Virus record (IMG/VR): IMGVR_UViG_3300037993_001242
Location: 96,001 to 160,000 of that record
Strand: one strand, 5' to 3'
DNA: 64,000 nucleotides
Origin: a virus
Part shown: piece after piece, positions 1-64,000 of the stretch
Layout of the letters: each line of letters starts with the position of its first letter
How positions within the stretch are numbered: position 1 is the first letter of the stretch
The notes under the pieces: model-generated
What the model was told of the DNA's origin: nothing
The model's input: the letters and a program-made list of their open reading frames with translations, nothing else
The model's database searches: none
Translations under genes and position numbers: made by a program

Positions 1-1
1 G

Positions 2-574
2 GGAGCCGCCGAAATTGACGCTATCGATAATGATTTATCCGCCGGGGCCAAAAACTTCCTGCTGCCCTTTTTCAATTCCAAGACCAATCTCCAGCACCTA
101 AGCTTATACGACTTGCCGGGCAGCAAACTTTACGACGCCATCGTCTTCTTTGGCGTGCTCTACCACCTGCGCTATCCGTTCCGTGGCCTGCGCACCTTGG
201 TTGACAATCTAAAGATTGGCGGCACGCTTTTTATCGAAGGTGGATTTCTTTCCGAACCTTCGCTTCAACACCTTGAACTGCTGCATTGCCCGGTCGACAC
301 CAGCCCGTATGATCCTTCATCCTGCACCTTTTTCAATCCGTTGGCGCTCGACACCACCCTGCGGCACATGGGCTGTGAAAAAATCGAAGGAATGCAGTGG
401 TATGGAGCCGGACATCCGGTTGACCGAGGATTCGCCGTTTACCGCAAAGTCCGGGATCAATACTACGATTACTGGGAACCCGGCGGGAAACACACTTATC
501 ACACTCGCGCTGCCCACAGCCGGGAAGATTTTCAGCCGACGACGGCAGCACCTTATAAATCCGCCGCCAGTTAA
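2..574 (+). CDS. Class I SAM-dependent methyltransferase, CmoB/DUF1698-like (5' end outside window)
   Basis: Frame open from base 2; DAIVFFGVLYHLRYP and LKIGGTLFIEG match the C-terminal half of the Rossmann MTase fold. Confidence 0.7.
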   Translation, partial: GAAEIDAIDNDLSAGAKNFLLPFFNSKTNLQHLSLYDLPGSKLYDAIVFFGVLYHLRYPFRGLRTLVDNLKIGGTLFIEGGFLSEPSLQHLELLHCPVDTSPYDPSSCTFFNPLALDTTLRHMGCEKIEGMQWYGAGHPVDRGFAVYRKVRDQYYDYWEPGGKHTYHTRAAHSREDFQPTTAAPYKSAAS

Positions 575-577
575 AAA

Positions 578-2920
578 TCAATCTGTGTTGTTGTTGAGCA
601 CAATGTTGCCCAACTGAAGCAACTCGAAATCCGCTGCCGTGATCATGTTGGCGGCGTTGGCGGGAGTGTCCAAAGCCACCCGTGTTACGTAATCCACGCT
701 GGTCACCGCTTCCACCACGTCCGTAATACTGACGTTGGATGCCAGCACACCCGGCGCTCTGGCCGCGTAGACCGTGCCACCAATAGCCAAGCCATTACTC
801 CACGCCCGCAAGGCCGCCCGAATCTGTTGGCGTTCCGTAGCCGTGTTGTCACCCGTATAGCCAATGTATACATTGACCACGCGCAGGGCCGAATAGCCCT
901 GAGCCGTTATCAACTGCATCGTCAAATCGCCCGGCGCGCCGATCAACCACAGCGTGACCTGCCCCGTCAACAAGTTGACCACCGACGGGAAATTGTCGTC
1001 TGTCGTAATGTTCGTACCGAAAACGCGGGCCTGACCGGAAGCCACATACGGCACCACGGTCAATTGATTGGTGCCCAAAAACAACTCGAAGGCCCATGCT
1101 TGCAGCGGGAAAATCGGCAACTGCGCCGTGTACGGGCTGACCTGATTGCCGGACACGTCAGTATCCGGGTTGCCTGCTCCGTTGCGCATGATGTCGTAGA
1201 CGAAAGTATCCTGCGGCGGAGTAAACAGCGTCGTACTATTGGGCGCGATCAAATCCGACAGCGGCGTGGCCACGTTGAACGTCGACAGGCCAAAAACACC
1301 TTCCAGTGTCAGCATCAAATCGGAAAAAAGTAGCGTCTGACCGGGCACCAGACTGTTGATGAAAGCGGTAATGGCGCTGATCACGTTTTGCTGAACGTCC
1401 GCAACGGTGGAACCGGTCGTAACCTCAAAGCGCAGGGCCACCGGCACCGGCTGGTTCACGCCGTCAAAAATTTCGACCAAGTCCGTTCCCACCGCCTTAG
1501 TTTGCAAATAATCCTGAAGGGACAACTTCAACTGCGGCGTCAAGTTGACCAGACCACCGCCGGTGCCTGTCGTCCACGCGTAAATCACAACGATGTTGCC
1601 TTCCAGAAACGAGTTTTCAGAGCGAACGGCAGCGCGGGCAAAAGCCACGGAACCGGCCAACGGGTTGTTGAACTGCGACGCAAGGGCTTGATAATCGGCC
1701 AGCGTGACCGCCCGGTCATTAGTGCGCGTGTAAAACGGAATGTTGAGGCGCGCCTGCTCCAGCGTCTCCGCGTCTTGACCGCCAATACCGGTGGACGAGG
1801 CGTTGGTGATGGCCACCGGCACCGGATTGGACAGGCTGGTGACCAACCCGGTGATCGTCGTATTGATCGTATTCAGCCCGATGTTGCCCGTCACGCCACC
1901 GCCTACCCGGTACACAACAGCAATAGCCGCTTCGACCGGGATAACCGCACCAAAAGTGCCGTCGCCAAAAACAATGGCCGAGTTGCCGGAAACGTACGTT
2001 GTCACCTGATAAACCGTATCGGTAGCACTCCTGAAGTCCGTGGGCTTGACCTGCGTCCAAAGTTCGCCGTTGACGGTAACTTGAACCGAGTTATCAATAA
2101 CCGGTGTGCGACTCAACTTGATGGCATAGCTGGGCGTTACCGTGGCAGGGGCCACGAACATGTCGGTGATGGTCTGTCCCTGAACCAACTGAATGCGCTG
2201 CTCGTAAACCTGCGCAGCGAGGGTGCCTGTGGTTCCAGCAAAAGCACGATCCAGCACCATCCGCGTAAAATTGCTCGCCGCGCCCGGCGCATTTTCCAAA
2301 CCCTGAATCGTGTAAATGTTGATCGTGTCGCCCACCAGATTGAACGACTGGCCGGAGCTAACAAACTGTGAAAGGTCAATGCTCGAATCAACCAAATCAA
2401 CGTTGACTGAACCATTTACGACGGAAACAAAGCTGTTAATAACTTTGGCTCCGTTGATCAGCGGCGAGAAGGTCACCACTAGACTGCGCGGCGTCAAATT
2501 CCCGGCCAGAATCGTGTAGTCTCGCGCCGCTTCAAATGGAAGTCCTGAACCATCGGACGTGCGGATCAGCGTTCCTTTGGCGATTACCGTATCGGCAGAC
2601 TGCGCCGAGGTCAAGATCGCCTCACAGGAAACCGTCGCGGGAAGCGGACTGTGCAAATTGTAGCCAACCAGACTGCCCAAACGCACGGCGGACTCCCGCA
2701 AGGTCATCGTGGAGACGAAGTTCTCGGCTCCAATCCGGTTCAGCAGGAATGCCAGCGTGGCCAACCCCCACGCCACGATGTCCACAAGGACAATGCCGAA
2801 GCTGTTGGCCAGAAAATCATTCCAGTTGCGCGGCCAGCGGTCGCGAATGCGCTGCAACAAGGCGTCCTTGTGCGCCTGATAATCAACCTTCAAATACCGC
2901 AGTGTGCTTTCGGTGGCCAT
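578..2920 (-). CDS. Baseplate wedge protein, T4 gp6 / baseplate J-like
   Basis: N-terminal DYQAHKDALLQRIR...WNDFLANSFG...ENFVSTMTLRES, plus IVFGDGTFG, GGQDAETLEQAR and RAVTLADY motifs typical of gp6/J. Confidence 0.85.
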   Translation of the reverse strand: MATESTLRYLKVDYQAHKDALLQRIRDRWPRNWNDFLANSFGIVLVDIVAWGLATLAFLLNRIGAENFVSTMTLRESAVRLGSLVGYNLHSPLPATVSCEAILTSAQSADTVIAKGTLIRTSDGSGLPFEAARDYTILAGNLTPRSLVVTFSPLINGAKVINSFVSVVNGSVNVDLVDSSIDLSQFVSSGQSFNLVGDTINIYTIQGLENAPGAASNFTRMVLDRAFAGTTGTLAAQVYEQRIQLVQGQTITDMFVAPATVTPSYAIKLSRTPVIDNSVQVTVNGELWTQVKPTDFRSATDTVYQVTTYVSGNSAIVFGDGTFGAVIPVEAAIAVVYRVGGGVTGNIGLNTINTTITGLVTSLSNPVPVAITNASSTGIGGQDAETLEQARLNIPFYTRTNDRAVTLADYQALASQFNNPLAGSVAFARAAVRSENSFLEGNIVVIYAWTTGTGGGLVNLTPQLKLSLQDYLQTKAVGTDLVEIFDGVNQPVPVALRFEVTTGSTVADVQQNVISAITAFINSLVPGQTLLFSDLMLTLEGVFGLSTFNVATPLSDLIAPNSTTLFTPPQDTFVYDIMRNGAGNPDTDVSGNQVSPYTAQLPIFPLQAWAFELFLGTNQLTVVPYVASGQARVFGTNITTDDNFPSVVNLLTGQVTLWLIGAPGDLTMQLITAQGYSALRVVNVYIGYTGDNTATERQQIRAALRAWSNGLAIGGTVYAARAPGVLASNVSITDVVEAVTSVDYVTRVALDTPANAANMITAADFELLQLGNIVLNNNTD

Positions 2921-2921
2921 A

Positions 2922-3242
2922 TCAGAAATTGTAGTAATTCAACCGTTTCATTGCCCGGTATGCGTTTTTGGCACCAAGGGAACCGCGCCGCTCAATCGCC
3001 CGCTGAAGAATGGCCTGCGCGATGGACGCGTTGTCAAACGGAGACTGGCGGCGTTCACCCTGCAAGGTGCTAATGGTGCCATCCTTGACCAGTCGCTGAT
3101 AAAGCTCGCGGGCGTCACGGGTGATGTCATCGACTCCCTCGTCAAAATCGACGGTTTCCATGTACTGCGCAGCCACTGTGCGCGGATTAAATTCATCCGG
3201 GCCAGTTTCCAGCAAAGTGTCAACGACTACGCGGGCCGTCAT
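2922..3242 (-). CDS. LLE/DPD-leader protein (putative virion-internal cargo)
   Basis: Starts MTARVVVDTLLETGPDEFNPR; GTAGTTA 4 nt upstream. Confidence 0.75.
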   Translation of the reverse strand: MTARVVVDTLLETGPDEFNPRTVAAQYMETVDFDEGVDDITRDARELYQRLVKDGTISTLQGERRQSPFDNASIAQAILQRAIERRGSLGAKNAYRAMKRLNYYNF

Positions 3243-3249
3243 GCTCTAA

Positions 3250-3492
3250 CTACGCCCGTTGTAGCTGGAGCAGATCGATCAACAGATTGGACATTTCATC
3301 GGATGCCCGCTCGGCGTCTTCCTTGTAAATCGTACCCAAACGCTCGCTCAAATCCTGCAAACCAAACAACGTCCGCTCAGCGGCCTCCAGTTGAGCCAGT
3401 TGATGCGGGGAAAATAAGTTGTGCTTCCAGCGCAGCAAACTGCGGATGGCCATCGCCTGTTCATTCAGCGTGATTTGATTTTCCATGCCCAT
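3250..3492 (-). CDS. Hypothetical protein
   Basis: ATG placed just after the stop of the upstream gene; helical composition. Confidence 0.55.
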   Translation of the reverse strand: MGMENQITLNEQAMAIRSLLRWKHNLFSPHQLAQLEAAERTLFGLQDLSERLGTIYKEDAERASDEMSNLLIDLLQLQRA

Positions 3493-3502
3493 CAGAACAG
3501 AT

Positions 3503-3910
3503 TTACAACACAAATATACGACTGGAGCCGTTGTCCCACGCGATGGTGATCGGGTTGCCATTGGGCTGGAGCGGCAATCCGGCGACCGCCTTATCCAAAT
3601 AGGCAACCAGCGGTGAGTTGATGTCCGTACCCGTGTCGGAACACAAGACCACGGCGTTTACGACGCTGCCATACACGGTGCCAAAAGTCACGTCGTTGGC
3701 ATCCGCAACACCCAAGGAAGCCGTCCGGTTGGCCAGTGTGCCAGACACGGCAATGCGGGCGGCCAAGGGCACATCCGCCAACGTGGCATGGGCGGCAGAG
3801 TACGTGTAATCCGCCGTTCCCACCAGAACACAGACGATGGGATCGGTCAGCCAATTCAGCGTATTGCTGAGAAATCCTTCTTTTGCTGCTGGATAAATTG
3901 CGTCTGACAC
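3503..3910 (-). CDS. Conserved phage virion structural (tail-associated) protein
   Basis: DAIYPAAKE...YTYSAAH...ADANDVTF...PLVAYLD...GLPLQPNGNPITIAWDNG..IF resembles a widespread phage tail protein family; late motif upstream. Confidence 0.65.
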   Translation of the reverse strand: MSDAIYPAAKEGFLSNTLNWLTDPIVCVLVGTADYTYSAAHATLADVPLAARIAVSGTLANRTASLGVADANDVTFGTVYGSVVNAVVLCSDTGTDINSPLVAYLDKAVAGLPLQPNGNPITIAWDNGSSRIFVL

Positions 3911-3934
3911 AACTTAACTACGAATACGTTCTTT

Positions 3935-5563
3935 GTGGCGTATATGGCCAACGCGCCCTTGAATTATTTTCCGCTGCCGGTGCCCCGCAGCAAGCAAATC
4001 AGGAGTCTGGAGTTCATCCAGCGCGCACTGGATTTGAACTACACCGACATTGTTGTCGCCGCGCCCACGGGCATCGGCAAAACCGGGATCGGTGTGGCGG
4101 TCTGCCTCTGGGCGGCGCAGGGCACCGTGCCGAATTACAAAGCGGGCGGCTACTATCTGGTCACCCAAAAGCTTTTGCAGGATCAACTGGAGAACGATTT
4201 CCCGCGCTATTTGGTTCCCCACCGGGACAAGGGCTGCTCACTCAAATCCGCCATCGAATATGAGTGCCCCAAATACACGACTTGCATGGCCGGAAGCCGG
4301 ATGCCCGAAGGACTGCGCTGTCACGAGCGCGCCGCCGGTTTTTGCCTGTATACAATCCAAAAAGAAAGATTTTGCCGTGCGCCGGTGGCCATCACCAACT
4401 ACCCGTACTTTTTTACCGAACGCACATACGTCAAACAACTGGTGCCACGGGCCGTGCTGGTGGCCGACGAGTGCCACACGCTGGAAAAACAAATCCTCAA
4501 CTTCGTGGATGTTCATATCACCCGCGAATCACTGGAGGAATGGACGCCTTTTTTGCGCCCGGTGCCAGCCATGCCCACCATCGAGGAGTTTGCCGTCTGG
4601 CTCAAAACCAAGTACGTCGGCGCGGTTGAAGACCGCCTGTCCATTTTGCAGGAAAACCTGATCACCGACCACGCCAACCAAAAACTCCAGATCGAGTTCA
4701 ACAAGGCTGAAAATCATTTGAACCGGGTCAAGGCCGCCATTGTGGACATCCTGCGGGCACCTGACAACTGGGTGTACTGGCAGGAGGAAAAAGACGGTCA
4801 GTTGGAGAGCATCGCCAAGCCGCTGTTCGCCCAGTCTTTCGTCAAGCCGCTGCTTTTGGAACCGGCGCGCATCCGCATTTACATGTCGGCCTATCCGGGG
4901 CCAAAAAAGGTCTTTTGCCGCAATCTCGGCCTTGATCCGGCCAAAGTCGCCCGCCTCGACCTCAACAGCACATTCCACGTGGAACATCGTCCGATCCATC
5001 TGCTGCTTTGCGGCTCCATGGGCCGCAAAAGCATTGATGAAACGACGCCGCGCCTGCTGCGGGTAGCGGACAAAATTCTGGCGGCGCATCCCAACGAAAA
5101 AGGGCTGATCCACTGTCACAGCTACAAACTGGGCGACACCATCTTCAAGTATTTGAAAACGACCGAGCACGCCAAGCGCATCCTGTACCCGCGCAAAGCC
5201 GACGAGCGCGAGGAAGCTTTCAAAAAGCACACTGGGAACGGCGCGCCGACCGTCCTGCTCAGTCCCTCCATGACCGAAGGTTTCAGCCTCGATGACGATC
5301 TGGCCCGGTTCCAGATCATTGCCAAAATACCTTATCCCAATCTGGGAGACAAACAGGTCGAAGCCAAAAAGGACATCGATCAGGAATGGTATACCCTGCA
5401 AACCATCACTGCCATCGTACAGGCGTGTGGGCGCATCGTGCGCTCCGACACCGACCACGGCGTGACCTACGTGCTCGACGGCGATTTTATGCCCCTGTTT
5501 GAGAAAAATCCTGAGTTCTTTCCGAAGTGGTTCCAAGACGCTTTTGTCTGGCACAACCGATAA
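3935..5563 (+). CDS. dinG: DinG/YoaA-family ATP-dependent DNA helicase
   Basis: APTGIGKT, Cys cluster, DECH, SMTEGFSL and QACGRIVRSDTDHG motifs. Confidence 0.9.
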   Translation: MAYMANAPLNYFPLPVPRSKQIRSLEFIQRALDLNYTDIVVAAPTGIGKTGIGVAVCLWAAQGTVPNYKAGGYYLVTQKLLQDQLENDFPRYLVPHRDKGCSLKSAIEYECPKYTTCMAGSRMPEGLRCHERAAGFCLYTIQKERFCRAPVAITNYPYFFTERTYVKQLVPRAVLVADECHTLEKQILNFVDVHITRESLEEWTPFLRPVPAMPTIEEFAVWLKTKYVGAVEDRLSILQENLITDHANQKLQIEFNKAENHLNRVKAAIVDILRAPDNWVYWQEEKDGQLESIAKPLFAQSFVKPLLLEPARIRIYMSAYPGPKKVFCRNLGLDPAKVARLDLNSTFHVEHRPIHLLLCGSMGRKSIDETTPRLLRVADKILAAHPNEKGLIHCHSYKLGDTIFKYLKTTEHAKRILYPRKADEREEAFKKHTGNGAPTVLLSPSMTEGFSLDDDLARFQIIAKIPYPNLGDKQVEAKKDIDQEWYTLQTITAIVQACGRIVRSDTDHGVTYVLDGDFMPLFEKNPEFFPKWFQDAFVWHNR

Positions 5564-5568
5564 AACCT

Positions 5569-6090
5569 ATGCAAACCGAACAGGATCAAGTCAAATACCT
5601 AATGTCGCACTCTCAGCAGGAAACACCTGATCGACCGACAGTACCGTCAAAAGCTGTCCGCGTGGGCAGGCTCAAATGGCTGGCCGAAGAATTGTGCGAA
5701 CTGGCCAACGCATGGGGCATTGAATTCGACCTCAACAACACCGGCGGTACAACTGATAATTTCACGGCATGGCCCGCTCCGAAGCCCTTGTTCAAGGAAG
5801 ACTCCGTCGAAGCCATCGTCGAAGCTTACGACGCCAGTCTTGATCTGATTGTTTTTGCCGTCGGCAACGGCGTCGCCATGGGTGCGGACTTGCAGCCCGG
5901 TTGGGATGAAGTCCACCGTTCCAATGTCAGCAAATTTACCGACGGTTGGATGCGCGTGCGCGAAGATGGAAAGTGGATAAAAGGCCCCAACTACAGTGCC
6001 CCTCAGTTGGGCGTCTTAATCAACCGCCAAATCGAAACCGCCAAAGCCAAGGACAAACAGTTACTGCTGGAAAGTCAGCCGCCGACCTGA
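5569..6090 (+). CDS. MazG-like NTP pyrophosphohydrolase (PRA-PH/DR2231-like)
   Basis: EELCEL, EAYDASLDLIVFAVG, WDEVHRSNVSK, REDGKWIKGPNYSAP. Confidence 0.85.
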   Translation: MQTEQDQVKYLMSHSQQETPDRPTVPSKAVRVGRLKWLAEELCELANAWGIEFDLNNTGGTTDNFTAWPAPKPLFKEDSVEAIVEAYDASLDLIVFAVGNGVAMGADLQPGWDEVHRSNVSKFTDGWMRVREDGKWIKGPNYSAPQLGVLINRQIETAKAKDKQLLLESQPPT

Positions 6091-6144
6091 CGTATACACG
6101 TGTAGGCTACCGGCAACTCGGACGGCCCGCGTAATTAAGCTGAG

Positions 6145-7014
6145 ATGCTTATGCGAAAAAACCTGCTTGAATTTCTGTTCGGCGAAGTAGCCGTTCGCCA
6201 GACAAGCGCTGATCTTGGCGAAAATATCGTCAAAATCTTCGAGGAAGCGGACGAACTGGAGGCCGTGCAAATGGTCGCCAACAAAAAGCCGCTGGCGGAC
6301 GCGCTCAAGTCCATCGGCATTGGCCAAGCCGTCGAAGCTGGATACCAGATGGCGGAAGTCAAATTTACCGATGCCGAAGCCTATCGGGCCGCCGTCCAGT
6401 TGCTTTCCGAGCCGGAAAACATCCACAAACTGGCCGAACTGGGCTGGGTCGCCACGCGGGGTGACGGCGATATTGCCCAGACCAATGAACCGCCGGAATA
6501 CAAAATGAATTTTGTCGAAATCAGCGTGGCCTCCGAGCTTGACAACAAGCAGGAAGCTCCTGATCTCGAAAAAGTGCTCAAAAAGGGACAGGAGTTTGCC
6601 GCAACCCCCGTGGACAGAGACGATGATCTCAACCCGGTGGACAACACCCGGTCGGACAAGAAGGGCGAAAAACAGGCGGGCGTGGGCAAAGCCAAAGAGG
6701 GCGAAGACCCGGAAGGCAAACCCAAAGGATCAACCAAAAAGACGGAGTCCCGGAAGGCGGCTGAATTGGCCAACGAACTTCTGGAATCACCCGACGTGAG
6801 CGAATGCGTCCTCGGCAGCAAACGCAAGCAAGCTCCCTTTTTTCGCACCGACCATAACCTCGGCAAAAAGAAGAAAAAGGTGAGCGAAACCACCATGGCT
6901 TCCGCCATCGCTCCGGTTGAGACCGGCATGGGCGTCCAAAAAACTTGGAACTCCCGGCTCGCTCGGCTACGCAGACGCCGCGATCCCAAAGGCATTGAAA
7001 AACGCGAAGAATAA
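6145..7014 (+). CDS. Hypothetical charged protein, possible prohead core/scaffold
   Basis: Late motif GTAATTA upstream; charged C-terminal half with internal TESRKAAELANELLES. Confidence 0.6.
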   Translation: MLMRKNLLEFLFGEVAVRQTSADLGENIVKIFEEADELEAVQMVANKKPLADALKSIGIGQAVEAGYQMAEVKFTDAEAYRAAVQLLSEPENIHKLAELGWVATRGDGDIAQTNEPPEYKMNFVEISVASELDNKQEAPDLEKVLKKGQEFAATPVDRDDDLNPVDNTRSDKKGEKQAGVGKAKEGEDPEGKPKGSTKKTESRKAAELANELLESPDVSECVLGSKRKQAPFFRTDHNLGKKKKKVSETTMASAIAPVETGMGVQKTWNSRLARLRRRRDPKGIEKREE

Positions 7015-7022
7015 CGCCGTCC

Positions 7023-7640
7023 ATGAACACATTTCACGACTACGAAAGCATGGGCTGCGTGGACTTTGACCGCCACAATGCCGTCGTGCTTGAAACGTAT
7101 TCCGGTGTGGACATCATCAAGTGGCACGGGCGTATCACCGATCAGTTGGTCGGGATGGTAGAAGAAGCTGAAAAAGGCCGCAATTTCCCGTATGCCGACA
7201 AAGTCCGGGAATTCCTGAAGGCGTGGCGCGCCAACGAAATCACCGGCTCCATCAACCGCGAAACTCTCGAAATCCTCAAAGCGGCGGCGGACATGCTGGC
7301 CGTGGACAACTGGAATTTCCGTTCCTATTTTTCCAGTCTGGCCACTCAGTTGAAGGTCTTGATTGGCTCCGAAGAGCAGCTTCCTCGCGACGTGGATATG
7401 GCGCAAAACGAGCCGCTGGCCGGTACTGGCGGCGCTGGACGCGGCGCTCCGCCCATGTCACCCACCTTTGGGCCGGAGGGCAAGCCGGAAGACGAAATTC
7501 CACCCGGCGGTGCTGCTCCCGATGAAGGCGGCGCACCCGGCGCAGCGCCTCCCGGTGAAGGCCCCGTCCCACCCGGTGAGGAAGATGAAGAAGAAAAAAA
7601 GAAAAAACTGCCCGGTGAGGAGGCCATTGCCAGTGCATGA
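7023..7640 (+). CDS. Hypothetical protein with Pro/Gly/Glu-rich tail
   Basis: ORF in a tightly coupled cluster. Confidence 0.6.
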   Translation: MNTFHDYESMGCVDFDRHNAVVLETYSGVDIIKWHGRITDQLVGMVEEAEKGRNFPYADKVREFLKAWRANEITGSINRETLEILKAAADMLAVDNWNFRSYFSSLATQLKVLIGSEEQLPRDVDMAQNEPLAGTGGAGRGAPPMSPTFGPEGKPEDEIPPGGAAPDEGGAPGAAPPGEGPVPPGEEDEEEKKKKLPGEEAIASA

Positions 7641-7933
7641 ACCGCGCTCAACAGTTAGTCCGAAAGCTGGTTGAAGCTGGCCCTGACGAACTTCGCCCCA
7701 AAGGTGAAGTACTGCGCCTTCCTGATCCTGTTCCAGAAATCTATTACGTTGATCCCGAAAACGAAGAGGCTGGTTTAAGCTGGCACAATGATTTGGCCAG
7801 ACAGTTAAATCGTTTATCCGGCTTGACCGAAAGGCTCAAACGCGCCAACCAGAATCAAGACGCAGCCGACCTCGCTGAAATCATCGAGCGCGTTGCTGAG
7901 TTTGAAAATGTGGGCAAGGTTCAGCAACAATGA
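7637..7933 (+). CDS. LLE/DPD-leader protein
   Basis: MNRAQQLVRKLVEAGPDELRPK; ATGA overlap with upstream gene. Confidence 0.75.
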   Translation: MNRAQQLVRKLVEAGPDELRPKGEVLRLPDPVPEIYYVDPENEEAGLSWHNDLARQLNRLSGLTERLKRANQNQDAADLAEIIERVAEFENVGKVQQQ

Positions 7934-8262
7934 CGCGTGCCCAACACATTGTATACGATCTGCTGGAAGCTGACCCGGATGAAGTTGATCCACAGCATTA
8001 CGTAGATGCGGTTTACGGCGAAGTCACCCGTGGCGAAGTTAACGCGATTTCGGCCATGACGGCGAATATGTTTTATCATCGCACCGCCACAACTAGAGAC
8101 GGCAAATCGCCGCTGCGTGCCCGCCGGAATGGCCGAACCAAGACGTGGAAGCGCCAACCGGGCGTTTTTCGCATCCCGGTCAAATATGGCCTGTACGATT
8201 ACTTTTACATCGACAACAACAATGCTGACGAATGGTCAACCATCCCCAATCCGCCCAAATGA
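7930..8262 (+). CDS. LLE/DPD-leader protein with basic phage domain
   Basis: MTRAQHIVYDLLEADPDEVDPQHY, then RRNGRTKTWKRQPGVFRIPVKYGLY. Confidence 0.75.
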   Translation: MTRAQHIVYDLLEADPDEVDPQHYVDAVYGEVTRGEVNAISAMTANMFYHRTATTRDGKSPLRARRNGRTKTWKRQPGVFRIPVKYGLYDYFYIDNNNADEWSTIPNPPK

Positions 8263-8573
8263 AAGCCAAACAGCTAGTCGCCACCCTGCTGGAGCAGCAA
8301 CCCGATCCTGATGCGCTCCCGGCCAAGGCCGAGGCCCATCGGCTGATCGGTCAAACGCTTTACATGCTCGTGCTGTACAGCCAGCGCGACGATATGATCG
8401 CGGTGGATGCGCACAACCTCTCCCTTGAGCAAGTTGGCGTTGAAGTCACCAAATGGCGCGCTAAGGGTATGCCTGCCTTCAGGCAGGAGCAGCAAGAAGC
8501 GCACGATGACTCATTTGAACCGGAGGATTGTCCGCAGTGCGACGAAGAAATAAAACGGATAACACAACAGTAG
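8259..8573 (+). CDS. LLE-leader protein
   Basis: MKAKQLVATLLEQQPDPD; ATG at 8259 overlaps the upstream stop. Confidence 0.7.
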   Translation: MKAKQLVATLLEQQPDPDALPAKAEAHRLIGQTLYMLVLYSQRDDMIAVDAHNLSLEQVGVEVTKWRAKGMPAFRQEQQEAHDDSFEPEDCPQCDEEIKRITQQ

Positions 8574-8586
8574 TTAAGGTCAGACT

Positions 8587-9192
8587 ATGAAAACGACACA
8601 GGAAATTGCCCAGACAATTTTGGATCGGCGCAACCGGATGAACCCGGTCATCATGAACGGCGAAATGATCGCCTCACTGGGCGCGGAAGGGATGCAGGAA
8701 GCCCTCCAGCGCCGCTGGCTCGTCCCGGACACCGACACCGGCCACCTGCAAGTTTCCAATGATCTGGCCGCCGTGGAAGAACTGCGCACTGCCGCCGGGA
8801 CACCGGCTCTCAAGCAGGTGGAAAGCGTTGTCGTAGACGCGACCCACAACATTGCCTTGTCCCATGCCCACCGCAATATCGACGAATTGCTGGCTCCCGG
8901 AACCGGCCACGACAACAGCGCCCCTTTCAGGCCGCGAACTCCTAATTCACCGGTTGCCAGTCCGGCTGCTCCAGCAGCCCCTGCTGCCGCCGCTGCACCC
9001 GGCGCTGCACCTGCTGCTGCTGGAATCGGTGACGAAGTGCTGGTCGCCGAAGGTGGTAAAACCTACATGGGCACCATCGGCGCAGTTGGCAACGACGGCA
9101 AATTCAAGCTGACTTTCGGCATGGAGAAACCGCCGATGACTCGCGACTACAGCCCGAACGAATTCAAAGTTACAAAAAAGGCGACGCCTTGA
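8587..9192 (+). CDS. Hypothetical late protein with Ala/Pro linker and C-terminal SH3/KOW-like domain
   Basis: GTAGTTA upstream; AAPAAPAAAAAPG linker; GDEVLVAEGGKTYMGTI. Confidence 0.6.
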   Translation: MKTTQEIAQTILDRRNRMNPVIMNGEMIASLGAEGMQEALQRRWLVPDTDTGHLQVSNDLAAVEELRTAAGTPALKQVESVVVDATHNIALSHAHRNIDELLAPGTGHDNSAPFRPRTPNSPVASPAAPAAPAAAAAPGAAPAAAGIGDEVLVAEGGKTYMGTIGAVGNDGKFKLTFGMEKPPMTRDYSPNEFKVTKKATP

Positions 9193-10263
9193 GTGAACGC
9201 AAAGGACATTGTCATCCTCGTTTGCGAGAAGAAAGCTCCAGCCCCCTACTGGTCGCACACTCGCGGCATCTACGCTGACCTCTCCGAGTGGCCGCGCCAC
9301 ATCGATTACTACGTAAAATGCCCAGAATGCGGTAACGTTCATGGTTTTTACAAAAGCCTCGCTGACGCCCGGAGCAAGCGGCTGTGCCAGAACTGCGATC
9401 ACGACCGCGTTGAAAAGCTCAAAAAGGAAATCGCCAAGGTAACGGAAAACGAACAGCCGCCGGTGCCGTTTGACCCTGATCTCCCAGTCAATCCCAAAGC
9501 CGAAATTAAACGCTATATTGGCGCGGACTGGATCGATCTGGCCAAATGGGAACTTTCAAAAGATTTGGGCGAAGAGCTTGTGTTCGACCCTGACCACTAC
9601 ACAAACAAGGATATAGACCCTGAGCTTCCAGACGATTACGTCAAAGTTACTTTTAAAGCGATTGACAGCGATATAAATTACATCGTATACAAGACCGAAG
9701 GTGACGCCGAGAAAGAAGCGCTGGAAGACCTTAAAAACAGTTTTGAGGATGAACCTGATACCTATTCGGAATGGCTGATTAACTTTATCGACACGGATAA
9801 ACTTCGTGACACACTTATGTCAGACGAAGAAAACATGATCCGGGAGCAATTCGAGGAAGAGCATTCCGATTACGAAGACAAAGCCAAAGCCATGGTTGAA
9901 GCTGGCAAGTTGGATGAAGATTCGTTCTTCAAACTTAATGGTGAATTTCGTAAATTAACACCGCAACGCGAGCGTCTGATTGATCTGGCTGTGGATGAAT
10001 GGGTTGAAGAAAGCGCTAAAGACCGTTTGAGCGATCCGGTTGAGTACATGAAAGAATTGGGTTGGGGTGACAGGACTGAAACCGACCGGTATACAGGTAG
10101 AAAAATTCCTTCCATGTTTGAGCAAATAAAAGACTGGGGTGCGCTGGACTATGAAAAAGCTGCCGAACAGGCCGTTGCGGCTGATGGCTGGCAGCACAGT
10201 CTTTCAAGATATGATGGCAAATCAATTAACCTGCCCGGTGGATCAGTGGCAATAAGAGAATAA
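9193..10263 (+). CDS. Hypothetical protein with Zn-ribbon and acidic domain
   Basis: CPECG...CQNC; internal FDPDLPVNPK resembling the DPD motif. Confidence 0.65.
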   Translation: MNAKDIVILVCEKKAPAPYWSHTRGIYADLSEWPRHIDYYVKCPECGNVHGFYKSLADARSKRLCQNCDHDRVEKLKKEIAKVTENEQPPVPFDPDLPVNPKAEIKRYIGADWIDLAKWELSKDLGEELVFDPDHYTNKDIDPELPDDYVKVTFKAIDSDINYIVYKTEGDAEKEALEDLKNSFEDEPDTYSEWLINFIDTDKLRDTLMSDEENMIREQFEEEHSDYEDKAKAMVEAGKLDEDSFFKLNGEFRKLTPQRERLIDLAVDEWVEESAKDRLSDPVEYMKELGWGDRTETDRYTGRKIPSMFEQIKDWGALDYEKAAEQAVAADGWQHSLSRYDGKSINLPGGSVAIRE

Positions 10264-10267
10264 ATTT

Positions 10268-19840: not shown

Positions 19841-20080
19841 ATGGAAAAAACAATCCAAGAGCGTGTTCAAACGATTTTAATCGACCAACTGGGCGTTAAG
19901 CCAGAACAAGTGACACCAGAAGCCGATCTCGTCAAAGACTTGGGCGCAGATGAACTGGACATCATTGAAGTGGCCATGGCCGTCGAAGAGGCGTTCAGCC
20001 TCGAACTGCCCGACCAAGACCTTGAGAAAATCAAGACCGTCGGCGACATGGTTCAGTACATCCAAAAGCGACTTGCATAA
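19841..20080 (+). CDS. acpP: Acyl carrier protein homolog lacking the phosphopantetheine Ser (DELD for DSLD)
   Basis: [21 protein letters not shown]...[33 protein letters not shown]. Confidence 0.9.
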
Positions 20081-20084
20081 ATTT

Positions 20085-20261
20085 ATGGGAAAACCTGACG
20101 ATACTGAAATTGAAACTGTCGAGGAGCACCGCCATGACTGCGGTTGTGACTGCGGCTTTGATGACGAACCAACAACCGCCAGAAGCTGGGTCATATATGC
20201 TGTTGCCACCATCGGCGTGCTGATCTGTCTCGGCATCCTCTGGTACCTCCACAACCACTGA
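20085..20261 (+). CDS. Small membrane protein
   Basis: HDCGCDC then one TM helix. Confidence 0.55.
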   Translation: MGKPDDTEIETVEEHRHDCGCDCGFDDEPTTARSWVIYAVATIGVLICLGILWYLHNH

Positions 20262-20266
20262 CCATT

Positions 20267-20743
20267 ATGGGAAAACAAGACGAAACTGACGAGGCCGATG
20301 TGCCCAACACCACCACACCACCTGAACCGGCGGAACTTGCTTACAGTGCATACTGCACCATCCGCAACTGGAAAGCCGTCAACGGCGATCCGCTTCCGCT
20401 TTGGGCCGATGTCACGGAAGACATCAAAGAAGGCTGGCGCGCCGCTGTTAAAGCTGTCCTGCCTGCGAAAGAAACCGTCGTAGATAAAGGCGAGACCCTG
20501 CGACTGGCAACCAATCCAGCAGATGTGGAATTGCCCTTGCTCACCGAGGATCAGATCAACACCATGGATTTGGAGGAAGCTTGCTCCCAACTTGGCAACC
20601 GTGTATACAAGGTCTGCCTGCTGTACGAGCAACTTGAACACCGGGGCGTCGTTCGGGGCAACGGACATCACGCGGCACAGCATATTGCGAAGCTGGCTGA
20701 AACAGAGTTACGCGAACGCTGGATTACCAAACCGGCGGCATAA
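20267..20743 (+). CDS. Hypothetical protein
   Basis: YSAYC...GDPLPLWADV...GWRAAV. Confidence 0.6.
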   Translation: MGKQDETDEADVPNTTTPPEPAELAYSAYCTIRNWKAVNGDPLPLWADVTEDIKEGWRAAVKAVLPAKETVVDKGETLRLATNPADVELPLLTEDQINTMDLEEACSQLGNRVYKVCLLYEQLEHRGVVRGNGHHAAQHIAKLAETELRERWITKPAA

Positions 20744-20786
20744 GCAGCACCAACAACCACTAAAACAAAACGAAAGGTATAAGCCT

Positions 20787-21251
20787 ATGGGCTATAGAGA
20801 CTACAGTCACGAAACATACACCGCCCGTATGCGGGAGCATACGGAAAAAGGAACCGATCCGTTTACGCACAGTGCGGAAATCCGCTCTGGCCACACGGAG
20901 ATGAAGGTTCACGAAAAACTCGATCCGTCCAAGAAAAACAAGGCGGGCCGGAACATCCGGGAAAGCTTTGACAGCGACACCCATCCCGAAAGTCACCCTG
21001 TTGCCGTCATCTTCGACGTAACCGGTTCCATGGCGAGCGTTCCCCGCATCTTCGTGGAAAAACTCGGCACCCTCATGGCGACGCTGGTCAAGAAGGACTT
21101 CCTCCAGCATCCGCACATCCTGTTCGGTGCGGTCGGCGACGCCACCGTCTGGATCGACGCCGAAACCCACCTGCGCTCGCACGGCGATCAGATTTTTGAT
21201 CTCACAAAAGTTCGAGCCTTTTTGACTGCCGCCCGGCCCTTCATAAAATAG
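20787..21251 (+). pseudogene. vWA-like protein, apparently truncated after GAVGDA
   Basis: RESFDSDTHPESHPVAVIFDVTGSM...ILFGAVGDAT, then unrelated 34 aa and TAG; only the first half of the vWA fold. Confidence 0.6.
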
Positions 21252-21486
21252 TCCCGCCAACTCTTTTTGTAATGCTGATTTTCAACAGCTTACAAATTTC
21301 TCGCCGCCATCTCGCCGTTGTAAACATTGGTAATTTTGCCCGAATCCGCTGTCAACAAATTATTTTAGTTCAATGTTGACGCGGGTTTTATGACTTAAAA
21401 CCAGCCCGTTCTTAACTTCCATCAATTATCGTTTGGTAAAATAGTGTGACGGTTGAACGAATCAACCGTACGACAGAAAGACAAAT

Positions 21487-21714
21487 ATGAACGAAACAGA
21501 AAACATAAATCCGACTCCCCACCTGAACCGGAGCAAGGTAAAACAAACGGCACTGGAGTTCGCCGCCACCCAACACTTCACCTTCACCGGCGGCAAAAAG
21601 CCAAGGTTCAATCGCGTCAGCCTGAACTTTTTGCAGCGCATCGAAGGCCGGGTCAAAGCGATGATCGCCGATGAAGTTAAGCAGCAGCCCAGAATAGGAA
21701 AGACCCTGCAATGA
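21487..21714 (+). CDS. Small basic protein, possible minimal histone fold
   Basis: LNRSKVKQ...RVSLNFLQRIEGRVKAMIADEVKQQPRIGKTL resembles alpha1-L1-alpha2-L2 of prokaryotic histones. Confidence 0.5.
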   Translation: MNETENINPTPHLNRSKVKQTALEFAATQHFTFTGGKKPRFNRVSLNFLQRIEGRVKAMIADEVKQQPRIGKTLQ

Positions 21715-22514
21715 AACTGGAACTCAAAATCACCAACCGCAGCCGGTACGACGACATCGAAGTCGACATCCTCGTCCGGTTTGCGCTCAGTACCGTGCAT
21801 CAAGTGTGGCCCATCGAACGCTCGCCTTTGAGACTCAAAGTAACGAACACCCGCAAAAGCTGGGGCGGCTACGGTTACATCCGGGGCTATGGAACGGACG
21901 CCGAGGGCTTTCATGCCTGTATACGCATCGGAGCACCTGCCCGTTTCGTTAATCCCCGCCGCATTTCCTACGACTATAAATGGAAGGACATGCCCGTGAT
22001 GTTCCTGAACAATTATCGCGAAGCACTGGTATACGTAACCGCGCACGAACTCGCCCACAACGCGGGCAAGTCGGGGCGCAAAGATGGCGAGATGCGCTGT
22101 GACTTTGCCGGGCAAGATGCCGTCGACCAGTACCGGAAACAACAAGCGGTAATCGACGGCCAGATCGCTGACCGCATCCGCCGCCGCGACGAACGCCAGA
22201 GCAGCACTGAACAGCGCCATGCAACACGGGCGGCTTTTGTAAAATCCGCCGCCGGTCGATTGCAAAAATCCGAACGGATGCTGGTTTACTGGAAACGCCG
22301 GGCCAAGATCGCCAAAACCAAAATCAGCCGGTACCAGCGCAGTGTTACGGCTTTGCGAAAGAGCGCGGCCCGCGCAGTCAATCCTCCAGCAGGTAGCCCA
22401 CCACCTGCTGCGCCACAGGACTCTCCGCCGTCATGCCCGCTGGAAGCGGCGGCAGGTTATCCACCGGTGTCTCCGCCGGACTCGGTTCCTCACTGTGCGC
22501 CGCAATGCGGTTAA
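21711..22514 (+). CDS. Zincin-like (HExxH) protein with basic coiled-coil tail
   Basis: ALVYVTAHELAHN. Confidence 0.6.
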   Translation: MKLELKITNRSRYDDIEVDILVRFALSTVHQVWPIERSPLRLKVTNTRKSWGGYGYIRGYGTDAEGFHACIRIGAPARFVNPRRISYDYKWKDMPVMFLNNYREALVYVTAHELAHNAGKSGRKDGEMRCDFAGQDAVDQYRKQQAVIDGQIADRIRRRDERQSSTEQRHATRAAFVKSAAGRLQKSERMLVYWKRRAKIAKTKISRYQRSVTALRKSAARAVNPPAGSPPPAAPQDSPPSCPLEAAAGYPPVSPPDSVPHCAPQCG

Positions 22515-22686
22515 AGTAATCGTGGGCGCGCCGCTGAGCGTAGTCTTCGCTGACGTTTTCACCTTCCGCTTCGTAGGACGTGAACTTGTCCTTTATCTGG
22601 CCGCCCTGAAGCACCAAAAATTGTGTCCCGCCGAAATTGACAACTTCCATTCCGGGGAACCGCTCGTCGGTGTAAATGCGCTTCAT
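22378..22686 (-). CDS. Late protein ending in a leader-like helix
   Basis: GTAGTTA upstream; C-terminus AESPVAQQVVGYLLED. Confidence 0.6.
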   Translation of the reverse strand: MKRIYTDERFPGMEVVNFGGTQFLVLQGGQIKDKFTSYEAEGENVSEDYAQRRAHDYFNRIAAHSEEPSPAETPVDNLPPLPAGMTAESPVAQQVVGYLLED

Positions 22687-22716
22687 TTTCAATAACTACT
22701 GCGTCGTATTTAATGC

Positions 22717-23022
22717 GTGAAGCTGATCTTCATCGCGTGCGCGCTGTTCCTGACTGGATGCGTGAGCTTCAATCGTGGGGGTACAACCCACCACGTCATC
22801 TTGGGCTTTGGCATCGTTAGCGTCAACAGCACCAATACGGCTGCCGCCGATGTCATCAAAACTCAGGTCATTGGCCTCGGTTTCAATGACAGCGGTGCTG
22901 GCGCGCACTTCGACCTCGGCTACGGCGTGACCACCGTCGTCCGGGTCGCCACCAATCAGAACATCGTAATTGAGGTTTCAGATGTTCCCGGAAAACCATT
23001 AACTGTAAATATACCCAAATGA
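22717..23022 (+). CDS. Putative lipoprotein
   Basis: MKLIFIACALFLTG-C lipobox; GTATTTA 4 nt upstream. Confidence 0.7.
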   Translation: MKLIFIACALFLTGCVSFNRGGTTHHVILGFGIVSVNSTNTAAADVIKTQVIGLGFNDSGAGAHFDLGYGVTTVVRVATNQNIVIEVSDVPGKPLTVNIPK

Positions 23023-23453
23023 AACGTATCTTTTTTGCCAGCCTGCTTTGTGCAATTGCCACCGGATGCACCAGTCTTCATGACACGGTGATCTCGTCCA
23101 CGGCCACGACCCTTGGCGTTGAAGTCTCCCAAAACCCCGCCACGCAGCTTTATCAAGCCAAGCTGGGCTATTGCCGGGCGGAACTGGCCTTCGTGCCCAC
23201 GGATCGTGGGCAAGCCACCAACCAAATCGGCGGGGCCGCCAGCACTGGCAACGTGATCATGGAATTGAGCTTGAAGAATATCTTTGCGGGTGGCGGAGTA
23301 TACCAACGGCTGGCCATCGGCAGCACAGCGGTAAGCCAACCCGGCGCAGTGTTCATGTTTGCCAAAGATCAAAACGGACAGATTTCAACCAACACCGCCG
23401 CCATCATTCAGCAAAATCTGCCGCTGATGCTGAACCGGCCAATGAAACCATAA
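23019..23453 (+). CDS. Putative lipoprotein
   Basis: MKRIFFASLLCAIATG-C lipobox. Confidence 0.7.
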   Translation: MKRIFFASLLCAIATGCTSLHDTVISSTATTLGVEVSQNPATQLYQAKLGYCRAELAFVPTDRGQATNQIGGAASTGNVIMELSLKNIFAGGGVYQRLAIGSTAVSQPGAVFMFAKDQNGQISTNTAAIIQQNLPLMLNRPMKP

Positions 23454-23454
23454 C

Positions 23455-25137
23455 ATGCTTGCTGTATACACTTATTTTGATGCAAACGGCATTCAGCGTA
23501 ACGCTGAATCTAACGCATTTAATTTTGTCGGCACGTGGACACGGTCAGGAACTTATTCGTCCACTACACTGGACACGGTCAATTACAGCAACGGCCAGTT
23601 TACTTGCATCATAAACAACTATGGCAGCATTCCCGCAAATTCCTCAGCGTGGTCACCCCTCGTTTTGCGTATACCTGCATCCGGCACCGGCGTTGATGAA
23701 GCTTTAATCGTAGCTGAAGCAGCCTACTCTATTGCCGTTATAGGCACCAATGCTGCCGCACAGGCTCAACTCACTGCCAACACTGCCTTTTCGATTGCAG
23801 TTATTGGAACAAACACAGGGTCTAGTGCCTATGCACTGGCGGCAACCGCCGATGCTGTTGCACAGGAAGCGCTCAGCATCGCCATCATCGGGACTAACAT
23901 TGGAACCACAGCGTATAGCATAGCTACAACGGGAAGTAATGCAGTGTATCAAGGCTACACACTGTCCGGCATTGTAATTGCCACGGGAAGTAACTTTGCT
24001 AGTTTGGGTTTTACTCCACCGCCAAACACGCGGTTGATCAACACTGCTGCGCCTTTGGATGGCGGCGGTGATCTGAGTGCCGACCGGACAATCTCCATCA
24101 CTCAGTCCGGCACCAATACCGATGGTTATCTGTCCAGCACCGACTGGATTACATTCGAGACCGCTTCAACCAACGCTTCCGCTGCCCTTTTGGCTGCTGG
24201 AGCCGCCAGCGCCATTGCATCAACCGGCACTAACACAGCAAACGAAGCACTCAGTATTGCCATCATCGGTACCGATGTTGGAACCAATGCGTATACGTTA
24301 GCTACAACGGGAAGTAATACAGCTTGGGAAGCTCTTAGTATTGCTATCATAGGAACAAATGCTGCTGCTGCTGCTGTCCAGCCAGCACGCAACATCAACA
24401 CTAATACACCCTTGTCGGGTGGTGGCGATTTGAGCGCTGATCGCACACTTTCCATAACTCAATCCGGTTCCAACACCAGCGGTTATCTCTCGAACACCGA
24501 CTGGGGCACTTTCAATGCCAAAGTTACAACGACCCGCGCCATCAACACTAATGCACCTTTAACCGGCGGCGGAGATTTGTCCGCTGACCGGACGTTGTCA
24601 ATCACTCAATCGGGCAGCAATACCGACGGCTATCTATCCAGCACCGACTGGGGCACTTTCAATGCCAAACAAAACTCATTGGGCAATCTCAACGGAATCA
24701 TCAAAGGCAACGGCAGCAACACTTATACCGTGGCCACTTCGGGCACCGATTACGCTCCGGGATATTCTGGAGTTCCCGTTGGTGGCATCATCGCATGGGC
24801 AAAATCGCTAACCAACACGCCCGCACTGCCCATAGGCTACGTGGAATGCAATGGACAAACTTTAAGCGACGCAAACAGCGTCTATAACGGAATTGTCATT
24901 CCCAATCTGAACGGCTCCACGGACGCCACCAAGCGTTTCCTGCGCGGAGCCACAACTTCCGGCGGCACGGGTGGATCAGCCACACACACGCATAGTGTAG
25001 GCTCTGCTACCGATAACCATTTTATAACCAGTGCCTCTCCCATAGCCACTGCCGTAACCAGTATCTCTGTGTCCACCGGTTCAGCTTCCACGATACCAAC
25101 ATACTACGAAGTAGTCTATGTCATGCGCGTAAAATGA
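23455..25137 (+). CDS. Tail fibre protein with internal repeats and C-terminal tail-collar domain
   Basis: PVGGIIAW...LPIGYVECNGQ...PNLNG...FLRG collar; three GGGDLSADRT repeats. Confidence 0.8.
   Translation: MLAVYTYFDANGIQRNAESNAFNFVGTWTRSGTYSSTTLDTVNYSNGQFTCIINNYGSIPANSSAWSPLVLRIPASGTGVDEALIVAEAAYSIAVIGTNAAAQAQLTANTAFSIAVIGTNTGSSAYALAATADAVAQEALSIAIIGTNIGTTAYSIATTGSNAVYQGYTLSGIVIATGSNFASLGFTPPPNTRLINTAAPLDGGGDLSADRTISITQSGTNTDGYLSSTDWITFETASTNASAALLAAGAASAIASTGTNTANEALSIAIIGTDVGTNAYTLATTGSNTAWEALSIAIIGTNAAAAAVQPARNINTNTPLSGGGDLSADRTLSITQSGSNTSGYLSNTDWGTFNAKVTTTRAINTNAPLTGGGDLSADRTLSITQSGSNTDGYLSSTDWGTFNAKQNSLGNLNGIIKGNGSNTYTVATSGTDYAPGYSGVPVGGIIAWAKSLTNTPALPIGYVECNGQTLSDANSVYNGIVIPNLNGSTDATKRFLRGATTSGGTGGSATHTHSVGSATDNHFITSASPIATAVTSISVSTGSASTIPTYYEVVYVMRVK
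24031..24669 (+). repeat. Three ~40-aa coding repeats in tail fibre (RxINTxAPLxGGGDLSADRTLSITQSGxNTxGYLSxTDW)
   Basis: Copies start near 24031, 24388 and 24535. Confidence 0.85.
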
Positions 25138-25757
25138 ATACGACCATCATCATTTCGACAGACAAAACCGTCCATCCACGGTGTCTGGAAGCAGTCTGGT
25201 CGCAGTCGGTCAGCGATTTTAACGTGCTGATCACCCGGCGTGCTGCCGTCCTTGAGAATAATGATCCGATTGTCGCCAAGGAACTTAACATCGCCGCCAA
25301 CCGGGAGGATGCCCGAAAACTGGCGCTGGCTTTTGGAAGCGAGCATTACCTGTGGCTGGACTCGGACGTGGTCATGCCTCCCAACGCCTTGGCGGAACTT
25401 TTGATTCAAGCGGAAAACTCCGGCAAGGAAGCCGTGTCGGGTTATTACCCCATGAGACATTCTCCCCACTTGTTCGCCAGCGGACGACTCACGCCTGATG
25501 GCGTTGTTGTTCACTTCAGCGCCATAGCTCCCAGTCTGGTGCAGGCTGATTTTGCCGGTTTTGGCTGCATGTTGGTGTCGCGGCGTTTGATGGAATTGTG
25601 CCGGATCAATTCAGGCACGGACAAGATGCTCCGACTCACGGACGGACAAACTGTTTATTTCGACGATTCGGTGGATTTCTGCGAGCAGCTATACCAGCAC
25701 GGGGCAACACTTTACATGGATGGAAACGTGATTTGTGAGCATTTGGTAGCTAGTTAA
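25134..25757 (+). CDS. Glycosyltransferase family 2-like (GT-A) protein
   Basis: YLWLDSDVVMPPNAL (DxD), AGFGCMLVSR. Confidence 0.7.
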   Translation: MNTTIIISTDKTVHPRCLEAVWSQSVSDFNVLITRRAAVLENNDPIVAKELNIAANREDARKLALAFGSEHYLWLDSDVVMPPNALAELLIQAENSGKEAVSGYYPMRHSPHLFASGRLTPDGVVVHFSAIAPSLVQADFAGFGCMLVSRRLMELCRINSGTDKMLRLTDGQTVYFDDSVDFCEQLYQHGATLYMDGNVICEHLVAS

Positions 25758-25774
25758 ATAAGCGCTCATAATCT

Positions 25775-26224
25775 TTAACCATTAAGCATCAAATCAACAA
25801 GTTCTTGTGCCGACTCAATGGCGAATTTGGACTTGATCCGGCTCAATCGGTTTTGAGCAACGCCAAGTTCACGCTCGCTACGAAGAACGTGCTTACCAGC
25901 GATGTGTGCCAATGCGCGCTTGAGCGTGGTGACCACCAACGGTGGCAAGGTTCTGCCCCTTTCAGGATCGTGGACAAGGCCCCCACCGATGGCTTTTAAC
26001 AATTCCGAAAATGCCTGATCTGGCTCCAAGTCCAGAAACTTGTCAACCTGCTCCGGCGTAACCTTGCGCTGTGCCAGCCAGTCGTAAAGCGCTTGGGTGA
26101 CGTTTTCAGACGAATCCCCGCCGTCGAGAGCCTGCTTCAGCATCAAAAAAGCCGGGCTGAGAATCCCCGTGGGATTCGTCGGCCCGGATAGATCACTGAA
26201 TTTTGCAATGCCAAATTTTGGCAT
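25775..26224 (-). CDS. Hypothetical late protein
   Basis: Coupled to upstream membrane gene; ends IESAQELVDLMLNG. Confidence 0.6.
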   Translation of the reverse strand: MPKFGIAKFSDLSGPTNPTGILSPAFLMLKQALDGGDSSENVTQALYDWLAQRKVTPEQVDKFLDLEPDQAFSELLKAIGGGLVHDPERGRTLPPLVVTTLKRALAHIAGKHVLRSERELGVAQNRLSRIKSKFAIESAQELVDLMLNG

Positions 26225-26225
26225 A

Positions 26226-26648
26226 TTACGCAGGTTTTGACGGCGTTGCCGGTGGTGACGGCGGAATTACGCCAGACTGCTTGCCCAACTGGTGCAACCA
26301 CGTGGCCAAACCACCCAAGGCGGCTCCAGCCAGCGCCGAATTGACCAGACCTTGGCTGCCCCACAGCCCGACCAAGTTCGACAGCAAATCGACCAATGCG
26401 CCTACGAGAGCCGCTGCCACCGGCAGCAAACCAGAAGGCACAACGGGCAGGTACTTTTTGATCAGCGCCACCAACACCAACGTAAGCGGCATGATCAGCA
26501 CCTGCAACCACTGGGGGATCGCCGACAGCGACGGCAGGCCGCCGTTAACGACCGGGGGAACGTTGGTTCCGGGCACGTTTGTCTGTGCCCAGACAAAACC
26601 AATACCCAGCACTGTGAATAGAATTGCGAGAAACGTTGTTCTTTTCAT
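26226..26648 (-). CDS. Membrane protein with signal peptide, holin-like
   Basis: MKRTTFLAILF...WA-QTN then 3 hydrophobic helices; GTAGTTA 4 nt upstream. Confidence 0.65.
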   Translation of the reverse strand: MKRTTFLAILFTVLGIGFVWAQTNVPGTNVPPVVNGGLPSLSAIPQWLQVLIMPLTLVLVALIKKYLPVVPSGLLPVAAALVGALVDLLSNLVGLWGSQGLVNSALAGAALGGLATWLHQLGKQSGVIPPSPPATPSKPA

Positions 26649-26684
26649 GCAATAACTACGACGGTCAATCATTGTATTTAGAGC

Positions 26685-28124
26685 GTGAAAGCTGACGTGC
26701 TTGTTAATCTGCTACTCGAACTGAACGTGCTAAACGTTCAGGATATAGACAGAGAACTCAAAAAGCTCGCCGCCTACGTCGAAGACCCCCGCGCCCAGAA
26801 GTGGCTGATGCGGGTCGCCCGGAATTTCATCATCAACATCGATCAGTTGCTGAAACAGCCCTACCGCGCCAAAGCCGAACCTCGCGGCCATTTTGGCAGC
26901 AAGTATCGTTACGAACCCACCGGCGGATTTGATCCCAAGCAGGCTCCCGCCGAACCGTCATCGGAAACCAGAATCAAATGGTGGGGCGAACAGCCGATGG
27001 CCGGTGATCCCAATGCCTGCCACACCTGCGGCGGCAGCGGTTACGTCCAGACGATCAAACACACGGAAACGGGCGAAGAAGTCCAAGCTCCGTGGACAAC
27101 CCGTGATCCTGAAGAAGAGCGCAAACGCTGCCCAGACTGTAAAGGCACCGGAAAACGAAAATATCAAAAGCCAAGCGGGGGCGAAGGTTTCTTTCCTGAA
27201 TCCAAAACCCTTATCGAAGCCGGGCGCAAAAGAGCAGCAGCAATGTCACCCGAAGAGCCAATAGAACCTGATCCGGCGGGTGTCTACACCAGCACACTGC
27301 ATGAGCCTGCGATCCAACGGCACATCGACCAAAACTTCCGGCCTTATCGAACCAAGACCGCGCCCAAAAAAGAACTTTTTGGCGGGCCGCCACCGGCTTC
27401 AAAAGTGGAGCCGTGGGTCAAAGAGCGAGAAACGGAACAGGAACTGCATCATTTCGACCCGATCCAAGTGCGCCGCCGGGAACTCTGGATTAACCTCGAA
27501 AATCTGGTCAATTATTTCAACTGGAAGTCCAGCGTGCTGGCCAAAAGAGACAGTGAAAAACCGGAGGAACAAAACCGGGCCAGAAGCGCTGAACTGTTCT
27601 TCCGCCAACTGGAGACGATGCCGACTGCCGATCTCGAAGGTTTCCGGGACATCATGCGCCAAGGGCAGGATTACGCTTACGACGTGGAAAACCGGCCATG
27701 GCTGTACATGACCGACCCGAAGTTGGTCTCCGAATACCGGGGTTTGAAGCTGATCCGAGCCACACTCTGGCAGACAGTTTATCATTTGAGCCGACGCAAG
27801 ACAGCGAAGGACGATGAACCCACGTGGTGTACCAATACGGAGCACCACGCCAAGAGCTATTCAAGTCAGGGGCCGCTTTATTTCGTCGACAAAAACGGCT
27901 ACCCGTACGTCCTGCTGCATTTTGAAACCACGCAAGCTAAAGGTCTGAACGATGCTGAAATCGAAGCACCGGTAGCCAAAGAAATCGCTCCTCTCTTCGC
28001 CGATCCCCAACGCTTCCCTCTTGAAAAATTTGGCGAAACCGAAAGACGATTTGGCGGCGGCGGGCTGGCCCTTTTGAAGGCGGCGGTCAAAGCCTATCGG
28101 CAAAAAGCCGGTATACAGGGTTAA
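26685..28124 (+). CDS. LLE-leader PcfJ-like protein with DnaJ-type Zn-finger insert
   Basis: MKADVLVNLLLE; CHTCGGSG...CPDCKGTG; C-terminal WCT...YSSQGPLYFV. Confidence 0.7.
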   Translation: MKADVLVNLLLELNVLNVQDIDRELKKLAAYVEDPRAQKWLMRVARNFIINIDQLLKQPYRAKAEPRGHFGSKYRYEPTGGFDPKQAPAEPSSETRIKWWGEQPMAGDPNACHTCGGSGYVQTIKHTETGEEVQAPWTTRDPEEERKRCPDCKGTGKRKYQKPSGGEGFFPESKTLIEAGRKRAAAMSPEEPIEPDPAGVYTSTLHEPAIQRHIDQNFRPYRTKTAPKKELFGGPPPASKVEPWVKERETEQELHHFDPIQVRRRELWINLENLVNYFNWKSSVLAKRDSEKPEEQNRARSAELFFRQLETMPTADLEGFRDIMRQGQDYAYDVENRPWLYMTDPKLVSEYRGLKLIRATLWQTVYHLSRRKTAKDDEPTWCTNTEHHAKSYSSQGPLYFVDKNGYPYVLLHFETTQAKGLNDAEIEAPVAKEIAPLFADPQRFPLEKFGETERRFGGGGLALLKAAVKAYRQKAGIQG

Positions 28125-28182
28125 AATTTCGTAAATACGAAATTTTATTGACGTTTGGCCCGGAATTTAGTTCTCTGTGGGC

Positions 28183-28983
28183 ATGAACGTAATCAACGTC
28201 AATGACGTGGAACGTGAATTGCGCAAAATCGCGGCACATGCCATCTATCCACAGGCGCAGCAATGGGTGCTCTCCGTTGGCCGAAACCATATTCTTGGCA
28301 AAATCGGCGAAAAAGACGCGGATATGAATTTCCGGGTTTACGATCCGGCCAAGATCAGACCTGATGTATACGGTGAACCACCACCCGTCGCCAAATTGCC
28401 GGAGTGGGCCAAGGAAGCGATCAAACAAGGCGAGGAACTCCATTGGTTTGACCCGGTTCAAGTGCAGCGCCGACCTTTGTGGCAGGCCATCAACGTCATC
28501 GTGACGTGGTTTAACATCTGGCCGCCCACCGACACCCGCTTGCGCCGCCTTGACCGTGTCAATTTCCACACGGCCTTGGCTGGAGCCGCCATGTGGTTTC
28601 AGGATGTTCAGCAAAACATCTGGGAGTACGTCAAAGACAAGCCGCCGGTGATGAAAACCTACGAGCACGGCTTCTTTTGGGTGCGACTGGTGACTGCCCT
28701 TCACTTCGAGCGCGAAGGACGCCTGATGAACCATTGCGTCGGCAACGGTTCCTATTACGAGCGCTGGCGCAACGCCAAGTCAGAGTACTACTCGCTGCGC
28801 GACAAGCACAACAAACCCCATGCCACGGTCGAAGTCACGGTGGATATGCGCCGCCGGGGAGCCGTACTCCAGTGCAAAGGAAACAGCAATCACAAGCCCG
28901 CACCAATTTACCAGCCGTACATCCGCCGGTTTTTCAACGACATGGGCTGGACGATCTCCGGTGATCAGCATAACATCGATTAA
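28183..28983 (+). CDS. PcfJ-like domain protein, untagged paralog of upstream gene
   Basis: EGRLMNHCVG..Y...YYSLRDKHNKPHATVEV; shares the NVxDVxRELxK and LHxFDPxQVxRR blocks. Confidence 0.75.
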   Translation: MNVINVNDVERELRKIAAHAIYPQAQQWVLSVGRNHILGKIGEKDADMNFRVYDPAKIRPDVYGEPPPVAKLPEWAKEAIKQGEELHWFDPVQVQRRPLWQAINVIVTWFNIWPPTDTRLRRLDRVNFHTALAGAAMWFQDVQQNIWEYVKDKPPVMKTYEHGFFWVRLVTALHFEREGRLMNHCVGNGSYYERWRNAKSEYYSLRDKHNKPHATVEVTVDMRRRGAVLQCKGNSNHKPAPIYQPYIRRFFNDMGWTISGDQHNID

Positions 28984-28988
28984 AGCGT

Positions 28989-29264
28989 ATGCCCGACGCC
29001 GTCAAAGCGGCAGTCGTCTCCGCCGTCACTCAACACGCCATCGACCGCTACTTGGAGCGGACGGGTGGCAAGAAAGCACATCGGGCTACGAACACACTGT
29101 TCTGCCTTGCCGAATCAGCTATACCCATTGGCAACAACCGCTATTATGCGCGGGGCTGGATCGTGGTGCTCAAAGATGGTGTGGTCAAAACCGCCTACCG
29201 GCCAAAAACGCGTGAACAAATGGACGCCGTATACCGCGCCTGTTCAGCCAAAAAACCGACATGA
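28989..29264 (+). CDS. Hypothetical protein (HAIDRYLER motif)
   Basis: VTQHAIDRYLER; WIVVLKDGVVKT. Confidence 0.6.
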   Translation: MPDAVKAAVVSAVTQHAIDRYLERTGGKKAHRATNTLFCLAESAIPIGNNRYYARGWIVVLKDGVVKTAYRPKTREQMDAVYRACSAKKPT

Positions 29265-29521
29265 AAGTACCGCCTTCAATTTGTCCCACCTGCCAATACC
29301 TCAACGACGCTGCCACGTATTTGCAGGATGAAACGGTTCAACCCAAACCCGATGATTTTTCCATCTGTCTTAATTGCGGCGAGATTTTGATCTTCAACGC
29401 TGACCTGACCACACGGAGCGTGACCTTGAATGACTTGGTCGATCTGCCACCGGAAATTCACGCTGAATTAACCCGGATGCAGCGGGCTGTCCGCCGACTG
29501 CCAGAACAACCACAAAAATAA
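29261..29521 (+). CDS. Small Zn-binding protein
   Basis: CPTC...CLNCG. Confidence 0.6.
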   Translation: MKVPPSICPTCQYLNDAATYLQDETVQPKPDDFSICLNCGEILIFNADLTTRSVTLNDLVDLPPEIHAELTRMQRAVRRLPEQPQK

Positions 29522-29551
29522 AACTGGCCAGCGCACTCACGCTGGCCAGTT
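29522..29551. terminator. Probable bidirectional terminator hairpin
   Basis: AACTGGCCAGCG-cactca-CGCTGGCCAGTT (12-bp stem) between convergent genes. Confidence 0.75.
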
Positions 29552-29577
29552 GACGACTGCCGAAGCAGACTGATTGA

Positions 29578-30111
29578 TTATTTGTTGTCCGAGCGTACTG
29601 CCGGACGTTTCAGCGTCGCCAAAGGCATTACCGGCGCATTGCCCGATTCACCCAGTTTGATCCCGGCCACAATCGCCCCCAAGTACGACTTGGCGGCGTA
29701 GCTGCCGTTCACAGCATCTTTGACATCGGATGCCCAGTAAATCTGATAAATGCTTTCGATGGTGGTCGTCAGGATGCCTGCGATTGGCGTCTGGAGCACG
29801 GCTACAGGCAGCTTTTGCAGCGCGGCTTCCAAGGCACCCGGCGAGTAGTCTGTCCCGCCCAGAACGTCGCCAATGGCAGCCGCCGCAAGATTGGCGTAAT
29901 TGGTGGTCTCCGCCGCATTTTGCGTCATGCCGTAAGCCACCCCTTCAGCCACCGCTGTTGACATGTAATTGGAAACCGTGTTGATGGTATTGGTGCTGGT
30001 GATCAAACTACCGCCACCGAGGATTGCACAACCCGGCGTTACCAACGCCGTGACCAGTAAGCCGCCGAGAAGCAGCGCGGCACCTGCTGTTTTGATGTAT
30101 ACGCTTTTCAT
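29578..30111 (-). CDS. Putative lipoprotein
   Basis: Signal peptide ending LVTPG-C. Confidence 0.65.
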   Translation of the reverse strand: MKSVYIKTAGAALLLGGLLVTALVTPGCAILGGGSLITSTNTINTVSNYMSTAVAEGVAYGMTQNAAETTNYANLAAAAIGDVLGGTDYSPGALEAALQKLPVAVLQTPIAGILTTTIESIYQIYWASDVKDAVNGSYAAKSYLGAIVAGIKLGESGNAPVMPLATLKRPAVRSDNK

Positions 30112-30151
30112 ATTTTTGCTTGTTAACTACACGACAAAGAACGGATTAAAA

Positions 30152-30487
30152 ATGGGTTCTTTTTACGATATGAGCGCGAAAGTTATTCACGGCCAATACC
30201 ATCACGGTGCCAACCACCGTCACTGGCGATCATTTTTTCAGGAAACCACCGGCTACAAAGTGGGTTCACCTGCGGATACGCGGGCATTTGCACCGGAAGG
30301 CCCGACAATCGCCATCAATCCTGATATTGGGCCGGTTCCCGGCGAAATCGCGATTCCCACCGCAATTCGCGTTTATTTGGATGGGCCGACGCCATTCATT
30401 CGGACTTTCCGGCGCGGGCTAAATTGGCTCGACTGCAAAGTAACGCACATCCATGGCGTCATCTCCAGTTTCCTGCGCGGTCAGTAA
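30152..30487 (+). CDS. Hypothetical protein
   Basis: ATG at 30152 or 30170, divergent from the lipoprotein gene. Confidence 0.5.
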   Translation: MGSFYDMSAKVIHGQYHHGANHRHWRSFFQETTGYKVGSPADTRAFAPEGPTIAINPDIGPVPGEIAIPTAIRVYLDGPTPFIRTFRRGLNWLDCKVTHIHGVISSFLRGQ

Positions 30488-30704
30488 CCAAACGATCAAG
30501 ATACTCGATGATTTCATCGGGATTGCCGTCGGCGTTCAAGGCTTCCAACCATTGCTGGATGCGCAGGCGTACGTCACCCTTTTCTTTGACCTTGGCCCAG
30601 TTGTTCCTGAAATCGAAACGTCCGACTTCGTCCTCCATGAACTGACAGGCCAAGTCCTCGGTATCCACCGGGCTGCGCGTTCTACGTATAAGATCAGGCG
30701 TCAT
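30459..30704 (-). CDS. Hypothetical late protein
   Basis: GTATTTA 6 nt before the ATG at 30704. Confidence 0.55.
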   Translation of the reverse strand: MTPDLIRRTRSPVDTEDLACQFMEDEVGRFDFRNNWAKVKEKGDVRLRIQQWLEALNADGNPDEIIEYLDRLVTDRAGNWR

Positions 30705-30739
30705 CGCCTTTAAATACAACTTGTAGCTATTAGAGATAT

Positions 30740-31429
30740 ATGGCCGCAACACCTTGCAACGTACTGAACACGGTATCCCAGTTCCAACTGGACGCCATGA
30801 CGCAGTTGAACAAAAAGCTCATGAGCCTGCAAAATACGGCGCAGCTTTTGGAGCGCAACGGCGACAGCGCGGCATCCTTCGTAACTCAGCTTAACAATTC
30901 GACGGACAGCTTGACCCGGATCACGGATGTTGACAAAGACCTGTACGACAAGCTGGTTGCAGCCTGTCCTTTCCTGACCAATCCGATCACCGGGCCAAAG
31001 GGTACCAGCGCCAGTGCCGCTTCCAGCGTGGAATCATTGCAAGCCACGGTGATGAAATCATACGACAATCTGATCAATAAACTGCTCAATCATCCCTACA
31101 GCCGGATGCAAAAGCTTCAGGGTGAAATGGACAACATCATCAACCAGTTTGCCGCTAAAAATATACTGGCAACCAACTTCACCCGCTGTATGCAGCAGGC
31201 GTGCAGCACAATTCTTTTCAGTGACCTTGCGCCGGATAATCTCAAGCAACAAGCCCAGATGTACCAGCGTAATTTTACAAACGGGACAGCCAGAGTGTTG
31301 TCACAGGCACAACAGGATAAAGCGGACTTGGTCACGTCGTTAATCGGCCATATTCAAGGTCTTGGCTCAACGGCAGGTAAAACGTATGCCACCGCCAAAG
31401 CCGCATTAACGGCATCTCAAACCGTATGA
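30740..31429 (+). CDS. Hypothetical helical (structural?) protein
   Basis: 229-aa ORF, divergent late-type start. Confidence 0.6.
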   Translation: MAATPCNVLNTVSQFQLDAMTQLNKKLMSLQNTAQLLERNGDSAASFVTQLNNSTDSLTRITDVDKDLYDKLVAACPFLTNPITGPKGTSASAASSVESLQATVMKSYDNLINKLLNHPYSRMQKLQGEMDNIINQFAAKNILATNFTRCMQQACSTILFSDLAPDNLKQQAQMYQRNFTNGTARVLSQAQQDKADLVTSLIGHIQGLGSTAGKTYATAKAALTASQTV

Positions 31430-31866
31430 ACGCTGTCGCTCTAGTGACTAAACTGCTGGAAGACGATCCCGACGTGATTCGTCCAAAGGATTACCTGCGC
31501 CAACTTCCAGCGCGAAAACAGGAACGCTGGTGCTTTTCCTCTGCTGACCTACAGCAGCCTGAAAACTGCCACAGCTACGACGAACTCGTCGCCAACGTAA
31601 TAACTGGAGAAGGCGGAGCATCCCGTAGCGTGGAATTCGACAATGAAGAACAAACAGACGTTATTGTCTACAGGAATGGCATCGTCACAAATAAATTTGA
31701 TGATGGAACGATAGGCGTGCCGAAAGAAATTCAAAAACTAGCCGATGACGTTGAGGAGTTGGTAAATCCACGCGGTAATACCGATGAAACCGCTTTTTGC
31801 AACGTTTGGCGCAACGTGTGGACGGACGAAACCGGTGTCTTTCTTGGCTGGGCACCGGAAGAATAG
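31426..31866 (+). CDS. LLE/DPD-leader protein ending in TAG in frame with next gene
   Basis: MNAVALVTKLLEDDPDVIRPKDY. Confidence 0.75.
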   Translation: MNAVALVTKLLEDDPDVIRPKDYLRQLPARKQERWCFSSADLQQPENCHSYDELVANVITGEGGASRSVEFDNEEQTDVIVYRNGIVTNKFDDGTIGVPKEIQKLADDVEELVNPRGNTDETAFCNVWRNVWTDETGVFLGWAPEE

Positions 31867-31878
31867 GATAAATAGCTG

Positions 31879-32517
31879 ATGCAACACATTTTTGAATTAG
31901 CCAGAGGAGCCAGCGAAGAACAACTGGATCAAATTGAAGCGATCATCCGGGACTCCTTGGAACGCGCCACCAGCGCCGCCGATTTTGAACGACTGACCAA
32001 CCGACAGTTGGAACCTTTTAACGTGCGGTTCAGCAGTTCACATCCAACCTTGGCCAGCACTCGCGCACCGGCCATGTACGACGGCACAGCCGTAGTGCTT
32101 AACACGAATTTCATCTATCAACCGCAACTTGGTGCAGATTCTGTAGCGCGGGGGACTCGTATTATGATTTCCCACGAATTAGTTCATCATGCTCAACACC
32201 AAGCGGCTGAAAAAACTGGAGATGTTGGCAAACTGGCAGATCAAGGCGGCAGATTACAGACTACCACCGGACAAGTAAACTGGGAGCGCTATACCGAAGA
32301 CCCGCACGAAAACATGGCGTATGCCAGATCAGAGGTTGATGTGATGCGCGCCATGGGTTTTTCCCAAAAAGAAATTTTGCGGCGGTTACAGCAGGGAAAG
32401 CGTTCATCCGGCATGAACTACGCGCCTGCCGATAAAAAACGTTTCCTGAAAAATGCCTATCGCTTTGCCACTGAAAGTCGTGCCCAGCGAATCGTAACTA
32501 ATTTGTTGGAAAGTTAA
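31879..32517 (+). CDS. Zincin-like metallopeptidase (HExxH)
   Basis: ISHELVHHAQH...EDPHENMAY; C-terminal RAQRIVTNLLES. Confidence 0.7.
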   Translation: MQHIFELARGASEEQLDQIEAIIRDSLERATSAADFERLTNRQLEPFNVRFSSSHPTLASTRAPAMYDGTAVVLNTNFIYQPQLGADSVARGTRIMISHELVHHAQHQAAEKTGDVGKLADQGGRLQTTTGQVNWERYTEDPHENMAYARSEVDVMRAMGFSQKEILRRLQQGKRSSGMNYAPADKKRFLKNAYRFATESRAQRIVTNLLES

Positions 32518-32539
32518 ACAAGAATAAGTTCTCAATAGT

Positions 32540-32728
32540 ATGCAAAATCCAGCAAATCCAGCCGATGGGCAGAAGGTCATCATTCAAAATGGCCAACATG
32601 TAAGCGGCCCCCTGTCGGAACAGGAAGCTCAATTGGAAGCGGCCCGGCGCAACAAGCTGGCTGAATCCACCGGGCAACCTGTCCCGGAAAATAAGCGAGC
32701 GCAGGTCAAAACCATTTTAATGGGCTAA
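32540..32728 (+). CDS. Small hypothetical protein
   Basis: 62-aa ORF filling the gap. Confidence 0.5.
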   Translation: MQNPANPADGQKVIIQNGQHVSGPLSEQEAQLEAARRNKLAESTGQPVPENKRAQVKTILMG

Positions 32729-32735
32729 TGCGCTA

Positions 32736-33449
32736 ATGCCAAAGAAACGCGAACCCGTCGCCGATCAGCCGGTCGAATTGAAGTTGGACATCCCAGAGCA
32801 GGAAACCAGAGTCCTGCCGCCGGAAACGTCCACCGAAGCTCAACCGCCGCCAGTGCATTTTAACCCGGTGCCCATGGAGCCGACCACGCCGGAAGCCGTG
32901 CTCAACAATCTCCTTGTGCGCGAACTGTGCGATCCCTCCGGCCCGACCGAACCCCTCAGCCCGACCATCGGCATCCTGAAAAAACTGACCGTGGGCTTGA
33001 CCAACGGCAGCGACATCTCGGCCATAAAAAACGACATCTTGCGCATTGTACAGCACCAACCGGAAAAGGCCGATGTGTTCAACGCGGTGATGAACCTGAT
33101 TGATCAGGAGCGGGTAGCCGATGCCGTCGAAATGCGCGCCGGAATCGAGAAACTGATCAAACGGGCTGTCCAGCGCGGAGATTTGAACACGGCCCAAGCC
33201 ATGGTGGTGTGGAAGATGACCGACAGCATCATTCAGGATGTCCGGCAAAAACAAACCGAAGACACCAAGGGTGTAGACACTGTTACCATCGTTGAAAAAG
33301 TTGATTACGCCCAACGAAAAATGGAGCGCAGCATCCAGCAAAAATGGGAAGGCACTTCACCACAGGGCCGCGAAGTCATCCGTAAAAAAATCTTCGAGCT
33401 TAAAAAGGAAATCCGCGCCGCCGCCACACCGCCCGCCATCCCGGTCTGA
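32736..33449 (+). CDS. Helical protein, candidate terminase small subunit
   Basis: Position upstream of TerL; helical composition; assignment is positional only. Confidence 0.4.
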   Translation: MPKKREPVADQPVELKLDIPEQETRVLPPETSTEAQPPPVHFNPVPMEPTTPEAVLNNLLVRELCDPSGPTEPLSPTIGILKKLTVGLTNGSDISAIKNDILRIVQHQPEKADVFNAVMNLIDQERVADAVEMRAGIEKLIKRAVQRGDLNTAQAMVVWKMTDSIIQDVRQKQTEDTKGVDTVTIVEKVDYAQRKMERSIQQKWEGTSPQGREVIRKKIFELKKEIRAAATPPAIPV

Positions 33450-33468
33450 ATTTGTTCTTTGTAGGTAA

Positions 33469-33792
33469 ATGGGCAAACGCCAAAGAATTTGGGCACGTCG
33501 CGCCTATGACAACCTTATTCAACAATTAGGCGGCAAATGCGTTGAGTGCGGCACCACGGAAAAGCTCACCATCGACCATATCGACGGCTGTGAGTTCGAG
33601 CACACGGATATTGAGTGGTCTCACCGCATCAGCATTTACCGCCGGGAAGCCAAAGAAGGCAAACTCCAAGTTCTTTGCGAGACGCACAATTCTAAAAAGG
33701 GTGATCCACGGGATCGGCCTGACGATGACGGCCAATACGACCTTTTTACGCAGGTGGTCAAACCCAACGACCCCGAACATGAACCGTTTTAA
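33469..33792 (+). CDS. HNH endonuclease
   Basis: CVECG...LTIDHIDG...LQVLCETHNSKKG. Confidence 0.85.
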   Translation: MGKRQRIWARRAYDNLIQQLGGKCVECGTTEKLTIDHIDGCEFEHTDIEWSHRISIYRREAKEGKLQVLCETHNSKKGDPRDRPDDDGQYDLFTQVVKPNDPEHEPF

Positions 33793-34091
33793 TGCGTTCG
33801 AGACAACAGTACAGTGCCAGTCCCGCCACCGTGCGGGCGCTCGGTGTCTTGGAAAAACATCCGGGCATCAGCGCCACCACCTTTGCCGGGTTGGCGTGGC
33901 CGCATCTGCGCCCCGGCAGCGGAAAGATGAAACCGCCGTTGCTGGCCGCACAATATCTGCGGCGGCTCAAAAACATGGGTCTGGTGCGGATCAGATATTC
34001 CGCCAACCCGCTGAAATTCAAGGCCCAATGTCGTTACTTTTTGTCTGACGAAGGATGCGAAATTTGTGAGTACCACCACCGAACGGGTTGA
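33792..34091 (+). CDS. Hypothetical, winged-helix-like
   Basis: AAQYLRRLKNMGLV...YFLSDEG. Confidence 0.5.
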   Translation: MRSRQQYSASPATVRALGVLEKHPGISATTFAGLAWPHLRPGSGKMKPPLLAAQYLRRLKNMGLVRIRYSANPLKFKAQCRYFLSDEGCEICEYHHRTG

Positions 34092-36171
34092 GGCCGCGAT
34101 AACGGACGTGCTGCACGGCGGGCGTGACCCGGCGTTAACCGAGATCGAACAGTCTCTTTACGAGGAACTGGCCGCACAGGTGCGCATGGGCAAGATTGAC
34201 GTGGACGGTGACCTCTGGCGGCTGGATTACATCAAGGAACCGCCGAGCGTCGAACAGTTCCTGCTGGACGATTATTATCTGGGGCGCACGTGGCGGCACA
34301 TCGAAGGTGAAAACGAAGGCATGTGGCCTGCGTGGCTGGAGATATTCAAACAGTACCTCGATTTCAATTCGCGCATCCACAACATGGTCATCACCGGCAG
34401 TTTGGGCATCGGCAAAACCTCGATGGCCGTCACGGCACTATTGTACCGCATCTGTATCGCCACTTACCTGAAAAATCCGGTGGGTTTCTTCGGCCTGTCC
34501 CGCAACTCCAACATCGTCTACAACGTCTTGTCCGTGACCAAGGAACAGGTTATGGAGACCGCCTTTGGTAACGCGCTGGCCTACATGGGTGACAGCCCGT
34601 ACTTCGTCGAGGTTTGCAAGTTCGACCCTGACATGAAGTATTCTGGCTATCGCGTGCCCATGCTTAACACCTTACCCGACGGGGCAGCTTCACGGATATG
34701 GCTCACTGCCGGTTCCAAGGGCCAACACGTGTTGGGCCGCAATTTGATCGGCGTGTGCTTGGACGAAGGCAACTTCCGGTTGGAAAAAGACCCTGATCTG
34801 GCCGCCTACGACCTGTACGATCAGGTGCGCACGCGCATCTCCAACCGGTTCCAGAAGATTGCATCCTACCTCCCGGCGTTGTCAGTCATTGCTTCGTCGG
34901 CAGCAGACGAATCCAGCTTTACGGAGAAAATCTGCACGGAGATCGAGCAGCACAACAAAGAGCGCGAGGCATCCAATGCCAAGATCGACAATCTTCAAGC
35001 CCGGATGCCACTGCAACAAATGGTGTTTCGGCACGCCGTATACAATATCAAACGGCACGCGCTGCCCGCCATCGGCCCGGATCATCACTGGTTCAAAGTT
35101 GCTTACGGCCTCAAAAACATGGAGCCATTCATCCTGACAGGCTGGTACACCGAGGATGGCGCGCCCATTGGGGAAGAACCGCACGAAGAATCTCCCAACG
35201 GCACCAAGACTGAACTGGTGCCCAAGCTGTACTACGACGAGTACCGGCGCAATTGCAAAGCGAAGTTACAGGACATTTCCGGGATCAGCGTCAGCGGCGC
35301 GCACCGTTTGTTCCCGTCGCTGGTGGACATCGAGGAATGCCTGACCGCATCCAAACAGGAAAAAGTTCCTGATCCGCTGCTGCCGGGCATCCAGCGCATC
35401 CCCATTTCCGCCGATGACGACAAAAACATCTGGGACTATCTCAACCACAAAGCATTCCTGACACGGGTCATGAGCCGCGTACAACCGCTGCGTCATCCTT
35501 ACCATCAGCGCTACGCGCATTTGGACTTGGCCACGCAGACCCAAGCAGGGCTGGCCATCTGTCATCTGGCAGGCGCACAACTGATTGAAGGACTGGTCAA
35601 GGACGGCGAACCCTTCGCCGAGTATCGGTTGGTCGTCGAGTACGATTTTATCCTGAGCATCATCGCCGGGCCGACCAAGCCCATCAATCTGGAAAAAATT
35701 CAGCGTTTCTTTTTCTGGCTCCGAGACATGTGCGGGTACCGGTTCGGCATGGTCACGGCGGACATGTACGAATCGGCCATGCCCCTGCAAATGCTCGATG
35801 GCCGTGGGTTTGAAACCGACCGCCTATCCATCGACAAAGACAAAAGCGTATACCATGCGTGGCGCGCCGGGTTTGAGGAACACCGCATCCGCTTGCACCG
35901 CAATGAAATAATGCTGCATGAAGCCGAGCAGTTGCTGGAGATGGACAAGAAGTACGACCATCCGCCGACGGGCAGCAAAGACATTACCGACGCCGCTGCC
36001 GGGGCGTTCTGGAACGCCATCAGCGCGGATGAAAAGATCACGATGATGAGTCATAATGTCCCATCCATTTATTCGGGCCAGACCATGGACGCCGAACAAA
36101 AACCGGGACTGCCGGTTGAAATTCCGCTGCCGCCCAAGGGCTACACACGCTCCAAGGTCTTTGACGTATGA
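34066..36171 (+). CDS. terL: Terminase large subunit
   Basis: ITGSLGIGKT (Walker A), VCLDEG (Walker B), HLDLA, ADMYES, DHPPTGSKDITDA (RNase H domain). Confidence 0.9.
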   Translation: MSTTTERVEAAITDVLHGGRDPALTEIEQSLYEELAAQVRMGKIDVDGDLWRLDYIKEPPSVEQFLLDDYYLGRTWRHIEGENEGMWPAWLEIFKQYLDFNSRIHNMVITGSLGIGKTSMAVTALLYRICIATYLKNPVGFFGLSRNSNIVYNVLSVTKEQVMETAFGNALAYMGDSPYFVEVCKFDPDMKYSGYRVPMLNTLPDGAASRIWLTAGSKGQHVLGRNLIGVCLDEGNFRLEKDPDLAAYDLYDQVRTRISNRFQKIASYLPALSVIASSAADESSFTEKICTEIEQHNKEREASNAKIDNLQARMPLQQMVFRHAVYNIKRHALPAIGPDHHWFKVAYGLKNMEPFILTGWYTEDGAPIGEEPHEESPNGTKTELVPKLYYDEYRRNCKAKLQDISGISVSGAHRLFPSLVDIEECLTASKQEKVPDPLLPGIQRIPISADDDKNIWDYLNHKAFLTRVMSRVQPLRHPYHQRYAHLDLATQTQAGLAICHLAGAQLIEGLVKDGEPFAEYRLVVEYDFILSIIAGPTKPINLEKIQRFFFWLRDMCGYRFGMVTADMYESAMPLQMLDGRGFETDRLSIDKDKSVYHAWRAGFEEHRIRLHRNEIMLHEAEQLLEMDKKYDHPPTGSKDITDAAAGAFWNAISADEKITMMSHNVPSIYSGQTMDAEQKPGLPVEIPLPPKGYTRSKVFDV

Positions 36172-36362
36172 CCCGGCATCTGGAACTCGCGCTGCGCCAC
36201 GCCTATCACGATCCCAACCCGCACGACGGGCCAAGAATACGGCGTTTAAAACAATTTGCCCGGCAAGTGCCCCTTGAAACCATCTGGCAAGAACTCGACG
36301 CATGGTGTAGCGCACAGGTGTCGGCAGCCGTTGACGACCTGCTCGAACGAGACCGTAGTTAA
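36168..36362 (+). CDS. Small hypothetical protein
   Basis: ATGA overlap with terL. Confidence 0.5.
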   Translation: MTRHLELALRHAYHDPNPHDGPRIRRLKQFARQVPLETIWQELDAWCSAQVSAAVDDLLERDRS

Positions 36363-36365
36363 AGC

Positions 36366-36686
36366 ATGGCTGGACAAAGAATTGAACTGCCGCCCTACTC
36401 GATGTTTGCAAAAACGCCTGTATACGACGTTGGCGGCACCATCGTTTTCGGCCTCATGGCCGACGTGATTGTCCCCGACTTGACGGACAATCTTTTCATC
36501 ATTCCGCTGGAAGGTGTCAATCGGCTGGACTTGATCTCCGATGAATTTTACGGAACCCCGGAACTGTGGTGGGTACTCGCCCGCGTAAACAACATCCAAG
36601 ACGCGCTGGTCGGCGTCCCGGTCGGAACCACGATCCGCATCCCCACCAAAGACCGACTGGCCAGCGCCGGAGTGCTGAACGTATGA
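36366..36686 (+). CDS. Baseplate wedge gp53-like / LysM-like protein
   Basis: RLDLISDEFYGTPELWWVLARVNNI...GTTIRIP; GTAGTTA 4 nt upstream. Confidence 0.8.
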   Translation: MAGQRIELPPYSMFAKTPVYDVGGTIVFGLMADVIVPDLTDNLFIIPLEGVNRLDLISDEFYGTPELWWVLARVNNIQDALVGVPVGTTIRIPTKDRLASAGVLNV

Positions 36687-37120
36687 AAGCAACCCGCTTG
36701 GTAGCCGTACTGCTGGAAGACGACCCGGATGTGGTAGACCCTGTCCGCTACTTGAAGGATTTGACCGGGCCGGACAAACGGATACGCATCACGTTCAGCC
36801 GCACCACACCGGAATCCGCCGTCGAGGGTGACTTTTCCTCCAGCGGCTGGATCGACGAAGAAGGTGTCGAGATGACCCCTGACCTGTATGACGTTGAAGA
36901 TGGCATCACCGCCGTCGACAAGACGGTAAAATTTTTACGGGATGAAGGCGCGATCACCGCCTCTTCCAGCCATTTTTCACCGGGCGATTGGTTCTCAACA
37001 GATTGGCGCACGGTTGATTACCGCACCGGCGAGGATGAAGAACGAAGTTTTCATCTTGTTGGATTTACACCGGAAGAACAAATTGAAATACACGACCGCC
37101 TTTTTAAGAAAGGACAATAA
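36683..37120 (+). CDS. LLE/DPD-leader protein with conserved phage domain
   Basis: MKATRLVAVLLEDDPDVVDPVRY; TPESAVEGD...SGWIDE; DYRTGEDEERSFHL. Confidence 0.75.
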   Translation: MKATRLVAVLLEDDPDVVDPVRYLKDLTGPDKRIRITFSRTTPESAVEGDFSSSGWIDEEGVEMTPDLYDVEDGITAVDKTVKFLRDEGAITASSSHFSPGDWFSTDWRTVDYRTGEDEERSFHLVGFTPEEQIEIHDRLFKKGQ

Positions 37121-37122
37121 CT

Positions 37123-37611
37123 ATGGCTTATTTGACTGAAGCTCGACTCGACAGCGTGATGGATATTCCGCTGGCGCTGCCCTCCACCACCCTGCAACAG
37201 GGCGACTGGCTGGTGGTCGGGTCTATCCAGATACTGTCTCCCATGACCTTGACCTACAAGTTTGCCAATCTCGATCTGCTGGACAGCACAGTGGACACGA
37301 CGCAAATCCAAGCGGTCAACAAGATTTTCGGTAATCTGGGCCTCGTGTACCTGTCCTTGTGGCTCAATTATTCCTCCGGCAGTTCGCCGGGAGCGGCGGG
37401 GGCGCTGGACGTGCTCATTGCTTCATCGTTGGGTTCATTTCAGCGCAACGTGACCAACATCGTGACGTTGACCACGCCGGGCATTTATTCGTGGATCGTG
37501 GCCAACAACTGCCAGCCGTCTTCGGATGCGTCGTCCTTGATCAACTCGGCGCTTTCCATCGACTACACGGTCACTATCACCGGCCAAGTCCGACTGGATT
37601 TGGGATCATAA
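37123..37611 (+). CDS. Putative structural beta-rich protein (paralog of next)
   Basis: AYLTEARLDSVMDIPLALPSTTLQQG. Confidence 0.6.
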   Translation: MAYLTEARLDSVMDIPLALPSTTLQQGDWLVVGSIQILSPMTLTYKFANLDLLDSTVDTTQIQAVNKIFGNLGLVYLSLWLNYSSGSSPGAAGALDVLIASSLGSFQRNVTNIVTLTTPGIYSWIVANNCQPSSDASSLINSALSIDYTVTITGQVRLDLGS

Positions 37612-37615
37612 TTTT

Positions 37616-38035
37616 ATGACGGGCTACGTAACGCCATCACGACTTGCACGCACCATTGAACTGCCAATTTCAATGGCCCAGACCGAACTGCGCCGGGGCG
37701 AGGTCATCCAGATCGCCAAGGCAATGATCAACCAAGGCCAGACGCTGGAAATGCGGATGCTGACGTTGAACTTGGTCAGGGTGCTGACTTTCGGCCAGAT
37801 TCCAGTCTACCTTAACTCGGCATTCGGACTGTGCAGCGTTGGTCTGTACTTTGGCCCAATGATCTCCAGTCCACTGGCCTACGTCAAAATCACCACCAAC
37901 GGCACGGCCATGCTCAATCCTTACAAACGAAAAGTGATGAAGAGTCCCGGCGTTTACCGAATACTGATTGCCAACAACACCAGCAATCTTGACCTGTCGG
38001 TGTGCGCCACCGGTTCCATGAAGTTTTATCAATAA
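37616..38035 (+). CDS. Putative structural beta-rich protein (paralog of previous)
   Basis: GYVTPSRLARTIELPISMAQTELRRG. Confidence 0.6.
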   Translation: MTGYVTPSRLARTIELPISMAQTELRRGEVIQIAKAMINQGQTLEMRMLTLNLVRVLTFGQIPVYLNSAFGLCSVGLYFGPMISSPLAYVKITTNGTAMLNPYKRKVMKSPGVYRILIANNTSNLDLSVCATGSMKFYQ

Positions 38036-38051
38036 AGTCCGATTTACAACC

Positions 38052-41000
38052 ATGAGTGGACAACTTGAAAGTACGCTGGTTTTGGCCATCCGGGACACGA
38101 TTCACTGGGAAAGCGCAGTGGACGCGCCTTCCCAAGGCACGCTGATCCCGCTTGACCCTGATCTGCCGTTTAATCCGCTGACTTACCAACAGCGCGACCG
38201 CGAACTGGCCGACCGGGACATTGTCGTCGGTGCGGCCATCGCCGACACGTCCATTCAGATTTCCAACGTCTACAATTATCCGGCGATCAAACCCCAACTG
38301 GAAGGCCCGGCGGTCAAAGACCTGCCTTTTGACGCCGACGAAATCAGTGATGCCGGTACCGCCAGCTTGGTGCGCCACGTGCAAAATTCCTCCATCCCGT
38401 GGGACGCCGCCCGCTACACGGACAGCGACCTGTACGGTCGCGATGCCTTGGTATACGAAATCTTGGCACGAGCCTGCCAGTCCGCTTTTATCAATCCGCC
38501 AATTTCTCGAATTGACTCCGCCGGAACCATCTTTCCCGACACGTCCGCGTGGTCGCTGGCTGAAAGTCAAGCCGTCAAAGCCGACATCAACCCGGCGCTG
38601 CCCCTCAACCGCGACCTGTTCAAGCTGCCCGACCAGAACCTTGCCGACCGGGACAATTTGCTGGCAACCTACGTAGCCAATCTGGCACAGGTGCTGAAAA
38701 ATCCCTTCGCCCACGCTTTGCGTATTTATGTCAAGGTCGACGGCCCAACTATCAGCTACCGCGAACCTGAAGTATACGTGCTGGCCAGTGACAACGGCGT
38801 GGATCGCGTCTGGCAAGCGGAACCCGCCCTGCCCAACCGAAACCGGCTCATTTACAGCATCGCCAACCGAACGCTCCAATGGATTCGGGAATCCGTCAAC
38901 TCCATCCATGTTCCGCAGATTTACGCGATGACGATCCCCGGCATCGATGCCGGACAACTACTCACCACCTTGCCTGAAATACCGGAAAAGAAGGACGCCC
39001 AGTTTTGGCGGCTCAAGGCCGGTCTGATTATTCCGGCGGGTGAACAGATCAACGACACATCTGCTTTCTTGAGATTCACCGCCACTGATTCCGCCAGCGG
39101 CGGCACCACACAGGCAGACTCGGCCAGCTTGACCGCGCCGGGCCAGTTGTCCCTCAGCATGGCCGGTGTGCTCCAGCCCGCCAATTACCGCGTCAGCGTC
39201 TTAACCGTGCCTTGTCCGACCGTTGAAATCGCAGGCGCTCAAAACATCACCAACACATCAGGTACCCTCGGCGGAGCGACGTTCGAGATCAACGTACCTT
39301 CCGGTTCAATCGCCAGCAAACAGTACCTTGTGGAAGACGGCGATGGCATCGTCTACAGCGGACAGACTTATGCGGCGGGAGATATTTTCTCCGGTGTTTC
39401 TGGCACTTCCACTTACACCCAAGCCGGATCATTGACCTCGTCCATCCGGCAGTACGCCATCAACTTTCAACTGGCTCTTACTCCCGGCCCTTGGAAAGCC
39501 ACCGTCGCCTACACCGACCTGTCCGGCTTTTCCACGGGCTTTGGCATCAAAGCCCAATACGCCGCCAACGGAGCCAACACGGTCAACGTTATTCAGGACA
39601 TCGTTCCCGAACCGTTCAGCGGCGTGCCGGGCACAGTTATCGAAACGGCTCCCGCAGGTTTTGATGTGGATAATACCGGCGCTTTCTCCTTCCCGGTATT
39701 CTGGACATACGGCACCGGCCAGTTGCACGTGCGCAGGATCATCTTTGAATCCGATACCACCACCGGCCATTACGAAGTTCAGGGCCAGTTCGGCAGCAAT
39801 GCCCTCTCCTACGTGGATGTAACCGGCACCGCCTTCCAGCCGGATGTCATGCGCTTTGAATTCAATTCCACCAACAGCATCAATTTGCTCACGTTCAACG
39901 CCAACTGGACTGCCGAAGCTCAGATGCCGATCAAGTTCAAACAAATTCAGATTCAGACCGTTGGCACCTATACCCCCACGCCGGTAGCTGACGAATTTTT
40001 TGGCTGGCGGCAGGAATGTGTCGACCGGGCCGAGCGGGTCATCCAGCAAGACTACGCGACGGCAGTGGCTGCTTTTGGCACCAACCTGCCGACCTTCCGC
40101 GATTCCGGTTCAAAGTGGAGTCCAGACGCCACCGAAAACTGGATGTCCTTCATTGAAACCACGCACCCCCGGCTCCGCGAAGTGCCAAACATTGACAACA
40201 CGCTGGGCATTGTTGACGGGCGGCAATACGAAGTCGTATCCGGGCCAGTTCTTTACGGAACAAACACTTACACAGTCGGCGAAACCTTTTTCGGCGACAC
40301 CAATATCGACACCGCCTATACCGGTGGCAACGTGAAACAGGTTGGTGCATTCGTCAAATCCCTGCCCGGACACATCGGCAAACACGCGCTGATTCCGTAT
40401 GGTCTCGCGTACAACGGCAACGGCACGGTTACCTCCTACTACGATACCGACAAATCCGTGCCGGTGGTTGTGTCCTGCATTCCTTGGATGATCGATCAAG
40501 GCATTTACGTGGCCCAATCGGAATTCTGGACACCCGACTACATCATTGAAGCGCAAAGCGCCGCCCAGTCTAAAAAGTTGATTGCTCAAGCTGAAGCAGC
40601 CGTCACTCCCAGCGGAACCACTCCGACGGGATACAACTGCCAAGGCAATCCTTCGGATATTCACGACTTGATCTGGACAGGCGGCCCCTATGCCGCCGGA
40701 GTAACCATTTCCGGCACGGGCACGACCGTAAACGGTATCGTCGCGAACACCACTGGCAACAAAACGCTGTTGGGCGACATCGTGACGACTGTCTGCAATC
40801 CGACCAATGCCGACGTAAGCATCCTGTTTACTTTCTCCGGCAGCATGACTTTCAGCGCGGGCGCTGATCACCAAAATATCGGCACAGTGTTCATTAGCGA
40901 CAACGGATTGGCCACCAGCCAAACCATCGCTTCTCAAGCCGCGTTTTCGACACTTCAAAACACCCCGGCATCATTGATCGCTCCGGCTTTGTCGTTGACA

Positions 41001-41084
41001 ACGTTTACCATCCGTTTCACGACGACCACCCACGGCCACCACAACACAGTCAACATCAACGGTGCCGTCACTCTGAGTATATGA
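38052..41084 (+). CDS. Large virion structural protein (tail/baseplate-associated)
   Basis: 1010 aa, Thr/Gly/Ser-rich beta domains, in a structural cluster. Confidence 0.65.
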   Translation: MSGQLESTLVLAIRDTIHWESAVDAPSQGTLIPLDPDLPFNPLTYQQRDRELADRDIVVGAAIADTSIQISNVYNYPAIKPQLEGPAVKDLPFDADEISDAGTASLVRHVQNSSIPWDAARYTDSDLYGRDALVYEILARACQSAFINPPISRIDSAGTIFPDTSAWSLAESQAVKADINPALPLNRDLFKLPDQNLADRDNLLATYVANLAQVLKNPFAHALRIYVKVDGPTISYREPEVYVLASDNGVDRVWQAEPALPNRNRLIYSIANRTLQWIRESVNSIHVPQIYAMTIPGIDAGQLLTTLPEIPEKKDAQFWRLKAGLIIPAGEQINDTSAFLRFTATDSASGGTTQADSASLTAPGQLSLSMAGVLQPANYRVSVLTVPCPTVEIAGAQNITNTSGTLGGATFEINVPSGSIASKQYLVEDGDGIVYSGQTYAAGDIFSGVSGTSTYTQAGSLTSSIRQYAINFQLALTPGPWKATVAYTDLSGFSTGFGIKAQYAANGANTVNVIQDIVPEPFSGVPGTVIETAPAGFDVDNTGAFSFPVFWTYGTGQLHVRRIIFESDTTTGHYEVQGQFGSNALSYVDVTGTAFQPDVMRFEFNSTNSINLLTFNANWTAEAQMPIKFKQIQIQTVGTYTPTPVADEFFGWRQECVDRAERVIQQDYATAVAAFGTNLPTFRDSGSKWSPDATENWMSFIETTHPRLREVPNIDNTLGIVDGRQYEVVSGPVLYGTNTYTVGETFFGDTNIDTAYTGGNVKQVGAFVKSLPGHIGKHALIPYGLAYNGNGTVTSYYDTDKSVPVVVSCIPWMIDQGIYVAQSEFWTPDYIIEAQSAAQSKKLIAQAEAAVTPSGTTPTGYNCQGNPSDIHDLIWTGGPYAAGVTISGTGTTVNGIVANTTGNKTLLGDIVTTVCNPTNADVSILFTFSGSMTFSAGADHQNIGTVFISDNGLATSQTIASQAAFSTLQNTPASLIAPALSLTTFTIRFTTTTHGHHNTVNINGAVTLSI

Positions 41085-41362
41085 ATGGCATGAATGACGA
41101 ATTCAGTCTGCTGCCCAGCGATCTGGACATGGCGCGTCTGGCGGGAATACCAGTCGATGGCCGGGTGGAAGCTGAAAATCAGACGTGGGTCTGCCTTCGT
41201 TACCCGACCAAACCCGCCAAAGGCTGGCAGTGGTGCGAATACTCCTTGATCGTCAACTGTCCTAACGTGCCTGCCCACGGGGGCACGTATGAGTTTAAGT
41301 GCTTGAAGGGTGTTGTCGCCTATTTACAACAATTGGAAAACGTACGAAAGGCCAACCATTGA
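41081..41362 (+). CDS. Hypothetical protein
   Basis: Coupled ORF. Confidence 0.55.
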   Translation: MNGMNDEFSLLPSDLDMARLAGIPVDGRVEAENQTWVCLRYPTKPAKGWQWCEYSLIVNCPNVPAHGGTYEFKCLKGVVAYLQQLENVRKANH

Positions 41363-41733
41363 AAGCCGCACAAATCGTAAACCAACTGCTGGAAGTTGGC
41401 CCGGATGAAATCAATCCGAAACGGGAAATGCTGCGCGTTGATCCGGCGGCGGACATCAAGGAAATCGTTCACGCCCTGCAAAACGAAGGCATTCTTACGC
41501 TCGCGTACAAGAGGGCCGCCGACATCCTTAAACTTCACGTAAAACTGACCGAATGGACAACCGAAGAAAGGCTTGAAAACTGGCTACATGTGTTTTTAAC
41601 GGGACAACTGAATCTTCAAATTGACATCCACGGAATGACAACCAGAAATTTAGGCCCCGATTATAGTGGCACCGCGTATGAAGTCATGTTCCCGCTGAAA
41701 GGCCAACCCACGCCCTTTACAAAGTTGGTGTAG
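41359..41733 (+). CDS. LLE/DPD-leader protein
   Basis: TTG start overlapping the upstream TGA; MKAAQIVNQLLEVGPDEINPK. Confidence 0.75.
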   Translation: MKAAQIVNQLLEVGPDEINPKREMLRVDPAADIKEIVHALQNEGILTLAYKRAADILKLHVKLTEWTTEERLENWLHVFLTGQLNLQIDIHGMTTRNLGPDYSGTAYEVMFPLKGQPTPFTKLV

Positions 41734-41740
41734 TTAAAAC

Positions 41741-42853
41741 GTGATCGCTGAAACCATCGTCCGCGCTTTGCTGGAAGAAGTTGAAGACCAGCACCGCTTT
41801 GTGACCGTCGTCGTCCTGCGCAACCCGGACGACCCGGAAGTCCTGTTGGTGCAGCGCAAAAATCCGCCGGAAGCAGGCAAGTGGGGCGCGCCGGGCGGCC
41901 ATGCCAATGAAGGCGAAGCGCTTACGGACGCAGCCAAGCGCGAACTTAAAGAAGAAACGGGTATTGAGGCCGCCCAACTTCATTACTTTGACCGCGTATT
42001 CATCCCGGAACGGGATGCCTTCGACAACTTCTACTGGACGGTTGTAGACGATGACGCCAGTGCCCGCCGGGGTGACGATGCCAAACACGTCAAATGGACG
42101 AAAGTGGCCGAGATCGGCGAACTGGCTTTCAACTGCCACGTACAGATCAAGGACGCGGCTGACCGGGCGTTCGCCATCGGCAAAATTGCCGAATCAAAAG
42201 CCGAGGGCAAGTATGGACGCAACGGCCTGCTGATCGTTTTCGAGGGCATCGACGGCGCGGGCAAAACCACGCAGGTCAGGAAACTGACCGGCTGGCTCGC
42301 CGAACGCGGCTACAAGGTCAAGACCACCAAATGGAATTCATCGGAAATCCTCAACGGCGCGCTGTACAAAGCCAAAAAGCACAAGGAACTTTCGCCCATC
42401 CTGTTCAGCCTGCTCCACGCTGCCGACCTCACGTGGCGCTACGAGAACATCGTCCGGCCCGCCCTCGACAAAGGCAAAGTCGTAATCTGCGACCGCTACT
42501 ATTACACCAGTTACGTCCGTGACAGCCTGCGCGGCGTCAACGATGCGATCCTCGATTACATTTACGAGGACTGGCGCAAACCCGACGTGGTCTTTTACTG
42601 CAAGGTTCCCATTCGCACAGCGGTCGAGCGCTTGCTGCGCGAAAAAGGCGTGTATTACTACAGCGCCGGGCGGGACATCGGCTACAAAGGCAGCAAAGAG
42701 GAGTGTGCCATGCAATACGAGGAGGACATGGAAAAGGTGTACAAGCGCCTTTTTGCCAAAGAACCCAGTGTGTCTGAGATTAGTACCGAACGCCCGATCA
42801 GCGAAATAGCTGATGAAATCAAGGCTATTTTGAAGAAAAAGTTCGATGTTTAA
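41741..42853 (+). CDS. tmk: LLE-leader Nudix hydrolase-thymidylate kinase fusion
   Basis: Nudix box GGHANEGEALTDAAKRELKEETGI; FEGIDGAGKTTQ, ICDRYYYTS. Confidence 0.88.
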   Translation: MIAETIVRALLEEVEDQHRFVTVVVLRNPDDPEVLLVQRKNPPEAGKWGAPGGHANEGEALTDAAKRELKEETGIEAAQLHYFDRVFIPERDAFDNFYWTVVDDDASARRGDDAKHVKWTKVAEIGELAFNCHVQIKDAADRAFAIGKIAESKAEGKYGRNGLLIVFEGIDGAGKTTQVRKLTGWLAERGYKVKTTKWNSSEILNGALYKAKKHKELSPILFSLLHAADLTWRYENIVRPALDKGKVVICDRYYYTSYVRDSLRGVNDAILDYIYEDWRKPDVVFYCKVPIRTAVERLLREKGVYYYSAGRDIGYKGSKEECAMQYEEDMEKVYKRLFAKEPSVSEISTERPISEIADEIKAILKKKFDV

Positions 42854-42908
42854 CTTTGTTAAAATTAGTTGTTGACAACCTTCCTGACTTATGGTTTATT
42901 TGGCGCAC

Positions 42909-43301
42909 ATGAAAGATACATAGGTTTCAAACGGTTCCTGTCTCCGGCTCTACGCGCTCGTGCGCACGGATGCAGGCATGTCTCCCGGCAAGACAGCTTC
43001 ACAGGCCGGTCACGCTTACCTCGGAGCGTTCATCGAGGCTTCCCGCAAAACTCCTGACGCCGTTGCTGTCTACAGCAGCGAGCATCCCACGCCCGGCACC
43101 AAGGTCTGTCTCAAAGGCAACCTGAACACCCTCCGGCGCGCTCAGGAAGAAGCCCAGAAGGCGGGTATTCCCCACTGCTTGATCATTGACTCAGGCTGCA
43201 AAAATTTCTTCAATGGTGAGCCGACCGTCACGGCGCTCGGATTTGGCCCGGCCACTGAAGAACAACTCACACCGTTTTTAAGGAGACTTCAAGTTTTATG
43301 A
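42909..43301 (+). CDS. pth2: Peptidyl-tRNA hydrolase PTH2 family, in-frame TAG at codon 5
   Basis: RLYALVRTDAGMSPGKTASQAGHA, KVCLKG, IIDSG, TVTALGFGP; ATG AAA GAT ACA TAG at 42909. Confidence 0.8.
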
Positions 43302-43308
43302 ACAATTT

Positions 43309-43454
43309 GAGCAAGTGGCAGAATGGGACAATGCAGACCACGGAGAAAACTACGGCTAACAACCGAGACGGCGAAAGTATACGCGTGAAATCGCTGGAAC
43401 AACGTGAAATCCTAACCGTGCGACTTGGTGGTTCGACTCCACCCTTGCTCACCA
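43309..43454 (+). ncRNA. tRNA-like RNA with greatly expanded anticodon region
   Basis: Acceptor GAGCAAG/CTTGCTC-ACCA, D-arm-like GCAGAATGGGACAATGC, T arm GGTGG-TTCGACT-CCACC; 146 nt. Confidence 0.7.
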
Positions 43455-43460
43455 ATTTAC

Positions 43461-43599
43461 GGGGTGCATTACACACAGAGGAAACTGGCCCTTGGGGTAA
43501 AAGCGCAGACCAGAGAGAACGTGTGGGAAGTAGCATTATGGCAATGCCGCAGTACGCAAGTGCTGTGCTAAGTGGGTTCGATCCCCACCCACCCCGCCA
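43461..43599 (+). ncRNA. tRNA-like RNA with non-canonical core
   Basis: GGGGTG/CACCCC-GCCA ends, T arm GTGGG-TTCGATC-CCCAC, GCAA-capped hairpin; 139 nt. Confidence 0.6.
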
Positions 43600-43606
43600 A
43601 TTTAAT

Positions 43607-43686
43607 GCGGAGGTAGCTCAGTTGGCAGAGCGCGTGGAGCCTTCACAGGTTTCACGAGGTCGGACGTTCGATCCGTTCCCTCCGCG
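43607..43686 (+). tRNA. Atypical tRNA with extended anticodon arm (possible UCA), no encoded CCA
   Basis: GCGGAGG/CCTCCGC, D arm GCTC-AGTTGGCA-GAGC, 24-nt anticodon arm with central CTTCACA, T arm GGACG-TTCGATC-CGTTC. Confidence 0.7.
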
Positions 43687-43699
43687 ACACTTACAAACA

Positions 43700-44191
43700 T
43701 CACAACAGTCCGAGACTTTTATTTGTGACAGCCATCTTACCAAATATGCGCACAGATTCCTCGTCAAAGACAGCCGCAGCTTCCTGCGGCGTTGCATGGT
43801 ATCCAAAATTTTTACGGCCATTGTTGATATAGATCACAGCGCGCCAAGGCCGTTTGCGATTTCCACGAGGATCAAGTTCAACACCTTTGAAGAAACTCTT
43901 ACTGCTGCGCACAACCAGACATTGTCGCCTACTCTTGAGATTGCAGCGCATGTGACTAAAACCAACGTTGTTGAGATCGAAAAACAGTTCGATGGCGTTT
44001 GGTTCGTGCAGCCACGGTTTAACATGATCAATCGTAAAATCATTCACGGAAGCAATCAATTTTCCACAGCGTATACATGTAGCCATACCGGCTTTTACTG
44101 CCAGCATATAAAGCAACATTTTCCGCAAACGATTACTGGCCGTACCAACTGACATGCCCAACTGCCTTGATTTTTCAGCATTTTTATCCAT
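43700..44191 (-). mobile_element. HNH-AP2 homing endonuclease gene
   Basis: CIRCG...TIDHVKP...HMRCN, then KGV...WRAVI...FGYHATPQEAAAVFD (AP2). Confidence 0.85.
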
Positions 44192-44215
44192 ATAACAAAG
44201 AACAAAACAAAACCT

Positions 44216-44536
44216 ATGAAATTCACATCCAAAGACGAATACTTACGCTGGCGTTCCGAGTGGAAAGCCAATTACCAAACCCTCAGCCAGCAAATCCGAG
44301 ACGTTAAATTCGCCCGGTGGTTCGAGGATTCACGGCGCGGCGGTGTCAAGATGAACGCGGCGCAGACCCAGCGCTACGAGGCCATCGCCAAAGCGCACAA
44401 GACCCAGTGGGGCTTCTTCCCCAACCATGCGCTCAAACAGCTTCGGGACAAGGCCACAGCCCTGCTCGCCGAGCGCGTTGCCTCGAAGATCGCGGCGCAA
44501 GAGTGCTATCAGGCTCGCCAACTGCACCCGGCCTGA
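44216..44536 (+). CDS. Hypothetical protein
   Basis: MKFTSKDEYLRWRSEWKANY. Confidence 0.6.
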   Translation: MKFTSKDEYLRWRSEWKANYQTLSQQIRDVKFARWFEDSRRGGVKMNAAQTQRYEAIAKAHKTQWGFFPNHALKQLRDKATALLAERVASKIAAQECYQARQLHPA

Positions 44537-45790
44537 TCAGACGTGCAGAAACGTACGGCTGCCCGGCGGCTTGACCGCGTCATGGGCAGCCGTGTTGTAT
44601 TCAAGTGCGTGACGCGGTAACTCAAATTCAAATCCGCGATTCACCGCCGCTTGATTATCAAACGACAGTTGCACCCAAGTCACAGGGCCGTTGGGTTTTA
44701 GACCAAACTGATTAAGCGCCTTATTGACCTTGATTTTGGCTCCCCGTGCTGTGGCGTAAACATGGCCGTATACACGCCATTTATTTTCGTGGCGACAGAC
44801 GCCGATAGCGCGCAACCCAACACTGTCCATAGCCCACATGAGCTTGTCGACTCTGGCCTTGGTCTCGAATGTGGTTTTAATAAATTGACGCGGATCAACG
44901 GCGTCAGGGTCTAAAGTTTCAGTCACGCGTTTGTTTGTTTCCAGCCACAACGCCATGGCTACATCCATGGCTGTACTATATGTTTTACCTTTGAAAATTT
45001 TTGTTGGAACGCCCGTAGCGTCAATAACCCGCCATTTACCAGACTTGTTCAGACCTATTTTACCAAGGCCATTATTCCAGAGTGCATGTTCATCGGTTAA
45101 GACCGCGTACCAGTCAGCATATTTAGCAAACCTGAAATCTGGCGTTGTTAGGGTGTACGCCTTGGGATCAACGGCATCTGGATCAAGTGCCTCTTTGATG
45201 CTGAATTCAGCTATCAATTGATCAAGGCGCACTCCCAGCAATGCGCGCTCAACGTATTTGGAACTTGTAAGCTCCCATCTGCCATTCTCACTTGTGTACA
45301 CTTGCACAGTAAGTTCATCGAGCGGCTCCCCCGCACCGAAATGGCTGTGGTTGGGCCAGACAATCAACTGATAATTGCCTATGTTTTTAAAGTAGAAACC
45401 CGGAGAATCTTGTCTCGATGCTTCCAGCGCAAATCCGCGTTCACCCAGCGTCTTCAGCCAGTTAAAGGTGCTGCGCGCATAATGACGAGGATCAACATCG
45501 TCAGGATCAGCTTCACGCAGCGCCATCAGCTTGTGTATACGCTGGGCGGCTGCCTCAGCAAATTGAGCGTGCCGGACGCGAATGGTGGTGATGGCGTAGC
45601 CCTGCTTACGTGCCTCCTGCCGGGCCTGTATGGACGCCTTGCCCTTGTTTTCAGCGTGGCCCGTGGCCAGCGCGTGGGTTTCGTCGGGCAGCGGCAGCAG
45701 CGACCAATACCAGATGTGGCTCCCGTTTATTGGAGCGGGCCGGTATTCAAGGGCGGCATACCTGCGTTGAAACAAGGCGTTAGCGTTCAC
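44537..45790 (-). CDS. Multi-module protein with three internal E-x-DPD junctions
   Basis: READPDDVDPRHY, KEALDPDAVDPKAY, TETLDPDAVDPRQF; GTAGTTA 4 nt upstream. Confidence 0.75.
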   Translation of the reverse strand: MNANALFQRRYAALEYRPAPINGSHIWYWSLLPLPDETHALATGHAENKGKASIQARQEARKQGYAITTIRVRHAQFAEAAAQRIHKLMALREADPDDVDPRHYARSTFNWLKTLGERGFALEASRQDSPGFYFKNIGNYQLIVWPNHSHFGAGEPLDELTVQVYTSENGRWELTSSKYVERALLGVRLDQLIAEFSIKEALDPDAVDPKAYTLTTPDFRFAKYADWYAVLTDEHALWNNGLGKIGLNKSGKWRVIDATGVPTKIFKGKTYSTAMDVAMALWLETNKRVTETLDPDAVDPRQFIKTTFETKARVDKLMWAMDSVGLRAIGVCRHENKWRVYGHVYATARGAKIKVNKALNQFGLKPNGPVTWVQLSFDNQAAVNRGFEFELPRHALEYNTAAHDAVKPPGSRTFLHV

Positions 45791-45804
45791 ACGCTAACTA
45801 CCGC

Positions 45805-46020
45805 CTACAATAAGGTGCCCGCTGATGGCAAAATACCATCAGCGGGCAGTGAAAACAGTCTCTCCAGCTTAATCGACGGACGGTAAGCAATCTTCCGTTT
45901 GTCCGCCATGAACCGCTTGATCTGGACGTGGACGTACTTCGCAAACCGAGCCGCCCAGTAGCGGATCGTTGCCTCGTACACGAACTCGGTTACGAAAATA
46001 CGTACAAACCAAACGAACAT
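45805..46020 (-). CDS. Small early protein
   Basis: TTGACG-N16-TACAGT 6 nt upstream. Confidence 0.5.
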   Translation of the reverse strand: MFVWFVRIFVTEFVYEATIRYWAARFAKYVHVQIKRFMADKRKIAYRPSIKLERLFSLPADGILPSAGTLL

Positions 46021-46062
46021 GCCTAAACTGTATACCGCGCTTTAAATTCGTCAACATAAAAA

Positions 46063-46278
46063 TTAAACGTCATTTTTCAGCCTGATGTGCTTAGTTTCGA
46101 TGTCGAGCACGAGCGCTTCGACACGTTGAGCCAATTGTTCGGGCGGGCATTTGAGTTTTTCGGCCAGATGTTGCACCAGCACACGGTTAGTGACCATGCG
46201 CTGGTATTGTTTCCTGAGCCTACGTTTCCACTTCAGCCGTCGTTTTCGGGTAGACCAGATTCTGAGGACAATTATCAT
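46063..46278 (-). CDS. Small basic protein
   Basis: Coupled to upstream Toprim gene. Confidence 0.5.
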   Translation of the reverse strand: MIIVLRIWSTRKRRLKWKRRLRKQYQRMVTNRVLVQHLAEKLKCPPEQLAQRVEALVLDIETKHIRLKNDV

Positions 46279-47168
46279 TTCTTTTTCTGATTGTCCGCAC
46301 GCAAGGACGCAACCGCCGTCCGTAGGAGTTTCTTGTCCTCTTCCTCTTTGGCTTTAACATCGTCCATTTTGTCTTCGTCCAAAACGTGACTGAACGCCTC
46401 GCGGATCACCTGTCCAAGAACTTCCGGCGGCAAGGCGTCAACTTCCCACGACTCATTGCCGTGCCGACCAACGTACGCCAAAGCCCGGCTGTCGCTCATT
46501 TTGGCCGGGTTGGGCGGCGGGTTATACTCCTCGATCTGCTCCATCGTCAGGGCCAGCTTTTGCACCATCACTTCCGACCCAAACATGTGCAACCGCTCAC
46601 GGATGTCGCGCACCATATCCTCACCGGAGGGGTCGTGATCACCGAGGTAAAACAAAATGGAAGTCTGGCCGTTATTTTCGTGGCGGATCATTCGCTGCGC
46701 CGCCTCGTACAGGGCGCTCTGACTGGAATAGCCCTTGTTGACCATCATCGTGACGTGAAACTCGTTGGCAAGGGGCAGCAGCACGCCGGAAAGGGCATCC
46801 TTCTCGACCCAAAGCTCAACATAGTGCTGCTGGCCCGCCCACCGGGGCAGCCGAAATGAGTGGAAAGCGGCGTCCAGCAATTCATCCAAATCCTCGAATT
46901 CCGGCGGGGATTTGGGCACCCGGACGCGATCCTCAATAGCGTCCCAGTCAATCAGCCCGGCCAGCCGGGCGTCACTGATCAGCTTGCCGAGGTTTTTGTA
47001 GGACTTTTCCTCGTTGGTGATCAGGTTGGCGATGACATGCTGGTAATAAAGCTGGCGCAACGTCAGCTTGAGACCTTGGGCCTGATACCGGACAATAATT
47101 TCATTGGCGACGCGAACGCGTTCGCGTTTTTCGTCGCTCCAGCGGCTTTCTACGAATGCTTGTTTCAT
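46275..47168 (-). CDS. Topoisomerase VI-A/Spo11-like Toprim domain protein (DUF2399/JetD-like)
   Basis: TLRQLYY, VELWVEKDAL, YLGDHDPSG, WEVDAL. Confidence 0.75.
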   Translation of the reverse strand: MKQAFVESRWSDEKRERVRVANEIIVRYQAQGLKLTLRQLYYQHVIANLITNEEKSYKNLGKLISDARLAGLIDWDAIEDRVRVPKSPPEFEDLDELLDAAFHSFRLPRWAGQQHYVELWVEKDALSGVLLPLANEFHVTMMVNKGYSSQSALYEAAQRMIRHENNGQTSILFYLGDHDPSGEDMVRDIRERLHMFGSEVMVQKLALTMEQIEEYNPPPNPAKMSDSRALAYVGRHGNESWEVDALPPEVLGQVIREAFSHVLDEDKMDDVKAKEEEDKKLLRTAVASLRADNQKKK

Positions 47169-47215
47169 AATATCTCTATACCAATAATGGGGACAGCGTT
47201 AACCCCTAAAGGACA

Positions 47216-47584
47216 CTATTTTCTTCGCTTTTGAAGTTTACGAACGTGTTCAACCGGCGGGCGTTTGACCAGATAGCGCTTGTTGTGCGTTCGTGCTCCG
47301 CGTTCGCTGGTGTATAAATCCCAATAGGGGCGTAGCAGGTCTTGACCGCGCTTTAGTCCTTTTGGGACTCTGCCTATGATACATTTGGAAAAGCGCCAGC
47401 TTGAACGTCCAACGCAACCAACGCCCGGTTTATGGGTATCTTCCCTGCCGGTGTGCATTTTCATTGTTTGCCAGCGGACGAACTGAAATGAACCCACGTC
47501 AGCACCCGAAAACCGCATGTAAAGAGTTTGGCCCCGCTTGATGGGAGTTATCTTGATTTTATCAGACAATTTTTGCGCGTTCAT
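47216..47584 (-). CDS. Basic hypothetical early protein
   Basis: TTGACA-N17-TACATT 6 nt upstream. Confidence 0.6.
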   Translation of the reverse strand: MNAQKLSDKIKITPIKRGQTLYMRFSGADVGSFQFVRWQTMKMHTGREDTHKPGVGCVGRSSWRFSKCIIGRVPKGLKRGQDLLRPYWDLYTSERGARTHNKRYLVKRPPVEHVRKLQKRRK

Positions 47585-47638
47585 ACCAGTAATGTATACG
47601 GGTATGACAATAATGTCAATAGAAAAATTTAATCGCCT

Positions 47639-48568
47639 CTACTTGGGTTCATGTGGCTCGTTGCCACCCGCATGACCACAAACATCGCCCCCGGTATCAT
47701 CCACCAAAACGCCCTGTTCCTGCTTGACCCGCTTGTTGCAGTGAGCGCAACGGTGAGACCATGTTGCTCCGAATTTACCGCGCTCTATATCCTGCTGAGT
47801 CAATTCGACCCATATCTGCCTTAATTGATCCCAGTCCCCTTTTTCGGCAACCCCCGCGTAAATTAAAATGGCCTGATCCAGATCATAACCGGCCTTCGTC
47901 AACTCCGCTCGCGCCAGCGCTTCAGCATCTTCCTTGGAAACAGCTTGAACCGGATAGTCAAGCGCCGGTGGGCCATCTACTTCAATATCCCTACCCTCAA
48001 CGTCTTTGGCTCCCTCGAATGATACGATCCAGTAGTGACCGGGCAGCTTTTTAAGCATAACCCGTGGGTCAACTTCGTCGGGATCGATGGCTTCCCTGAC
48101 TCGTTGCACGCGATCCCGGTGGTCTGCCCATTCCTGTTTGGCGCGCTTTTTCTCCACGCCGGTCATGTCGAACGGACTGGTCACCATGCTCCAACGCCCG
48201 CAGGCGCATTTCCACCCATCCCACGATGATACCAATCGGCAGGGCTTGTGGCCGTGCTTGAGGCTGAAGCGCTTGAAGTTGATGTCATCAGGATCGAGCG
48301 CTTCGTTACGATATTTGGGCTTTGAAACGATCCCGTATTTTCGTTCCAGTTCTTCTCGTGGTGTATGGTATATTTCTTCCTCTTCCACTTGTTGGGGCCA
48401 ATCACTGAATGGACAGGTTAAATCAGCACAGTATCCTGATTGGTCAACGTCACTACCGCATTTTTTACAAAAACCCGGTATGTGAAGTACTTGCTGTTTG
48501 AAGTCAACGTCGTCAGGATCAGCTTCCAGCAGGCGGGAAACGATGAATTGTGCTCGCGGGGTGTTCAC
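47639..48568 (-). CDS. LLE/DPD-leader multi-module protein
   Basis: RAQFIVSRLLEADPDDVDFK, NEALDPDDINFK, REAIDPDEVDPR; Cys-rich modules. Confidence 0.78.
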   Translation of the reverse strand: MNTPRAQFIVSRLLEADPDDVDFKQQVLHIPGFCKKCGSDVDQSGYCADLTCPFSDWPQQVEEEEIYHTPREELERKYGIVSKPKYRNEALDPDDINFKRFSLKHGHKPCRLVSSWDGWKCACGRWSMVTSPFDMTGVEKKRAKQEWADHRDRVQRVREAIDPDEVDPRVMLKKLPGHYWIVSFEGAKDVEGRDIEVDGPPALDYPVQAVSKEDAEALARAELTKAGYDLDQAILIYAGVAEKGDWDQLRQIWVELTQQDIERGKFGATWSHRCAHCNKRVKQEQGVLVDDTGGDVCGHAGGNEPHEPK

Positions 48569-48894
48569 GACTGCGATACCGCGCTCATGGCCGTCTGCTC
48601 CACGTAGCGCTGGGCATCGTCACGCGTGGCAAAGCCATCTTTTTGGGGAGCGCGCCGGGGCATGGCAAACCAAGGACTTTGCAGCGTCCGGGCCTTGGCC
48701 TCCGGCGTCATGGACGGCGGCAGGTTGGTTTCCATGTGCTTGCTGATCATGCCCAGCCACCGGCCATCCGACGAATGTACACCGTAAACTTCCGGCTGGT
48801 CTTCGACCGGTTGCAGCGTGCTGGATAGAGGAGCCGCACTCGTCGGTTCATCTTCCAGCAAAAAGGATACCATCTGGCGTGCTCTGGTGCTCAT
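48565..48894 (-). CDS. LLE-leader protein
   Basis: MSTRARQMVSFLLEDEP. Confidence 0.7.
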   Translation of the reverse strand: MSTRARQMVSFLLEDEPTSAAPLSSTLQPVEDQPEVYGVHSSDGRWLGMISKHMETNLPPSMTPEAKARTLQSPWFAMPRRAPQKDGFATRDDAQRYVEQTAMSAVSQS

Positions 48895-48896
48895 GT

Positions 48897-49235
48897 TCAG
48901 CCGCTTGTTTTGTCGTCTTTTTGAGGATGCCACTTAAAGCGAGTGGTCAAATCGTGCTTGAACGACGGCGTTTCCGCTTTAGGCGGTATTTTAATCTTAA
49001 TCGTCGGCCTGCTTGCTTTAGGTTCAGCCGAGATGGCTGAGGTTTGCTCGTCCGGCTCCACTGTTGGTACCTGCGCAGAATACGCCCGTTGACCCAAAAA
49101 GTCCTTGGCCGTGAATTTGAACTTTTTAAAACCGCTTTGCCGCCACGGATCACTTGCGCCACCAACAGGCACAGGTGTATTTCCAGCGTATTCCAGCAGC
49201 TTGTCTACGACTTCGGCAGCAGTTAGTTTGACCAT
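48897..49235 (-). CDS. LLE-leader protein
   Basis: MVKLTAAEVVDKLLE; GTAGTTA 5 nt upstream of 49235. Confidence 0.7.
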   Translation of the reverse strand: MVKLTAAEVVDKLLEYAGNTPVPVGGASDPWRQSGFKKFKFTAKDFLGQRAYSAQVPTVEPDEQTSAISAEPKASRPTIKIKIPPKAETPSFKHDLTTRFKWHPQKDDKTSG

Positions 49236-49251
49236 TGCCTTAACTACGACA

Positions 49252-49932
49252 TCATCTTCCACGATACCTCACCGAACCTTGGCGCACCAACGGACGACCC
49301 ATCCGATAACGCGTCAATCTTGATTTTGGCATCCGTACGATTGCCGGTGAATCTGGCTCCTTATTGATGGTGGCAAACGCCCGTTCAACCCGGCTGGCAT
49401 TCAAGCTTACAGGTAGTAGTGGTCTCGAAAACGCCCTTTCTATCCAAGCATCCATAAAAACATAAAGCTCCTTAATATCTTCAAACGAATGCGTGTGCAG
49501 AACACGAATGATGCCAATCATCTCCGTTTCAAATTCTTCCAGATCAGAGTGCTCATGTATCGAATAATGCCGGGTAAATTCACCGTCTGGCGTCACCACC
49601 AACACATGCTTGATCCCGCGCCGCCCCGACACGCGCCGAAACCATCCAAAAGCAAACCAAGTCGTCAACGTGTTGTCCAAAACGTGACCATCCGCGCCAC
49701 AATTCACAAATATCCGGCAAAAACTTGCTGGACGCTTTGACCGTTCGTGTTTGTAGCCTCTGGCCAGTGGAACATCTCGAACGTATGCCTTGAGATGATT
49801 GCTGCTCGCCGATTTATTAAGATTAAACTCCAAGCGCTTCAACCGCTCGGTTACGTTCAGATGATCCCATACGTAGAAATCGAGGGCGTCCGGGTCAAAC
49901 TTCTGGTGCTGGTGTTGAAGGGGCTTTTTCAC
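49252..49932 (-). CDS. Hypothetical protein, start uncertain (possible +1 frameshift partner of upstream gene)
   Basis: Protein-like sequence begins at FDPDALDF across the upstream stop; nearest GTG is at 49932 inside the upstream gene. Confidence 0.55.
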   Translation of the reverse strand: MKKPLQHQHQKFDPDALDFYVWDHLNVTERLKRLEFNLNKSASSNHLKAYVRDVPLARGYKHERSKRPASFCRIFVNCGADGHVLDNTLTTWFAFGWFRRVSGRRGIKHVLVVTPDGEFTRHYSIHEHSDLEEFETEMIGIIRVLHTHSFEDIKELYVFMDAWIERAFSRPLLPVSLNASRVERAFATINKEPDSPAIVRMPKSRLTRYRMGRPLVRQGSVRYRGR

Positions 49933-50419
49933 TGGGTTCTTCTTTGTACCGCGTGAACGGTTTGATGGGTTTGTCAAACCAGACCACGCTGTCGTCGTTC
50001 ATTTCCGCACCGACATAATCGGTCGGCAATATGGCCATTTGGCCTTCACTCGGTTTCCTGTACGCCGACCGCAAACCATAACCTTTAGCCGCTAAAGCGG
50101 CTTTTCCTTTGGCATACGGGCCGGTACCGGAATAATGAAGCTGCTCACCGGTGATAAATCGCTTCACATCTTTACGCTTTTTGCCGTACCGCGCAAGTTC
50201 GCGCTCAAGTTCTACCACACAACGAAGTTCGTCCCACGTAGCATCGGCTTTCCGACGCAGGGTCTTCAACTGGAGAAATTTGGCATGAATCGAATCCCAG
50301 TGTTTAAAAAGTTCAGAGTGTTCGCCGGTCGGCTCGTCGGCTCCCTGCGGCGGAGGCGGCACCGGCTGGTCAAGATCAGTTTCAGTCAAAACATCCACTA
50401 TGTTTTTCGCTTTGCTCAT
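49895..50419 (-). CDS. LLE-type leader protein
   Basis: MSKAKNIVDVLTETD; GTAATTA 4 nt upstream. Confidence 0.7.
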   Translation of the reverse strand: MSKAKNIVDVLTETDLDQPVPPPPQGADEPTGEHSELFKHWDSIHAKFLQLKTLRRKADATWDELRCVVELERELARYGKKRKDVKRFITGEQLHYSGTGPYAKGKAALAAKGYGLRSAYRKPSEGQMAILPTDYVGAEMNDDSVVWFDKPIKPFTRYKEEPSEKAPSTPAPEV

Positions 50420-50682
50420 AGTCTAATTACTTCGCCACACCGGACACAAACATCGCAGACATACTGCTTTTCCGTCACGTCATTGCCGTTTCTTAACATT
50501 CGTTCAAACGTATCCAACGCTTCCATCTCCTCGCCTATCGGAGCCGCATCTATAAGGCGCTCCAAATCCTCAGCCGTCGACGGCGGATGATGAACATGAG
50601 AATCCACGCTGGCCGTGTTGTAGCGCGGCTTAAACTTATGGCCGAAAATCAGCCCAAACAGTCCTCGACAGCGCTTATTCAT
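50416..50682 (-). CDS. Small Cys/His protein (DUF1660-like)
   Basis: CRGLFGLIFGHKF...CVRCG. Confidence 0.6.
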   Translation of the reverse strand: MNKRCRGLFGLIFGHKFKPRYNTASVDSHVHHPPSTAEDLERLIDAAPIGEEMEALDTFERMLRNGNDVTEKQYVCDVCVRCGEVIRL

Positions 50683-51751
50683 TATTCAATCCAACCAAAG
50701 TATGATCGAGCCAAATCCGTTTATGGGTCTTCCAAAATCCCTGTTTGGCCGCTTCATCAGCGTTGGCCCAGTCTATGTAGCCATCCGCCGTGCGTGGCAG
50801 CAGGGCCACCGGCACCAATTCGCTCTTTTTGCCGATCACTTGATACGTCCAGTGAGCGGCCCGGCGATGAAGCGCCGGACTGGCATGGGTTCCGGTGCCG
50901 TCGCTCTGGCGCACCATGCGGTAATTGGCTCCGATAATGATGGGTGCCCAAATTGCCGGGCGTTCCACGCCTCGTTTCACTTTGGCTGGACGATCCACTT
51001 TTTCCTTGCCAACCAGACCATCACGCCAGTTGAGTACGCACAGAAGTTTGAGCATCAACAATGACACTTTATCGGTGGCTTCCTTGTTCTTGGCCACCAC
51101 GTTTGCCGGGGCACCTGTCCAGTCGGTATAGTCAAAATCCTTCGTGATAGCGTCAGCCAAGGTCTCGTTCCAGTAACTGGACACGTAATTTTCCATACGG
51201 CCATTTTTCCACGCATACCACATCCATGACACCTTGTCCTGTGTCGCCTCGATCTCCGGCGCGCCGGGAAAGTACTTGCAGGTCATCGGCTTTTTCCATT
51301 GCTGACACGCGTATACATAGCAGGTATCGATACCCAGATAATCGTGCATGAATTTCGCTGGAAATCCAAAAACCAAGCCCGGCATGGGCCACTTCAGTTC
51401 CTCGATCCGCAGGTCTTTGGGCAGTTCCGTCGCCGCCACCGCCCGGATGAACTCGTCGGCCACGTAGTAAACCGGCACATCTTGGTTGATGACCTCGTAA
51501 CAAATCGCCTGCGCTGTAATCCGTTGGGGTATCACCGGTCTGCCGGAAGCGATGTCCTCTGCATTCTCACCGACCATCACATGCAGCCCGACGGCAACTT
51601 CCTTGCTGCTGTGATACGTGCCGGGAGCCTGTCGTTTTTTCGGCTCGTAGATGGACAACATCAAAAGCGGAATGTCGGCGTGCATATCCTGCATCACCGC
51701 GCTCAAGGTGGGCCAGCGCTGCATCATCTTAGCTTCGGCAGGATCAATCAT
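50675..51751 (-). CDS. Hypothetical protein
   Basis: 358 aa; HASPALHRRAAHW. Confidence 0.65.
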   Translation of the reverse strand: MIDPAEAKMMQRWPTLSAVMQDMHADIPLLMLSIYEPKKRQAPGTYHSSKEVAVGLHVMVGENAEDIASGRPVIPQRITAQAICYEVINQDVPVYYVADEFIRAVAATELPKDLRIEELKWPMPGLVFGFPAKFMHDYLGIDTCYVYACQQWKKPMTCKYFPGAPEIEATQDKVSWMWYAWKNGRMENYVSSYWNETLADAITKDFDYTDWTGAPANVVAKNKEATDKVSLLMLKLLCVLNWRDGLVGKEKVDRPAKVKRGVERPAIWAPIIIGANYRMVRQSDGTGTHASPALHRRAAHWTYQVIGKKSELVPVALLPRTADGYIDWANADEAAKQGFWKTHKRIWLDHTLVGLNNE

Positions 51752-51983
51752 GGCATTCTGCCTTTTTAAGGAACCACCAAACCGCCGCTGCCAGCAGGAG
51801 ATAGGCGAGTGCCAGAATCAGAAATTCCGTGTCCAGCCGGTCAATGCGGTGTTGTAGTTCGGCAATCTGGCCGCTGGCGTACGACGCGTTGGCTCTGGCC
51901 ATTTCAAGGGTTTGGTGCATCATCTGCGCGGTAGGATCGTTGGTACCGTGAGGCAGAGCAATAACTGCAAACAAAGTTTTCAT
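51744..51983 (-). CDS. Small membrane protein
   Basis: C-terminal TM helix. Confidence 0.55.
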   Translation of the reverse strand: MKTLFAVIALPHGTNDPTAQMMHQTLEMARANASYASGQIAELQHRIDRLDTEFLILALAYLLLAAAVWWFLKKAECHD

Positions 51984-53089
51984 AATTTGGTTTCGATATA
52001 AGGTTCAGGGAACGGTCGAGCCACAAATTTAAGTGACTCGAAATAGCGATAGTCGTCGGCTCCCGCAATGAAACCGTGGCCTTTCAAATTCAATACAAAT
52101 CGGGTGACATTTTCCGGGCCGTGACCATCCCAAATCTTTTCCGCGATGTCGCCCGCTTCCTGATACGCACCACAGGGCCAGAGGGTGTCAATAAAATCGG
52201 CTCCAGCCACGTAAACGTGGCCATGAATCAGGTATTTGATGCGTGGATAAGTCGCGAACAAATGCGCCTGTATCGGAGTATCTACGGAAGGTTTATGTTC
52301 ACCAAAATACTTGTAGACAGTTTTTGGCCCCGACCCCGGAGTCAAGATCACCGGCACAAATCCATCCGCACCAATGGATGCTTTGTCGATGTTGCGCCGT
52401 GAAATAAAAGCAATGTCGCCATCCCGAAAGGCGGGAAAACCGTGACTACACCGAAAGGCAGCATTCCCGACGAAACGCTCAACGATCTTGGGCACTGGCA
52501 ACAGCCCACTGAATTGCTGCGCTGCCGTGCGGATGTAATCAAAAAATCCGGTTTCTTCCGGCACTGGCGGTACGGCACCTTCAATCCGCTCGGTGCCAAT
52601 GCGCAGGACGGTCGCTAAAAACTTCAGACGATTGCCAATGGCACGGCCCATGTCCGTAAAATCCATGGACTCGTAAAACAAATTGCCCAACGGATCATAT
52701 AAGCGGGCGCGATAACGGCTATCCTGCTTGGTGAATACAACGACCAGATTGGACTTCAGGTGAAGCGCGTGCTGGATGATTTGCGCCAGATCATAATTCT
52801 TTTCGACCACGCGCTTGGAAGTCACCAACAGGCAGGTTTTGTTCTGGGCCTTGATCTCGCGCACCGTGGTTTTGGGCGCGTCGTTGGGCACGTTGGCAAT
52901 CCAGATCACCGCAATACCGAGTGTACGCGCTGCCGCACTGGCCTCTTGCAATTTCTCCAGTCCGCCGCCATTGATAAAGATACCCTCTGCACCGAGAACG
53001 TCGGCCACGCCGCGATGCAGCGCTGCCGCAAGACTGGAAGGTCTGCCGCCAGCATTGTCAAAATTGCCACCTACAAAAACGTATCTCAT
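51980..53089 (-). CDS. Class II aldolase/adducin-like protein with N-terminal extra domain
   Basis: GNAAFR, ISRRN, KPSVDTPIQ, IHGH, LKGHG. Confidence 0.7.
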   Translation of the reverse strand: MRYVFVGGNFDNAGGRPSSLAAALHRGVADVLGAEGIFINGGGLEKLQEASAAARTLGIAVIWIANVPNDAPKTTVREIKAQNKTCLLVTSKRVVEKNYDLAQIIQHALHLKSNLVVVFTKQDSRYRARLYDPLGNLFYESMDFTDMGRAIGNRLKFLATVLRIGTERIEGAVPPVPEETGFFDYIRTAAQQFSGLLPVPKIVERFVGNAAFRCSHGFPAFRDGDIAFISRRNIDKASIGADGFVPVILTPGSGPKTVYKYFGEHKPSVDTPIQAHLFATYPRIKYLIHGHVYVAGADFIDTLWPCGAYQEAGDIAEKIWDGHGPENVTRFVLNLKGHGFIAGADDYRYFESLKFVARPFPEPYIETKL

Positions 53090-53141
53090 GGTTCATTGCT
53101 GGCCTGCCAACAGAGGTTGGCAGGCCAATTCAACGCGTTGA

Positions 53142-53507
53142 TTATTGCTGCCGGTTTTTGCGCGCACGCACGGCAAGACTGGCCTTTTGCGCCCGCAACA
53201 GTACGGCATACGGAACGTGCTCGCAACCAATGTACACGTCGCCCAATTTGCCATCATAGTCACCACCGTCATTGTCGACGGAAAAGTTGACCGTATGGCC
53301 GCCGGTGACTGATCTAATGGTCTTGGGCGGCTTGGGCTGGTCGTGCATGTACCGGGCGTGTTCCACAATGCGATCCAGTTCTGCCGCTGTCACCTGCTTC
53401 TTGCCTGCTTCCTCGCCGCCTTGATAGTCACAGATGGCTCCGGTGGCGTCCACACAGAGGGCCAAGTCACTTGGTAACGCTATGGTTGGTAGTTTGGTGT
53501 CTTTCAT
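53142..53507 (-). CDS. Hypothetical protein
   Basis: Coupled ORF. Confidence 0.55.
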   Translation of the reverse strand: MKDTKLPTIALPSDLALCVDATGAICDYQGGEEAGKKQVTAAELDRIVEHARYMHDQPKPPKTIRSVTGGHTVNFSVDNDGGDYDGKLGDVYIGCEHVPYAVLLRAQKASLAVRARKNRQQ

Positions 53508-54091
53508 AGTTTTGTCTGATGTTTTGTTTTACTGTTTGTTTTGATATTCCCGCCACGTGGCCGGAAAGCGCCGTAAATTTTCTTGGGAGGCTCGGCAAAG
53601 TAGCGCAGCAGCGCCGGGCAGAACCAACCTTCCATTTTGAGTTGCTCGCAAAAGTACCAGTCGCCGGTGCCGCTTTCGTCCCCGCGCAACCACGTTAATT
53701 CGATGATCGTCCCCGGAAATGGCCGGTCGGAAAACATGCAGATGAATCCGTTTTCCGCATCAGGAATCTTGGAGGTTATCGTGTCGAGGATGGTGTCCAC
53801 CCCGGACACGAAAGCCTCCTTGTTCAATCCCGTGGCGGGGTCGTCAAAAACCCACAGTCCGTTCCACTTGTAGGGCATGATGACGCGGATTTCGTTGCGC
53901 GGTGAAACAAGGGCGCGGCAATCGCCCAAAGTCAATTCGACGCTGCTTAGTCCGTGCTGGGCATACGCGATCAGCGTATCGTCAGGATGCCGCTGATTGA
54001 AGCAGGGCGACCCTTCGTACAGGTCGTGGATGCGCACGATCTCCGCAATTTTTTGAAACGCCGAGGCAAACGTTGAGGGGGTATCGTTCAT
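53504..54091 (-). CDS. DUF6717-like protein with N-terminal extension
   Basis: IMPYKWNGLWVFDDPATGL.KEAFVSG...EGWFCPALLRYF. Confidence 0.7.
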   Translation of the reverse strand: MNDTPSTFASAFQKIAEIVRIHDLYEGSPCFNQRHPDDTLIAYAQHGLSSVELTLGDCRALVSPRNEIRVIMPYKWNGLWVFDDPATGLNKEAFVSGVDTILDTITSKIPDAENGFICMFSDRPFPGTIIELTWLRGDESGTGDWYFCEQLKMEGWFCPALLRYFAEPPKKIYGAFRPRGGNIKTNSKTKHQTKL

Positions 54092-54092
54092 A

Positions 54093-54431
54093 TCAGTTGC
54101 GGCTGGCCGTGGCTTTGCGATAAACCCAAACGGCCATGTCTTTGGGCATGACGACGACCGTGACTTCGGCGGGATGATTGAGCACAAAGACGCCAGAATG
54201 GTCGATCCCCTCTGATGTGTTGGCTTGAACGACCATGGCGCTGAACTCCGTGGATTTGCCCTCCAAGCCGCGAGAACCTTTGGGGGTGGATTTATCCGTC
54301 CAGACAATTTCACCGGTGTCAACTGCCTCGGTGAATCGGTGCAAGTACTTTACCGCGCTGGCAATCACGCCAACACCGTTGACGGCGGCAACCGCAGCAT
54401 CTCTTAACGCTTTATCGAAATTATCGTCCAT
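54093..54431 (-). CDS. Hypothetical early protein
   Basis: TTGACA-N17-TACGGT upstream. Confidence 0.55.
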   Translation of the reverse strand: MDDNFDKALRDAAVAAVNGVGVIASAVKYLHRFTEAVDTGEIVWTDKSTPKGSRGLEGKSTEFSAMVVQANTSEGIDHSGVFVLNHPAEVTVVVMPKDMAVWVYRKATASRN

Positions 54432-54482
54432 GCTCAAAGCACCGTATACAATAACCGGCACTCTGTCAACACTAAAATTTAA

Positions 54483-54767
54483 CTAAAAAAGGCGCGATTC
54501 AACCAGCGGTTCAAGCTCGGCGGCGTAAAAATATAGATTGTCTCCGGGTTCAAATCCGTCGACGTGTATCCAAACCGAATCTGGATCGTCGGTTGTTGTA
54601 ACCACAGTTGCTTTTTCGCGAGGCCAGCCGCGCTTGTTGAGCATTACCCGTTCTCCCTTCAAAAATCTCTGCCGCTGCTGCGGACGCGCCATACGCACAT
54701 AATGCTTCGGATCAACTTCGTCCGGGTCGGTTTCCAGCAACCTGTTTACAAGATCGTGCGTGTTCAT
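54483..54767 (-). CDS. LLE/DPD-leader protein with SH3/KOW-like domain
   Basis: MNTHDLVNRLLETDPDEVDPKHY; FLKGERVML...YFYAAELEP. Confidence 0.78.
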   Translation of the reverse strand: MNTHDLVNRLLETDPDEVDPKHYVRMARPQQRQRFLKGERVMLNKRGWPREKATVVTTTDDPDSVWIHVDGFEPGDNLYFYAAELEPLVESRLF

Positions 54768-55087
54768 ACATTTTTAGGCCCGATGTATTGAATACTGATG
54801 ACGTAAGACACGTCATCCTTGGGCACCAAATCCGGTCGATTGAGCGCGTCAATGGCATTGAAAAACTGTTCCACCCAAATCGTTTCATCGATTTCATCGT
54901 CAGGTTCAGTCCCAGCGGGCGGCGCAAGCGGCACGATCACAACCGCAGTATATCCTTCTTCCGGCGTGGGCAAGTCAACGGTGACGTGGTACTCGTACAG
55001 CAGGTTGATGTGCTGCAAATAGTCCTTCGGACGAAGTTCGTCCGGGCCAACTTCCAGCAACCGGTTTACAATGTTGTGCGCATTCAT
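54764..55087 (-). CDS. LLE/DPD-leader protein
   Basis: MNAHNIVNRLLEVGPDELRPKDY. Confidence 0.78.
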   Translation of the reverse strand: MNAHNIVNRLLEVGPDELRPKDYLQHINLLYEYHVTVDLPTPEEGYTAVVIVPLAPPAGTEPDDEIDETIWVEQFFNAIDALNRPDLVPKDDVSYVISIQYIGPKNV

Positions 55088-56535
55088 CCGTGTCGTCTAA
55101 TCCAACTAAGTATCAACTTTTTGGCTTCGAGTTCCGAAAGATCAAATTTTTGAGTTCCTTTGATGTTGTCTTCGCCCTCACGCCAATCCGCCACAGACAC
55201 TGTCCACAGACCGTCCTCCTGCTTTCTTGCCGTGTAAACAAAATCAGTAGTGTTACGTTCAAAAGTAGGATAACTTACGGTTTGCCCCTGTATCACCGGC
55301 AATTCTGGATCAGCCACAAATTCCTTGTCCTCGCGTCCTTCAAAACCGTGCGCTCTAAGCCACGATTCAAAAGACTGCGGCAACTGCCGGAAAAGTTCTT
55401 TGGCTGGAGGCGGCTGATCCGGGTCAATCGACTCCACAACTTCTGGGATGTGCCGCCATTCCAATTTAGCCCTGCAACGGCCACACTCCTGCAAATCGAG
55501 ATCATCTTCGTCGCCGGGCTTGATGCCGTTGAATCCAGCCTCCAGATACGAAAAATCATCCATCAACAACCCCCGGAAATGGCAGATCGGGCATTCCACC
55601 AGTGGATTGCCAGTGTCTTCTGGATTGGCAATCACAATCAGTCGACCCTGAATCTTCAAATCACGCGGGGTCATCCCTTTGGTGTAATCTTTGGGCTTTA
55701 TCTCGTCAGGATCGAGCGCTTCATTGACCGTCAATCCGAGCTTGTGGGCTAAATCAGGGCGCGCTCGTCGTATCCAAAGCGCCAGTGCTTTCTGGAAAAC
55801 AGTCATCGAAGCCGATGTCCCCCAACGATCAATATATTCCGCAATGTACCCCGTGCCTTCCATGGTTCTCAACGACTGAACATCTTCTGGATTTTCCGAA
55901 CCAAAGTTGATTAGCGCGAGTTCATCCGAATCGTTTCGTCGTCTGCAATTGCTGTATACGTTCTCAATAAATTTATCAGACTTGGTAGCAAAGTATGGCG
56001 CAGCATCCGTTGTCACAGGTGGCACTCCCTCTGGCGCGTCCTCTTCATCCACCCAGATTTCCACCATGAATCGCTCTGGAATTTTTCGGAGAAATTCTTT
56101 GGGTTTAATTTCATCAGGATCGAACGCTTCGTCCATGCCGGGTGGCTCAAGATGGATGTCGTCCGCGTCTCCATGCTCCGGCGGCGAATACTCGTTATCA
56201 ACTGCTTGGGCAAAAACTTCAACAGGCTGTCCCGCCTCTTGTTCCATTTCGTCCTGCGGCTTCCAGCCTACACCGATCCAATGAACACTGGAATACGCGT
56301 ATAATTTTGCCTGCCAGACGTAAATCCACAGCAAAGTCTTTCCTTCAGTGAAACGCGCCAATTTTTCGTATTGAGCTTCGTTGGGTTTCGACATCTGCAC
56401 AAAGCGCCAACCCAATTTTTCCAGTGCGCCCCGAATCTCCAACAGCAATCCCTTTGGCACATCAGACAGGTACTGACGTGGATTAACATCATCCACGGCA
56501 TCAAGCAAAGCTGAAACTAGGCAGCGCGGCGTCAC
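55084..56535 (-). CDS. LLE/DPD-leader four-module protein
   Basis: LVSALLDAVDDVNPRQY, DEAFDPDEIKPKEF, NEALDPDEIKPKDY, VESIDPDQPPP; ATAGTTA 4 nt upstream. Confidence 0.78.
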   Translation of the reverse strand: MTPRCLVSALLDAVDDVNPRQYLSDVPKGLLLEIRGALEKLGWRFVQMSKPNEAQYEKLARFTEGKTLLWIYVWQAKLYAYSSVHWIGVGWKPQDEMEQEAGQPVEVFAQAVDNEYSPPEHGDADDIHLEPPGMDEAFDPDEIKPKEFLRKIPERFMVEIWVDEEDAPEGVPPVTTDAAPYFATKSDKFIENVYSNCRRRNDSDELALINFGSENPEDVQSLRTMEGTGYIAEYIDRWGTSASMTVFQKALALWIRRARPDLAHKLGLTVNEALDPDEIKPKDYTKGMTPRDLKIQGRLIVIANPEDTGNPLVECPICHFRGLLMDDFSYLEAGFNGIKPGDEDDLDLQECGRCRAKLEWRHIPEVVESIDPDQPPPAKELFRQLPQSFESWLRAHGFEGREDKEFVADPELPVIQGQTVSYPTFERNTTDFVYTARKQEDGLWTVSVADWREGEDNIKGTQKFDLSELEAKKLILSWIRRHG

Positions 56536-56538
56536 GCT

Positions 56539-56784
56539 CTAACTATCGGCAACGGTGGCCACTAGCCGGTTGATTTCTTCGTCGTAAGTGGTCAGCGCTT
56601 TATAGAGGTCTTCCAGCAGAGCGTAAGGCTTTCCGTTGAACCACCAGTAACCGCCTTTGGCTTCAAATTCCATGTCGCGGTACGTGGCCGGATAGTTTTG
56701 CATGGGCTGACAGCACATCATGACATCGCTGCACCAGCGCTTGAAAACAGCATCGTCGAATTTCCATTTCACTACTGTCCACAT
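56539..56784 (-). CDS. Hypothetical protein
   Basis: ATG overlaps the NADAR stop. Confidence 0.5.
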   Translation of the reverse strand: MWTVVKWKFDDAVFKRWCSDVMMCCQPMQNYPATYRDMEFEAKGGYWWFNGKPYALLEDLYKALTTYDEEINRLVATVADS

Positions 56785-57257
56785 CACTTCAAACGGTCGG
56801 GCAGAGCCTCCTCGTACTGTGGATTGCCCTCGATGACGCGGTACATCTGCCGCACGACCATCAAAAGCTGGCCCAGCTTGTTTAGACCTTTGCCGTCGCA
56901 TACACCCCAGAACGTGTCACCCCACGTATTGCCCTCGATCAATTCCTCGTTGCCTGTGGCTAACAGCTTGGCCCGCAGATCGGCATCAAAGAATTTCTGC
57001 GTCAACAGGTCGGCCATAACCTCCAGCCTGACCTTGTTCCAATGGGGATTAAAATCTTCTCTGGGAATGATTTTGCCCAGCTTTTTAGCGATGCCCGGCG
57101 AAGACGCCAACAGGATTTTCTCACGCCACTGCCGCTTCTCGGTTTTAGCCGCCTGAAACGCATGTTCAACACTAGGGTACAAAATGCCATCCAGATAAAC
57201 GGATGCCGCGTAAAAATTAGACAAAAACCGGTAATCACCTTTGAACTCGCTGATCAT
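56784..57257 (-). CDS. ybiA: NADAR (YbiA-like) protein
   Basis: FLSNFY, SVEHAFQAAK, LLATGNEELIEG, DTFWG, GLNKLGQLLM. Confidence 0.9.
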   Translation of the reverse strand: MISEFKGDYRFLSNFYAASVYLDGILYPSVEHAFQAAKTEKRQWREKILLASSPGIAKKLGKIIPREDFNPHWNKVRLEVMADLLTQKFFDADLRAKLLATGNEELIEGNTWGDTFWGVCDGKGLNKLGQLLMVVRQMYRVIEGNPQYEEALPDRLK

Positions 57258-57295
57258 GCGCCTAATGTATACGGTGACGACCCGATGTCAAATGT

Positions 57296-58030
57296 TCAAC
57301 GCATCTGACGCGGCGGAACAAGACGATTCAAGTTTCGCACTCGGAAAGATGCCATTGGACTGGACTTTTGCGGCGTGATTTTTAAACTTATTTTAACCGG
57401 CGCTGTCGCGCAAAAGAAAACCGCCAATGGCTCATAAATCAAAAGCGGCATTCCTGATACTTCAGGGGAAAGTAAACTTTCAAGGCCGTCGGTTGAATAC
57501 GCCGTAGCCGCATAGTAGCACTGTGCCGGAGACAAACCTGAAACAATAACACCCATGTTTGTTTCTAAGATTCCGTTGTTAGTCCAGAAATCCGATTGAG
57601 GAACATTTACATGGTTTGTATACACTCCACTGACCGGGCCATAGTAAAGGTTGTAGCCTGCCACAGCCGGATTGGTGGCTATGTCCCATTCAAGCCCCTG
57701 CACCCACTTTGGCTTGTTGGTAAAAACGTTTAGCGTACTGGCTGGCACAATTATACTGGCATATCCAGTGGCAATTAAAGTCCAGTTGGTGCGCGGTGTT
57801 AACAAATTGGAGGTAGCATAAAGCGTAAAATTAGTTGGCGGAACAACCGACACAACTACTCCGGTAGACGCCAATGACGGGCCGACCGGCACCGCCAAAC
57901 TCGCTAAAATGGCACTGACGCTTTTATTACCACCCGCTGGCAAGGGCAACGGCGGGCCGGTCGGTATCTGCCGTATAGCACACGACACGAGCAGCAGAGC
58001 CGCTAAAAATATGGTCAAATACGTTTTCAA
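57296..58030 (-). CDS. Putative lipoprotein with fibronectin type III domain
   Basis: LLLVS-C lipobox; LEWD..NPAVAGYNLYYG...GVYTN...VSGL...YYAATAY..DGLES..S.EV. Confidence 0.7.
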   Translation of the reverse strand: MKTYLTIFLAALLLVSCAIRQIPTGPPLPLPAGGNKSVSAILASLAVPVGPSLASTGVVVSVVPPTNFTLYATSNLLTPRTNWTLIATGYASIIVPASTLNVFTNKPKWVQGLEWDIATNPAVAGYNLYYGPVSGVYTNHVNVPQSDFWTNNGILETNMGVIVSGLSPAQCYYAATAYSTDGLESLLSPEVSGMPLLIYEPLAVFFCATAPVKISLKITPQKSSPMASFRVRNLNRLVPPRQMR

Positions 58031-58040
58031 ACCTGCCGCC

Positions 58041-59411
58041 TTAAATAGCCGCCTTGTCACTCCAGTAGCGCGCCAGTGCAACTCGCGCACAGCGCTCCTG
58101 AAACTGCGCTCCAGTTTCGCCCCCTCCCTGCGACACTGCAATCTCAATCTCGGCTGGATAATCCCGCAGTACGCGCTTGGCCACACCCCGGCGGCAGTGT
58201 TCGTCCAGCGGGCCAAATTCCAAAATCCGGTCAATCCGGCCCGGTCGGGTGGTCATTTGACCGGTACCTGCAATTCCGAGCGCTTCGTCAATGGCGTTGA
58301 CGTGGTTGGTGGTCACCACGAGAAAGATGCCATCCACCGAATCAATGCCACCGATGGTGTTCAACAAACAATCAAAGGTCAGACCGCCGCCGTCTTCGCT
58401 GAGTTTGTTGGTGCGCTTGTCAAACGTAGCGTCGATGTCCTCGATCAAAGCAATGCACGGCACACTGGTCAGTATCTGCCGCCACGAGTTCACAAATTCG
58501 CGATTAGACATGCTGGTCAAATCGAAAATACAAACCGGCAAATCTTCAGTCTGCGCCACGGCGCGCACCAACGAGGTTTTGCCCGTGCCCGGCCTCCCGT
58601 GAAGCAGCCAGCCGCGCCGCCACGGGATTTGGCGTTCCTTGTACCATTTTTCGCTCACCTTCCAGCGGTGGGCTTCCTCCACCAGTTCCAGCACTTCCGC
58701 CGGGTAGCACAGCACATCAAAAGGCGAAACAACTTCCATGATTTCAACGCCGATCTCGTCCCGTTTCCAGCGCAGCAGGCGCACCGATTCATTCATCCGC
58801 CGGTCATTGATGCCTTTGGAACTGCACCCGGCAGCCGTGGGCATGGCAGGTTCGTCCTTGTTGCCGTAACCCCGGCGTCCACCTGACCCAAAAACCCGGT
58901 CGATGTAAAAACGCCGTTTGCTGCCGTATCCGTTGGCGTCGTTTTTATTATACCGATCCAGCGCCTCCAAAATCAGCTTATCCGGGTCAAAGGTACCCCG
59001 GATGAAGCGGATCGTGGCTTTGAAATTTTTGCTTTCGGTTTTTGGCACGCCCCCTTCCCAGCCGCCGTCGGTCTGTGCTCCAAAGCCACAAAGGATTGGC
59101 CGCCAGCCCGACCAAAATAAAATGGCGTCCTTGCCCAGCATTTCGTAGGCAATACCAATAGTGCGCGCCACCGGGCGCACAAACAGATTGTCCCCGGCAT
59201 AGTCTCGCGGCCCGATGGGAGTCCGTCGCATCGTCGCCCAACAATAACCCGCTACCGCATCCAGCACCGGAGAGCCGTCAATGCGTACCGTGACAATAAA
59301 CAGGCTGATCAAACGGGTGCCCACGCCGCGAATCCAGCCCCACGCCAAAGCCAGAATGCTGGCCAGCGTCAGGCCGCCGAAAATTGAGGTAGTGACAGGA
59401 TTAAGCGCCAT
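58041..59411 (-). CDS. BCS1-like AAA+ ATPase with N-terminal membrane anchor
   Basis: RRGWLLHGRPGTGKTS, LIEDID, TTNH, RPGRID. Confidence 0.88.
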   Translation of the reverse strand: MALNPVTTSIFGGLTLASILALAWGWIRGVGTRLISLFIVTVRIDGSPVLDAVAGYCWATMRRTPIGPRDYAGDNLFVRPVARTIGIAYEMLGKDAILFWSGWRPILCGFGAQTDGGWEGGVPKTESKNFKATIRFIRGTFDPDKLILEALDRYNKNDANGYGSKRRFYIDRVFGSGGRRGYGNKDEPAMPTAAGCSSKGINDRRMNESVRLLRWKRDEIGVEIMEVVSPFDVLCYPAEVLELVEEAHRWKVSEKWYKERQIPWRRGWLLHGRPGTGKTSLVRAVAQTEDLPVCIFDLTSMSNREFVNSWRQILTSVPCIALIEDIDATFDKRTNKLSEDGGGLTFDCLLNTIGGIDSVDGIFLVVTTNHVNAIDEALGIAGTGQMTTRPGRIDRILEFGPLDEHCRRGVAKRVLRDYPAEIEIAVSQGGGETGAQFQERCARVALARYWSDKAAI

Positions 59412-59432
59412 GTCGGGTAAGAACCCGAAAAA

Positions 59433-59678
59433 TCAGCGCACGGAATTGATCGGTGGAAATGGTTCGTCACACTGGCCGCACCAATGCCAGACAACGAGCA
59501 CTTCCTTGGCGTCATCGTCGAATCGCCTGCCGCCCCACAACTCGAAAATCGTCCATTTGGCGATATTATTGCACAGGTTGCACTTGCCCATGCCGTTGAT
59601 GGGCCGGATGGCCACGGGCCGTCCGTTGAATTCGTACAAGCTCAGAGTGTCCAGTTTCAATGAATCTGCATCACTCAT
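59433..59678 (-). CDS. Small Cys-containing protein
   Basis: CNLC...WCGQC. Confidence 0.5.
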   Translation of the reverse strand: MSDADSLKLDTLSLYEFNGRPVAIRPINGMGKCNLCNNIAKWTIFELWGGRRFDDDAKEVLVVWHWCGQCDEPFPPINSVR

Positions 59679-59688
59679 AGGATTACCT

Positions 59689-60078
59689 TTAACTACTGGC
59701 CGCCGGTAGCCCTAAATCGCAGGTGGTGGCAATCAAGGCCAGTTTAGCCAGTTGTTTTTGCACGGCTTCGGCCTCCCGAACCCATTGCGCGTGCATCTTT
59801 TCAGCTTCCGCATAGGTGGAGCACCTGTGTTGTTTCCCATCCAGCCAGCCGCCGAAAATCATAGTCTCGAACAAAATTGGCGGATCACCCGGACTGAAAT
59901 GGTTGTGGTCAATGGAGAGAAAAACGGTTGAAACTGTCATGTCCCCGACCTGCGTCACTTCGATCAAAGGATCGTCGTGGGGATGATTTATACGGTGAGC
60001 CATCCACGCTTCCAGCGTGTTAAAGGCAACAACTTTTTTGCCTACGAGGACGTAGTGCTTGAGTCCGACTGTAGGCAT
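59689..60078 (-). CDS. Conserved phage hypothetical protein
   Basis: VSTVFLSIDH...PILFETMIFGG...STYAEAEKMH. Confidence 0.65.
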   Translation of the reverse strand: MPTVGLKHYVLVGKKVVAFNTLEAWMAHRINHPHDDPLIEVTQVGDMTVSTVFLSIDHNHFSPGDPPILFETMIFGGWLDGKQHRCSTYAEAEKMHAQWVREAEAVQKQLAKLALIATTCDLGLPAASS

Positions 60079-60488
60079 TCCTTTTTGGCCTCCTCTTTGG
60101 TCAGGTGCTTGGCGTGCATCCAAGGTGGAGGGGTTTCAGTTATCTTGCGGGCAAACTCGTCACCGTCCCCGTGAATTGGAAAGAAGTCACCAATCTCGTG
60201 CGCCACCACGCCGATGGTCTTGATGTAGTTGTGCATGTCCTGCTCAATTTGAGCCTCGGTCTTGTTGGTGGCGGTGGCGCTATACCAGCTTTTTTCGTCG
60301 TCGCTGTCCCAGATGCGGTCATCCTTTTTATGCCGAAACCGAAAAACAATTTTCCATGTGGTCGGCTCCGTCATTTTGCGGGACACGCACAACATGAAGT
60401 CACCGCCGTTGCCAAACCGGCTGAAATGCTTGGGAAGCTCAAAAAACCACATGCCAATGTAGTAGTTTTCAGGATTGATCTCGATCAT
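60042..60488 (-). CDS. Hypothetical early protein
   Basis: GTATACAGG 6 nt upstream of ATG. Confidence 0.6.
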   Translation of the reverse strand: MIEINPENYYIGMWFFELPKHFSRFGNGGDFMLCVSRKMTEPTTWKIVFRFRHKKDDRIWDSDDEKSWYSATATNKTEAQIEQDMHNYIKTIGVVAHEIGDFFPIHGDGDEFARKITETPPPWMHAKHLTKEEAKKECLQSDSSTTSS

Positions 60489-60542
60489 GCGACACCTGTA
60501 TACACGTTAAGCAAACCGTCATCAAGAAAATTTAGCGCCATC

Positions 60543-61058
60543 TTAAAAGTATTTCAGGGCCAGAAAATTGCACAGCAAATGCAGGCTGTTGTCTGCGATA
60601 ATGGTCAACCAGACGGTGATAAACAGCGGACGGGGTGCATGGGTCTTTTTGGCCGCCATGTACGCCTGAAGCAAATCCATCTTTTCGTCGAATTCCTTGG
60701 GCGGGACAACCACGTTTCCTGACTGGCTCAACGCCGTGGTAAAGTTGACGGTAAATTCGTCCTCCGTGCGCTCATCAAAATAACCCGTGCGCGAGCAGAG
60801 CTTCCACGCTGGGAAACCATGGCCATCAATATGATTCTTCAACCAGATGACGTATCGAACCAAACCAAACCGGTCGATGATGAAATGCGTCCCGGCGATG
60901 ATCGCCAGCGCCTTCCACGAATGCGTCAGGAGCAGGAAGGGCAACGCGTACAAGCAGACATGGACGAGGCAAGGCCATGACCGCTTCGACTTGTTCAAGG
61001 CCATCCAATCCGATTGCAGGAAAAAATCGCCAAATAAATGACACAAAAGTTGATTCAT
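60543..61058 (-). CDS. DUF3307-like membrane protein
   Basis: HLFGDFFLQ, HVCLY, THFIID, DNSLH. Confidence 0.8.
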   Translation of the reverse strand: MNQLLCHLFGDFFLQSDWMALNKSKRSWPCLVHVCLYALPFLLLTHSWKALAIIAGTHFIIDRFGLVRYVIWLKNHIDGHGFPAWKLCSRTGYFDERTEDEFTVNFTTALSQSGNVVVPPKEFDEKMDLLQAYMAAKKTHAPRPLFITVWLTIIADNSLHLLCNFLALKYF

Positions 61059-61078
61059 ATTTAAGCCTTTCTCTTGGT

Positions 61079-61381
61079 TTAGCTACCATCGTTGGTGCCT
61101 TCGATCTGCCGGATGGCTTCGACCGCCGACATGTGCGGTTTCACTTCGTCTTTGAGCACAACGTGGTCTTCCCAAAACATCTTCTTGCGAAACCGCGTTG
61201 TCCTGAATTGCTCGGACAAAATCGTCAACGCGGCTTTGGCCATCCATTCCTCGGTATACACCAGTGGCCCTTCGTCGTTGCCCATCCAGCACTTGTCCCG
61301 CGTGTCCCATATCCCGTATTTGGCCAGTTGTGCATGGGTCGCCGCTTTAAATTCCTGACGTGATCCTTCTTCAGGCAGCAT
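61079..61381 (-). CDS. PEEG-leader hypothetical protein
   Basis: MLPEEGSRQEFKAA. Confidence 0.6.
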   Translation of the reverse strand: MLPEEGSRQEFKAATHAQLAKYGIWDTRDKCWMGNDEGPLVYTEEWMAKAALTILSEQFRTTRFRKKMFWEDHVVLKDEVKPHMSAVEAIRQIEGTNDGS

Positions 61382-61384
61382 AGC

Positions 61385-61618
61385 TCAGTGACGACTATAA
61401 AAGAATGGATCGTATTTTTCCAGATCAACTCCGCACAATACCGCCCATTCCTTGACGTGGGGCATCCAGTCGAGATCGTACGTTGATCCCGCCGGGTCGT
61501 AATCAACGCAGGTTTCCTTCACGTGCGACCGGTTGAACATGGCCTCTGCCAGCGCTTTACGCAGCAGTTGAACCTCGTTGACCAGCAACACAGCATCTTC
61601 TGGGGTAACTTCAGTCAT
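61385..61618 (-). CDS. Hypothetical protein
   Basis: ATG at 61618 overlaps the upstream stop. Confidence 0.55.
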   Translation of the reverse strand: MTEVTPEDAVLLVNEVQLLRKALAEAMFNRSHVKETCVDYDPAGSTYDLDWMPHVKEWAVLCGVDLEKYDPFFYSRH

Positions 61619-62127
61619 CGGCTCCTCCAAAACAGCAAACGCCGCCATCTGCTTTCCTGTTTCACACCCAAAAAGCGCTCAACCGCAGGCATGGGATTCA
61701 CCCACTTTTTCCGCTCAATTGGAATCAGAGGGCACTCTGTTTTGTTCAGGTGTCCGTGTTCATAGCCCCAAGCAAGCCACGCATCATCGGCGTCAGCGAC
61801 GGTATACTTTGCAAAGCCACCTTCGACCTCCGGCTTATAGGGCGATTCCTTGACGATGTCCATTAACAGCAGCATGACGGCCATGCTGGAGTAGCAGTGA
61901 TTTACCCGCTTGTTGTACATCCATTGAAAAATACCCGGCAGGGCCATCCGACCGTACTGCATGATCTCCGCATACGTCGTGGAACAATGGCGCATGTGCC
62001 CGGCCAATGAACAAAAGCCGGTGCTTTCCTCGTGCTGGCGCACCAAATCCATGATGTAGTTTTTATCTACATCCTGCGCCAAAACTGCCCGTTTAAAATT
62101 GCGGGCTGTGCCTTCTTCGGGAATCAT
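61615..62127 (-). CDS. PEEG-leader hypothetical protein
   Basis: MIPEEGTARNFKRAVLA. Confidence 0.65.
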   Translation of the reverse strand: MIPEEGTARNFKRAVLAQDVDKNYIMDLVRQHEESTGFCSLAGHMRHCSTTYAEIMQYGRMALPGIFQWMYNKRVNHCYSSMAVMLLLMDIVKESPYKPEVEGGFAKYTVADADDAWLAWGYEHGHLNKTECPLIPIERKKWVNPMPAVERFLGVKQESRWRRLLFWRSR

Positions 62128-62738
62128 TTTGCTGGTATCAGTTGGTCTCGGAGCACGGTATAGGAAGCAAAGAATATCCGTCGAGCCGAAAACTCAGGGG
62201 TGGCCTTGGGAATGGCTTCATCGATCAGCCGTTCAACGTTTTCCACGCCAACCCGGACAATACAGTTGGCAATTTTGGTGTCCACCAGTGGACGATTGAT
62301 CTTGGCCGCCAGCACTTTGGCCTTTTCCATCCACGGCTCGCGCTGCTCCTTGGTGATGGACGGCAGATGCGCGGGCGGTGGTGTAGGCGGAGGCACGCCT
62401 GCGGCGGCTCTTCTGTCCAACCGGAGTGCCTTGGCTTTTAAGTGCTTGCTGTAATTTGCCGCATGTTGCAGCAAAACTTTTTTGACTTCCGCGTCCATGT
62501 CGAAACGAAAATCCGAAACGTCAATGGGCTGGATGTTTGAAATTACGCCCGCTGTTTGAAACGCTTCGACGACTTTCATCGTCTCGAAAAAGGTACAGCC
62601 AACCTCAGTCGCGATTGTTTTAAGGCTGGCAATCTGATTCTGGCGCGATTTTACCGTCACCAACCGCAGAAAAATACGCTGTTCGACCGGGAGGGCCGCC
62701 AACTTCGTACCGGGTTTAATTTTGAATGGAACCGCCAT
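62124..62738 (-). CDS. Hypothetical, possible wHTH
   Basis: LKTIATEVGCTFFETMKVVEAFQTAGVI. Confidence 0.55.
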   Translation of the reverse strand: MAVPFKIKPGTKLAALPVEQRIFLRLVTVKSRQNQIASLKTIATEVGCTFFETMKVVEAFQTAGVISNIQPIDVSDFRFDMDAEVKKVLLQHAANYSKHLKAKALRLDRRAAAGVPPPTPPPAHLPSITKEQREPWMEKAKVLAAKINRPLVDTKIANCIVRVGVENVERLIDEAIPKATPEFSARRIFFASYTVLRDQLIPAK

Positions 62739-62761
62739 AGCTACTTCTTTTTATAGAGTCT

Positions 62762-63151
62762 TCATTTACCTTCAAGAACGGGGCCGGGCCGCCAGTTCGG
62801 GTTCAATGCTTGGCGTACACCCGGCAACGGGGTTCGGTGCGTTTTACCACCTGATCTATACCAGTGGCAGCTACCTTCAACCGGCTGGACGATGGTTTCT
62901 GCTTCAACAATGCGGTCGCAGTAAAACCAGCCCTTCGTGTCCGCCAAAGCCGCCTGACCGTAATGCGCGCCTCGATAGCGCTGGCCATGGTTACGGCACG
63001 TGGTACACATCTCAAACGTCCCCGGAACCGCATAGAGCGCCAGCACGGCCCGTTTAAGCTCGTGCTTCGATCCTTCCTCCGGCAACATTACCGCAGGAGC
63101 AATGCCAAGCCTGCCAAGGGCATCGATGACTTTGTGGAGCAGCGTCGTCAA
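62762..63151 (-). CDS. PEEG-motif hypothetical protein
   Basis: MLPEEGSKHELKRAVLA after a 21-aa extension; CTTC. Confidence 0.6.
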   Translation of the reverse strand: MTTLLHKVIDALGRLGIAPAVMLPEEGSKHELKRAVLALYAVPGTFEMCTTCRNHGQRYRGAHYGQAALADTKGWFYCDRIVEAETIVQPVEGSCHWYRSGGKTHRTPLPGVRQALNPNWRPGPVLEGK

Positions 63152-63280
63152 TTGTTTCCTGACGGACTGTATACAAAGTCACCGTCAGGATTCAACTCAT
63201 ATCTGTGGCCAGCCATGAAAACAATCACAGTGTTGCCCGCCAACGTCTGGTGCTTGTCCATTGGGCCGCGCCGGTGATCT

Positions 63281-64000: not shown

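Follow-up and report, generated by a model that had tools for sequence, protein, structure and literature searches.

About 25 unrelated proteins of an uncultured, T4-like soil phage start with one two-part tag, and in relatives of this phage the tag recurs as the junction between modules of fused proteins; the two-part tag and its junction code are new here. We analysed a window of 64,000 nt, to which all coordinates refer unless they are called genome coordinates, which apply to the whole 199-kb phage genome. Part A of the tag, a helix with the pattern A-x-x-(I/L)-V-x-x-L-L-E, opens all 17 ORFs that the initial annotation had listed as sharing an N-terminal motif, with small deviations (LVE in 7637, LTE in 49895, LLD in 55084, Thr for Ala in 54483, and a 6-residue lead-in in 48897). 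Part B, (G/D)-P-D-x-(V/I)-x-P-(K/R)-x-(Y/F), follows the helix in full in 12 of the 17, which confirms the roughly 12 proteins previously said to continue with a DPD..P element, and in variant form in ORFs 8259 and 55084. The tagged genes and multi-module proteins of the window are as follows.

2922–3242, minus strand: tagged gene, 106 aa, full tag (A and B), TAGTTA 4 nt before the ATG; directly upstream of a baseplate J-like gene (578–2920)
7637–8573, plus strand: three consecutive tagged genes with start/stop overlaps of 4 nt (7637–7933 and 7930–8262, full tag; 8259–8573, variant B, QQPDPDALPAK)
10966–11451, minus strand: tagged gene, 161 aa, full tag, TAGTTA-led
26685–28124, plus strand: 479-aa protein with helix A only (KADVLVNLLLE), Cys-rich body, weak match to the DnaJ CXXCXGXG motif
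31426–31866, plus strand: tagged gene, 146 aa, full tag
31879–32517, plus strand: 212-aa ORF with an HELVH (HExxH) motif, candidate zinc peptidase, ending in helix A (RAQRIVTNLLES, then stop)
36683–37120, plus strand: tagged gene, 145 aa, full tag; overlaps a TAGTTA-led baseplate wedge gene (36366–36686) by 4 nt
41359–41733, plus strand: tagged gene, 124 aa, full tag, TTG start
41741–42853, plus strand: NUDIX and thymidylate kinase fusion, 370 aa, helix A only (IAETIVRALLE), TAGTTA-led
44537–45790, minus strand: four-module protein, 417 aa, without N-terminal helix, TAGTTA-led; internal junctions at aa 96, 204 and 295 (LRE-A-DPD, IKE-AL-DPD, VTE-TL-DPD)
47639–48568, minus strand: three-module protein, 309 aa, full N-terminal tag; junctions at aa 93 and 163
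48565–48894, minus strand: helix-A-only gene (ARQMVSFLLE)
48897–49235, minus strand: helix-A-only gene (AAEVVDKLLE-YA), LLEY subtype
49895–50419, minus strand: 174-aa gene, helix A variant (AKNIVDVLTE), TAATTA-led
54483–55087, minus strand: two consecutive, fully tagged genes (54483–54767 and 54764–55087) with a 4-nt overlap
55084–56535, minus strand: three-module protein, 483 aa, variant tag (CLVSALLD-AVDDVNPRQY) with Asp in place of Glu, TAGTTA-led; junctions at aa 140 and 276

A six-frame search of the window with a regular expression for the helix gave 20 matches, 15 of which are starts of the listed ORFs; ORFs 54483 and 55084 are too deviant for this expression. Across the whole genome the helix lies within the first 25 residues of 24 of the 299 called genes (mean 0.3 and maximum 2 in 200 shuffles), and the expression for B occurs 22 times, against 1.6 in shuffles. 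The initial annotation had suggested scanning the full genome with a profile of the leader; such a profile, built from an alignment of 36 tags of the window and of relatives, matched the phage's own genome 25 times, 13 of them with E < 1e-10. None of the 36 aligned tags departs from the Leu and Glu of the Leu-x-Glu site (L8 and E10). Three features had been missed before: further tagged genes beyond the window (genome coordinates 42–65 kb), internal copies of B in the multi-module proteins at 44537–45790, 47639–48568 and 55084–56535, and copies of helix A that close two proteins at their C-termini. In AlphaFold2 models (pLDDT 78–85) the tag consists of two short helices with a connecting turn; in the model of the protein at 10966–11451 it forms a helix from residue 2 to 13, a turn and a short capped helix from 20 to 26. 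The tag profile gave no significant match to scaffold or head-core proteins, a point against a head-loading role, and the possibility that the tag copies a scaffold C-terminus found no support: the tail of the protease-scaffold ORF, AKILLRERDPRGITESY, is loosely alike by eye and is scored by neither tag profile.

The sequences that follow the tag had been described as unrelated, and this holds: an all-against-all BLAST of 44 body fragments returned one weak pair only. Among the assignments proposed for individual bodies, the Nudix and thymidylate kinase domains of 41741–42853 were recovered and the Cys-rich bodies in part, through weak zinc-ribbon or Cys-rich matches for 26685 and 47639, but PcfJ-like and SH3-like bodies were reproduced by none of Pfam, NCBIfam and PHROGs. 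No fold match was obtained for the well-modelled 161-aa protein at 10966–11451 (best Foldseek E = 0.78); its body belongs to a widespread family of about 130 aa with 1,910 members, which is normally untagged, with tagged members confined to this phage clade, and the tag is thus an add-on. Descent of the tagged proteins from a common ancestor as diverged paralogues was ruled out, since independent widespread families (the 130-aa family, Nudix, InPase and 2H) that are untagged elsewhere are among the bodies. A RiPP-type leader family was rejected because the bodies reach 480 aa and some are enzymes.

A profile search of 1.84 billion representative proteins identified 73 clusters with the tag, and in 45 of the 48 single-copy clusters it begins no later than residue 10. 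Among bacterial and archaeal genomes (185,579 species) 39 pattern matches contained no true tag, and no chain among solved structures carries it. Searches of 50,697 deposited phage genomes for cultured relatives, with a 1010-aa gene and one tagged protein as queries, gave no blastn or tblastn match. Scans of IMG/VR yielded chance matches and one 21.7-kb contig with a relative of the 2,419-aa chain described below, the neighbours of which were uninformative.

In the relatives, the same modules either stand alone as tagged genes or are fused to one another through the tag; the last module of 47639–48568, for example, is a separate, fully tagged gene in two of them (L038 and L069), and the slot of 36683–37120 holds from 2 to 7 tag-delimited modules, some fused. 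Fused chains reach 2,419 aa with at least 10 junctions, the median junction spacing is 107 aa, and the set of modules between conserved flanking genes differs widely from one relative to the next. At 70 of 76 internal junctions a Glu stands 1–6 residues before B; in those 70, P3 is hydrophobic in 76%, P1' is Ser, Ala, Gly or Thr in 86%, and the front of helix A has decayed. The resulting pattern, [hydrophobic]-x-Glu, then Ser/Ala, then B, reads as the cutting logo of T4-type head proteases.

On balance, the tag is probably a T4-style capsid-targeting leader combined with a protease site, with B retained on each released module. Loading into the head and cutting appear the most likely role because the tag starts about 25 unrelated proteins and joins modules in the giant proteins of relatives. 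Part A, which forms the extreme N-terminus as an amphipathic helix some 12 residues long, would dock into the assembling head core, and its last three residues, Leu-x-Glu, would be the site for the phage's head protease of the gp21 type (Peptidase_S77). Part B, here extended to (G/D)-P-D-x-(V/I)-x-P-(K/R)-x-(Y/F)-L, would lie just past the cut and become the new N-terminus of the mature protein, where it may serve in prime-side recognition by the protease or as a handle on the released modules. In long precursor chains of modules of about 100 aa, A would be required on the first module only; since every junction keeps [hydrophobic]-x-Glu, Ser/Ala and B, the protease would, within the head, reduce the chain to its small modules, and these would exit with the DNA as early effectors. 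That the mature protein retains the DPD..P element as a second signal, as the initial annotation had proposed, is likewise supported by the retention of B at every junction. More speculatively, the junction peptide might be a code with two functions, in which the Glu site directs the head protease and B is a universal post-cut handle on modules of about 100 aa; through this handle the modules might be held on the inner capsid wall, leave through the tail in an ordered way or dock on a host target. If so, this phage clade would possess a programmable cut-and-address system, in which any small domain could join the injected arsenal behind one cassette of 25 residues.

The phage encodes a suitable enzyme. 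A Peptidase_S77 (gp21-like) domain (PF03420; 60.9 bits, E = 1e-17) lies at genome coordinates 26878–27333 on the minus strand, within a 571-aa ORF that adjoins the gp23-like capsid gene. The earlier proposal of a T4-style leader cut after Glu gains partial support from this protease, from the invariant L8 and E10, from the junction pattern and from the start-proximal motif of two tagged genes in baseplate operons; the [LIVM]-x-E pattern itself is of low information. All four head-module proteins have an N-terminal hydrophobic-x-Glu, which is weak evidence because 33% of untagged genes have [LIVM]-x-E within their first 14 residues. The late motif behind which tagged genes had been said to lie is TA(G/A)TTA, 4–6 nt before the start codon, and the association is strong: it precedes 13 of 24 tagged genes versus 21 of 275 untagged ones (odds ratio 14, p = 6e-8). 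The same motif heads the head-core operon, and two tagged genes belong to baseplate operons, one with the J-like gene and one with the wedge gene. Speaking against the capsid-targeting leader are the tagged Nudix and thymidylate kinase protein and a HAD-like phosphatase, enzymes usually thought to be cytoplasmic, the position of tagged genes among baseplate rather than head genes, and the presence of helix A also at the C-termini of two proteins. The genome further contains a second, different N-terminal tag family; either family, or neither, could therefore be the head-addressing tag.

We regard it as unlikely that the tag is a helical-hairpin docking module for some other common partner (for instance a chaperone, an effector complex or a hub protein of phage or host), in which case the multi-copy proteins would be uncut multivalent binders. 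The modelled pair of helices and its turn would suit such a module, as would the C-terminal helices and the many copies of B per protein, which are typical of short binding motifs, and the second tag family suggests that address tags are in general use. However, docking leaves the extreme N-terminal position in single-copy clusters unexplained, and it accounts neither for junctions that keep hydrophobic-x-Glu and Ser/Ala while the remaining helix decays nor for the free interchange of fused and split forms. Less probable still, the junctions might be polyprotein sites of a different peptidase, e.g., the HExxH protein at 31879–32517, with processing in the cytoplasm or after delivery and no capsid targeting. 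This conserved ORF is the neighbour of a tagged gene and has helix A at its own C-terminus, where two relatives keep the helix too; in addition, the best-conserved residues follow the putative cut (the prime side), an unusual arrangement for gp21-type proteases, and embedded metallopeptidases have been proposed to process polyvalent proteins (PMC5512222). Yet Pfam, PHROGs and NCBIfam assign the ORF to no peptidase family, its AlphaFold2 model (pLDDT 53) is too poor for use, no MPTase domain occurs in 71 tag-bearing clusters, and the invariant Glu with a hydrophobic P3 fits S77 proteases, one of which is encoded. It is very improbable that the common sequence is mainly a DNA or mRNA element, i.e., a recombination cassette border that shuffles genes, as the variable module content between conserved flanks in relatives might suggest, or a 5' coding signal for messages that may be leaderless because many tagged genes start only 4–6 nt past TA(G/A)TTA. 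Against this, distant relatives preserve the motif at the protein level, internal genes of operons carry it as well, it is found within ORFs, and synonymous sites of the tags vary freely (mean nucleotide identity 55%, longest common run 19 nt), so that selection is on the protein, not the DNA, and a DNA repeat or recombination element was rejected.

Among the closest known systems is the capsid targeting sequence (CTS) of T4, which is carried by the internal proteins IPI, IPII, IPIII and Alt and removed by the gp21 prohead protease (Mullaney and Black 1996, reviewed in PMC9026906, PMC5694885 and PMC3012670). In both phages short N-terminal leaders sit on otherwise unrelated, fast-evolving proteins and end in hydrophobic-x-Glu, a gp21-family protease is present, and the leader is an evolutionary hook for new cargo; a leader of about 10–20 residues at the extreme N-terminus, as in the T4-type CTS, is found in all 17 window ORFs. 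The front half can be told from the processing residues in both: in the T4 leader residues 4 and 7 serve targeting and 8 and 10 processing (PMC9026906), a split mirrored by our junctions, in which the front is lost and the Glu site kept. However, there are about 25 tagged genes per genome here versus 4–5 in T4, the tag doubles as a repeated junction in proteins of up to 2,419 aa, and the tag, known from sequence alone, has no detectable sequence relationship to the T4 leader. Part B is unexplained by the T4 model, because no T4 leader has a conserved element past the cut like the one of 12–15 residues here.

The fused chains resemble the polyvalent proteins of Iyer, Burroughs, Anand, de Souza and Aravind (2017, PMC5512222), long chains of unrelated small domains that also occur as solo genes, and delivery with the DNA and processing into units are postulated for both. 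Polyvalent proteins combine 2 to 15 domains that have solo versions; three window proteins have 3–4 modules, and relatives have at least 10 junctions. InPase and 2H, which with MuF and DarA-N belong to the hallmark effector domains of phage-type polyvalent proteins and have been inferred to be packaged in virions (PMC5512222), occur as modules in the 71 tag-bearing clusters, although neither was found in the window's own proteins. Nudix, another domain for which delivery by virions had been inferred before, occurs in a tagged window gene. In contrast, one regular junction peptide separates the modules here, which is absent from the description in PMC5512222, and neither an embedded zincin peptidase (MPTase) nor MuF nor a portal fusion was found in the 71 clusters, nor an MPTase in the window proteins (Pfam scans). 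Unlike in polyvalent proteins, processing of the chains by the head protease is the more likely route. In the giant phages phiKZ, 201phi2-1 and SPN3US (PMC5694885, PMC10052503), a gp21-related protease cleaves many proteins of the head interior after Glu, their propeptides are thought to target the prohead, and several sites per precursor are possible. These propeptides, however, are long (often >100 residues), no leader is common between proteins, and the logo is (S/A/G)-x-E, with neither a B-like element nor regular chains of modules of about 100 aa. Encapsulin cargo-loading peptides, by analogy only, are also short and transferable and send diverse cargo inside an HK97-fold shell, but they are usually C-terminal and uncleaved and come from bacterial nanocompartments, not viruses.

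To our knowledge, only a handful of proteins are loaded into the head in T4, and how the leader is recognised is unsolved. The natural set described here is far larger, with about 25 genes per genome and 73 protein clusters worldwide; targeting helix, cut site and retained handle are clearly separable parts, and natural fusions and splits show which part is needed where. If our reading is true, it would link the T4 capsid-targeting leader with Aravind's polyvalent proteins, so far separate ideas, effector chains would be cut by the head protease, down to a size that can pass the tail, and the tag would offer a compact means of loading foreign proteins into large phage heads. The identified tag-bearing cargo comprises InPase (5 clusters), 2H phosphoesterase (2), an Imm5-like protein (1) and Nudix, and the cargo list also includes the HAD-like phosphatase and many zinc ribbons. 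Taken with the Nudix-kinase protein, this cargo suggests an enzyme set directed at bacterial defence, whose nucleotide signals it would destroy. Proteins annotated as minor head proteins in PB1-like Pseudomonas phages share about 30% identity with the InPase module.

All 17 ORFs listed in the initial annotation as sharing an N-terminal tag open with M-x(1-5) and then A-x-x-(I/L/V)-V-x-x-L-L-E, apart from a few single-residue deviations (helix A, ending in Leu-Leu-Glu). The PD..P element described after the Glu (element B) was recovered as well, since 12 of the 17 go on with x-(G/D)-P-D-(E/D/V)-(V/I/L/F)-x-P-(K/R), but it had been written too short: the full B reads P-D-x-(V/I)-x-P-(K/R)-x-(Y/F)-(L/V)-x-x-(L/T)-P. 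A six-frame scan of the window with the helix pattern returned 20 matches, 15 of them at starts of the listed ORFs. Among 299 genes called over the whole genome with a codon-usage model, 24 have the helix in the opening 25 residues (mean 0.3 and maximum 2 in 200 residue shuffles), and B occurs 22 times genome-wide versus 1.6 times in shuffles. A profile built from 36 tags matched the genome at 25 places (E < 1e-10 for 13 of them), and tagged genes cluster in two zones, at 42-65 kb and 99-152 kb of the record. In the 36-tag alignment L8, E10, P13 and D14 are invariant and A1, V5 and L9 nearly so. Several genes carry A only, including a subtype reading LLE-Y-G; A-only proteins include the Nudix-thymidylate kinase fusion, whose body was confirmed, and a HAD/PNKP-phosphatase-like protein (genome 42186-42551; HAD match weak and under the Pfam cut-off) with a DxDGT motif directly after the tag. 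An AlphaFold2 model of the 161-aa protein at 10966-11451 (62-sequence alignment, pLDDT 92.8) folds the tag into a helix (residues 2-13) that a PDE turn links to a second, short one (residues 20-26) with an Asp-Pro cap, the tag region having a pLDDT of 78-85.

Three window proteins also contain internal copies of B that the initial annotation had not listed, at a spacing of roughly 70-130 aa:
44537-45790, three internal copies of B (sequence motif)
47639-48568, two internal copies of B (sequence motif)
55084-56535, two internal copies of B (sequence motif)

The residues ahead of these copies are of the hydrophobic-x-Glu-Ala type (IKE-A, VTE-T, LRE-A, VNE-A, VRE-A, MDE-A), with RNE-A as the exception. 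We searched metagenomes with a degenerate nucleotide pattern encoding LLE-x-(G/D)-PD and obtained 80 loci; about 35 are true relatives, and 14 share synteny with this genome (50-97% protein identity). In the relatives, the same modules occur either as individual tagged genes that overlap by 4 nt at start and stop or as one fused ORF in which the tag forms the joint. The slot between the conserved baseplate wedge gene 36366-36686 (phrog_7145, E = 8e-12) and the gene at 37123-37611 is an example. This genome has a single tagged gene there; in L054 that gene, with its tag, makes up the second half of a two-module, 256-aa fusion (86% identity); L060 has a gene of 148 aa and an ORF of 512 aa with five modules, and L043 and L009 have chains of 456 and 545 aa. 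In L038 and L069 the last module of 47639-48568 forms a gene of its own with a full tag. Where it is fused, its helix has degenerated (AELIVAQLLE-A to RDRVQRVRE-A), and only P3 Val, Glu and Ala are retained. Two neighbouring plus-strand genes (genome 58636-59244 and 59256-59789; positions 18636-19789 of stretch L113) have the full helix A mid-protein with Glu-Ser just before it, in the pattern (K/H)-E-S-A-x-Q-I-V-x-R-L-L-E-Y; the same layout is found in relatives L032 and L099, and both proteins resemble LLE-Y-subtype precursors with two modules.

A 34-column tag profile run against 1.84 billion representative proteins yielded 73 clusters at E up to 1e-3. The tag begins in the first 10 residues in 45 of the 48 single-copy clusters; 25 clusters are multi-copy. 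In the largest tag-bearing proteins (2,419, 2,199 and 1,404 aa) the number of junctions ranges from 7 to more than 10, and their spacing has a median of 107 aa; the full helix A is confined to the N-terminus, and the internal consensus is x-E-S-x-D-P-D-A-V-N-P-K-D-Y-L. Of 76 internal junctions, 70 have a Glu 1-6 residues ahead of B; within this set of 70, 76% have L/V/I/M/F/Y at P3 and 86% have S/A/G/T at P1'. Since junction matches mostly start from profile column 10 onward, the P3 preference is not imposed by the search. Module domains among the tag-bearing clusters comprise InPase (5), 2H phosphoesterase (2) and Imm5-like (1), and the InPase module of one tag-bearing protein (P0123) is about 30% identical to annotated minor head proteins of PB1-like Pseudomonas phages. 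No true tag was found in 185,579 bacterial and archaeal species genomes, and none in solved structures, Pfam, NCBIfam or PHROGs.

The record (199,098 bp, 53% G+C, an estimated 82% complete, with the window at bases 96,001-160,000) has no close relative among deposited phage genomes. The gene for its gp23-like major capsid protein (PF07068, E = 2e-30) adjoins an ORF that begins with a gp21-type prohead protease (Peptidase_S77, PF03420, 60.9 bits):
genome 25726-27441 (L112:5726-7441), minus strand, 571-aa protease-scaffold ORF, Peptidase_S77 plus a coiled-coil-rich remainder

The remainder looks like a coiled-coil scaffold fused to the protease domain, whereas protease and scaffold are separate genes in T4. 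Among known systems the T4 capsid-targeting sequence comes nearest to the tag. In T4 IPIII the 10 N-terminal residues are enough for prohead loading; residues 4 and 7 of the T4 leader serve targeting, 8 and 10 cutting, and an Asp at position 10 prevents cleavage while loading stays intact (PMC9026906). In T4 and giant phages, proteases of the gp21 family cleave after Glu, need little else in the substrate and often act at multiple sites per precursor (PMC9026906, PMC5694885). In sequence-level tests the tag matches the T4-type leader in position, logo, protease and unrelated cargo, and its best reading would be a head-loading leader with a protease cut site. The tag shows a logic like that of the T4 leader: its front would be required just once per polypeptide, at the N-terminus alone, Leu-x-Glu is retained wherever two modules meet, and the matching protease is genome-encoded; free interchange of fused and split forms is expected if both give the same mature products. 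The identifiable modules (InPase, 2H phosphoesterase, Imm5-like) also fit head loading, the baseplate operons contain two embedded tagged genes, and a module size of about 100 aa may, speculatively, allow tail passage without unfolding. B, the best-conserved stretch, lies after the presumed cut and may act in prime-side recognition or as a handle on each mature module; the T4 leader has no counterpart of it. For the chains the nearest concept is the polyvalent protein, with which they share the multi-domain build and hallmark domains, but the embedded zincin peptidase of polyvalent proteins was not found in tag-bearing chains. A literature search turned up no such leader families beyond T-even internal-protein loci. 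What this case adds is a tag in two parts, the second of which would be retained, together with a regular code at the junctions of chains reaching 2,419 aa and a connection to polyvalent-protein domains.

The hexamer TA(G/A)TTA lies 4-6 nt before the start of 13 of 24 tagged genes versus 21 of 275 others, and it also heads the head-core operon (genome 29260) and the baseplate wedge gene. The genome has 82 copies, about 40 of them 4-6 nt ahead of an ATG or GTG start codon; window examples are:
3243-3252, minus strand, TA(G/A)TTA start motif
11452-11461, minus strand, TA(G/A)TTA start motif
41727-41740, plus strand, TA(G/A)TTA start motif
45791-45800, minus strand, TA(G/A)TTA start motif
56536-56545, minus strand, TA(G/A)TTA start motif

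This distance leaves no room for a Shine-Dalgarno site, and the motif looks like a minimal late promoter for leaderless or near-leaderless messages.

Several findings count against head loading or are not explained by it. Hydrophobic-x-Glu is present near the start of 33% of untagged genes, and helix A forms the C-terminus of two proteins. One is an 88-aa proline-rich, TAGTTA-led protein (genome 79654-79920, minus strand; ARQVIANLLEDDKGC), and the gene downstream of it begins with a distant tag variant, LARRILTE ... PDYIDPEKK. The other is a 212-aa HExxH ORF (31879-32517, plus strand). Its C-terminus reads RAxRIVTNLLE followed by a single further residue in three genomes; these final 12 residues are a copy of helix A, conserved across two relatives (71-89% identity). 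An invariant HELVHH motif plus EDPHENMAYARSE suggests a candidate gluzincin-like peptidase, and this product could be an alternative processing enzyme, but no peptidase or other family was matched and AlphaFold2 gave a poor model (pLDDT 53). A further N-terminal tag, M-(I/L)-P-E-x-G-(T/S)-K-x-E-F-K-(R/H)-x-V-L, is unrelated to the first and occurs in the same genome, at genome 192-199 kb and window 61079-63151 (minus strand), on many small, mostly zinc-ribbon proteins:
61079-61381, minus strand, second tag (N-terminal motif)
61615-62127, minus strand, second tag (N-terminal motif)
62762-63151, minus strand, second tag (N-terminal motif)

The bodies behind the first tag are unrelated, as originally proposed, 44 tag-stripped fragments giving one weak BLAST pair. 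The body family of 10966-11451 has 1,910 matches of about 130 aa that begin directly at the domain; A plus B is found only in the closest relatives (contigs up to 240 kb) and A alone in one relative. Judged from these comparisons, the tag is an add-on, and selection acts on it at the protein level. Thirteen full tags of the genome use differing codons at conserved residues and have a mean nucleotide identity of 55%, the longest identical run being 19 bases, which a DNA repeat does not account for. The body domain of 10966-11451 (residues 33-161, minus strand) has conserved FT.AY.EAALWS and GHDFWL.RNGHG motifs and mostly viral relatives; neither a PDB fold nor an entry of Pfam, NCBIfam or the protein atlas matches it. 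Between relatives, tagged genes have diverged more than the genes next to them in 10 of 14 loci. Because the genes flanking 44537-45790, 47639-48568 and 55084-56535 are 70-96% identical in L038 and L069 while the multi-module proteins align only over the first module or single modules, these loci behave as hypervariable cassettes, comparable to the T-even internal-protein loci.

Follow-up and report, generated by a model that had tools for sequence, protein, structure and literature searches.

A phage acyl carrier protein with glutamate in place of the phosphopantetheine serine, and its serine-bearing sister

The window analyzed here is a stretch of 64,000 nucleotides from a virus record in IMG/VR that is 199,098 bp long and has an estimated completeness of 82%. 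It contains a short open reading frame that codes for an acyl carrier protein (ACP, Table 1). This protein matches the Pfam PP-binding family (PF00550) with an E-value of 1.8e-14 and 54.2 bits (cut-off 20.8), the NCBIfam equivalog model for AcpP (TIGR00517) with 89.8 bits (cut-off 70.45) and NF002148 with 99.5 bits (cut-off 71). It also matches solved ACPs of 108 distinct sequences, the best of which is the Aquifex protein 2ehs (E 3.5e-24). In every alignment to the solved ACPs, and exactly so in 2ehs, residue Glu38 of the phage protein falls on the serine of the GADSLD motif. The codons at 19943-19960 read GGC GCA GAT GAA CTG GAC, which translates to GADELD. The phosphopantetheine-bearing serine is Ser36 in E. 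coli ACP, with the phage numbering offset by +2. The preliminary description of this DNA, made from the letters alone, had called the protein a typical AcpP with GADELD in place of GADSLD, and the PF00550 and TIGR00517 matches together with the alignment to 2ehs agree with this reading. No second DSL-like serine could be found in the 79-residue protein. Since the acceptor serine is missing, this Glu form cannot take up 4'-phosphopantetheine or an acyl chain at the canonical site, where attachment is chemically excluded, in line with the earlier proposal of a non-acylatable ACP whose sole phosphopantetheine site is a glutamate. Because the Glu form nevertheless passes the cut-off of the AcpP equivalog model, annotation pipelines would label it "acyl carrier protein" and list it as an auxiliary lipid-metabolism gene.

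Table 1. Features of the ACP locus. Positions refer to the window; for parts of the ACP gene, dN/dS and the ratio of nonsynonymous to synonymous changes compare the Glu phage with its Ser sister.
Feature	Position	Strand	Description or evidence
HD_4 (SpoT-type HD) gene	15697-16326		
Fic gene	17649-18080		PF02661 at 1.4e-05
Kinase-like gene	18719..19837	+	J-domain-like and atypical kinase-like; phrog_3043 at 4.5e-37
Segment without counterpart in L118 (ACP and 58-aa ORF)	19829..20251	+	~423 bp; blastn
Ser-less ACP gene	19841..20080	+	79 aa, ATG-to-TAA ORF
ACP codons 1-28, helix I			dN/dS 0.11; 8:11
ACP codons 29-61, end of loop I, helix II, loop II and helix III	19925..20023	+	dN/dS 0.80; 24:8
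ACP codons 62-79, helix IV			dN/dS 0.04; 1:5
Glu38 codon GAA	19952..19954	+	column of the phosphopantetheine Ser, as aligned with 2ehs and further solved ACPs
58-aa ORF	20085..20261	+	acidic Cys/His-rich N-terminus, one predicted membrane helix; orphan
158-aa gene	20267..20743	+	phmmer: L118 6e-49, L120 1e-23, L121 2e-16, each right after the kinase-like gene
Scar of ~2.65-kb deletion relative to the sister	21146..21365		window 21146-21365 = L011 7299-9950

The exact Glu-form protein is present on 16 contigs. Over 2-8 kb, contigs that carry it match the window at 99.9-100% identity (0-3 mismatches), and the carriers of the glutamate are one near-clonal phage population that was recovered from many samples. 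A megablast search of the region against cultured phages returned no match.

The closest homolog of the Glu form among 5.8 billion proteins is a protein of the same length with 71% amino acid identity and an intact GADSLD motif (P0002). It is encoded at loci L011-L015, on contigs of 86-100 kb which are about 87% identical (86.6%) to the window at the DNA level. The two ACP genes are syntenic. Both sister phages share the order HD_4, receiver, Fic, a 198-aa protein, kinase-like, ACP, a 58-aa protein and a protein of 158 or 164 aa, so that the Ser ortholog agrees with the Glu form in position, length, gene order and the co-inserted 58-aa ORF. The HD_4 gene in this order is consistent with the earlier remark that the phage encodes a ppGpp-hydrolase-like protein.

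The codon in the serine column is TCA in the sister phage, and TCT and TCC in two outgroups (P0003 and P0004). Therefore, the change was from TCA to GAA. This exchange consists of two adjacent substitutions, and its sole sense intermediate is alanine (GCA). The TIGR00517 score is 106.8 bits for the Ser sister versus 89.8 for the Glu form. The preliminary description proposed a search for S-to-E conservation among close phage homologs. This expectation failed, because the nearest syntenic homolog retains the serine, and a diverged ortholog carrying glutamate was not found among the 5.8 billion proteins. To judge from these sequences, the replacement of serine by glutamate is a recent change in a single lineage and not the hallmark of a conserved decoy. 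Since all Glu copies are near-clonal, they offer no measure of conservation or of purifying selection since the serine was replaced. In an uncultured phage, such a single-lineage change is worth less than a decoy conserved across the clade would be.

More distant members of the clade were found by a protein search with the kinase-like protein, the homologs of which are 84%, 65% and 63% identical; a search of viral contigs for loci related through the kinase-like protein alone gave no match. In three such relatives (L118, L120 and L121) an ortholog of the 158-aa gene comes immediately after the kinase-like gene, with neither an ACP gene nor the 58-aa ORF in between. By blastn, window positions 19400-19828 align with 4682-5110 of L118, and positions 20252-20445 continue at 5112-5305. 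The absence of both genes from these relatives indicates that they arrived later than the kinase-like gene, and we interpret the ACP gene and the 58-aa ORF as a recently acquired two-gene cassette, comparable to a moron insertion. A 12-nt direct repeat, TTATGGGAAAAC, occurs at 20082-20093 and 20264-20275. One copy spans the start codon of the 58-aa gene and the other that of the 158-aa gene; both proteins open with MGK. This repeat looks like a junction duplication or insertion scar, and the start of the 58-aa ORF may derive from the 158-aa gene. The 58-aa ORF is confined to the Glu phage and its Ser sister (88% amino acid identity, dN/dS 0.24). It belongs to no Pfam or PHROGs family and has no other homolog among the 5.8 billion proteins. 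A complex prediction for the ACP and the 58-aa protein (score 0.00, run without controls) speaks neither for nor against a contact.

The kinase-like gene stops 3 nt upstream of the ACP start and is 92.5% identical to the copy in the sister (dN/dS 0.07). Its match to the Pfam Pkinase family (0.0072) remains below the cut-off. The preliminary description had pointed out that the ACP gene sits directly after a kinase-like gene. The position is as described, but the functional link is not supported, since the ACP gene is the later insertion; for the same reason we rejected a functional kinase-ACP operon. The kinase-like family comprises 168 homologs (E <= 1e-5), often with a DnaJ-domain Pfam match; in genomes of Actinomadura, Actinoplanes and Anaerolineales they bear the name "molecular chaperone DnaJ" or are called Ser/Thr kinase. 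The combination of a J-domain with a kinase-like domain is therefore a widespread architecture and not an invention of the phage.

Within the clade, the Fic gene was seen in no phages other than the two with the ACP cassette. At the Fic position, L118-L120 contain a DUF7695 gene (L118:3587-3946, L119:2724-3134, L120:2980-3342). A 135-aa minus-strand ORF that overlaps Fic in some assemblies is probably spurious. Downstream of the cassette (window 20787-21365; L011:6940-9950), the Glu phage lacks about 2.65 kb which are present in the sister and in more distant relatives. The deletion removed a PurA-like gene (PF00709, 3.2e-66), a 69-aa gene and all but the N-terminal third of a 336-aa phrog_2971 gene. 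What remains of the phrog_2971 gene is a 154-aa ORF that ends in an unrelated tail, whereas the sister phage keeps both the phrog_2971 and the PurA-like genes. No match to PF00709, the family of adenylosuccinate-synthetase homologs, is left in the 199-kb record.

Fourteen syntenic genes of the Glu phage and the Ser sister were compared for dN and dN/dS. The ACP gene has the highest values for both, with dN of 0.203 (others 0.017-0.107) and dN/dS of 0.28 (others 0.06-0.24). The changes are unevenly distributed, because codons 29-61 differ from the rest of the gene in their ratio of nonsynonymous to synonymous changes (Fisher p = 0.006, Table 1). Cellular ACPs are most strongly conserved in helix II. 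In these proteins the stretch from helix II to helix III changes least, whereas in the phage ACP the same stretch is the fastest-evolving part, yet its acidic docking residues are unchanged. With the two outgroups as reference, 11 amino acid changes could be assigned to the Glu branch (E6Q, K10Q, V14I, E15D, D32K, S38E, V42I, L44V, I56L, E59Q and A61L) and five to the Ser branch, which include I41A, V48A, S53H and D58E; seven are ambiguous. The asymmetry of 11 versus 5 is not significant (p = 0.21), and both the Ser and the Glu form must therefore be regarded as fast-evolving. The changes on the Glu branch are conservative or located on the surface, and the Glu-form gene contains neither a stop codon nor a frameshift.

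An AlphaFold2 model of the Glu form, based on a 34-row alignment, reached a pLDDT of 94.4 and a pTM of 0.82. The model contains helices at residues 5-17, 38-52, 58-61 and 67-78, and according to DSSP residue 38 is the first of helix II. It superimposes on solved type II ACPs with TM-scores of 0.91-0.96 and rmsd values of 0.6-0.7 A (Foldseek). By this prediction the Glu form adopts the normal four-helix fold of an ACP, and Glu38 opens helix II. Glutamate is structurally favorable in the first turn of a helix, so that the "phosphomimetic" role that had been suggested for Glu38 is possible but not required.

In E. coli ACP, the helix-II residues D35, D38, E41, E47 and E48 mediate docking on partner enzymes. 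According to the alignment, the corresponding acidic residues are all kept in the Glu form (D37, D40, E43, E49 and E50). Several of the variable positions, including 41, 48 and 61, line the acyl pocket in E. coli ACP. At these three positions the Glu form has isoleucine, valine and leucine, in contrast to the three alanines of the Ser sister. The bulkier residues are consistent with a core that no longer accommodates cargo. ACP-like domains of the Glu/Asp type also tend to be bulkier at positions 41, 61 and 70, in a sample that is not phylogenetically independent, and this association of bulky pocket residues with Glu or Asp is only suggestive.

Glutamate at the serine column is not restricted to this phage. 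In a set of 314 non-redundant ACP-like domains, 270 have serine and 22 have glutamate or aspartate. Glutamate is also the commonest residue among the 38 domains without serine in the top 150 library representatives (12 of 38), mostly in tandem ACP-like repeats. The 16 matches from named or catalogued phage ACPs comprise 13 with serine and three with glutamate, namely Serratia phage phiMAM1 (MAM_092, Ackermannviridae; motif DLWFDELD), the N-terminus of a protein annotated as "rIIB" in Aeromonas phage Aswh_1 (DLGLDELD) and a 636-kb uncultured phage. Further carriers of glutamate are the IMG/VR contigs L069 and L095 and the protein P0011, and all Glu forms read D-E-L-D. An IMG/VR census of ACPs (80 loci with 81 matches, 79 Ser and 2 Glu) is not to be read as a frequency; one of its patterns required DLG[AT]D[SE]LD.

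The other D-E-L-D phage ACPs resemble the Glu form in that glutamate opens helix II of an ACP-like protein encoded by a large phage. They differ from it in being only 39-47% identical or less, and they are scattered on a tree of 91 rows in which 64 of 88 inner branches are open, so that a single origin of glutamate is also compatible with this tree. Because the Glu form shares 71% identity with its Ser sister but only 39-47% with other Glu forms, its glutamate probably arose independently. In a limited search of the open-access literature we found no paper on phage ACPs without serine or on a function of the Glu forms. Published accounts count phage ACPs among the auxiliary genes whose function is unclear (PMC5463345; PMC13573597).

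We consider it an even bet, at a probability of about 0.5, that the Glu form is a still-selected, working ACP without cargo that acts by protein binding. On this account, an AcpP-derived protein would have entered the phage lineage recently as part of a small cassette, together with the 58-aa membrane ORF. In one of the two sister lineages, the cofactor serine would then have been exchanged for glutamate by the two-nucleotide change. The product would be a permanently cargo-less, negatively charged look-alike of ACP, and it would occupy the ACP-docking sites of one or several ACP clients of the host (or the phage). Textbook candidates for such clients are AcpS and glycerol-3-phosphate acyltransferase. 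The latter is a candidate because apo-ACP has been reported to inhibit this acyltransferase more strongly than holo-ACP does, and to stop growth (review PMC3896788). SpoT, the titration of which had been suggested in the preliminary description, is a disfavored client. According to the same review SpoT does not bind apo-ACP (PMC3896788), and we rejected its titration by the Glu form on this ground.

We found no match to PF01648, PF00109, PF00501 or PF01553 in the 199-kb record (82% complete), which is thus devoid of matches to a phosphopantetheinyl transferase, a ketosynthase, an adenylating enzyme or a PlsC-type acyltransferase. As no ACP-using enzyme appears in the phage record, any partner of the Glu form is probably encoded by the host. 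In both sisters, evolution is very fast and concentrated in the stretch from helix II to helix III, which suggests an ACP adapted to a single partner rather than to the fatty-acid synthase network as a whole. The switch from serine to glutamate between the sisters suggests either a role that depends little on the cofactor, or a role that shifted after the change.

Three observations argue for a protein that acts by binding. Helices I and IV are constrained across the Ser/Glu pair (dN/dS 0.11 and 0.04), glutamate recurs at the serine column of distantly related phage ACPs, and the route to glutamate took two steps although many single changes would have removed the serine. The earlier idea of a decoy or binding role is reasonable in the light of the five docking residues, the fold and the recurrence of glutamate; its expectation that glutamate is conserved did not stand.

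A more far-reaching version of this proposal is possible but doubtful in our judgment. The Ser and Glu sisters could represent a carrier on its way to becoming a cargo-less blocker that mimics the charge of holo-ACP and thereby obstructs a host ACP client. This client could be AcpS, an acyltransferase that takes part in making lipids or lipid A, or a defense or stress protein that senses ACP. The near-neutral to diversifying helix II-III face would then reflect an arms race with this client, and the repeated, probably independent changes from serine to glutamate would define an unrecognized class of anti-host proteins built on the ACP scaffold.

The strongest competing explanation, less probable in our view than a binding protein but one to be taken seriously, is that the ACP lost its function recently through a neutral or slightly deleterious change. 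The Glu form would then be a pseudogene-in-waiting that is still intact only for lack of time. Several of the findings above weaken the case for a binding protein and fit such a loss. The nearest ortholog keeps its serine, and the Glu state is confined to a single near-clonal lineage and unconserved in the clade. Within the region, both dN and dN/dS peak at the ACP gene, and the greater length of the Glu branch also fits relaxed constraint. The cassette is recent and dispensable, given that other members of the clade do without it. The 2.65-kb deletion, which lies 1 kb downstream in the same lineage, indicates that this neighborhood tolerates loss, and the TIGR00517 score has dropped by the amount given above. 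On the other hand, several single-base changes would suffice to destroy a serine codon, yet the phage arrived by two steps at the residue that is also found in other phages. Mere decay is also difficult to reconcile with the strong constraint on helices I and IV, with a reading frame free of stops and frameshifts, or with conservative changes in the hydrophobic core and the very high confidence of the AlphaFold2 model. Furthermore, the Ser branch has evolved fast as well (I41A, V48A, S53H, D58E), and so the high rate does not simply follow from the loss of the serine.

A far less probable explanation is that residue 38 is a site of modification or the mimic of one. The kinase-like protein or Fic could phosphorylate or AMPylate the serine of the sister, or Glu38 could be glutamylated in the manner of SidJ-type pseudokinases. 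This idea draws on the 3-nt distance between the kinase-like gene and the ACP start, and on a Fic gene with intact motif 1.8 kb upstream that accompanies the ACP in this clade. However, it is an argument from adjacency only. The kinase-like gene predates the ACP gene, which is missing at this place in L118, L120 and L121, and the constraint on the kinase-like gene is equally strong with or without a serine target (dN/dS 0.07).

Finally, we can dismiss a sequencing or assembly artefact at 19952-19954 with near certainty, because 10 further contigs from Logan, JGI and ENA assemblies contain the identical 240 nt with zero differences, GAA included, and because the sister codon differs by two adjacent bases inside an otherwise in-frame gene.

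A binding protein derived from an ACP would not be without precedent. A natural ACP homolog in which phenylalanine has replaced the phosphopantetheine serine is mACP of Plasmodium falciparum. This protein is reported to work through protein binding in the biogenesis of Fe-S clusters rather than in fatty-acid synthesis (PMC8547962). It resembles the Glu form as an ACP homolog without the phosphopantetheine serine. In contrast to the phage protein, it is eukaryotic and organellar and has Isd11-Nfs1 as its partner; the loss in the phage is very recent. Bacterial type II AcpP (2ehs; E. coli 1acp/1l0h) is closer to the Glu form in sequence (50-55% identity) and shares with it the four-helix fold and the acidic helix-II residues. 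Like apo-ACP, the Glu form has no cofactor. Unlike AcpP, which has the DSL serine, it can in all likelihood never become holo-ACP, and it is encoded in a phage record without fab genes or a phosphopantetheinyl transferase.

Since the exchange of serine for glutamate is repeated in distant phages and we found no paper describing it, there may be a class of phage ACPs that serve as binding or inhibitory proteins. The two phages described here, about 87% identical and with one serine and one glutamate between them, form a natural matched pair for studying this possibility. The case also dates the acquisition of the gene and shows fast evolution of the docking and pocket face, with the rest of the protein under constraint.

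Our searches also returned ACP-like domains in unusual contexts. The domain of Aeromonas phage Aswh_1 (L109, MH791414.1, about 56874-57047) is fused to rIIB, lacks the serine and matches over ACP residues 4-61; rIIB of Aeromonas phage ZPAH1 is likewise matched by ACP. The proteins P0034, P0040, P0104, P0033 and P0115 (161-425 aa) contain two to three tandem ACP-like domains with glutamate at the serine column. P0115, a 264-aa protein from a Chthoniobacterales MAG that is named acyl carrier protein, has one C-terminal Glu domain. Another group, P0006-P0025, consists of ACP-like proteins of 84-87 aa that match PF00550 and PF14573 and are apparently circularly permuted. They start with MGLDTVEL..., corresponding to helix II, and end with ...FVKDLGAD followed by the stop codon, which places the chain break exactly at the serine position. 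These proteins would likewise be Ser-less. One of them, P0018, is encoded on a 951-kb contig that is probably cellular.

What the first reader, a model, noticed from the sequence alone, without database searches (positions are those of the whole stretch)
42872..43301. pth2 needs amber read-through at codon 5
Seen: TTGACA at 42872, then ATG(42909) AAA GAT ACA TAG GTT ... CGG CTC TAC GCG CTC GTG CGC ACG GAT. No ATG, GTG or TTG lies between the TAG and the GTG at 42960. Starting at 42960 would delete RLYAL, the equivalent of the first core beta-strand of PTH2 (KQVIVVRxDL). Inference: peptidyl-tRNA hydrolase is made only when the phage tRNA(CUA) is active. That couples suppression to recycling of dropped-off peptidyl-tRNAs. 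The MKDT-stop mini-ORF would itself be a minigene-type source of peptidyl-tRNA.
Basis: partly seen in the sequence, partly recalled or inferred. Interest (0 to 1): 0.85.

Follow-up and report, generated by a model that had tools for sequence, protein, structure and literature searches.

The report
Suppressor-tRNA-gated phage Pth2 gene
A giant phage that otherwise uses the normal genetic code keeps a UAG stop as the fifth codon of a small peptidyl-tRNA-hydrolase-like gene and carries its own UAG-reading tRNA; dozens of distant phages share this pairing, so the enzyme is probably made only while that tRNA overrides the stop.

Summary
ATG 42909, AAA GAT ACA, TAG 42921, then 12 codons with no start codon, then GTG 42960. 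These 12 codons encode most of strand beta1 of a PTH2 fold.

The TAG is not an error. Relatives at 95, 85 and 68% protein identity, from independent samples, keep it. The codons behind it change synonymously.

All 43 non-redundant phage loci of this Pth2 clade that I examined have an in-frame stop a few codons after an in-frame start. The stop type follows the phage's own suppressor tRNA: TAG with CUA, TGA with UCA, TAA with UUA. No mismatch was seen.

This 199-kb phage is not TAG-recoded, and pth2 is the only gene I could find that needs the tRNA(CUA) at 15560-15633.

New for this window:
- The tRNA lies 27 kb away, and the closest relatives have the same layout.
- The gene starts on a near-leaderless promoter.
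- An unknown helical protein (44216-44536) follows pth2 in 37 of 49 loci.

Nothing is experimental. The amino acid inserted and the purpose of the gate are unknown. This scan has noted the same cassette on other DNA many times. I found no paper describing it.

The parts
15560..15633 (-). Suppressor tRNA with anticodon CUA. 74 nt, encoded CCA, discriminator G73, 4-nt variable loop.
   Evidence: ARAGORN. Rfam RF00005 at 61.5 bits. Sequence read. Conserved with its promoter in the closest relatives, which carry it about 29 kb from their TAG-pth2 on the same contigs.
15643..15671 (-). Sigma-70-like promoter of the tRNA: TTGACA, 17 nt, AATAAT. It ends 9 nt before the tRNA 5' end.
   Evidence: Read. 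The TTGACA and the 17-nt spacer are identical in relatives L157-L159; their -10 hexamer reads AATAGT. Function is inferred from the consensus only.
42872..42900 (+). Promoter-like site of pth2: TTGACA, 17 nt, then TGG-TTTATT (extended -10 type). It ends 8 nt before the ATG.
   Evidence: Read. The hexamers and spacing are conserved in L002-L005, where the ATG lies 6 nt after the -10. The tool's strict consensus scan did not list it, because it requires an A at position 2 of the -10. It belongs to a genome-wide set in which 9 of 19 such sites have an ATG 6-8 nt after the -10.
42909..42923 (+). Leader of the gene: ATG AAA GAT ACA (MKDT) followed by the gating UAG at 42921-42923. The next base is G.
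   Evidence: MKDT-TAG is identical in L002-L004. L005 has MTNFT-TAG, and L006 has MKHT-TAG plus a second TAG. The base after the stop is a purine in 41 of 43 loci.
42909..43301 (+). Pth2-like coding sequence, 130 codons if the UAG at codon 5 is read as a residue. Strand beta1 is residues 13-19. The GK and DSG motifs are at K28 and D94.
   Evidence: Pfam PF01981 at 68.4 bits. Fold pLDDT 89.5. Foldseek best match is archaeal Pth2 2zv3, TM-score 0.90 by target length, rmsd 1.9. The profile matches 2zv3 at E 1e-19, with beta1 aligned to residues 2-8 of the archaeal enzyme.
44216..44536 (+). Conserved partner gene of unknown function, 106 aa, beginning MKFTSKDEYLRWRSEWKANY. It is the gene after pth2 in most loci of the clade.
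   Evidence: Present next to pth2 in 37 of 49 loci. No Pfam, PHROG or Atlas match. Confident three-helix model, pLDDT 94, with no significant PDB match.

Best explanation
The gene at 42909-43301 encodes a PTH2-fold ester hydrolase. Making it requires a ribosome to read the UAG at codon 5 as a sense codon.

Proposed sequence of events:
1. Transcription from the TTGACA-17-TGGTTTATT promoter gives an mRNA that starts at or 2 nt before the AUG.
2. The ribosome translates M-K-D-T and meets UAG-G.
3. If release factor 1 wins, a tetrapeptide is released and no enzyme is made.
4. If the phage's own tRNA(CUA) (15560-15633, own promoter) is present and charged, it inserts a residue. The ribosome then goes on to make the complete 130-aa protein, including strand beta1.

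Output of the enzyme therefore follows the level of amber suppression in the infected cell.

Shown here:
- the anatomy of the gene;
- the fold and motifs of the protein;
- conservation of the stop across the clade;
- co-variation of stop type with the suppressor anticodon;
- the absence of other clear UAG-dependent genes in this genome.

Inferred:
- that the tRNA is expressed and charged;
- that read-through is how the protein is made;
- the leaderless start;
- the purpose.

My preferred purpose is feed-forward. The hydrolase is wanted only when stop codons are being overridden, to clear tRNA esters produced by aberrant termination. Fitting this, the genome also carries a tmRNA and a release-factor-like GGQ protein. 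A self-limiting feedback on the suppressor is the main alternative.
For: 1. The TAG is real and old. Relatives at 95% (L002-4), 85% (L005) and 68% (L006/7) protein identity come from independent metagenomes. All have an in-frame TAG at the same place.

2. The stretch between TAG and GTG 42960 is translated. Window against L002 shows 4 synonymous and 1 non-synonymous codon change. Window against L005 shows 2 synonymous changes, 1 non-synonymous change and one in-frame 3-nt insertion.

3. That stretch is needed. Beta1 is residues 13-19 with pLDDT about 96. It aligns to the first strand of solved Pth2 structures.

4. The feature is clade-wide. All 43 non-redundant phage loci have the stop, and 38 have no ATG/GTG/TTG between stop and beta1. 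Three homologs that gene callers had annotated as full length also carry upstream in-frame stops.

5. Stop and anticodon co-vary.
- L017 has TAA twice. The only tRNA on its 203-kb contig is UUA, directly upstream.
- L024, L026 and L027 have TGA, with tRNA(UCA) within 1-2.5 kb.
- Atu_ph07 has TGA at codon 7 and a published tRNA(UCA) (PMC6102473).
- About 30 TAG loci have tRNA(CUA) on the same locus or contig. Most sit just upstream of pth2 on the same strand.
- No mismatched pair was seen. A rough chance estimate for the five non-TAG matches is 9e-6.

6. The closest relatives carry the same tRNA(CUA) and promoter, about 29 kb from their TAG-pth2 on the same contigs.

7. The context fits suppression. 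The base after the gating stop is a purine in 41 of 43 loci. This genome's 34 ordinary terminal TAGs are followed by a pyrimidine in 25 cases (Fisher p 1e-10). From my own knowledge, a 3' purine favours tRNA suppression in E. coli (Bossi 1983; Miller and Albertini 1983).

8. The ATG is a credible start. Nine of 19 TTGAC[AT]-N16-18-T[AT]NN[AT]T sites in this genome have an ATG 6-8 nt after the -10 (p 7e-8). Only 29 of 250 crude gene calls have a Shine-Dalgarno 4-mer. In cultured phage Phosso the equivalent ATG has AGGAG 7 nt upstream.
Against: - Nothing is experimental. Expression, processing, charging and the identity of the inserted residue are all unknown. The tRNA is at most 72% identical to any of the phage's other 39 tRNAs. 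Its discriminator base differs between the window (G) and its closest relatives (A).
- TAG ends about 14% of this phage's own genes (34 of 250 crude calls). An efficient suppressor would therefore be costly.
- One complete 543-kb genome (L023) has two TAG-gated copies but no plain tRNA(CUA) among 66 tRNAs. It has only an odd 84-nt tRNA that ARAGORN calls 'ctta'.
- In L012, L013 and L015 the stop lies 11-23 nt after the tRNA's CCA end with no start codon between them. The start-then-read-through model does not obviously fit those loci.
- In 5 of 43 loci a GTG lies between the stop and beta1.
- No read-through-stimulating RNA structure is detectable after the TAG (z 0.23).
Confidence: 0.78

Rival explanations
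1. The MKDT-stop frame is a separate upstream mini-ORF. The hydrolase starts downstream, at GTG 42960 or ATG 42978, as gene callers annotate it, either independently or by re-initiation after termination.
For: Gene callers start the closest homologs at the internal Met (107 aa). In-frame GTG 42960 and ATG 42978 exist. In 5 of 43 loci a GTG lies between the stop and beta1.
Against: - Such products would lack most or all of strand beta1, which is confidently modelled and aligned to solved Pth2.
- The codons before 42960 evolve under protein-level constraint.
- 38 of 43 loci offer no canonical start before beta1.
- The upstream ATG is in the same frame in 35 of 43 loci, which re-initiation would not require.
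- The model does not explain why the stop type follows the tRNA anticodon.
- No Shine-Dalgarno sequence precedes 42960 or 42978.
Confidence: 0.07
2. [quoted passage not shown] The neighbouring suppressor tRNA serves other purposes.
For: Low-level natural read-through of UAG and UGA is known in bacteria (my own knowledge). In this window the tRNA is 27 kb away on the other strand. L023 lacks a plain tRNA(CUA).
Against: - The stop type matches the phage suppressor anticodon in every case I could score, including TGA/UCA and TAA/UUA.
- Double stops (L006, L009, L010, L017, L019, L154) would make unaided read-through vanishingly rare.
- In L017 the ochre suppressor is the only tRNA on the contig and sits beside the gene.
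Confidence: 0.07
3. The stop is passed without a tRNA reading it, for example by ribosome hopping, by resumption after peptidyl-tRNA drop-off, or by initiation at the stop or at a non-canonical codon next to it.
For: In L012, L013 and L015 no start codon lies between the tRNA 3' end and the stop. The motif TTY-ACG-stop-GTT recurs around the stop. Thr or Leu precedes the stop in 32 of 43 loci.
Against: - No take-off and landing repeat is visible, and no RNA structure is detectable after the stop.
- The model does not predict stop and anticodon co-variation.
- The tRNA has G1-C72 and lacks the three G-C pairs of initiator anticodon stems, so it looks like an elongator.
Confidence: 0.05
4. The gene is a pseudogene, or the TAG is an assembly error.
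For: It is a single in-frame stop in a metagenome-derived record.
Against: The same stop is found in independent assemblies of relatives and across the whole clade, with purifying selection on both sides.
Confidence: 0.01

Closest known systems
Stop-codon recoding in phages with phage-encoded suppressor tRNAs (TAG or TGA read as sense; Borges et al., bioRxiv 10.1101/2021.08.26.457843)
   Same: A phage-encoded suppressor tRNA lets in-frame stops in phage genes be translated in a standard-code host. The in-frame stop is proposed to act as a post-transcriptional gate.
   Different: Recoded phages have in-frame stops in 26-71% of genes, enriched in late and lysis genes. Here the genome uses the standard code and a single gene carries the stop. 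That paper does not contain the word 'hydrolase'. The gated gene is itself a translation factor-like enzyme, usually linked to the tRNA as a cassette.
prfB (release factor 2) autoregulation through an in-frame UGA
   Same: A translation-termination-related gene carries an early in-frame stop. Its output therefore reports how efficiently that stop is being recognised.
   Different: prfB needs a +1 frameshift, and its product acts directly on the same stop codon (my own knowledge). Here the frame is unchanged, passage needs a dedicated tRNA, and no feedback of the product on the stop has been shown.
Archaeal and eukaryotic peptidyl-tRNA hydrolase 2 (PF01981; PDB 2zv3, 1wn2, 1xty, 1q7s)
   Same: Same fold (TM-score 0.90 by target length, rmsd 1.9 A). 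Same length, and the same GK...Q..H and D-[AS]-G motif positions.
   Different: About 32% identity. It scores below NCBI's equivalog cut-offs (60.8 against 126; 51.1 against 82). It has clade-specific motifs (QAGHAYLG, PGTKVCL, DSGCxNFFNGEPT) and an added N-terminal leader holding the stop. Canonical phage PTH2, as in Xoo-sp13, has no stop.
Lambda bar minigenes and Pth (rap) sensitivity
   Same: A very short ORF ending in a stop, linked to peptidyl-tRNA hydrolase biology.
   Different: bar minigenes poison Pth-deficient cells by sequestering tRNA (my own knowledge). Here the short frame is in frame with, and continuous with, the hydrolase gene itself. No toxicity or drop-off was tested.
Programmed stop-codon read-through in viruses (Q-beta A1 protein, retroviral gag-pol)
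   Same: A fraction of ribosomes reads a stop as sense to make a longer protein.
   Different: Those cases use host near-cognate tRNAs and produce C-terminal extensions of a functional shorter protein.

Membership tests
PTH2 (Pfam PF01981) | Sequence match to the family model above the curated cut-off | tested here: met
   68.4 bits against a cut-off of 23; residues 13-130 match model positions 2-115 of 115.
PTH2 (Pfam PF01981) | The PTH2 alpha/beta fold with beta1 as a core strand | tested here: met
   Model pLDDT 89.5. Foldseek top ten hits are all Pth2 structures; the best is 2zv3 with TM-score 0.90 by target length, rmsd 1.9.
PTH2 (Pfam PF01981) | Conserved active-site positions: Lys of the GK motif and Asp of the D-A/S-G motif (residue roles recalled from the S. 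solfataricus Pth2 study) | tested here: met
   K28, Q32, H35, D94 and G96 are invariant in 26 homologs. They align to the GKGK and DAG motifs of 2zv3.
Archaeal Pth2 equivalog (NCBIfam NF003314 / TIGR00283) | Score above the equivalog cut-off, meaning the same function can be assumed | tested here: not met
   60.8 against 126 bits, and 51.1 against 82 bits. It is a divergent clade, and its substrate is not established.
PTH2 (enzyme) | Hydrolysis of the ester bond of peptidyl- or N-acyl-aminoacyl-tRNA | not testable with these tools
   Needs a biochemical assay.
Nonsense-suppressor tRNA | Cloverleaf tRNA with an anticodon complementary to a stop codon in a 7-nt loop with U33 | tested here: met
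   ARAGORN reports anticodon cta. Rfam 61.5 bits. The loop reads CU-CUA-AA.
Nonsense-suppressor tRNA | Expressed, aminoacylated and active on the ribosome | not testable with these tools
Amino-acid identity is not inferable.
Stop-codon-recoded phage (code 15-like) | Many genes interrupted by the reassigned stop; longer ORFs when it is read as sense | tested here: not met
   - The longest ORFs are nearly unchanged by TAG reassignment.
- Internal TAGs with coding potential on both sides number 5, against 7 for TAA and 9 for TGA. The five are gene junctions or shadow frames.
- TAG ends 34 of 250 crude gene calls.
Suppressor-tRNA / gated-Pth2 cassette (as seen in this scan; unpublished) | In-frame stop within the first ~40 codons, upstream of beta1, with a cognate suppressor tRNA in the same genome | tested here: met
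   TAG at codon 5. tRNA(CUA) 27 kb away. The closest relatives have the same layout.
Suppressor-tRNA / gated-Pth2 cassette (as seen in this scan; unpublished) | tRNA directly upstream of pth2 on the same strand | tested here: not met
   In this lineage the tRNA is on the opposite strand, 27 kb away. It is adjacent in L006 and about 16 other loci.
prfB-type autoregulation | The product acts on its own in-frame stop, and a frameshift is needed | tested here: not met
   No frameshift is needed; the frame is continuous. Feedback of the product on the stop is untested.

The most novel reading that the evidence does not exclude
The suppressor tRNA, the stop-gated Pth2-like hydrolase and the conserved helical protein form one self-contained regulatory module. 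The hydrolase is made in proportion to read-through. It then acts back on the suppressor's own aminoacyl- or peptidyl-tRNA, or on the products of read-through. The module would thereby sense and limit stop-codon suppression in the infected cell. This would be a tRNA-based homeostat analogous in logic to prfB autoregulation. It would explain why standard-code phages carry suppressor tRNAs with no other evident client gene.
Probability: 0.2. Interest if true: 0.9.

Novelty: new variant of a known kind. Interest (0 to 1): 0.8.

Why it matters
Suppressor tRNAs are common in large phages that otherwise use the standard code, and published genome papers call their role unknown. This gene gives such a tRNA a concrete, conserved client.

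The client is itself a translation-quality-control-type enzyme, which points to deliberate management of stop-codon read-through during infection.

The pairing corrects the annotation of a whole protein family. Gene callers truncate it at an internal Met or at a GTG behind the stop.

It also offers a natural reporter of suppression, namely the short leader plus stop. Two cultured phages carry the same arrangement and make it testable: Atu_ph07 (TGA with tRNA-UCA) and Sinorhizobium phage Phosso (TAG with tRNA-CUA).

Tried and rejected
- Megablast of the locus against cultured phages: no match.
- The search for related loci with the single protein: nothing confirmed. The alignment query worked.
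- Searching the records behind L002-L006 directly: not held. I worked around this through the tRNA's neighbouring protein.
- Exact-pattern scan of viral contigs for this tRNA: no hit.
- Global TAG recoding of this genome: rejected.
- Other genes of this genome with a start, a few codons, TAG and then a startless frame: none convincing besides pth2.
- Amino-acid identity of the tRNA from similarity to the phage's other 39 tRNAs: inconclusive, best 72%.
- RNA structure after the TAG that might stimulate read-through: none (z 0.23).
- Predicted complex of Pth2 (post-stop part) with the conserved helical partner: no verdict, score 0.01 against a mark of 0.32. This is not evidence either way.
- Fold search of the partner in the PDB: no significant match. 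Atlas feature search: nothing. Pfam and PHROGs: nothing.
- A third 'conserved family' in the locus clustering was the antisense shadow of pth2.
- Literature: four full-text searches found no paper linking PTH2 to suppressor tRNAs or an in-frame stop.

Full report
**What is there**

The window is bases 96001-160000 of a 199-kb IMG/VR phage record, estimated 82% complete. The record has about 53% G+C, 40 tRNA genes and a tmRNA.

At the flagged site the sequence reads exactly as described:
- TTGACA at 42872-42877.
- ATG 42909, then AAA GAT ACA, then TAG 42921.
- Twelve codons with no ATG, GTG or TTG in frame.
- GTG 42960, ATG 42978 (codon 24), TGA stop at 43299-43301.

Read through the TAG, the frame gives a 130-aa protein. 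It matches Pfam PTH2 over residues 13-130, at 68.4 bits against a cut-off of 23.

An AlphaFold2 model built on 26 homologs is confident (pLDDT 89.5). It places strand beta1 at residues 13-19 and leaves residues 1-8 disordered. Its best structural matches are archaeal Pth2 structures; 2zv3 gives TM-score 0.90 by target length and rmsd 1.9 A. The family profile aligns beta1 to residues 2-8 of that 115-aa enzyme.

A start at 42960 or 42978 would therefore delete a core strand.

**The stop is real and the codons behind it are translated**

The closest homologs in a 5.8-billion-protein collection share 95, 85, 75 and 68% identity. All are annotated from the internal Met, at 107 aa. I fetched DNA for the 95, 85 and 68% relatives.

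Their DNA comes from independent metagenomes and shows why. Each has an in-frame TAG behind a short in-frame start:
- L002-4: MKDT-TAG.
- L005: MTNFT-TAG.
- L006: MKHT-TAG, plus a second TAG.

Between the TAG and GTG 42960, the window and L002 differ by four synonymous and one non-synonymous codon change. The window and L005 differ by two synonymous changes, one non-synonymous change and an in-frame 3-nt insertion. That is the signature of a translated sequence. It rules out a sequencing error or a pseudogene.

**The feature is clade-wide and tracks the suppressor tRNA**

A profile search of viral contigs returned 47 loci. In all 43 non-redundant members of this clade, an in-frame stop lies 5-40 codons upstream of beta1:
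- 38 have no canonical start between stop and beta1.
- 35 have an in-frame ATG within 15 codons upstream (p 5e-17 against chance).
- Three more have two stops, with the ATG before the first.

Three homologs that gene callers had annotated as full length also carry upstream in-frame stops.

The stop is TAG in 39 loci, TGA in 3 and TAA in 1. The non-TAG cases are the decisive ones:
- L017 has two TAA codons. The only tRNA on its 203-kb contig is tRNA(UUA), directly upstream.
- L024, L026 and L027 have TGA, with tRNA(UCA) within 1-2.5 kb.
- The cultured Agrobacterium phage Atu_ph07 has ATG ATT GGC GAA CAC TTT TGA in front of its copy, which is annotated from the internal Met. Its genome paper reports a tRNA(UCA) of unknown purpose (PMC6102473).

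About 30 TAG loci have tRNA(CUA) on the same locus or contig:
- Most have it directly upstream on the same strand.
- Others have it elsewhere on the contig: L011, L021, L022, L029, L040, L045.
- Also Phosso, and L154 and L156.

I saw no mismatched pair.

The tRNA(CUA) was missing or unclear in two kinds of case. Some contigs are fragments (L008, L010, L025, L044). One is a complete 543-kb genome, L023, whose 66 tRNAs include no plain CUA but one odd 84-nt tRNA.

Canonical phage PTH2 genes outside this clade have an ordinary start and no stop (Xoo-sp13, L051-54).

**This genome**

The phage is not TAG-recoded:
- Reading TAG as sense barely changes the longest ORFs.
- TAGs with coding potential on both sides are no commoner than TAA or TGA. 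The five found are gene junctions or shadow frames.
- TAG terminates 34 of 250 crude gene calls.

A scan for genes built like pth2 (start, a few codons, TAG, startless frame) found nothing convincing besides pth2 itself. So pth2 is the only evident client of the tRNA(CUA) at 15560-15633.

That tRNA has its own TTGACA-17-AATAAT promoter. It lies 27 kb from pth2 on the other strand. The closest relatives carry the same tRNA and promoter about 29 kb from their gated pth2, on the same contigs. In the 68% relative L006 the tRNA is adjacent.

**How translation probably starts**

The ATG has no Shine-Dalgarno sequence. It sits 8 nt after a TGG-TTTATT extended -10 element, which is spaced 17 nt from the TTGACA. 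In L002 and L005 the gap is 6 nt.

The genome has a family of such sites, with consensus TTGACA-N16/17-TACATT. Nine of 19 have an ATG 6-8 nt after the -10 (p 7e-8). Only 29 of 250 gene calls have a Shine-Dalgarno 4-mer.

I therefore infer a leaderless or 2-nt-leader mRNA. This favours the 5'-terminal AUG and makes internal starts at 42960 or 42978 unlikely. In Phosso the equivalent ATG has a strong AGGAG.

**Context of the stop**

The base after the gating stop is a purine in 41 of 43 loci (G in this window). This genome's ordinary terminal TAGs are followed by a pyrimidine in 25 of 34 cases (Fisher p 1e-10).

From my own knowledge of E. coli work (Bossi 1983; Miller and Albertini 1983), a 3' purine favours tRNA suppression.

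Thr or Leu precedes the stop in 32 of 43 loci. No stable RNA structure follows the TAG.

**Mechanism and its limits**

The best-supported account is that the full-length enzyme is made only when the phage tRNA(CUA) outcompetes release factor 1 at codon 5. That the tRNA is made and charged, and with what, is inferred, not shown:
- It resembles none of the phage's other tRNAs.
- Its discriminator base differs between close relatives.

Why the enzyme is gated is open. Feed-forward clean-up of tRNA esters when stops are being overridden is my preferred reading. The same genome carries a tmRNA and a release-factor-like GGQ protein.

A negative feedback on the suppressor is the bolder alternative. 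The protein does not reach the equivalog cut-offs for archaeal Pth2, so its substrate may differ.

**A conserved partner**

The gene after pth2 in 37 of 49 loci is a small protein with the N-terminal motif F-T-x-K/R-E-E-Y-L-x-W/Y-R-x-E/D-W-K/R-x-x-Y. Here it is at 44216-44536.
- It has no Pfam, PHROG or Atlas match.
- It folds confidently into three long helices.
- It has no significant PDB match.

**Novelty**

Four full-text searches found no paper linking PTH2 to suppressor tRNAs. The main survey of phage recoding does not mention a hydrolase.

Earlier notes of this scan describe the same cassette on many other genomes. I reproduced the co-variation independently before reading them.

What this window adds:
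- a lineage in which the tRNA and the gene are unlinked;
- the leaderless start;
- the termination-context contrast;
- the conserved partner.

Noticed in passing
window 43524-43596 and 43607-43686 (+); HNH gene 43700-44191 (-): Between pth2 and its conserved partner, the window carries two features that the 95% relative L002 lacks. One is a tRNA-like gene with an anticodon stem about 5 bp too long, a loop reading UUCACAG, and no CCA (Rfam tRNA 47.9 bits with lax filters). Before it lies a weaker tRNA-like stretch at 18 bits. The other is an HNH endonuclease gene on the opposite strand. L002 has only one 89-nt tRNA-like gene in a 108-bp gap. The 284-aa ORF 43298-44152 is probably spurious.
   Followed up: partly
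L013 2148-2226, L014 2913-2992, L036 1944-2020, L015 2140-2230, L005 3513-3595, L002 3331-3419: Odd tRNA-like genes recur just downstream of pth2 in other phages. Some have 8-nt anticodon loops, which ARAGORN reports as 4-base anticodons gcaa and ggaa. Others have lengthened anticodon arms. The long stem shows compensatory changes between the window and L005 while the loop is not conserved. I did not test that.
   Followed up: partly
outside the window: genome 168699-169298 (+), locus L092 about 1215-1869: A release-factor-1-like gene lacks domain 1 and the PxT/SPF codon-recognition tripeptide but keeps GGQ. It is interrupted by one in-frame TGA (MNLVIEIRAAEGGDD...SKAGL-TGA-LEAVEI...GGQ). It matches RF1 residues 188-317. 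The genome has no tRNA(UCA).
   Followed up: partly
outside the window: genome 55346-55771 (-): A phage-encoded tmRNA lies within the tRNA island. Together with Pth2 and the GGQ protein it gives this phage a set of ribosome-rescue-type genes.
   Followed up: no
whole genome; in the window at 47619 (-) and 57291 (-): A family of TTGACA-N16/17-TACATT sites is followed by ATG after 6-8 nt, and Shine-Dalgarno motifs are rare (29 of 250 gene calls). This suggests that many genes of this phage are translated from leaderless mRNAs.
   Followed up: partly
L012 1472-1485, L013 1460-1485, L015 1466-1485: In these phages the gating TAG lies only 11-23 nt after the CCA end of the suppressor tRNA, with no start codon in between. 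The only in-frame starts lie inside or beyond the tRNA gene. How ribosomes reach the stop there is unexplained.
   Followed up: partly
L023 (contig G010, 543 kb, complete); L148 523-606 (-): This genome has two TAG-gated pth2 copies but no plain tRNA(CUA) among 66 tRNAs. It has one 84-nt tRNA with an unusual anticodon loop, which ARAGORN calls 'ctta'. It is the one complete genome that does not fit simply.
   Followed up: partly
window 41741-42853 (+): The gene directly upstream of pth2 is a fusion of a NUDIX hydrolase domain and a thymidylate kinase domain. It is conserved in L002-L005.
   Followed up: no
window 44537-45790 (-): A 417-aa ORF carries a repeated (E/A)-(L)-DPD-(A/D)-VDP-(K/R) motif between unrelated-looking segments. 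Another reader of this scan flagged the same motif (e1-5773292).
   Followed up: no
whole genome: Ordinary terminal TAG codons are followed mostly by T or C (25 of 34). TAA and TGA show no such bias. This may be an adaptation of true terminators to the resident amber suppressor.
   Followed up: partly

Follow-up and report, generated by a model that had tools for sequence, protein, structure and literature searches.

Three open reading frames (ORFs) of an uncultured 199-kb T4-like phage are beads-on-a-string arrays of unrelated small modules, with a portable tag before each. The window analysed here is a stretch of 64,000 nucleotides (positions 96,001 to 160,000 of IMG/VR record IMGVR_UViG_3300037993_001242), in which the arrays of 417, 309 and 483 residues are composed of modules (M), leaders and junctions (J) as follows:

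44537-45790, minus strand: 417-aa array, M1-J-M2-J-M3-J-M4 (six-frame translation, relatives and AF2)
45476-45520, minus strand: junction 1 of the 417-aa ORF (aa 91-105), L-R-E-A-DPD-D-V-DP-R-H-Y
45152-45199, minus strand: junction 2 of the 417-aa ORF (aa 198-213), I-K-E-A-L-DPD...
44879-44926, minus strand: junction 3 of the 417-aa ORF (aa 289-304), V-T-E-T-L-DPD...
45795-45800, minus strand: TAGTTA box, 4 nt ahead of the GTG start of the 417-aa ORF
47639-48568, minus strand: 309-aa array, leader-M1 (Cys-rich)-J-M2 (Cys-rich)-J-M3
48473-48568, minus strand: full leader of the 309-aa ORF (helix, L-L-E, A-DPD-D-V-D-F-K; 49.5 bits)
48263-48310, minus strand: junction 1 of the 309-aa ORF (aa 87-102), R-N-E-A-L-DPD...
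48053-48100, minus strand: junction 2 of the 309-aa ORF (aa 157-172), V-R-E-A-I-DPD...
55084-56535, minus strand: 483-aa array, degenerate leader-M1-J-M2-J-M3 (zinc-ribbon-like)-J-M4
56440-56535, minus strand: degenerate leader of the 483-aa ORF (9.2 bits against the leader HMM)
56089-56136, minus strand: junction 1 of the 483-aa ORF (aa 134-149), M-D-E-A-F-DPD...
55681-55728, minus strand: junction 2 of the 483-aa ORF (aa 270-285), V-N-E-A-L-DPD...
55393-55440, minus strand: junction 3 of the 483-aa ORF (aa 366-381), V-V-E-S-I-DPD-Q-P-P-P
56540-56545, minus strand: TAGTTA box, 4 nt ahead of the GTG start of the 483-aa ORF

Six-frame translation recovered in place all nine of the junction and leader motifs quoted in the original prediction. 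The L-L-E of the 309-aa ORF leader occupies aa 13-15. The leader proposed for the 483-aa ORF is present but degenerate, reading L-L-D for L-L-E and V-D-D-V-N-P-R-Q-Y for DPDxVDPKxY. Neither the leader HMM nor the translation revealed an N-terminal leader in the 417-aa ORF, the first junction of which resembles a complete internal leader, helix included (19.7 bits, leader HMM).

At least 12 ORFs of the phage open with one tag of ~30 residues. The leader HMM identifies 12 full leaders in the phage genome at 42-62 bits, and the helix part occurs without the rest of the tag in ~20 further ORFs. The window holds the following single-module and helix-only genes:

7637-8262, plus strand: two adjoining single-module genes (98 aa and 110 aa), full leaders
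10966-11451, minus strand: 161-aa gene, full leader and phrog_1915 domain
31426-31866, plus strand: 146-aa single-module gene, full leader
36683-37120, plus strand: 145-aa single-module gene, full leader
41359-41733, plus strand: 124-aa single-module gene, full leader, TTG start
48565-50419, minus strand: three helix-only N termini (starts near 48894, 49235 and 50419), weak at 13.1, 3.0 and 8.8 bits
54483-54767, minus strand: 94-aa single-module gene, full leader (61.4 bits)
54764-55087, minus strand: 107-aa single-module gene, full leader (61.8 bits)

The 107-aa gene and the 483-aa ORF overlap at the start of the one and the stop of the other, so that the array goes on as separate genes.

The tag, which forms the first ~30 residues of the single-module genes, begins with an amphipathic helix (M-x-A-x-Q-h-V-x-x-L-L-E), which is followed by an acidic turn (x-[DG]PD-x-h-x-P-K, GPD variants included) and a short helix (x-Y-h-x-x-h-P). 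Within the arrays it is reduced to h-x-E-[AST]-(h)-DPD-x-h-x-P-K-x-Y. Columns M1, V7, L10, E12, P15 and D16 of the leader alignment are invariant, and L-L-E or L-V-E stands at residues 10-15 in the 309-aa ORF and 11 single-module genes. Conservation extends ~18 residues C-terminal of the proposed cut Glu, the last of them a conserved Pro. Two D-P dipeptides are nearly invariant, with F, A or L replacing the second Pro in several copies. Back-translated D-P-D-x-h-x-P-[KR] is matched exactly 9 times in the window, where 100 dinucleotide shuffles gave a mean of 0.04 (s.d. 0.2), and recurrence of the motif by chance is excluded. The DNA coding for the tag is alike among the copies; however, synonymous sites vary while the residues are retained. 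Since codons vary among the tag copies, conservation acts on the protein level. The tag family extends beyond this phage to 38 proteins (E < 1e-3) in a database of 5.8 billion proteins, on contigs of up to 240 kb, all of them metagenomic and from uncultured sources.

Modules and their shuffling among relatives

Each junction precedes a different domain, as originally predicted for domains of 60-130 aa: the segments, 70-150 aa long, have unrelated sequences, and the AF2 models divide into domains at the junctions. The model of the 483-aa ORF has pLDDT values above 90 at aa 150-268 and 290-360, two domains separated by junction 2, whereas the junctions fall below 50-60 (pTM 0.41) and aa 118-140, ahead of junction 1, below 50. 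The model of the 417-aa ORF is weaker and shows the same pattern of domains and linkers. Confident separate domains and low-confidence junctions thus bear out the proposal that the junctions link independent folds.

The view of the arrays as concatenated cassettes is strongly supported by the relatives, which carry the modules either in arrays of different make-up or singly behind a complete N-terminal tag. Single modules headed by a leader are found in P0049, P0052, P0064, P0069, P0050, P0091 and P0107, the last being M3 of the 309-aa ORF with a full leader, and P0046 is M1 alone, ending at the junction. M2 of the 309-aa ORF is part of another array in P0106. The syntenic relative P0043 (682 aa) shares M1 and M4 with the 417-aa ORF and has different modules between them, among which M1 of the 309-aa ORF is an internal module. 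The module of the 145-aa gene (36683-37120) is fused behind other modules in P0001, P0002, P0003 and P0021; P0002 has another module, a full internal leader and then the homologue of this gene. Many M3 homologues of 59-86 aa lack a leader, indicating that the leader is an add-on, and the same holds for the 161-aa gene, because the phrog_1915 profile covers only aa 31-159. The module breakpoints fall exactly at the junction motif. Relatives retain this motif even where their modules are just 40-60% identical, and distant arrays carry a variant of it. These comparisons of predicted proteins show that the tag is exactly where modules are gained, lost, fused and split; its coding DNA, similar between copies, probably doubles as a recombination joint that shuffles them. 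Searches against Pfam and PHROG families gave zero matches in the three arrays and in seven of the eight tagged single genes.

Putative protease sites, charge and gene context

The phage encodes a T4-type S77 protease (PF03420, 60.9 bits, above the cut-off; genome positions 26878-27333, minus strand). The match sits in a 571-aa protease-scaffold ORF, which adjoins the gene of a gp23-type capsid protein. Of 150 ORFs, the protease-scaffold ORF is the richest in [LIV]xE[AST], with 2.63 sites per 100 aa, nine times the genome mean of 0.30 per 100 aa, and the three sites of the capsid protein all lie within its first 50 residues. The sites of the three arrays lie at a leader or junction in seven of seven cases. 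T4 gp21 cleaves after L/I-x-E, which was originally observed at a Glu-Ala bond (PMC9026906, PMC3012670, PMC7411985). Among 32 junctions, the P3 position of the Glu is L, I, V or M in 24 (p = 3e-9) and P1' is A, S, T or G in 30, with P2 and P4 at background level. P3 is A or G in only three of the 32, which differs from the A/S/G-x-E motif of the giant phages. The originally predicted cutting by the head protease at E-A, E-T and E-S of the junctions is plausible and fits this sequence grammar.

Several features of the sites count against packaging and cutting. The P3 rule is violated at several junctions, including R-N-E (the Arg of junction 1 in the 309-aa ORF), T-V-E and R-I-E. The 417-aa ORF lacks an N-terminal leader, and that of the 483-aa ORF reads L-L-D, with Asp in place of the Glu; processing in T4 is blocked by Asp at this position (PMC9026906). 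[LIV]xE[AST] is not depleted within module bodies, where 4 sites are observed and 6 expected; the corresponding figures in the relatives are 22 and 20. Protease specificity does not account for the ~18 conserved residues past the cut.

The tagged proteins have a pI of 4.2-5.8 in 12 of 14 cases, and only the 417-aa array (9.25) and the 110-aa gene (8.0) are basic. The arrays lie within a minus-strand block with a topoisomerase, an AAA ATPase, a NADAR-like gene (phrog_1017) and unannotated ORFs; in the relative L002, an array directly follows the topoisomerase gene. This block is outside the head module, and no portal, MuF or other packaging gene is found among the neighbours of the arrays. The acidic proteins and the replication-type gene setting also speak against packaging, and more than 30 genes with at least the helix are many for capsid cargo. 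Of the proposed cassettes, cutting and cargo, capsid cargo is the weakest step.

Packaging and cutting among the possible explanations

We tentatively favour, with somewhat less than even confidence, the explanation that the tagged proteins and arrays are packed in the prohead, cut after Glu and delivered as modules with the DNA. The N-terminal helix of the tag would act like the capsid-targeting sequence of T4, bringing tagged proteins and arrays into the prohead core, where h-x-E would be the cutting site of the Peptidase_S77 prohead protease of the phage. The protease would split the arrays after Glu into single modules that exit along with the DNA in the next infection, each keeping a DPD-x-V-DP-K-x-Y stub as its new N terminus. 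The small, mostly acidic and partly zinc-ribbon-like modules would fit host-takeover or anti-defence binders.

The conservation reaching 18 residues past the Glu to a conserved Pro looks more like a binding motif than a protease site. It is possible, though doubtful in our view, that the arrays are uncut multidomain proteins in which the tag, a helix plus an acidic turn, is a docking peptide that works N-terminally or between domains, its single shared partner being a hub of the host or a protein of the phage. In that case the arrays, made in the infected cell, would be early host-takeover proteins fused in the manner of "polyvalent proteins". The acidic charge of the tagged proteins, the location of their genes among replication-type genes and the conservation of internal copies without the N-terminal helix agree with docking, and phage polyvalent proteins are known, some of them delivered uncut (PMC5512222). 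However, docking leaves unexplained the L/I/V at P3 and the small P1' around an invariant Glu, as well as the same word being the hallmark of the scaffold of this phage. The analysis also yielded no candidate for such a partner, and a Pfam search of the three ORFs recovered none of the domains that are hallmarks of polyvalent proteins.

Cutting could also take place at the junction Glu in the cytoplasm late in infection, by the prohead protease or another protease, the unpackaged modules being released or inactivated on a timer. The site grammar would be identical to that of packaging and cutting, and the acidic proteins and non-structural gene context fit a cytoplasmic life. A 2026 preprint describes T4-type prohead proteases cutting exposed loops of host CD-NTases in late infection (PMC12991175). 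Nevertheless, cytoplasmic cutting is unlikely; it leaves the helix ending in L-L-E (residues 10-12) on single-module genes without a role.

We consider it very unlikely that the motif has no function in the protein and is a recombination linker (micro-homology) or the relic of a serially duplicated ancestral N terminus. Modules are exchanged at breakpoints that match the motif, and the tag-coding DNA is similar across copies, but synonymous sites differ where residues are kept, the motif persists beside modules of 40-60% identity and as a variant in distant arrays, and the invariant alignment columns point to selection on the peptide. Self-processing at the two nearly invariant D-P dipeptides, as labile or autocatalytic cleavage points, is highly improbable: Asp-Pro bonds are chemically labile, and some self-processing proteins make use of them, but the known Asp-Pro modules need a surrounding folded domain, whereas AF2 predicts an exposed linker for the motif here; the first D-P is missing from the G-P-D variants, and several copies have F, A or L for the second Pro.

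Comparison with known systems

MARTX toxins are arrays of interchangeable effector modules within one chain, which are cut at the linkers between modules and shuffled between strains. They are bacterial and secreted, with a cysteine protease domain in the same chain that cuts after Leu, and are only functionally analogous to the arrays here, without homology.

In phiKZ and SPN3US, a diverged homologue of gp21 (gp175/gp245) cuts many head-internal proteins, including ejection and inner-body proteins, after the Glu of a three-residue motif, and N-terminal propeptides have been proposed to target them to the prohead (PMC9026906, PMC7411985, PMC10052503). However, the motif there is A/S/G-x-E in contrast to L/I/V at P3 here, the proteins are large and not built of tag-jointed swappable modules, and the phage here is T4-like, outside the giant-phage group.

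The polyvalent proteins of phages and conjugative elements (Iyer, Burroughs, Anand, de Souza and Aravind, 2017) combine two to fifteen unrelated domains, and their delivery with DNA and processing into units have been proposed (PMC5512222). Like them, the arrays join unrelated domains in one polypeptide with extensive shuffling among relatives, at three to four modules per ORF and in other combinations in relatives. The distant tag-jointed array P0097 has a precomputed match to InPase, a domain described for polyvalent proteins (PMC5512222), whereas hallmark domains (MPTase, LPD families, ArdC, InPase and others) have no match in the three ORFs. The modules here differ in being tiny and unannotated, and the arrays in lacking portal or MuF linkage. 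Conserved and portable, the tag that forms the joints here is found at the head of single genes as well; we did not find such joints described in PMC5512222, the text of which does not contain the word "linker".

In T4, internal proteins that are otherwise unrelated share the capsid-targeting sequence, an N-terminal propeptide of 10 residues (PMC9026906, PMC3012670, PMC7411985). The tag here is three times longer, with its conserved part mostly after the supposed cut, and recurs as a joint in long ORFs, whereas the T4 internal proteins are single-module. The proteins here are acidic, in contrast to T4-type internal proteins, which are described as basic (PMC9026906), and the tagged genes number dozens. 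Neither the tag nor its proteins resemble the T4 tag or IPI, IPII, IPIII and Alt in sequence, and the likeness is one of layout. As in those proteins, one short N-terminal peptide is common to unrelated, fast-evolving small proteins and, in the 309-aa ORF and 11 single-module genes, ends in L/I-x-E, the motif of the T4-type prohead protease, which is encoded here too; a hydrophobic helix face is followed by L-x-E, at residues 10-12 here and 8-10 in T4.

Module arrays and their joining tag

Three ORFs of the minus strand are clearly arrays of independent, swappable modules (M1-M4) joined by a portable tag, with three or four modules per ORF.

44537-45790, minus strand: 417-aa ORF
47639-48568, minus strand: 309-aa ORF
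55084-56535, minus strand: 483-aa ORF

Translation of the window located all the junction motifs quoted in the original prediction, which had placed E-x-DPD junctions between the modules. However, the 417-aa ORF differs from that prediction in having no N-terminal leader; its first junction resembles a whole leader placed internally, as judged with an HMM built from leaders. The leader predicted for the 483-aa ORF exists but is degenerate, reading L-L-D and then V-D-D-V-N-P-R-Q-Y.

The full tag, an N-terminal leader of ~30 residues that also heads single-module genes, starts with a short amphipathic helix ending L-L-E, continues with x-[DG]PD-x-h-x-P-K and closes with x-Y-h-x-x-h-P. The internal junctions have the form h-x-E-[AST]-(h)-DPD-x-h-x-P-K-x-Y, in which the helix is lost. 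The leader HMM, which also detects the internal junctions, identified the full tag at the start of 12 ORFs in the genome (42-62 bits) and the first part only, M-x-A-x-Q-h-V-x-x-L-L-E, in ~20 further ORFs. Nine full copies lie inside the window, and M1, V7, L10, E12, P15 and D16 are invariant in their alignment. For the back-translated core D-P-D-x-h-x-P-[KR], the window has 9 matches versus 0.04 expected from shuffles. The codons differ among the tag copies while the residues are kept, indicating that selection acts on the tag peptide. Just downstream of the 483-aa ORF, genes of 107 and 94 aa each carry the full tag, and the start of each overlaps the stop before it. Thus, the locus can be read as one run of tagged modules, part fused and part separate.

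In the tRNA-rich stretch before the window (genome 58500-66500, locus L013), more small ORFs with leader helices lie between the tRNA genes, some with the variant L-L-E-Y-G-R-I and two, starting at genome 59867 and 61685, with the full tag. The Nudix-dTMP kinase fusion (41741-42853, plus strand) has a weak helix-like N terminus that scores 1.6 bits against the leader HMM and is not counted as tagged. ORFs of 187 and 243 aa beside the protease gene have L-G-E at residues 10-12 and I-Q-E at residues 12-14, respectively; both are missed by the leader HMM and were set aside.

Search of a 5.8-billion-protein collection with the leader profile yielded 42 proteins (38 at E < 1e-3), all of metagenomic origin, the longest contig reaching 240 kb. 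The tag motif strings were not found in the literature searched. A DNA pattern for L-E-x-DPD-[DE]-h-x-P-K gave one match in IMG/VR, inside an unrelated Cys-rich ORF and probably due to chance; for finding the tag, the protein-profile search outperformed this exact scan.

Independent cassettes had been predicted, and the AF2 model of the 483-aa ORF (43-sequence alignment) shows separate domains rather than modules folded together as one, with pLDDT > 90 for residues about 150-268 and 290-360. Around the three junctions the pLDDT falls to below 50-60, which together with a pTM of 0.41 indicates no fixed arrangement between the domains. Each module begins with a short helix formed by the P-K-x-Y-h part. 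For the 417-aa ORF the model is of low quality (mean pLDDT 52, 7 sequences), but its M2 and M4 show the same separate-domain picture. Comparison of the 483-aa model with the PDB (Foldseek) gave nothing at E of 0.001 or better.

Exchange of modules among relatives

Stand-alone tagged copies of the modules, which were expected in relatives, were found among homologous metagenomic proteins (P numbers; e.g. P0049, P0050, P0107). M1 of the 483-aa ORF is a single gene with its own N-terminal leader in P0050 and P0091, as is M3 in P0049, P0052, P0064 and P0069; P0048 is a full-length homologue. M3 of the 309-aa ORF occurs alone with the full leader in P0107, and its M2 lies behind a different module in P0106. 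M1 of the 417-aa ORF stands alone in P0046, ending at the junction, and has a different second module in P0045; M2 and M4 form tandem tagged copies in P0047 and P0011. Homologues of the stand-alone 145-aa gene (36683-37120) sit behind other modules in relatives, with a whole internal leader in P0002 and P0021 and the junction form only in P0001 and P0003.

In the syntenic relative L002, a 682-aa ORF (P0043) stands where the 417-aa ORF is in the window. The first and last modules of the two ORFs are the same. The middle of P0043 holds zinc-ribbon modules and a copy of M2, and also M1 of the 309-aa ORF, placed in P0043 behind a junction and not behind an N-terminal leader. Near-identical phages differ by whole modules gained or lost exactly at the tag, a clear case of proteins evolving by modules across a defined joint.

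Distant arrays have variant joints: P0097 (664 aa) has five, and in P0062 (1865 aa) the joint is E-S-x-E-D-F-D-x-K-E-L. A further array of 848 aa is found in a 240-kb relative (locus L005). P0062, on a Logan contig (L006:10001-15598), is a giant array of ~ten modules with a leader-like helix at its start and h-x-E-S-x-E-D-F-D-x-K-E-L-x-P as the longer form of its joint; it includes the M3 domain and the word H-x-H-x7-S-x2-D, as in JAB/MPN metalloproteases (read by eye).

The arrays have no Pfam or PHROGs match, and the sole match of the tagged single genes to these collections is phrog_1915, a family of unknown function. In a 161-aa gene (10966-11451, minus strand), the alignment to the phrog_1915 profile begins behind the leader, and the leader is missing from many M3-type zinc-ribbon proteins (59-86 aa) of other phages, indicating that the tag was added to domains that are older. 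The phrog_1915 domain has a G-H-D-F-W-L-x-R-N-G-H-G motif and recurs as a module of the distant arrays P0041 and P0097. M3 of the 483-aa ORF (55435-55722, minus strand; about aa 272-367) is a small, widespread zinc-ribbon-like domain with the pattern C-P-x-C ... F-S-x-L-x-A-G-F-N-G-I ... Q-E-C-G-x-C and no Pfam family. Its family has at least 50 representatives, mostly stand-alone phage proteins of 59-130 aa, and the domain is also located at the C terminus of Nudix-kinase enzymes (P0051, P0056).

Junction residues and the head protease

The 199-kb IMG/VR virus record, of which the window covers bases 96001-160000, is estimated to be 82% complete and has no match among cultured phages (megablast and tblastn). 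The phage is T4-like, encoding a Peptidase_S77 (gp21-type) prohead protease and a gp23-type major capsid protein. The protease is fused in one ORF with a long scaffold-like C-terminal part, and the capsid protein gene lies directly downstream.

Genome 25726-27441, minus strand, outside the window: protease-scaffold ORF, 571 aa, Peptidase_S77 inside

The T4 protease gp21 cleaves behind L/I-x-E, as was first observed at a Glu-Ala bond, and all that the T4 internal proteins have in common is an N-terminal capsid-targeting sequence of 10 residues with such a site at its end (PMC9026906, PMC3012670, PMC7411985). The residue two before the junction Glu is L/I/V/M in 24 of 32 non-redundant internal junctions (background 0.25, p = 3e-9, an optimistic value since the 32 include a few false junctions within the M3 domain, and junctions that are homologous do not count as independent). 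The positions neighbouring this residue are at background, and A/S/T/G follows the Glu in 30 of the 32. The protease word [LIV]xE[AST] occurs 15 times in the protease-scaffold ORF, and this density of 2.63 per 100 aa is the highest of 150 ORFs (mean 0.30, runner-up 1.17). The capsid protein has three copies, all in the first 50 residues. Both distributions agree with the prediction for a T4-like protease that shreds the scaffold and trims the capsid propeptide. All seven copies in the three arrays are located at the leader or a junction; module bodies do not avoid the word, a neutral result. The junction grammar and the word distribution are good circumstantial support for cutting, not proof. 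Judged from sequence, cutting of the tag's h-x-E by the head protease is the best-supported mechanism and has about an even chance of being correct, cutting in the cytoplasm included.

Gene setting and fate of the tagged proteins

The arrays share a minus-strand block with genes for a topoisomerase subunit, an AAA ATPase and a NADAR-like protein. In the relative L002, the array follows directly after the topoisomerase gene and has no TAGTTA box.

578-2920, minus strand: baseplate wedge (phrog_219)
18719-19837, plus strand: protein kinase (phrog_3043)
46275-47168, minus strand: topoisomerase subunit (phrog_6247)
56784-57257, minus strand: NADAR-like protein (phrog_1017)
58041-59411, minus strand: AAA ATPase
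45795-45800, minus strand: TAGTTA box of the 417-aa ORF
56540-56545, minus strand: TAGTTA box of the 483-aa ORF
Before 41741 (plus), 26685 (plus), 11451 (minus), 3910 (minus) and 3242 (minus): further TAGTTA boxes in the window

T4-style late-promoter mapping failed, with TATAAATA occurring once in 199 kb versus about 1.8 expected per strand. TAGTTA (also TATTTA) lies 3-6 nt before start codons; 29 of the 52 TAGTTA copies in the genome have this position, compared with 6-9% for most control hexamers. The box is not Shine-Dalgarno-like and is kept in relatives. It precedes the 417-aa and 483-aa ORFs and many leader-bearing genes, the first gene of the head operon, the head-tail adaptor and tail assembly chaperone genes, the operon with the baseplate wedge, lipoprotein genes and also the Nudix-dTMP kinase gene. 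TAGTTA is possibly a phage-specific promoter that yields nearly leaderless mRNAs. The 18 listed upstream regions, capsid and protease genes included, have no evident Shine-Dalgarno sequence, which may point to a host or phage that starts translation in another way.

That the released pieces would be capsid cargo is less certain than the cutting and is proposed tentatively. The gene block with the topoisomerase, AAA ATPase and NADAR-like genes speaks against it, as does the location of the best-conserved tag part after the supposed cut, a feature to be explained separately. The N-terminal leader is absent from one array, and another array has Asp for Glu, a replacement that blocks processing in T4 (PMC9026906); both count against cargo, and so do the module bodies, which do not avoid the protease word. 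Furthermore, 12 of 14 tagged proteins are acidic (pI 4.2-5.8), whereas T4-type internal proteins are basic. According to a 2026 preprint (PMC12991175), prohead proteases of the T4 type also cleave host proteins in the cytoplasm during late infection; thus, cutting by itself would not prove packaging.

The main rival, in which the arrays are uncut multidomain proteins and the tag is a docking peptide, is rather less likely than cutting; it leaves the junction grammar and the word distribution unexplained. With a docking peptide, dozens of phage proteins would converge on one hub. A eukaryote-type 2A 'stop-go' peptide was dropped, as the motif has no N-P-G-P.

Cutting and cargo may be joined in a speculative and, taken whole, rather unlikely reading, in which a new two-part portable tag would run plug-and-play protein delivery in a clade of T4-like soil phages. 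The N-terminal helix ending L-L-E would address a protein to the prohead and then be cut off, and the DPD-x-V-DP-K-x-Y stub would stay on each released module as a working N-terminal handle, e.g. for exit through the tail or target finding in the next host. With the tag as the joint, dozens of small acidic effectors could have genes of their own or share protease-cut arrays, and recombination at the tag could shuffle them anew. If the tag is both address and cut site, it marks at once a large set of proteins possibly carried into the cell before the phage expresses its genes. Such proteins, all of them without a known family, would be foremost candidates for anti-defence and takeover functions. 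Foreign proteins could be loaded into capsids by means of such a portable tag.

Among known systems, those nearest to this one are the capsid-targeting tag of T4, together with gp21, and the polyvalent proteins described by Iyer et al. (PMC5512222). The delivery reading would extend the T4 capsid-targeting principle to cargo in protease-cut arrays, with a second tag part that survives the cut. In comparison with both systems, the tag here is long and two-part, serving as the N-terminal leader and as the joint between modules.
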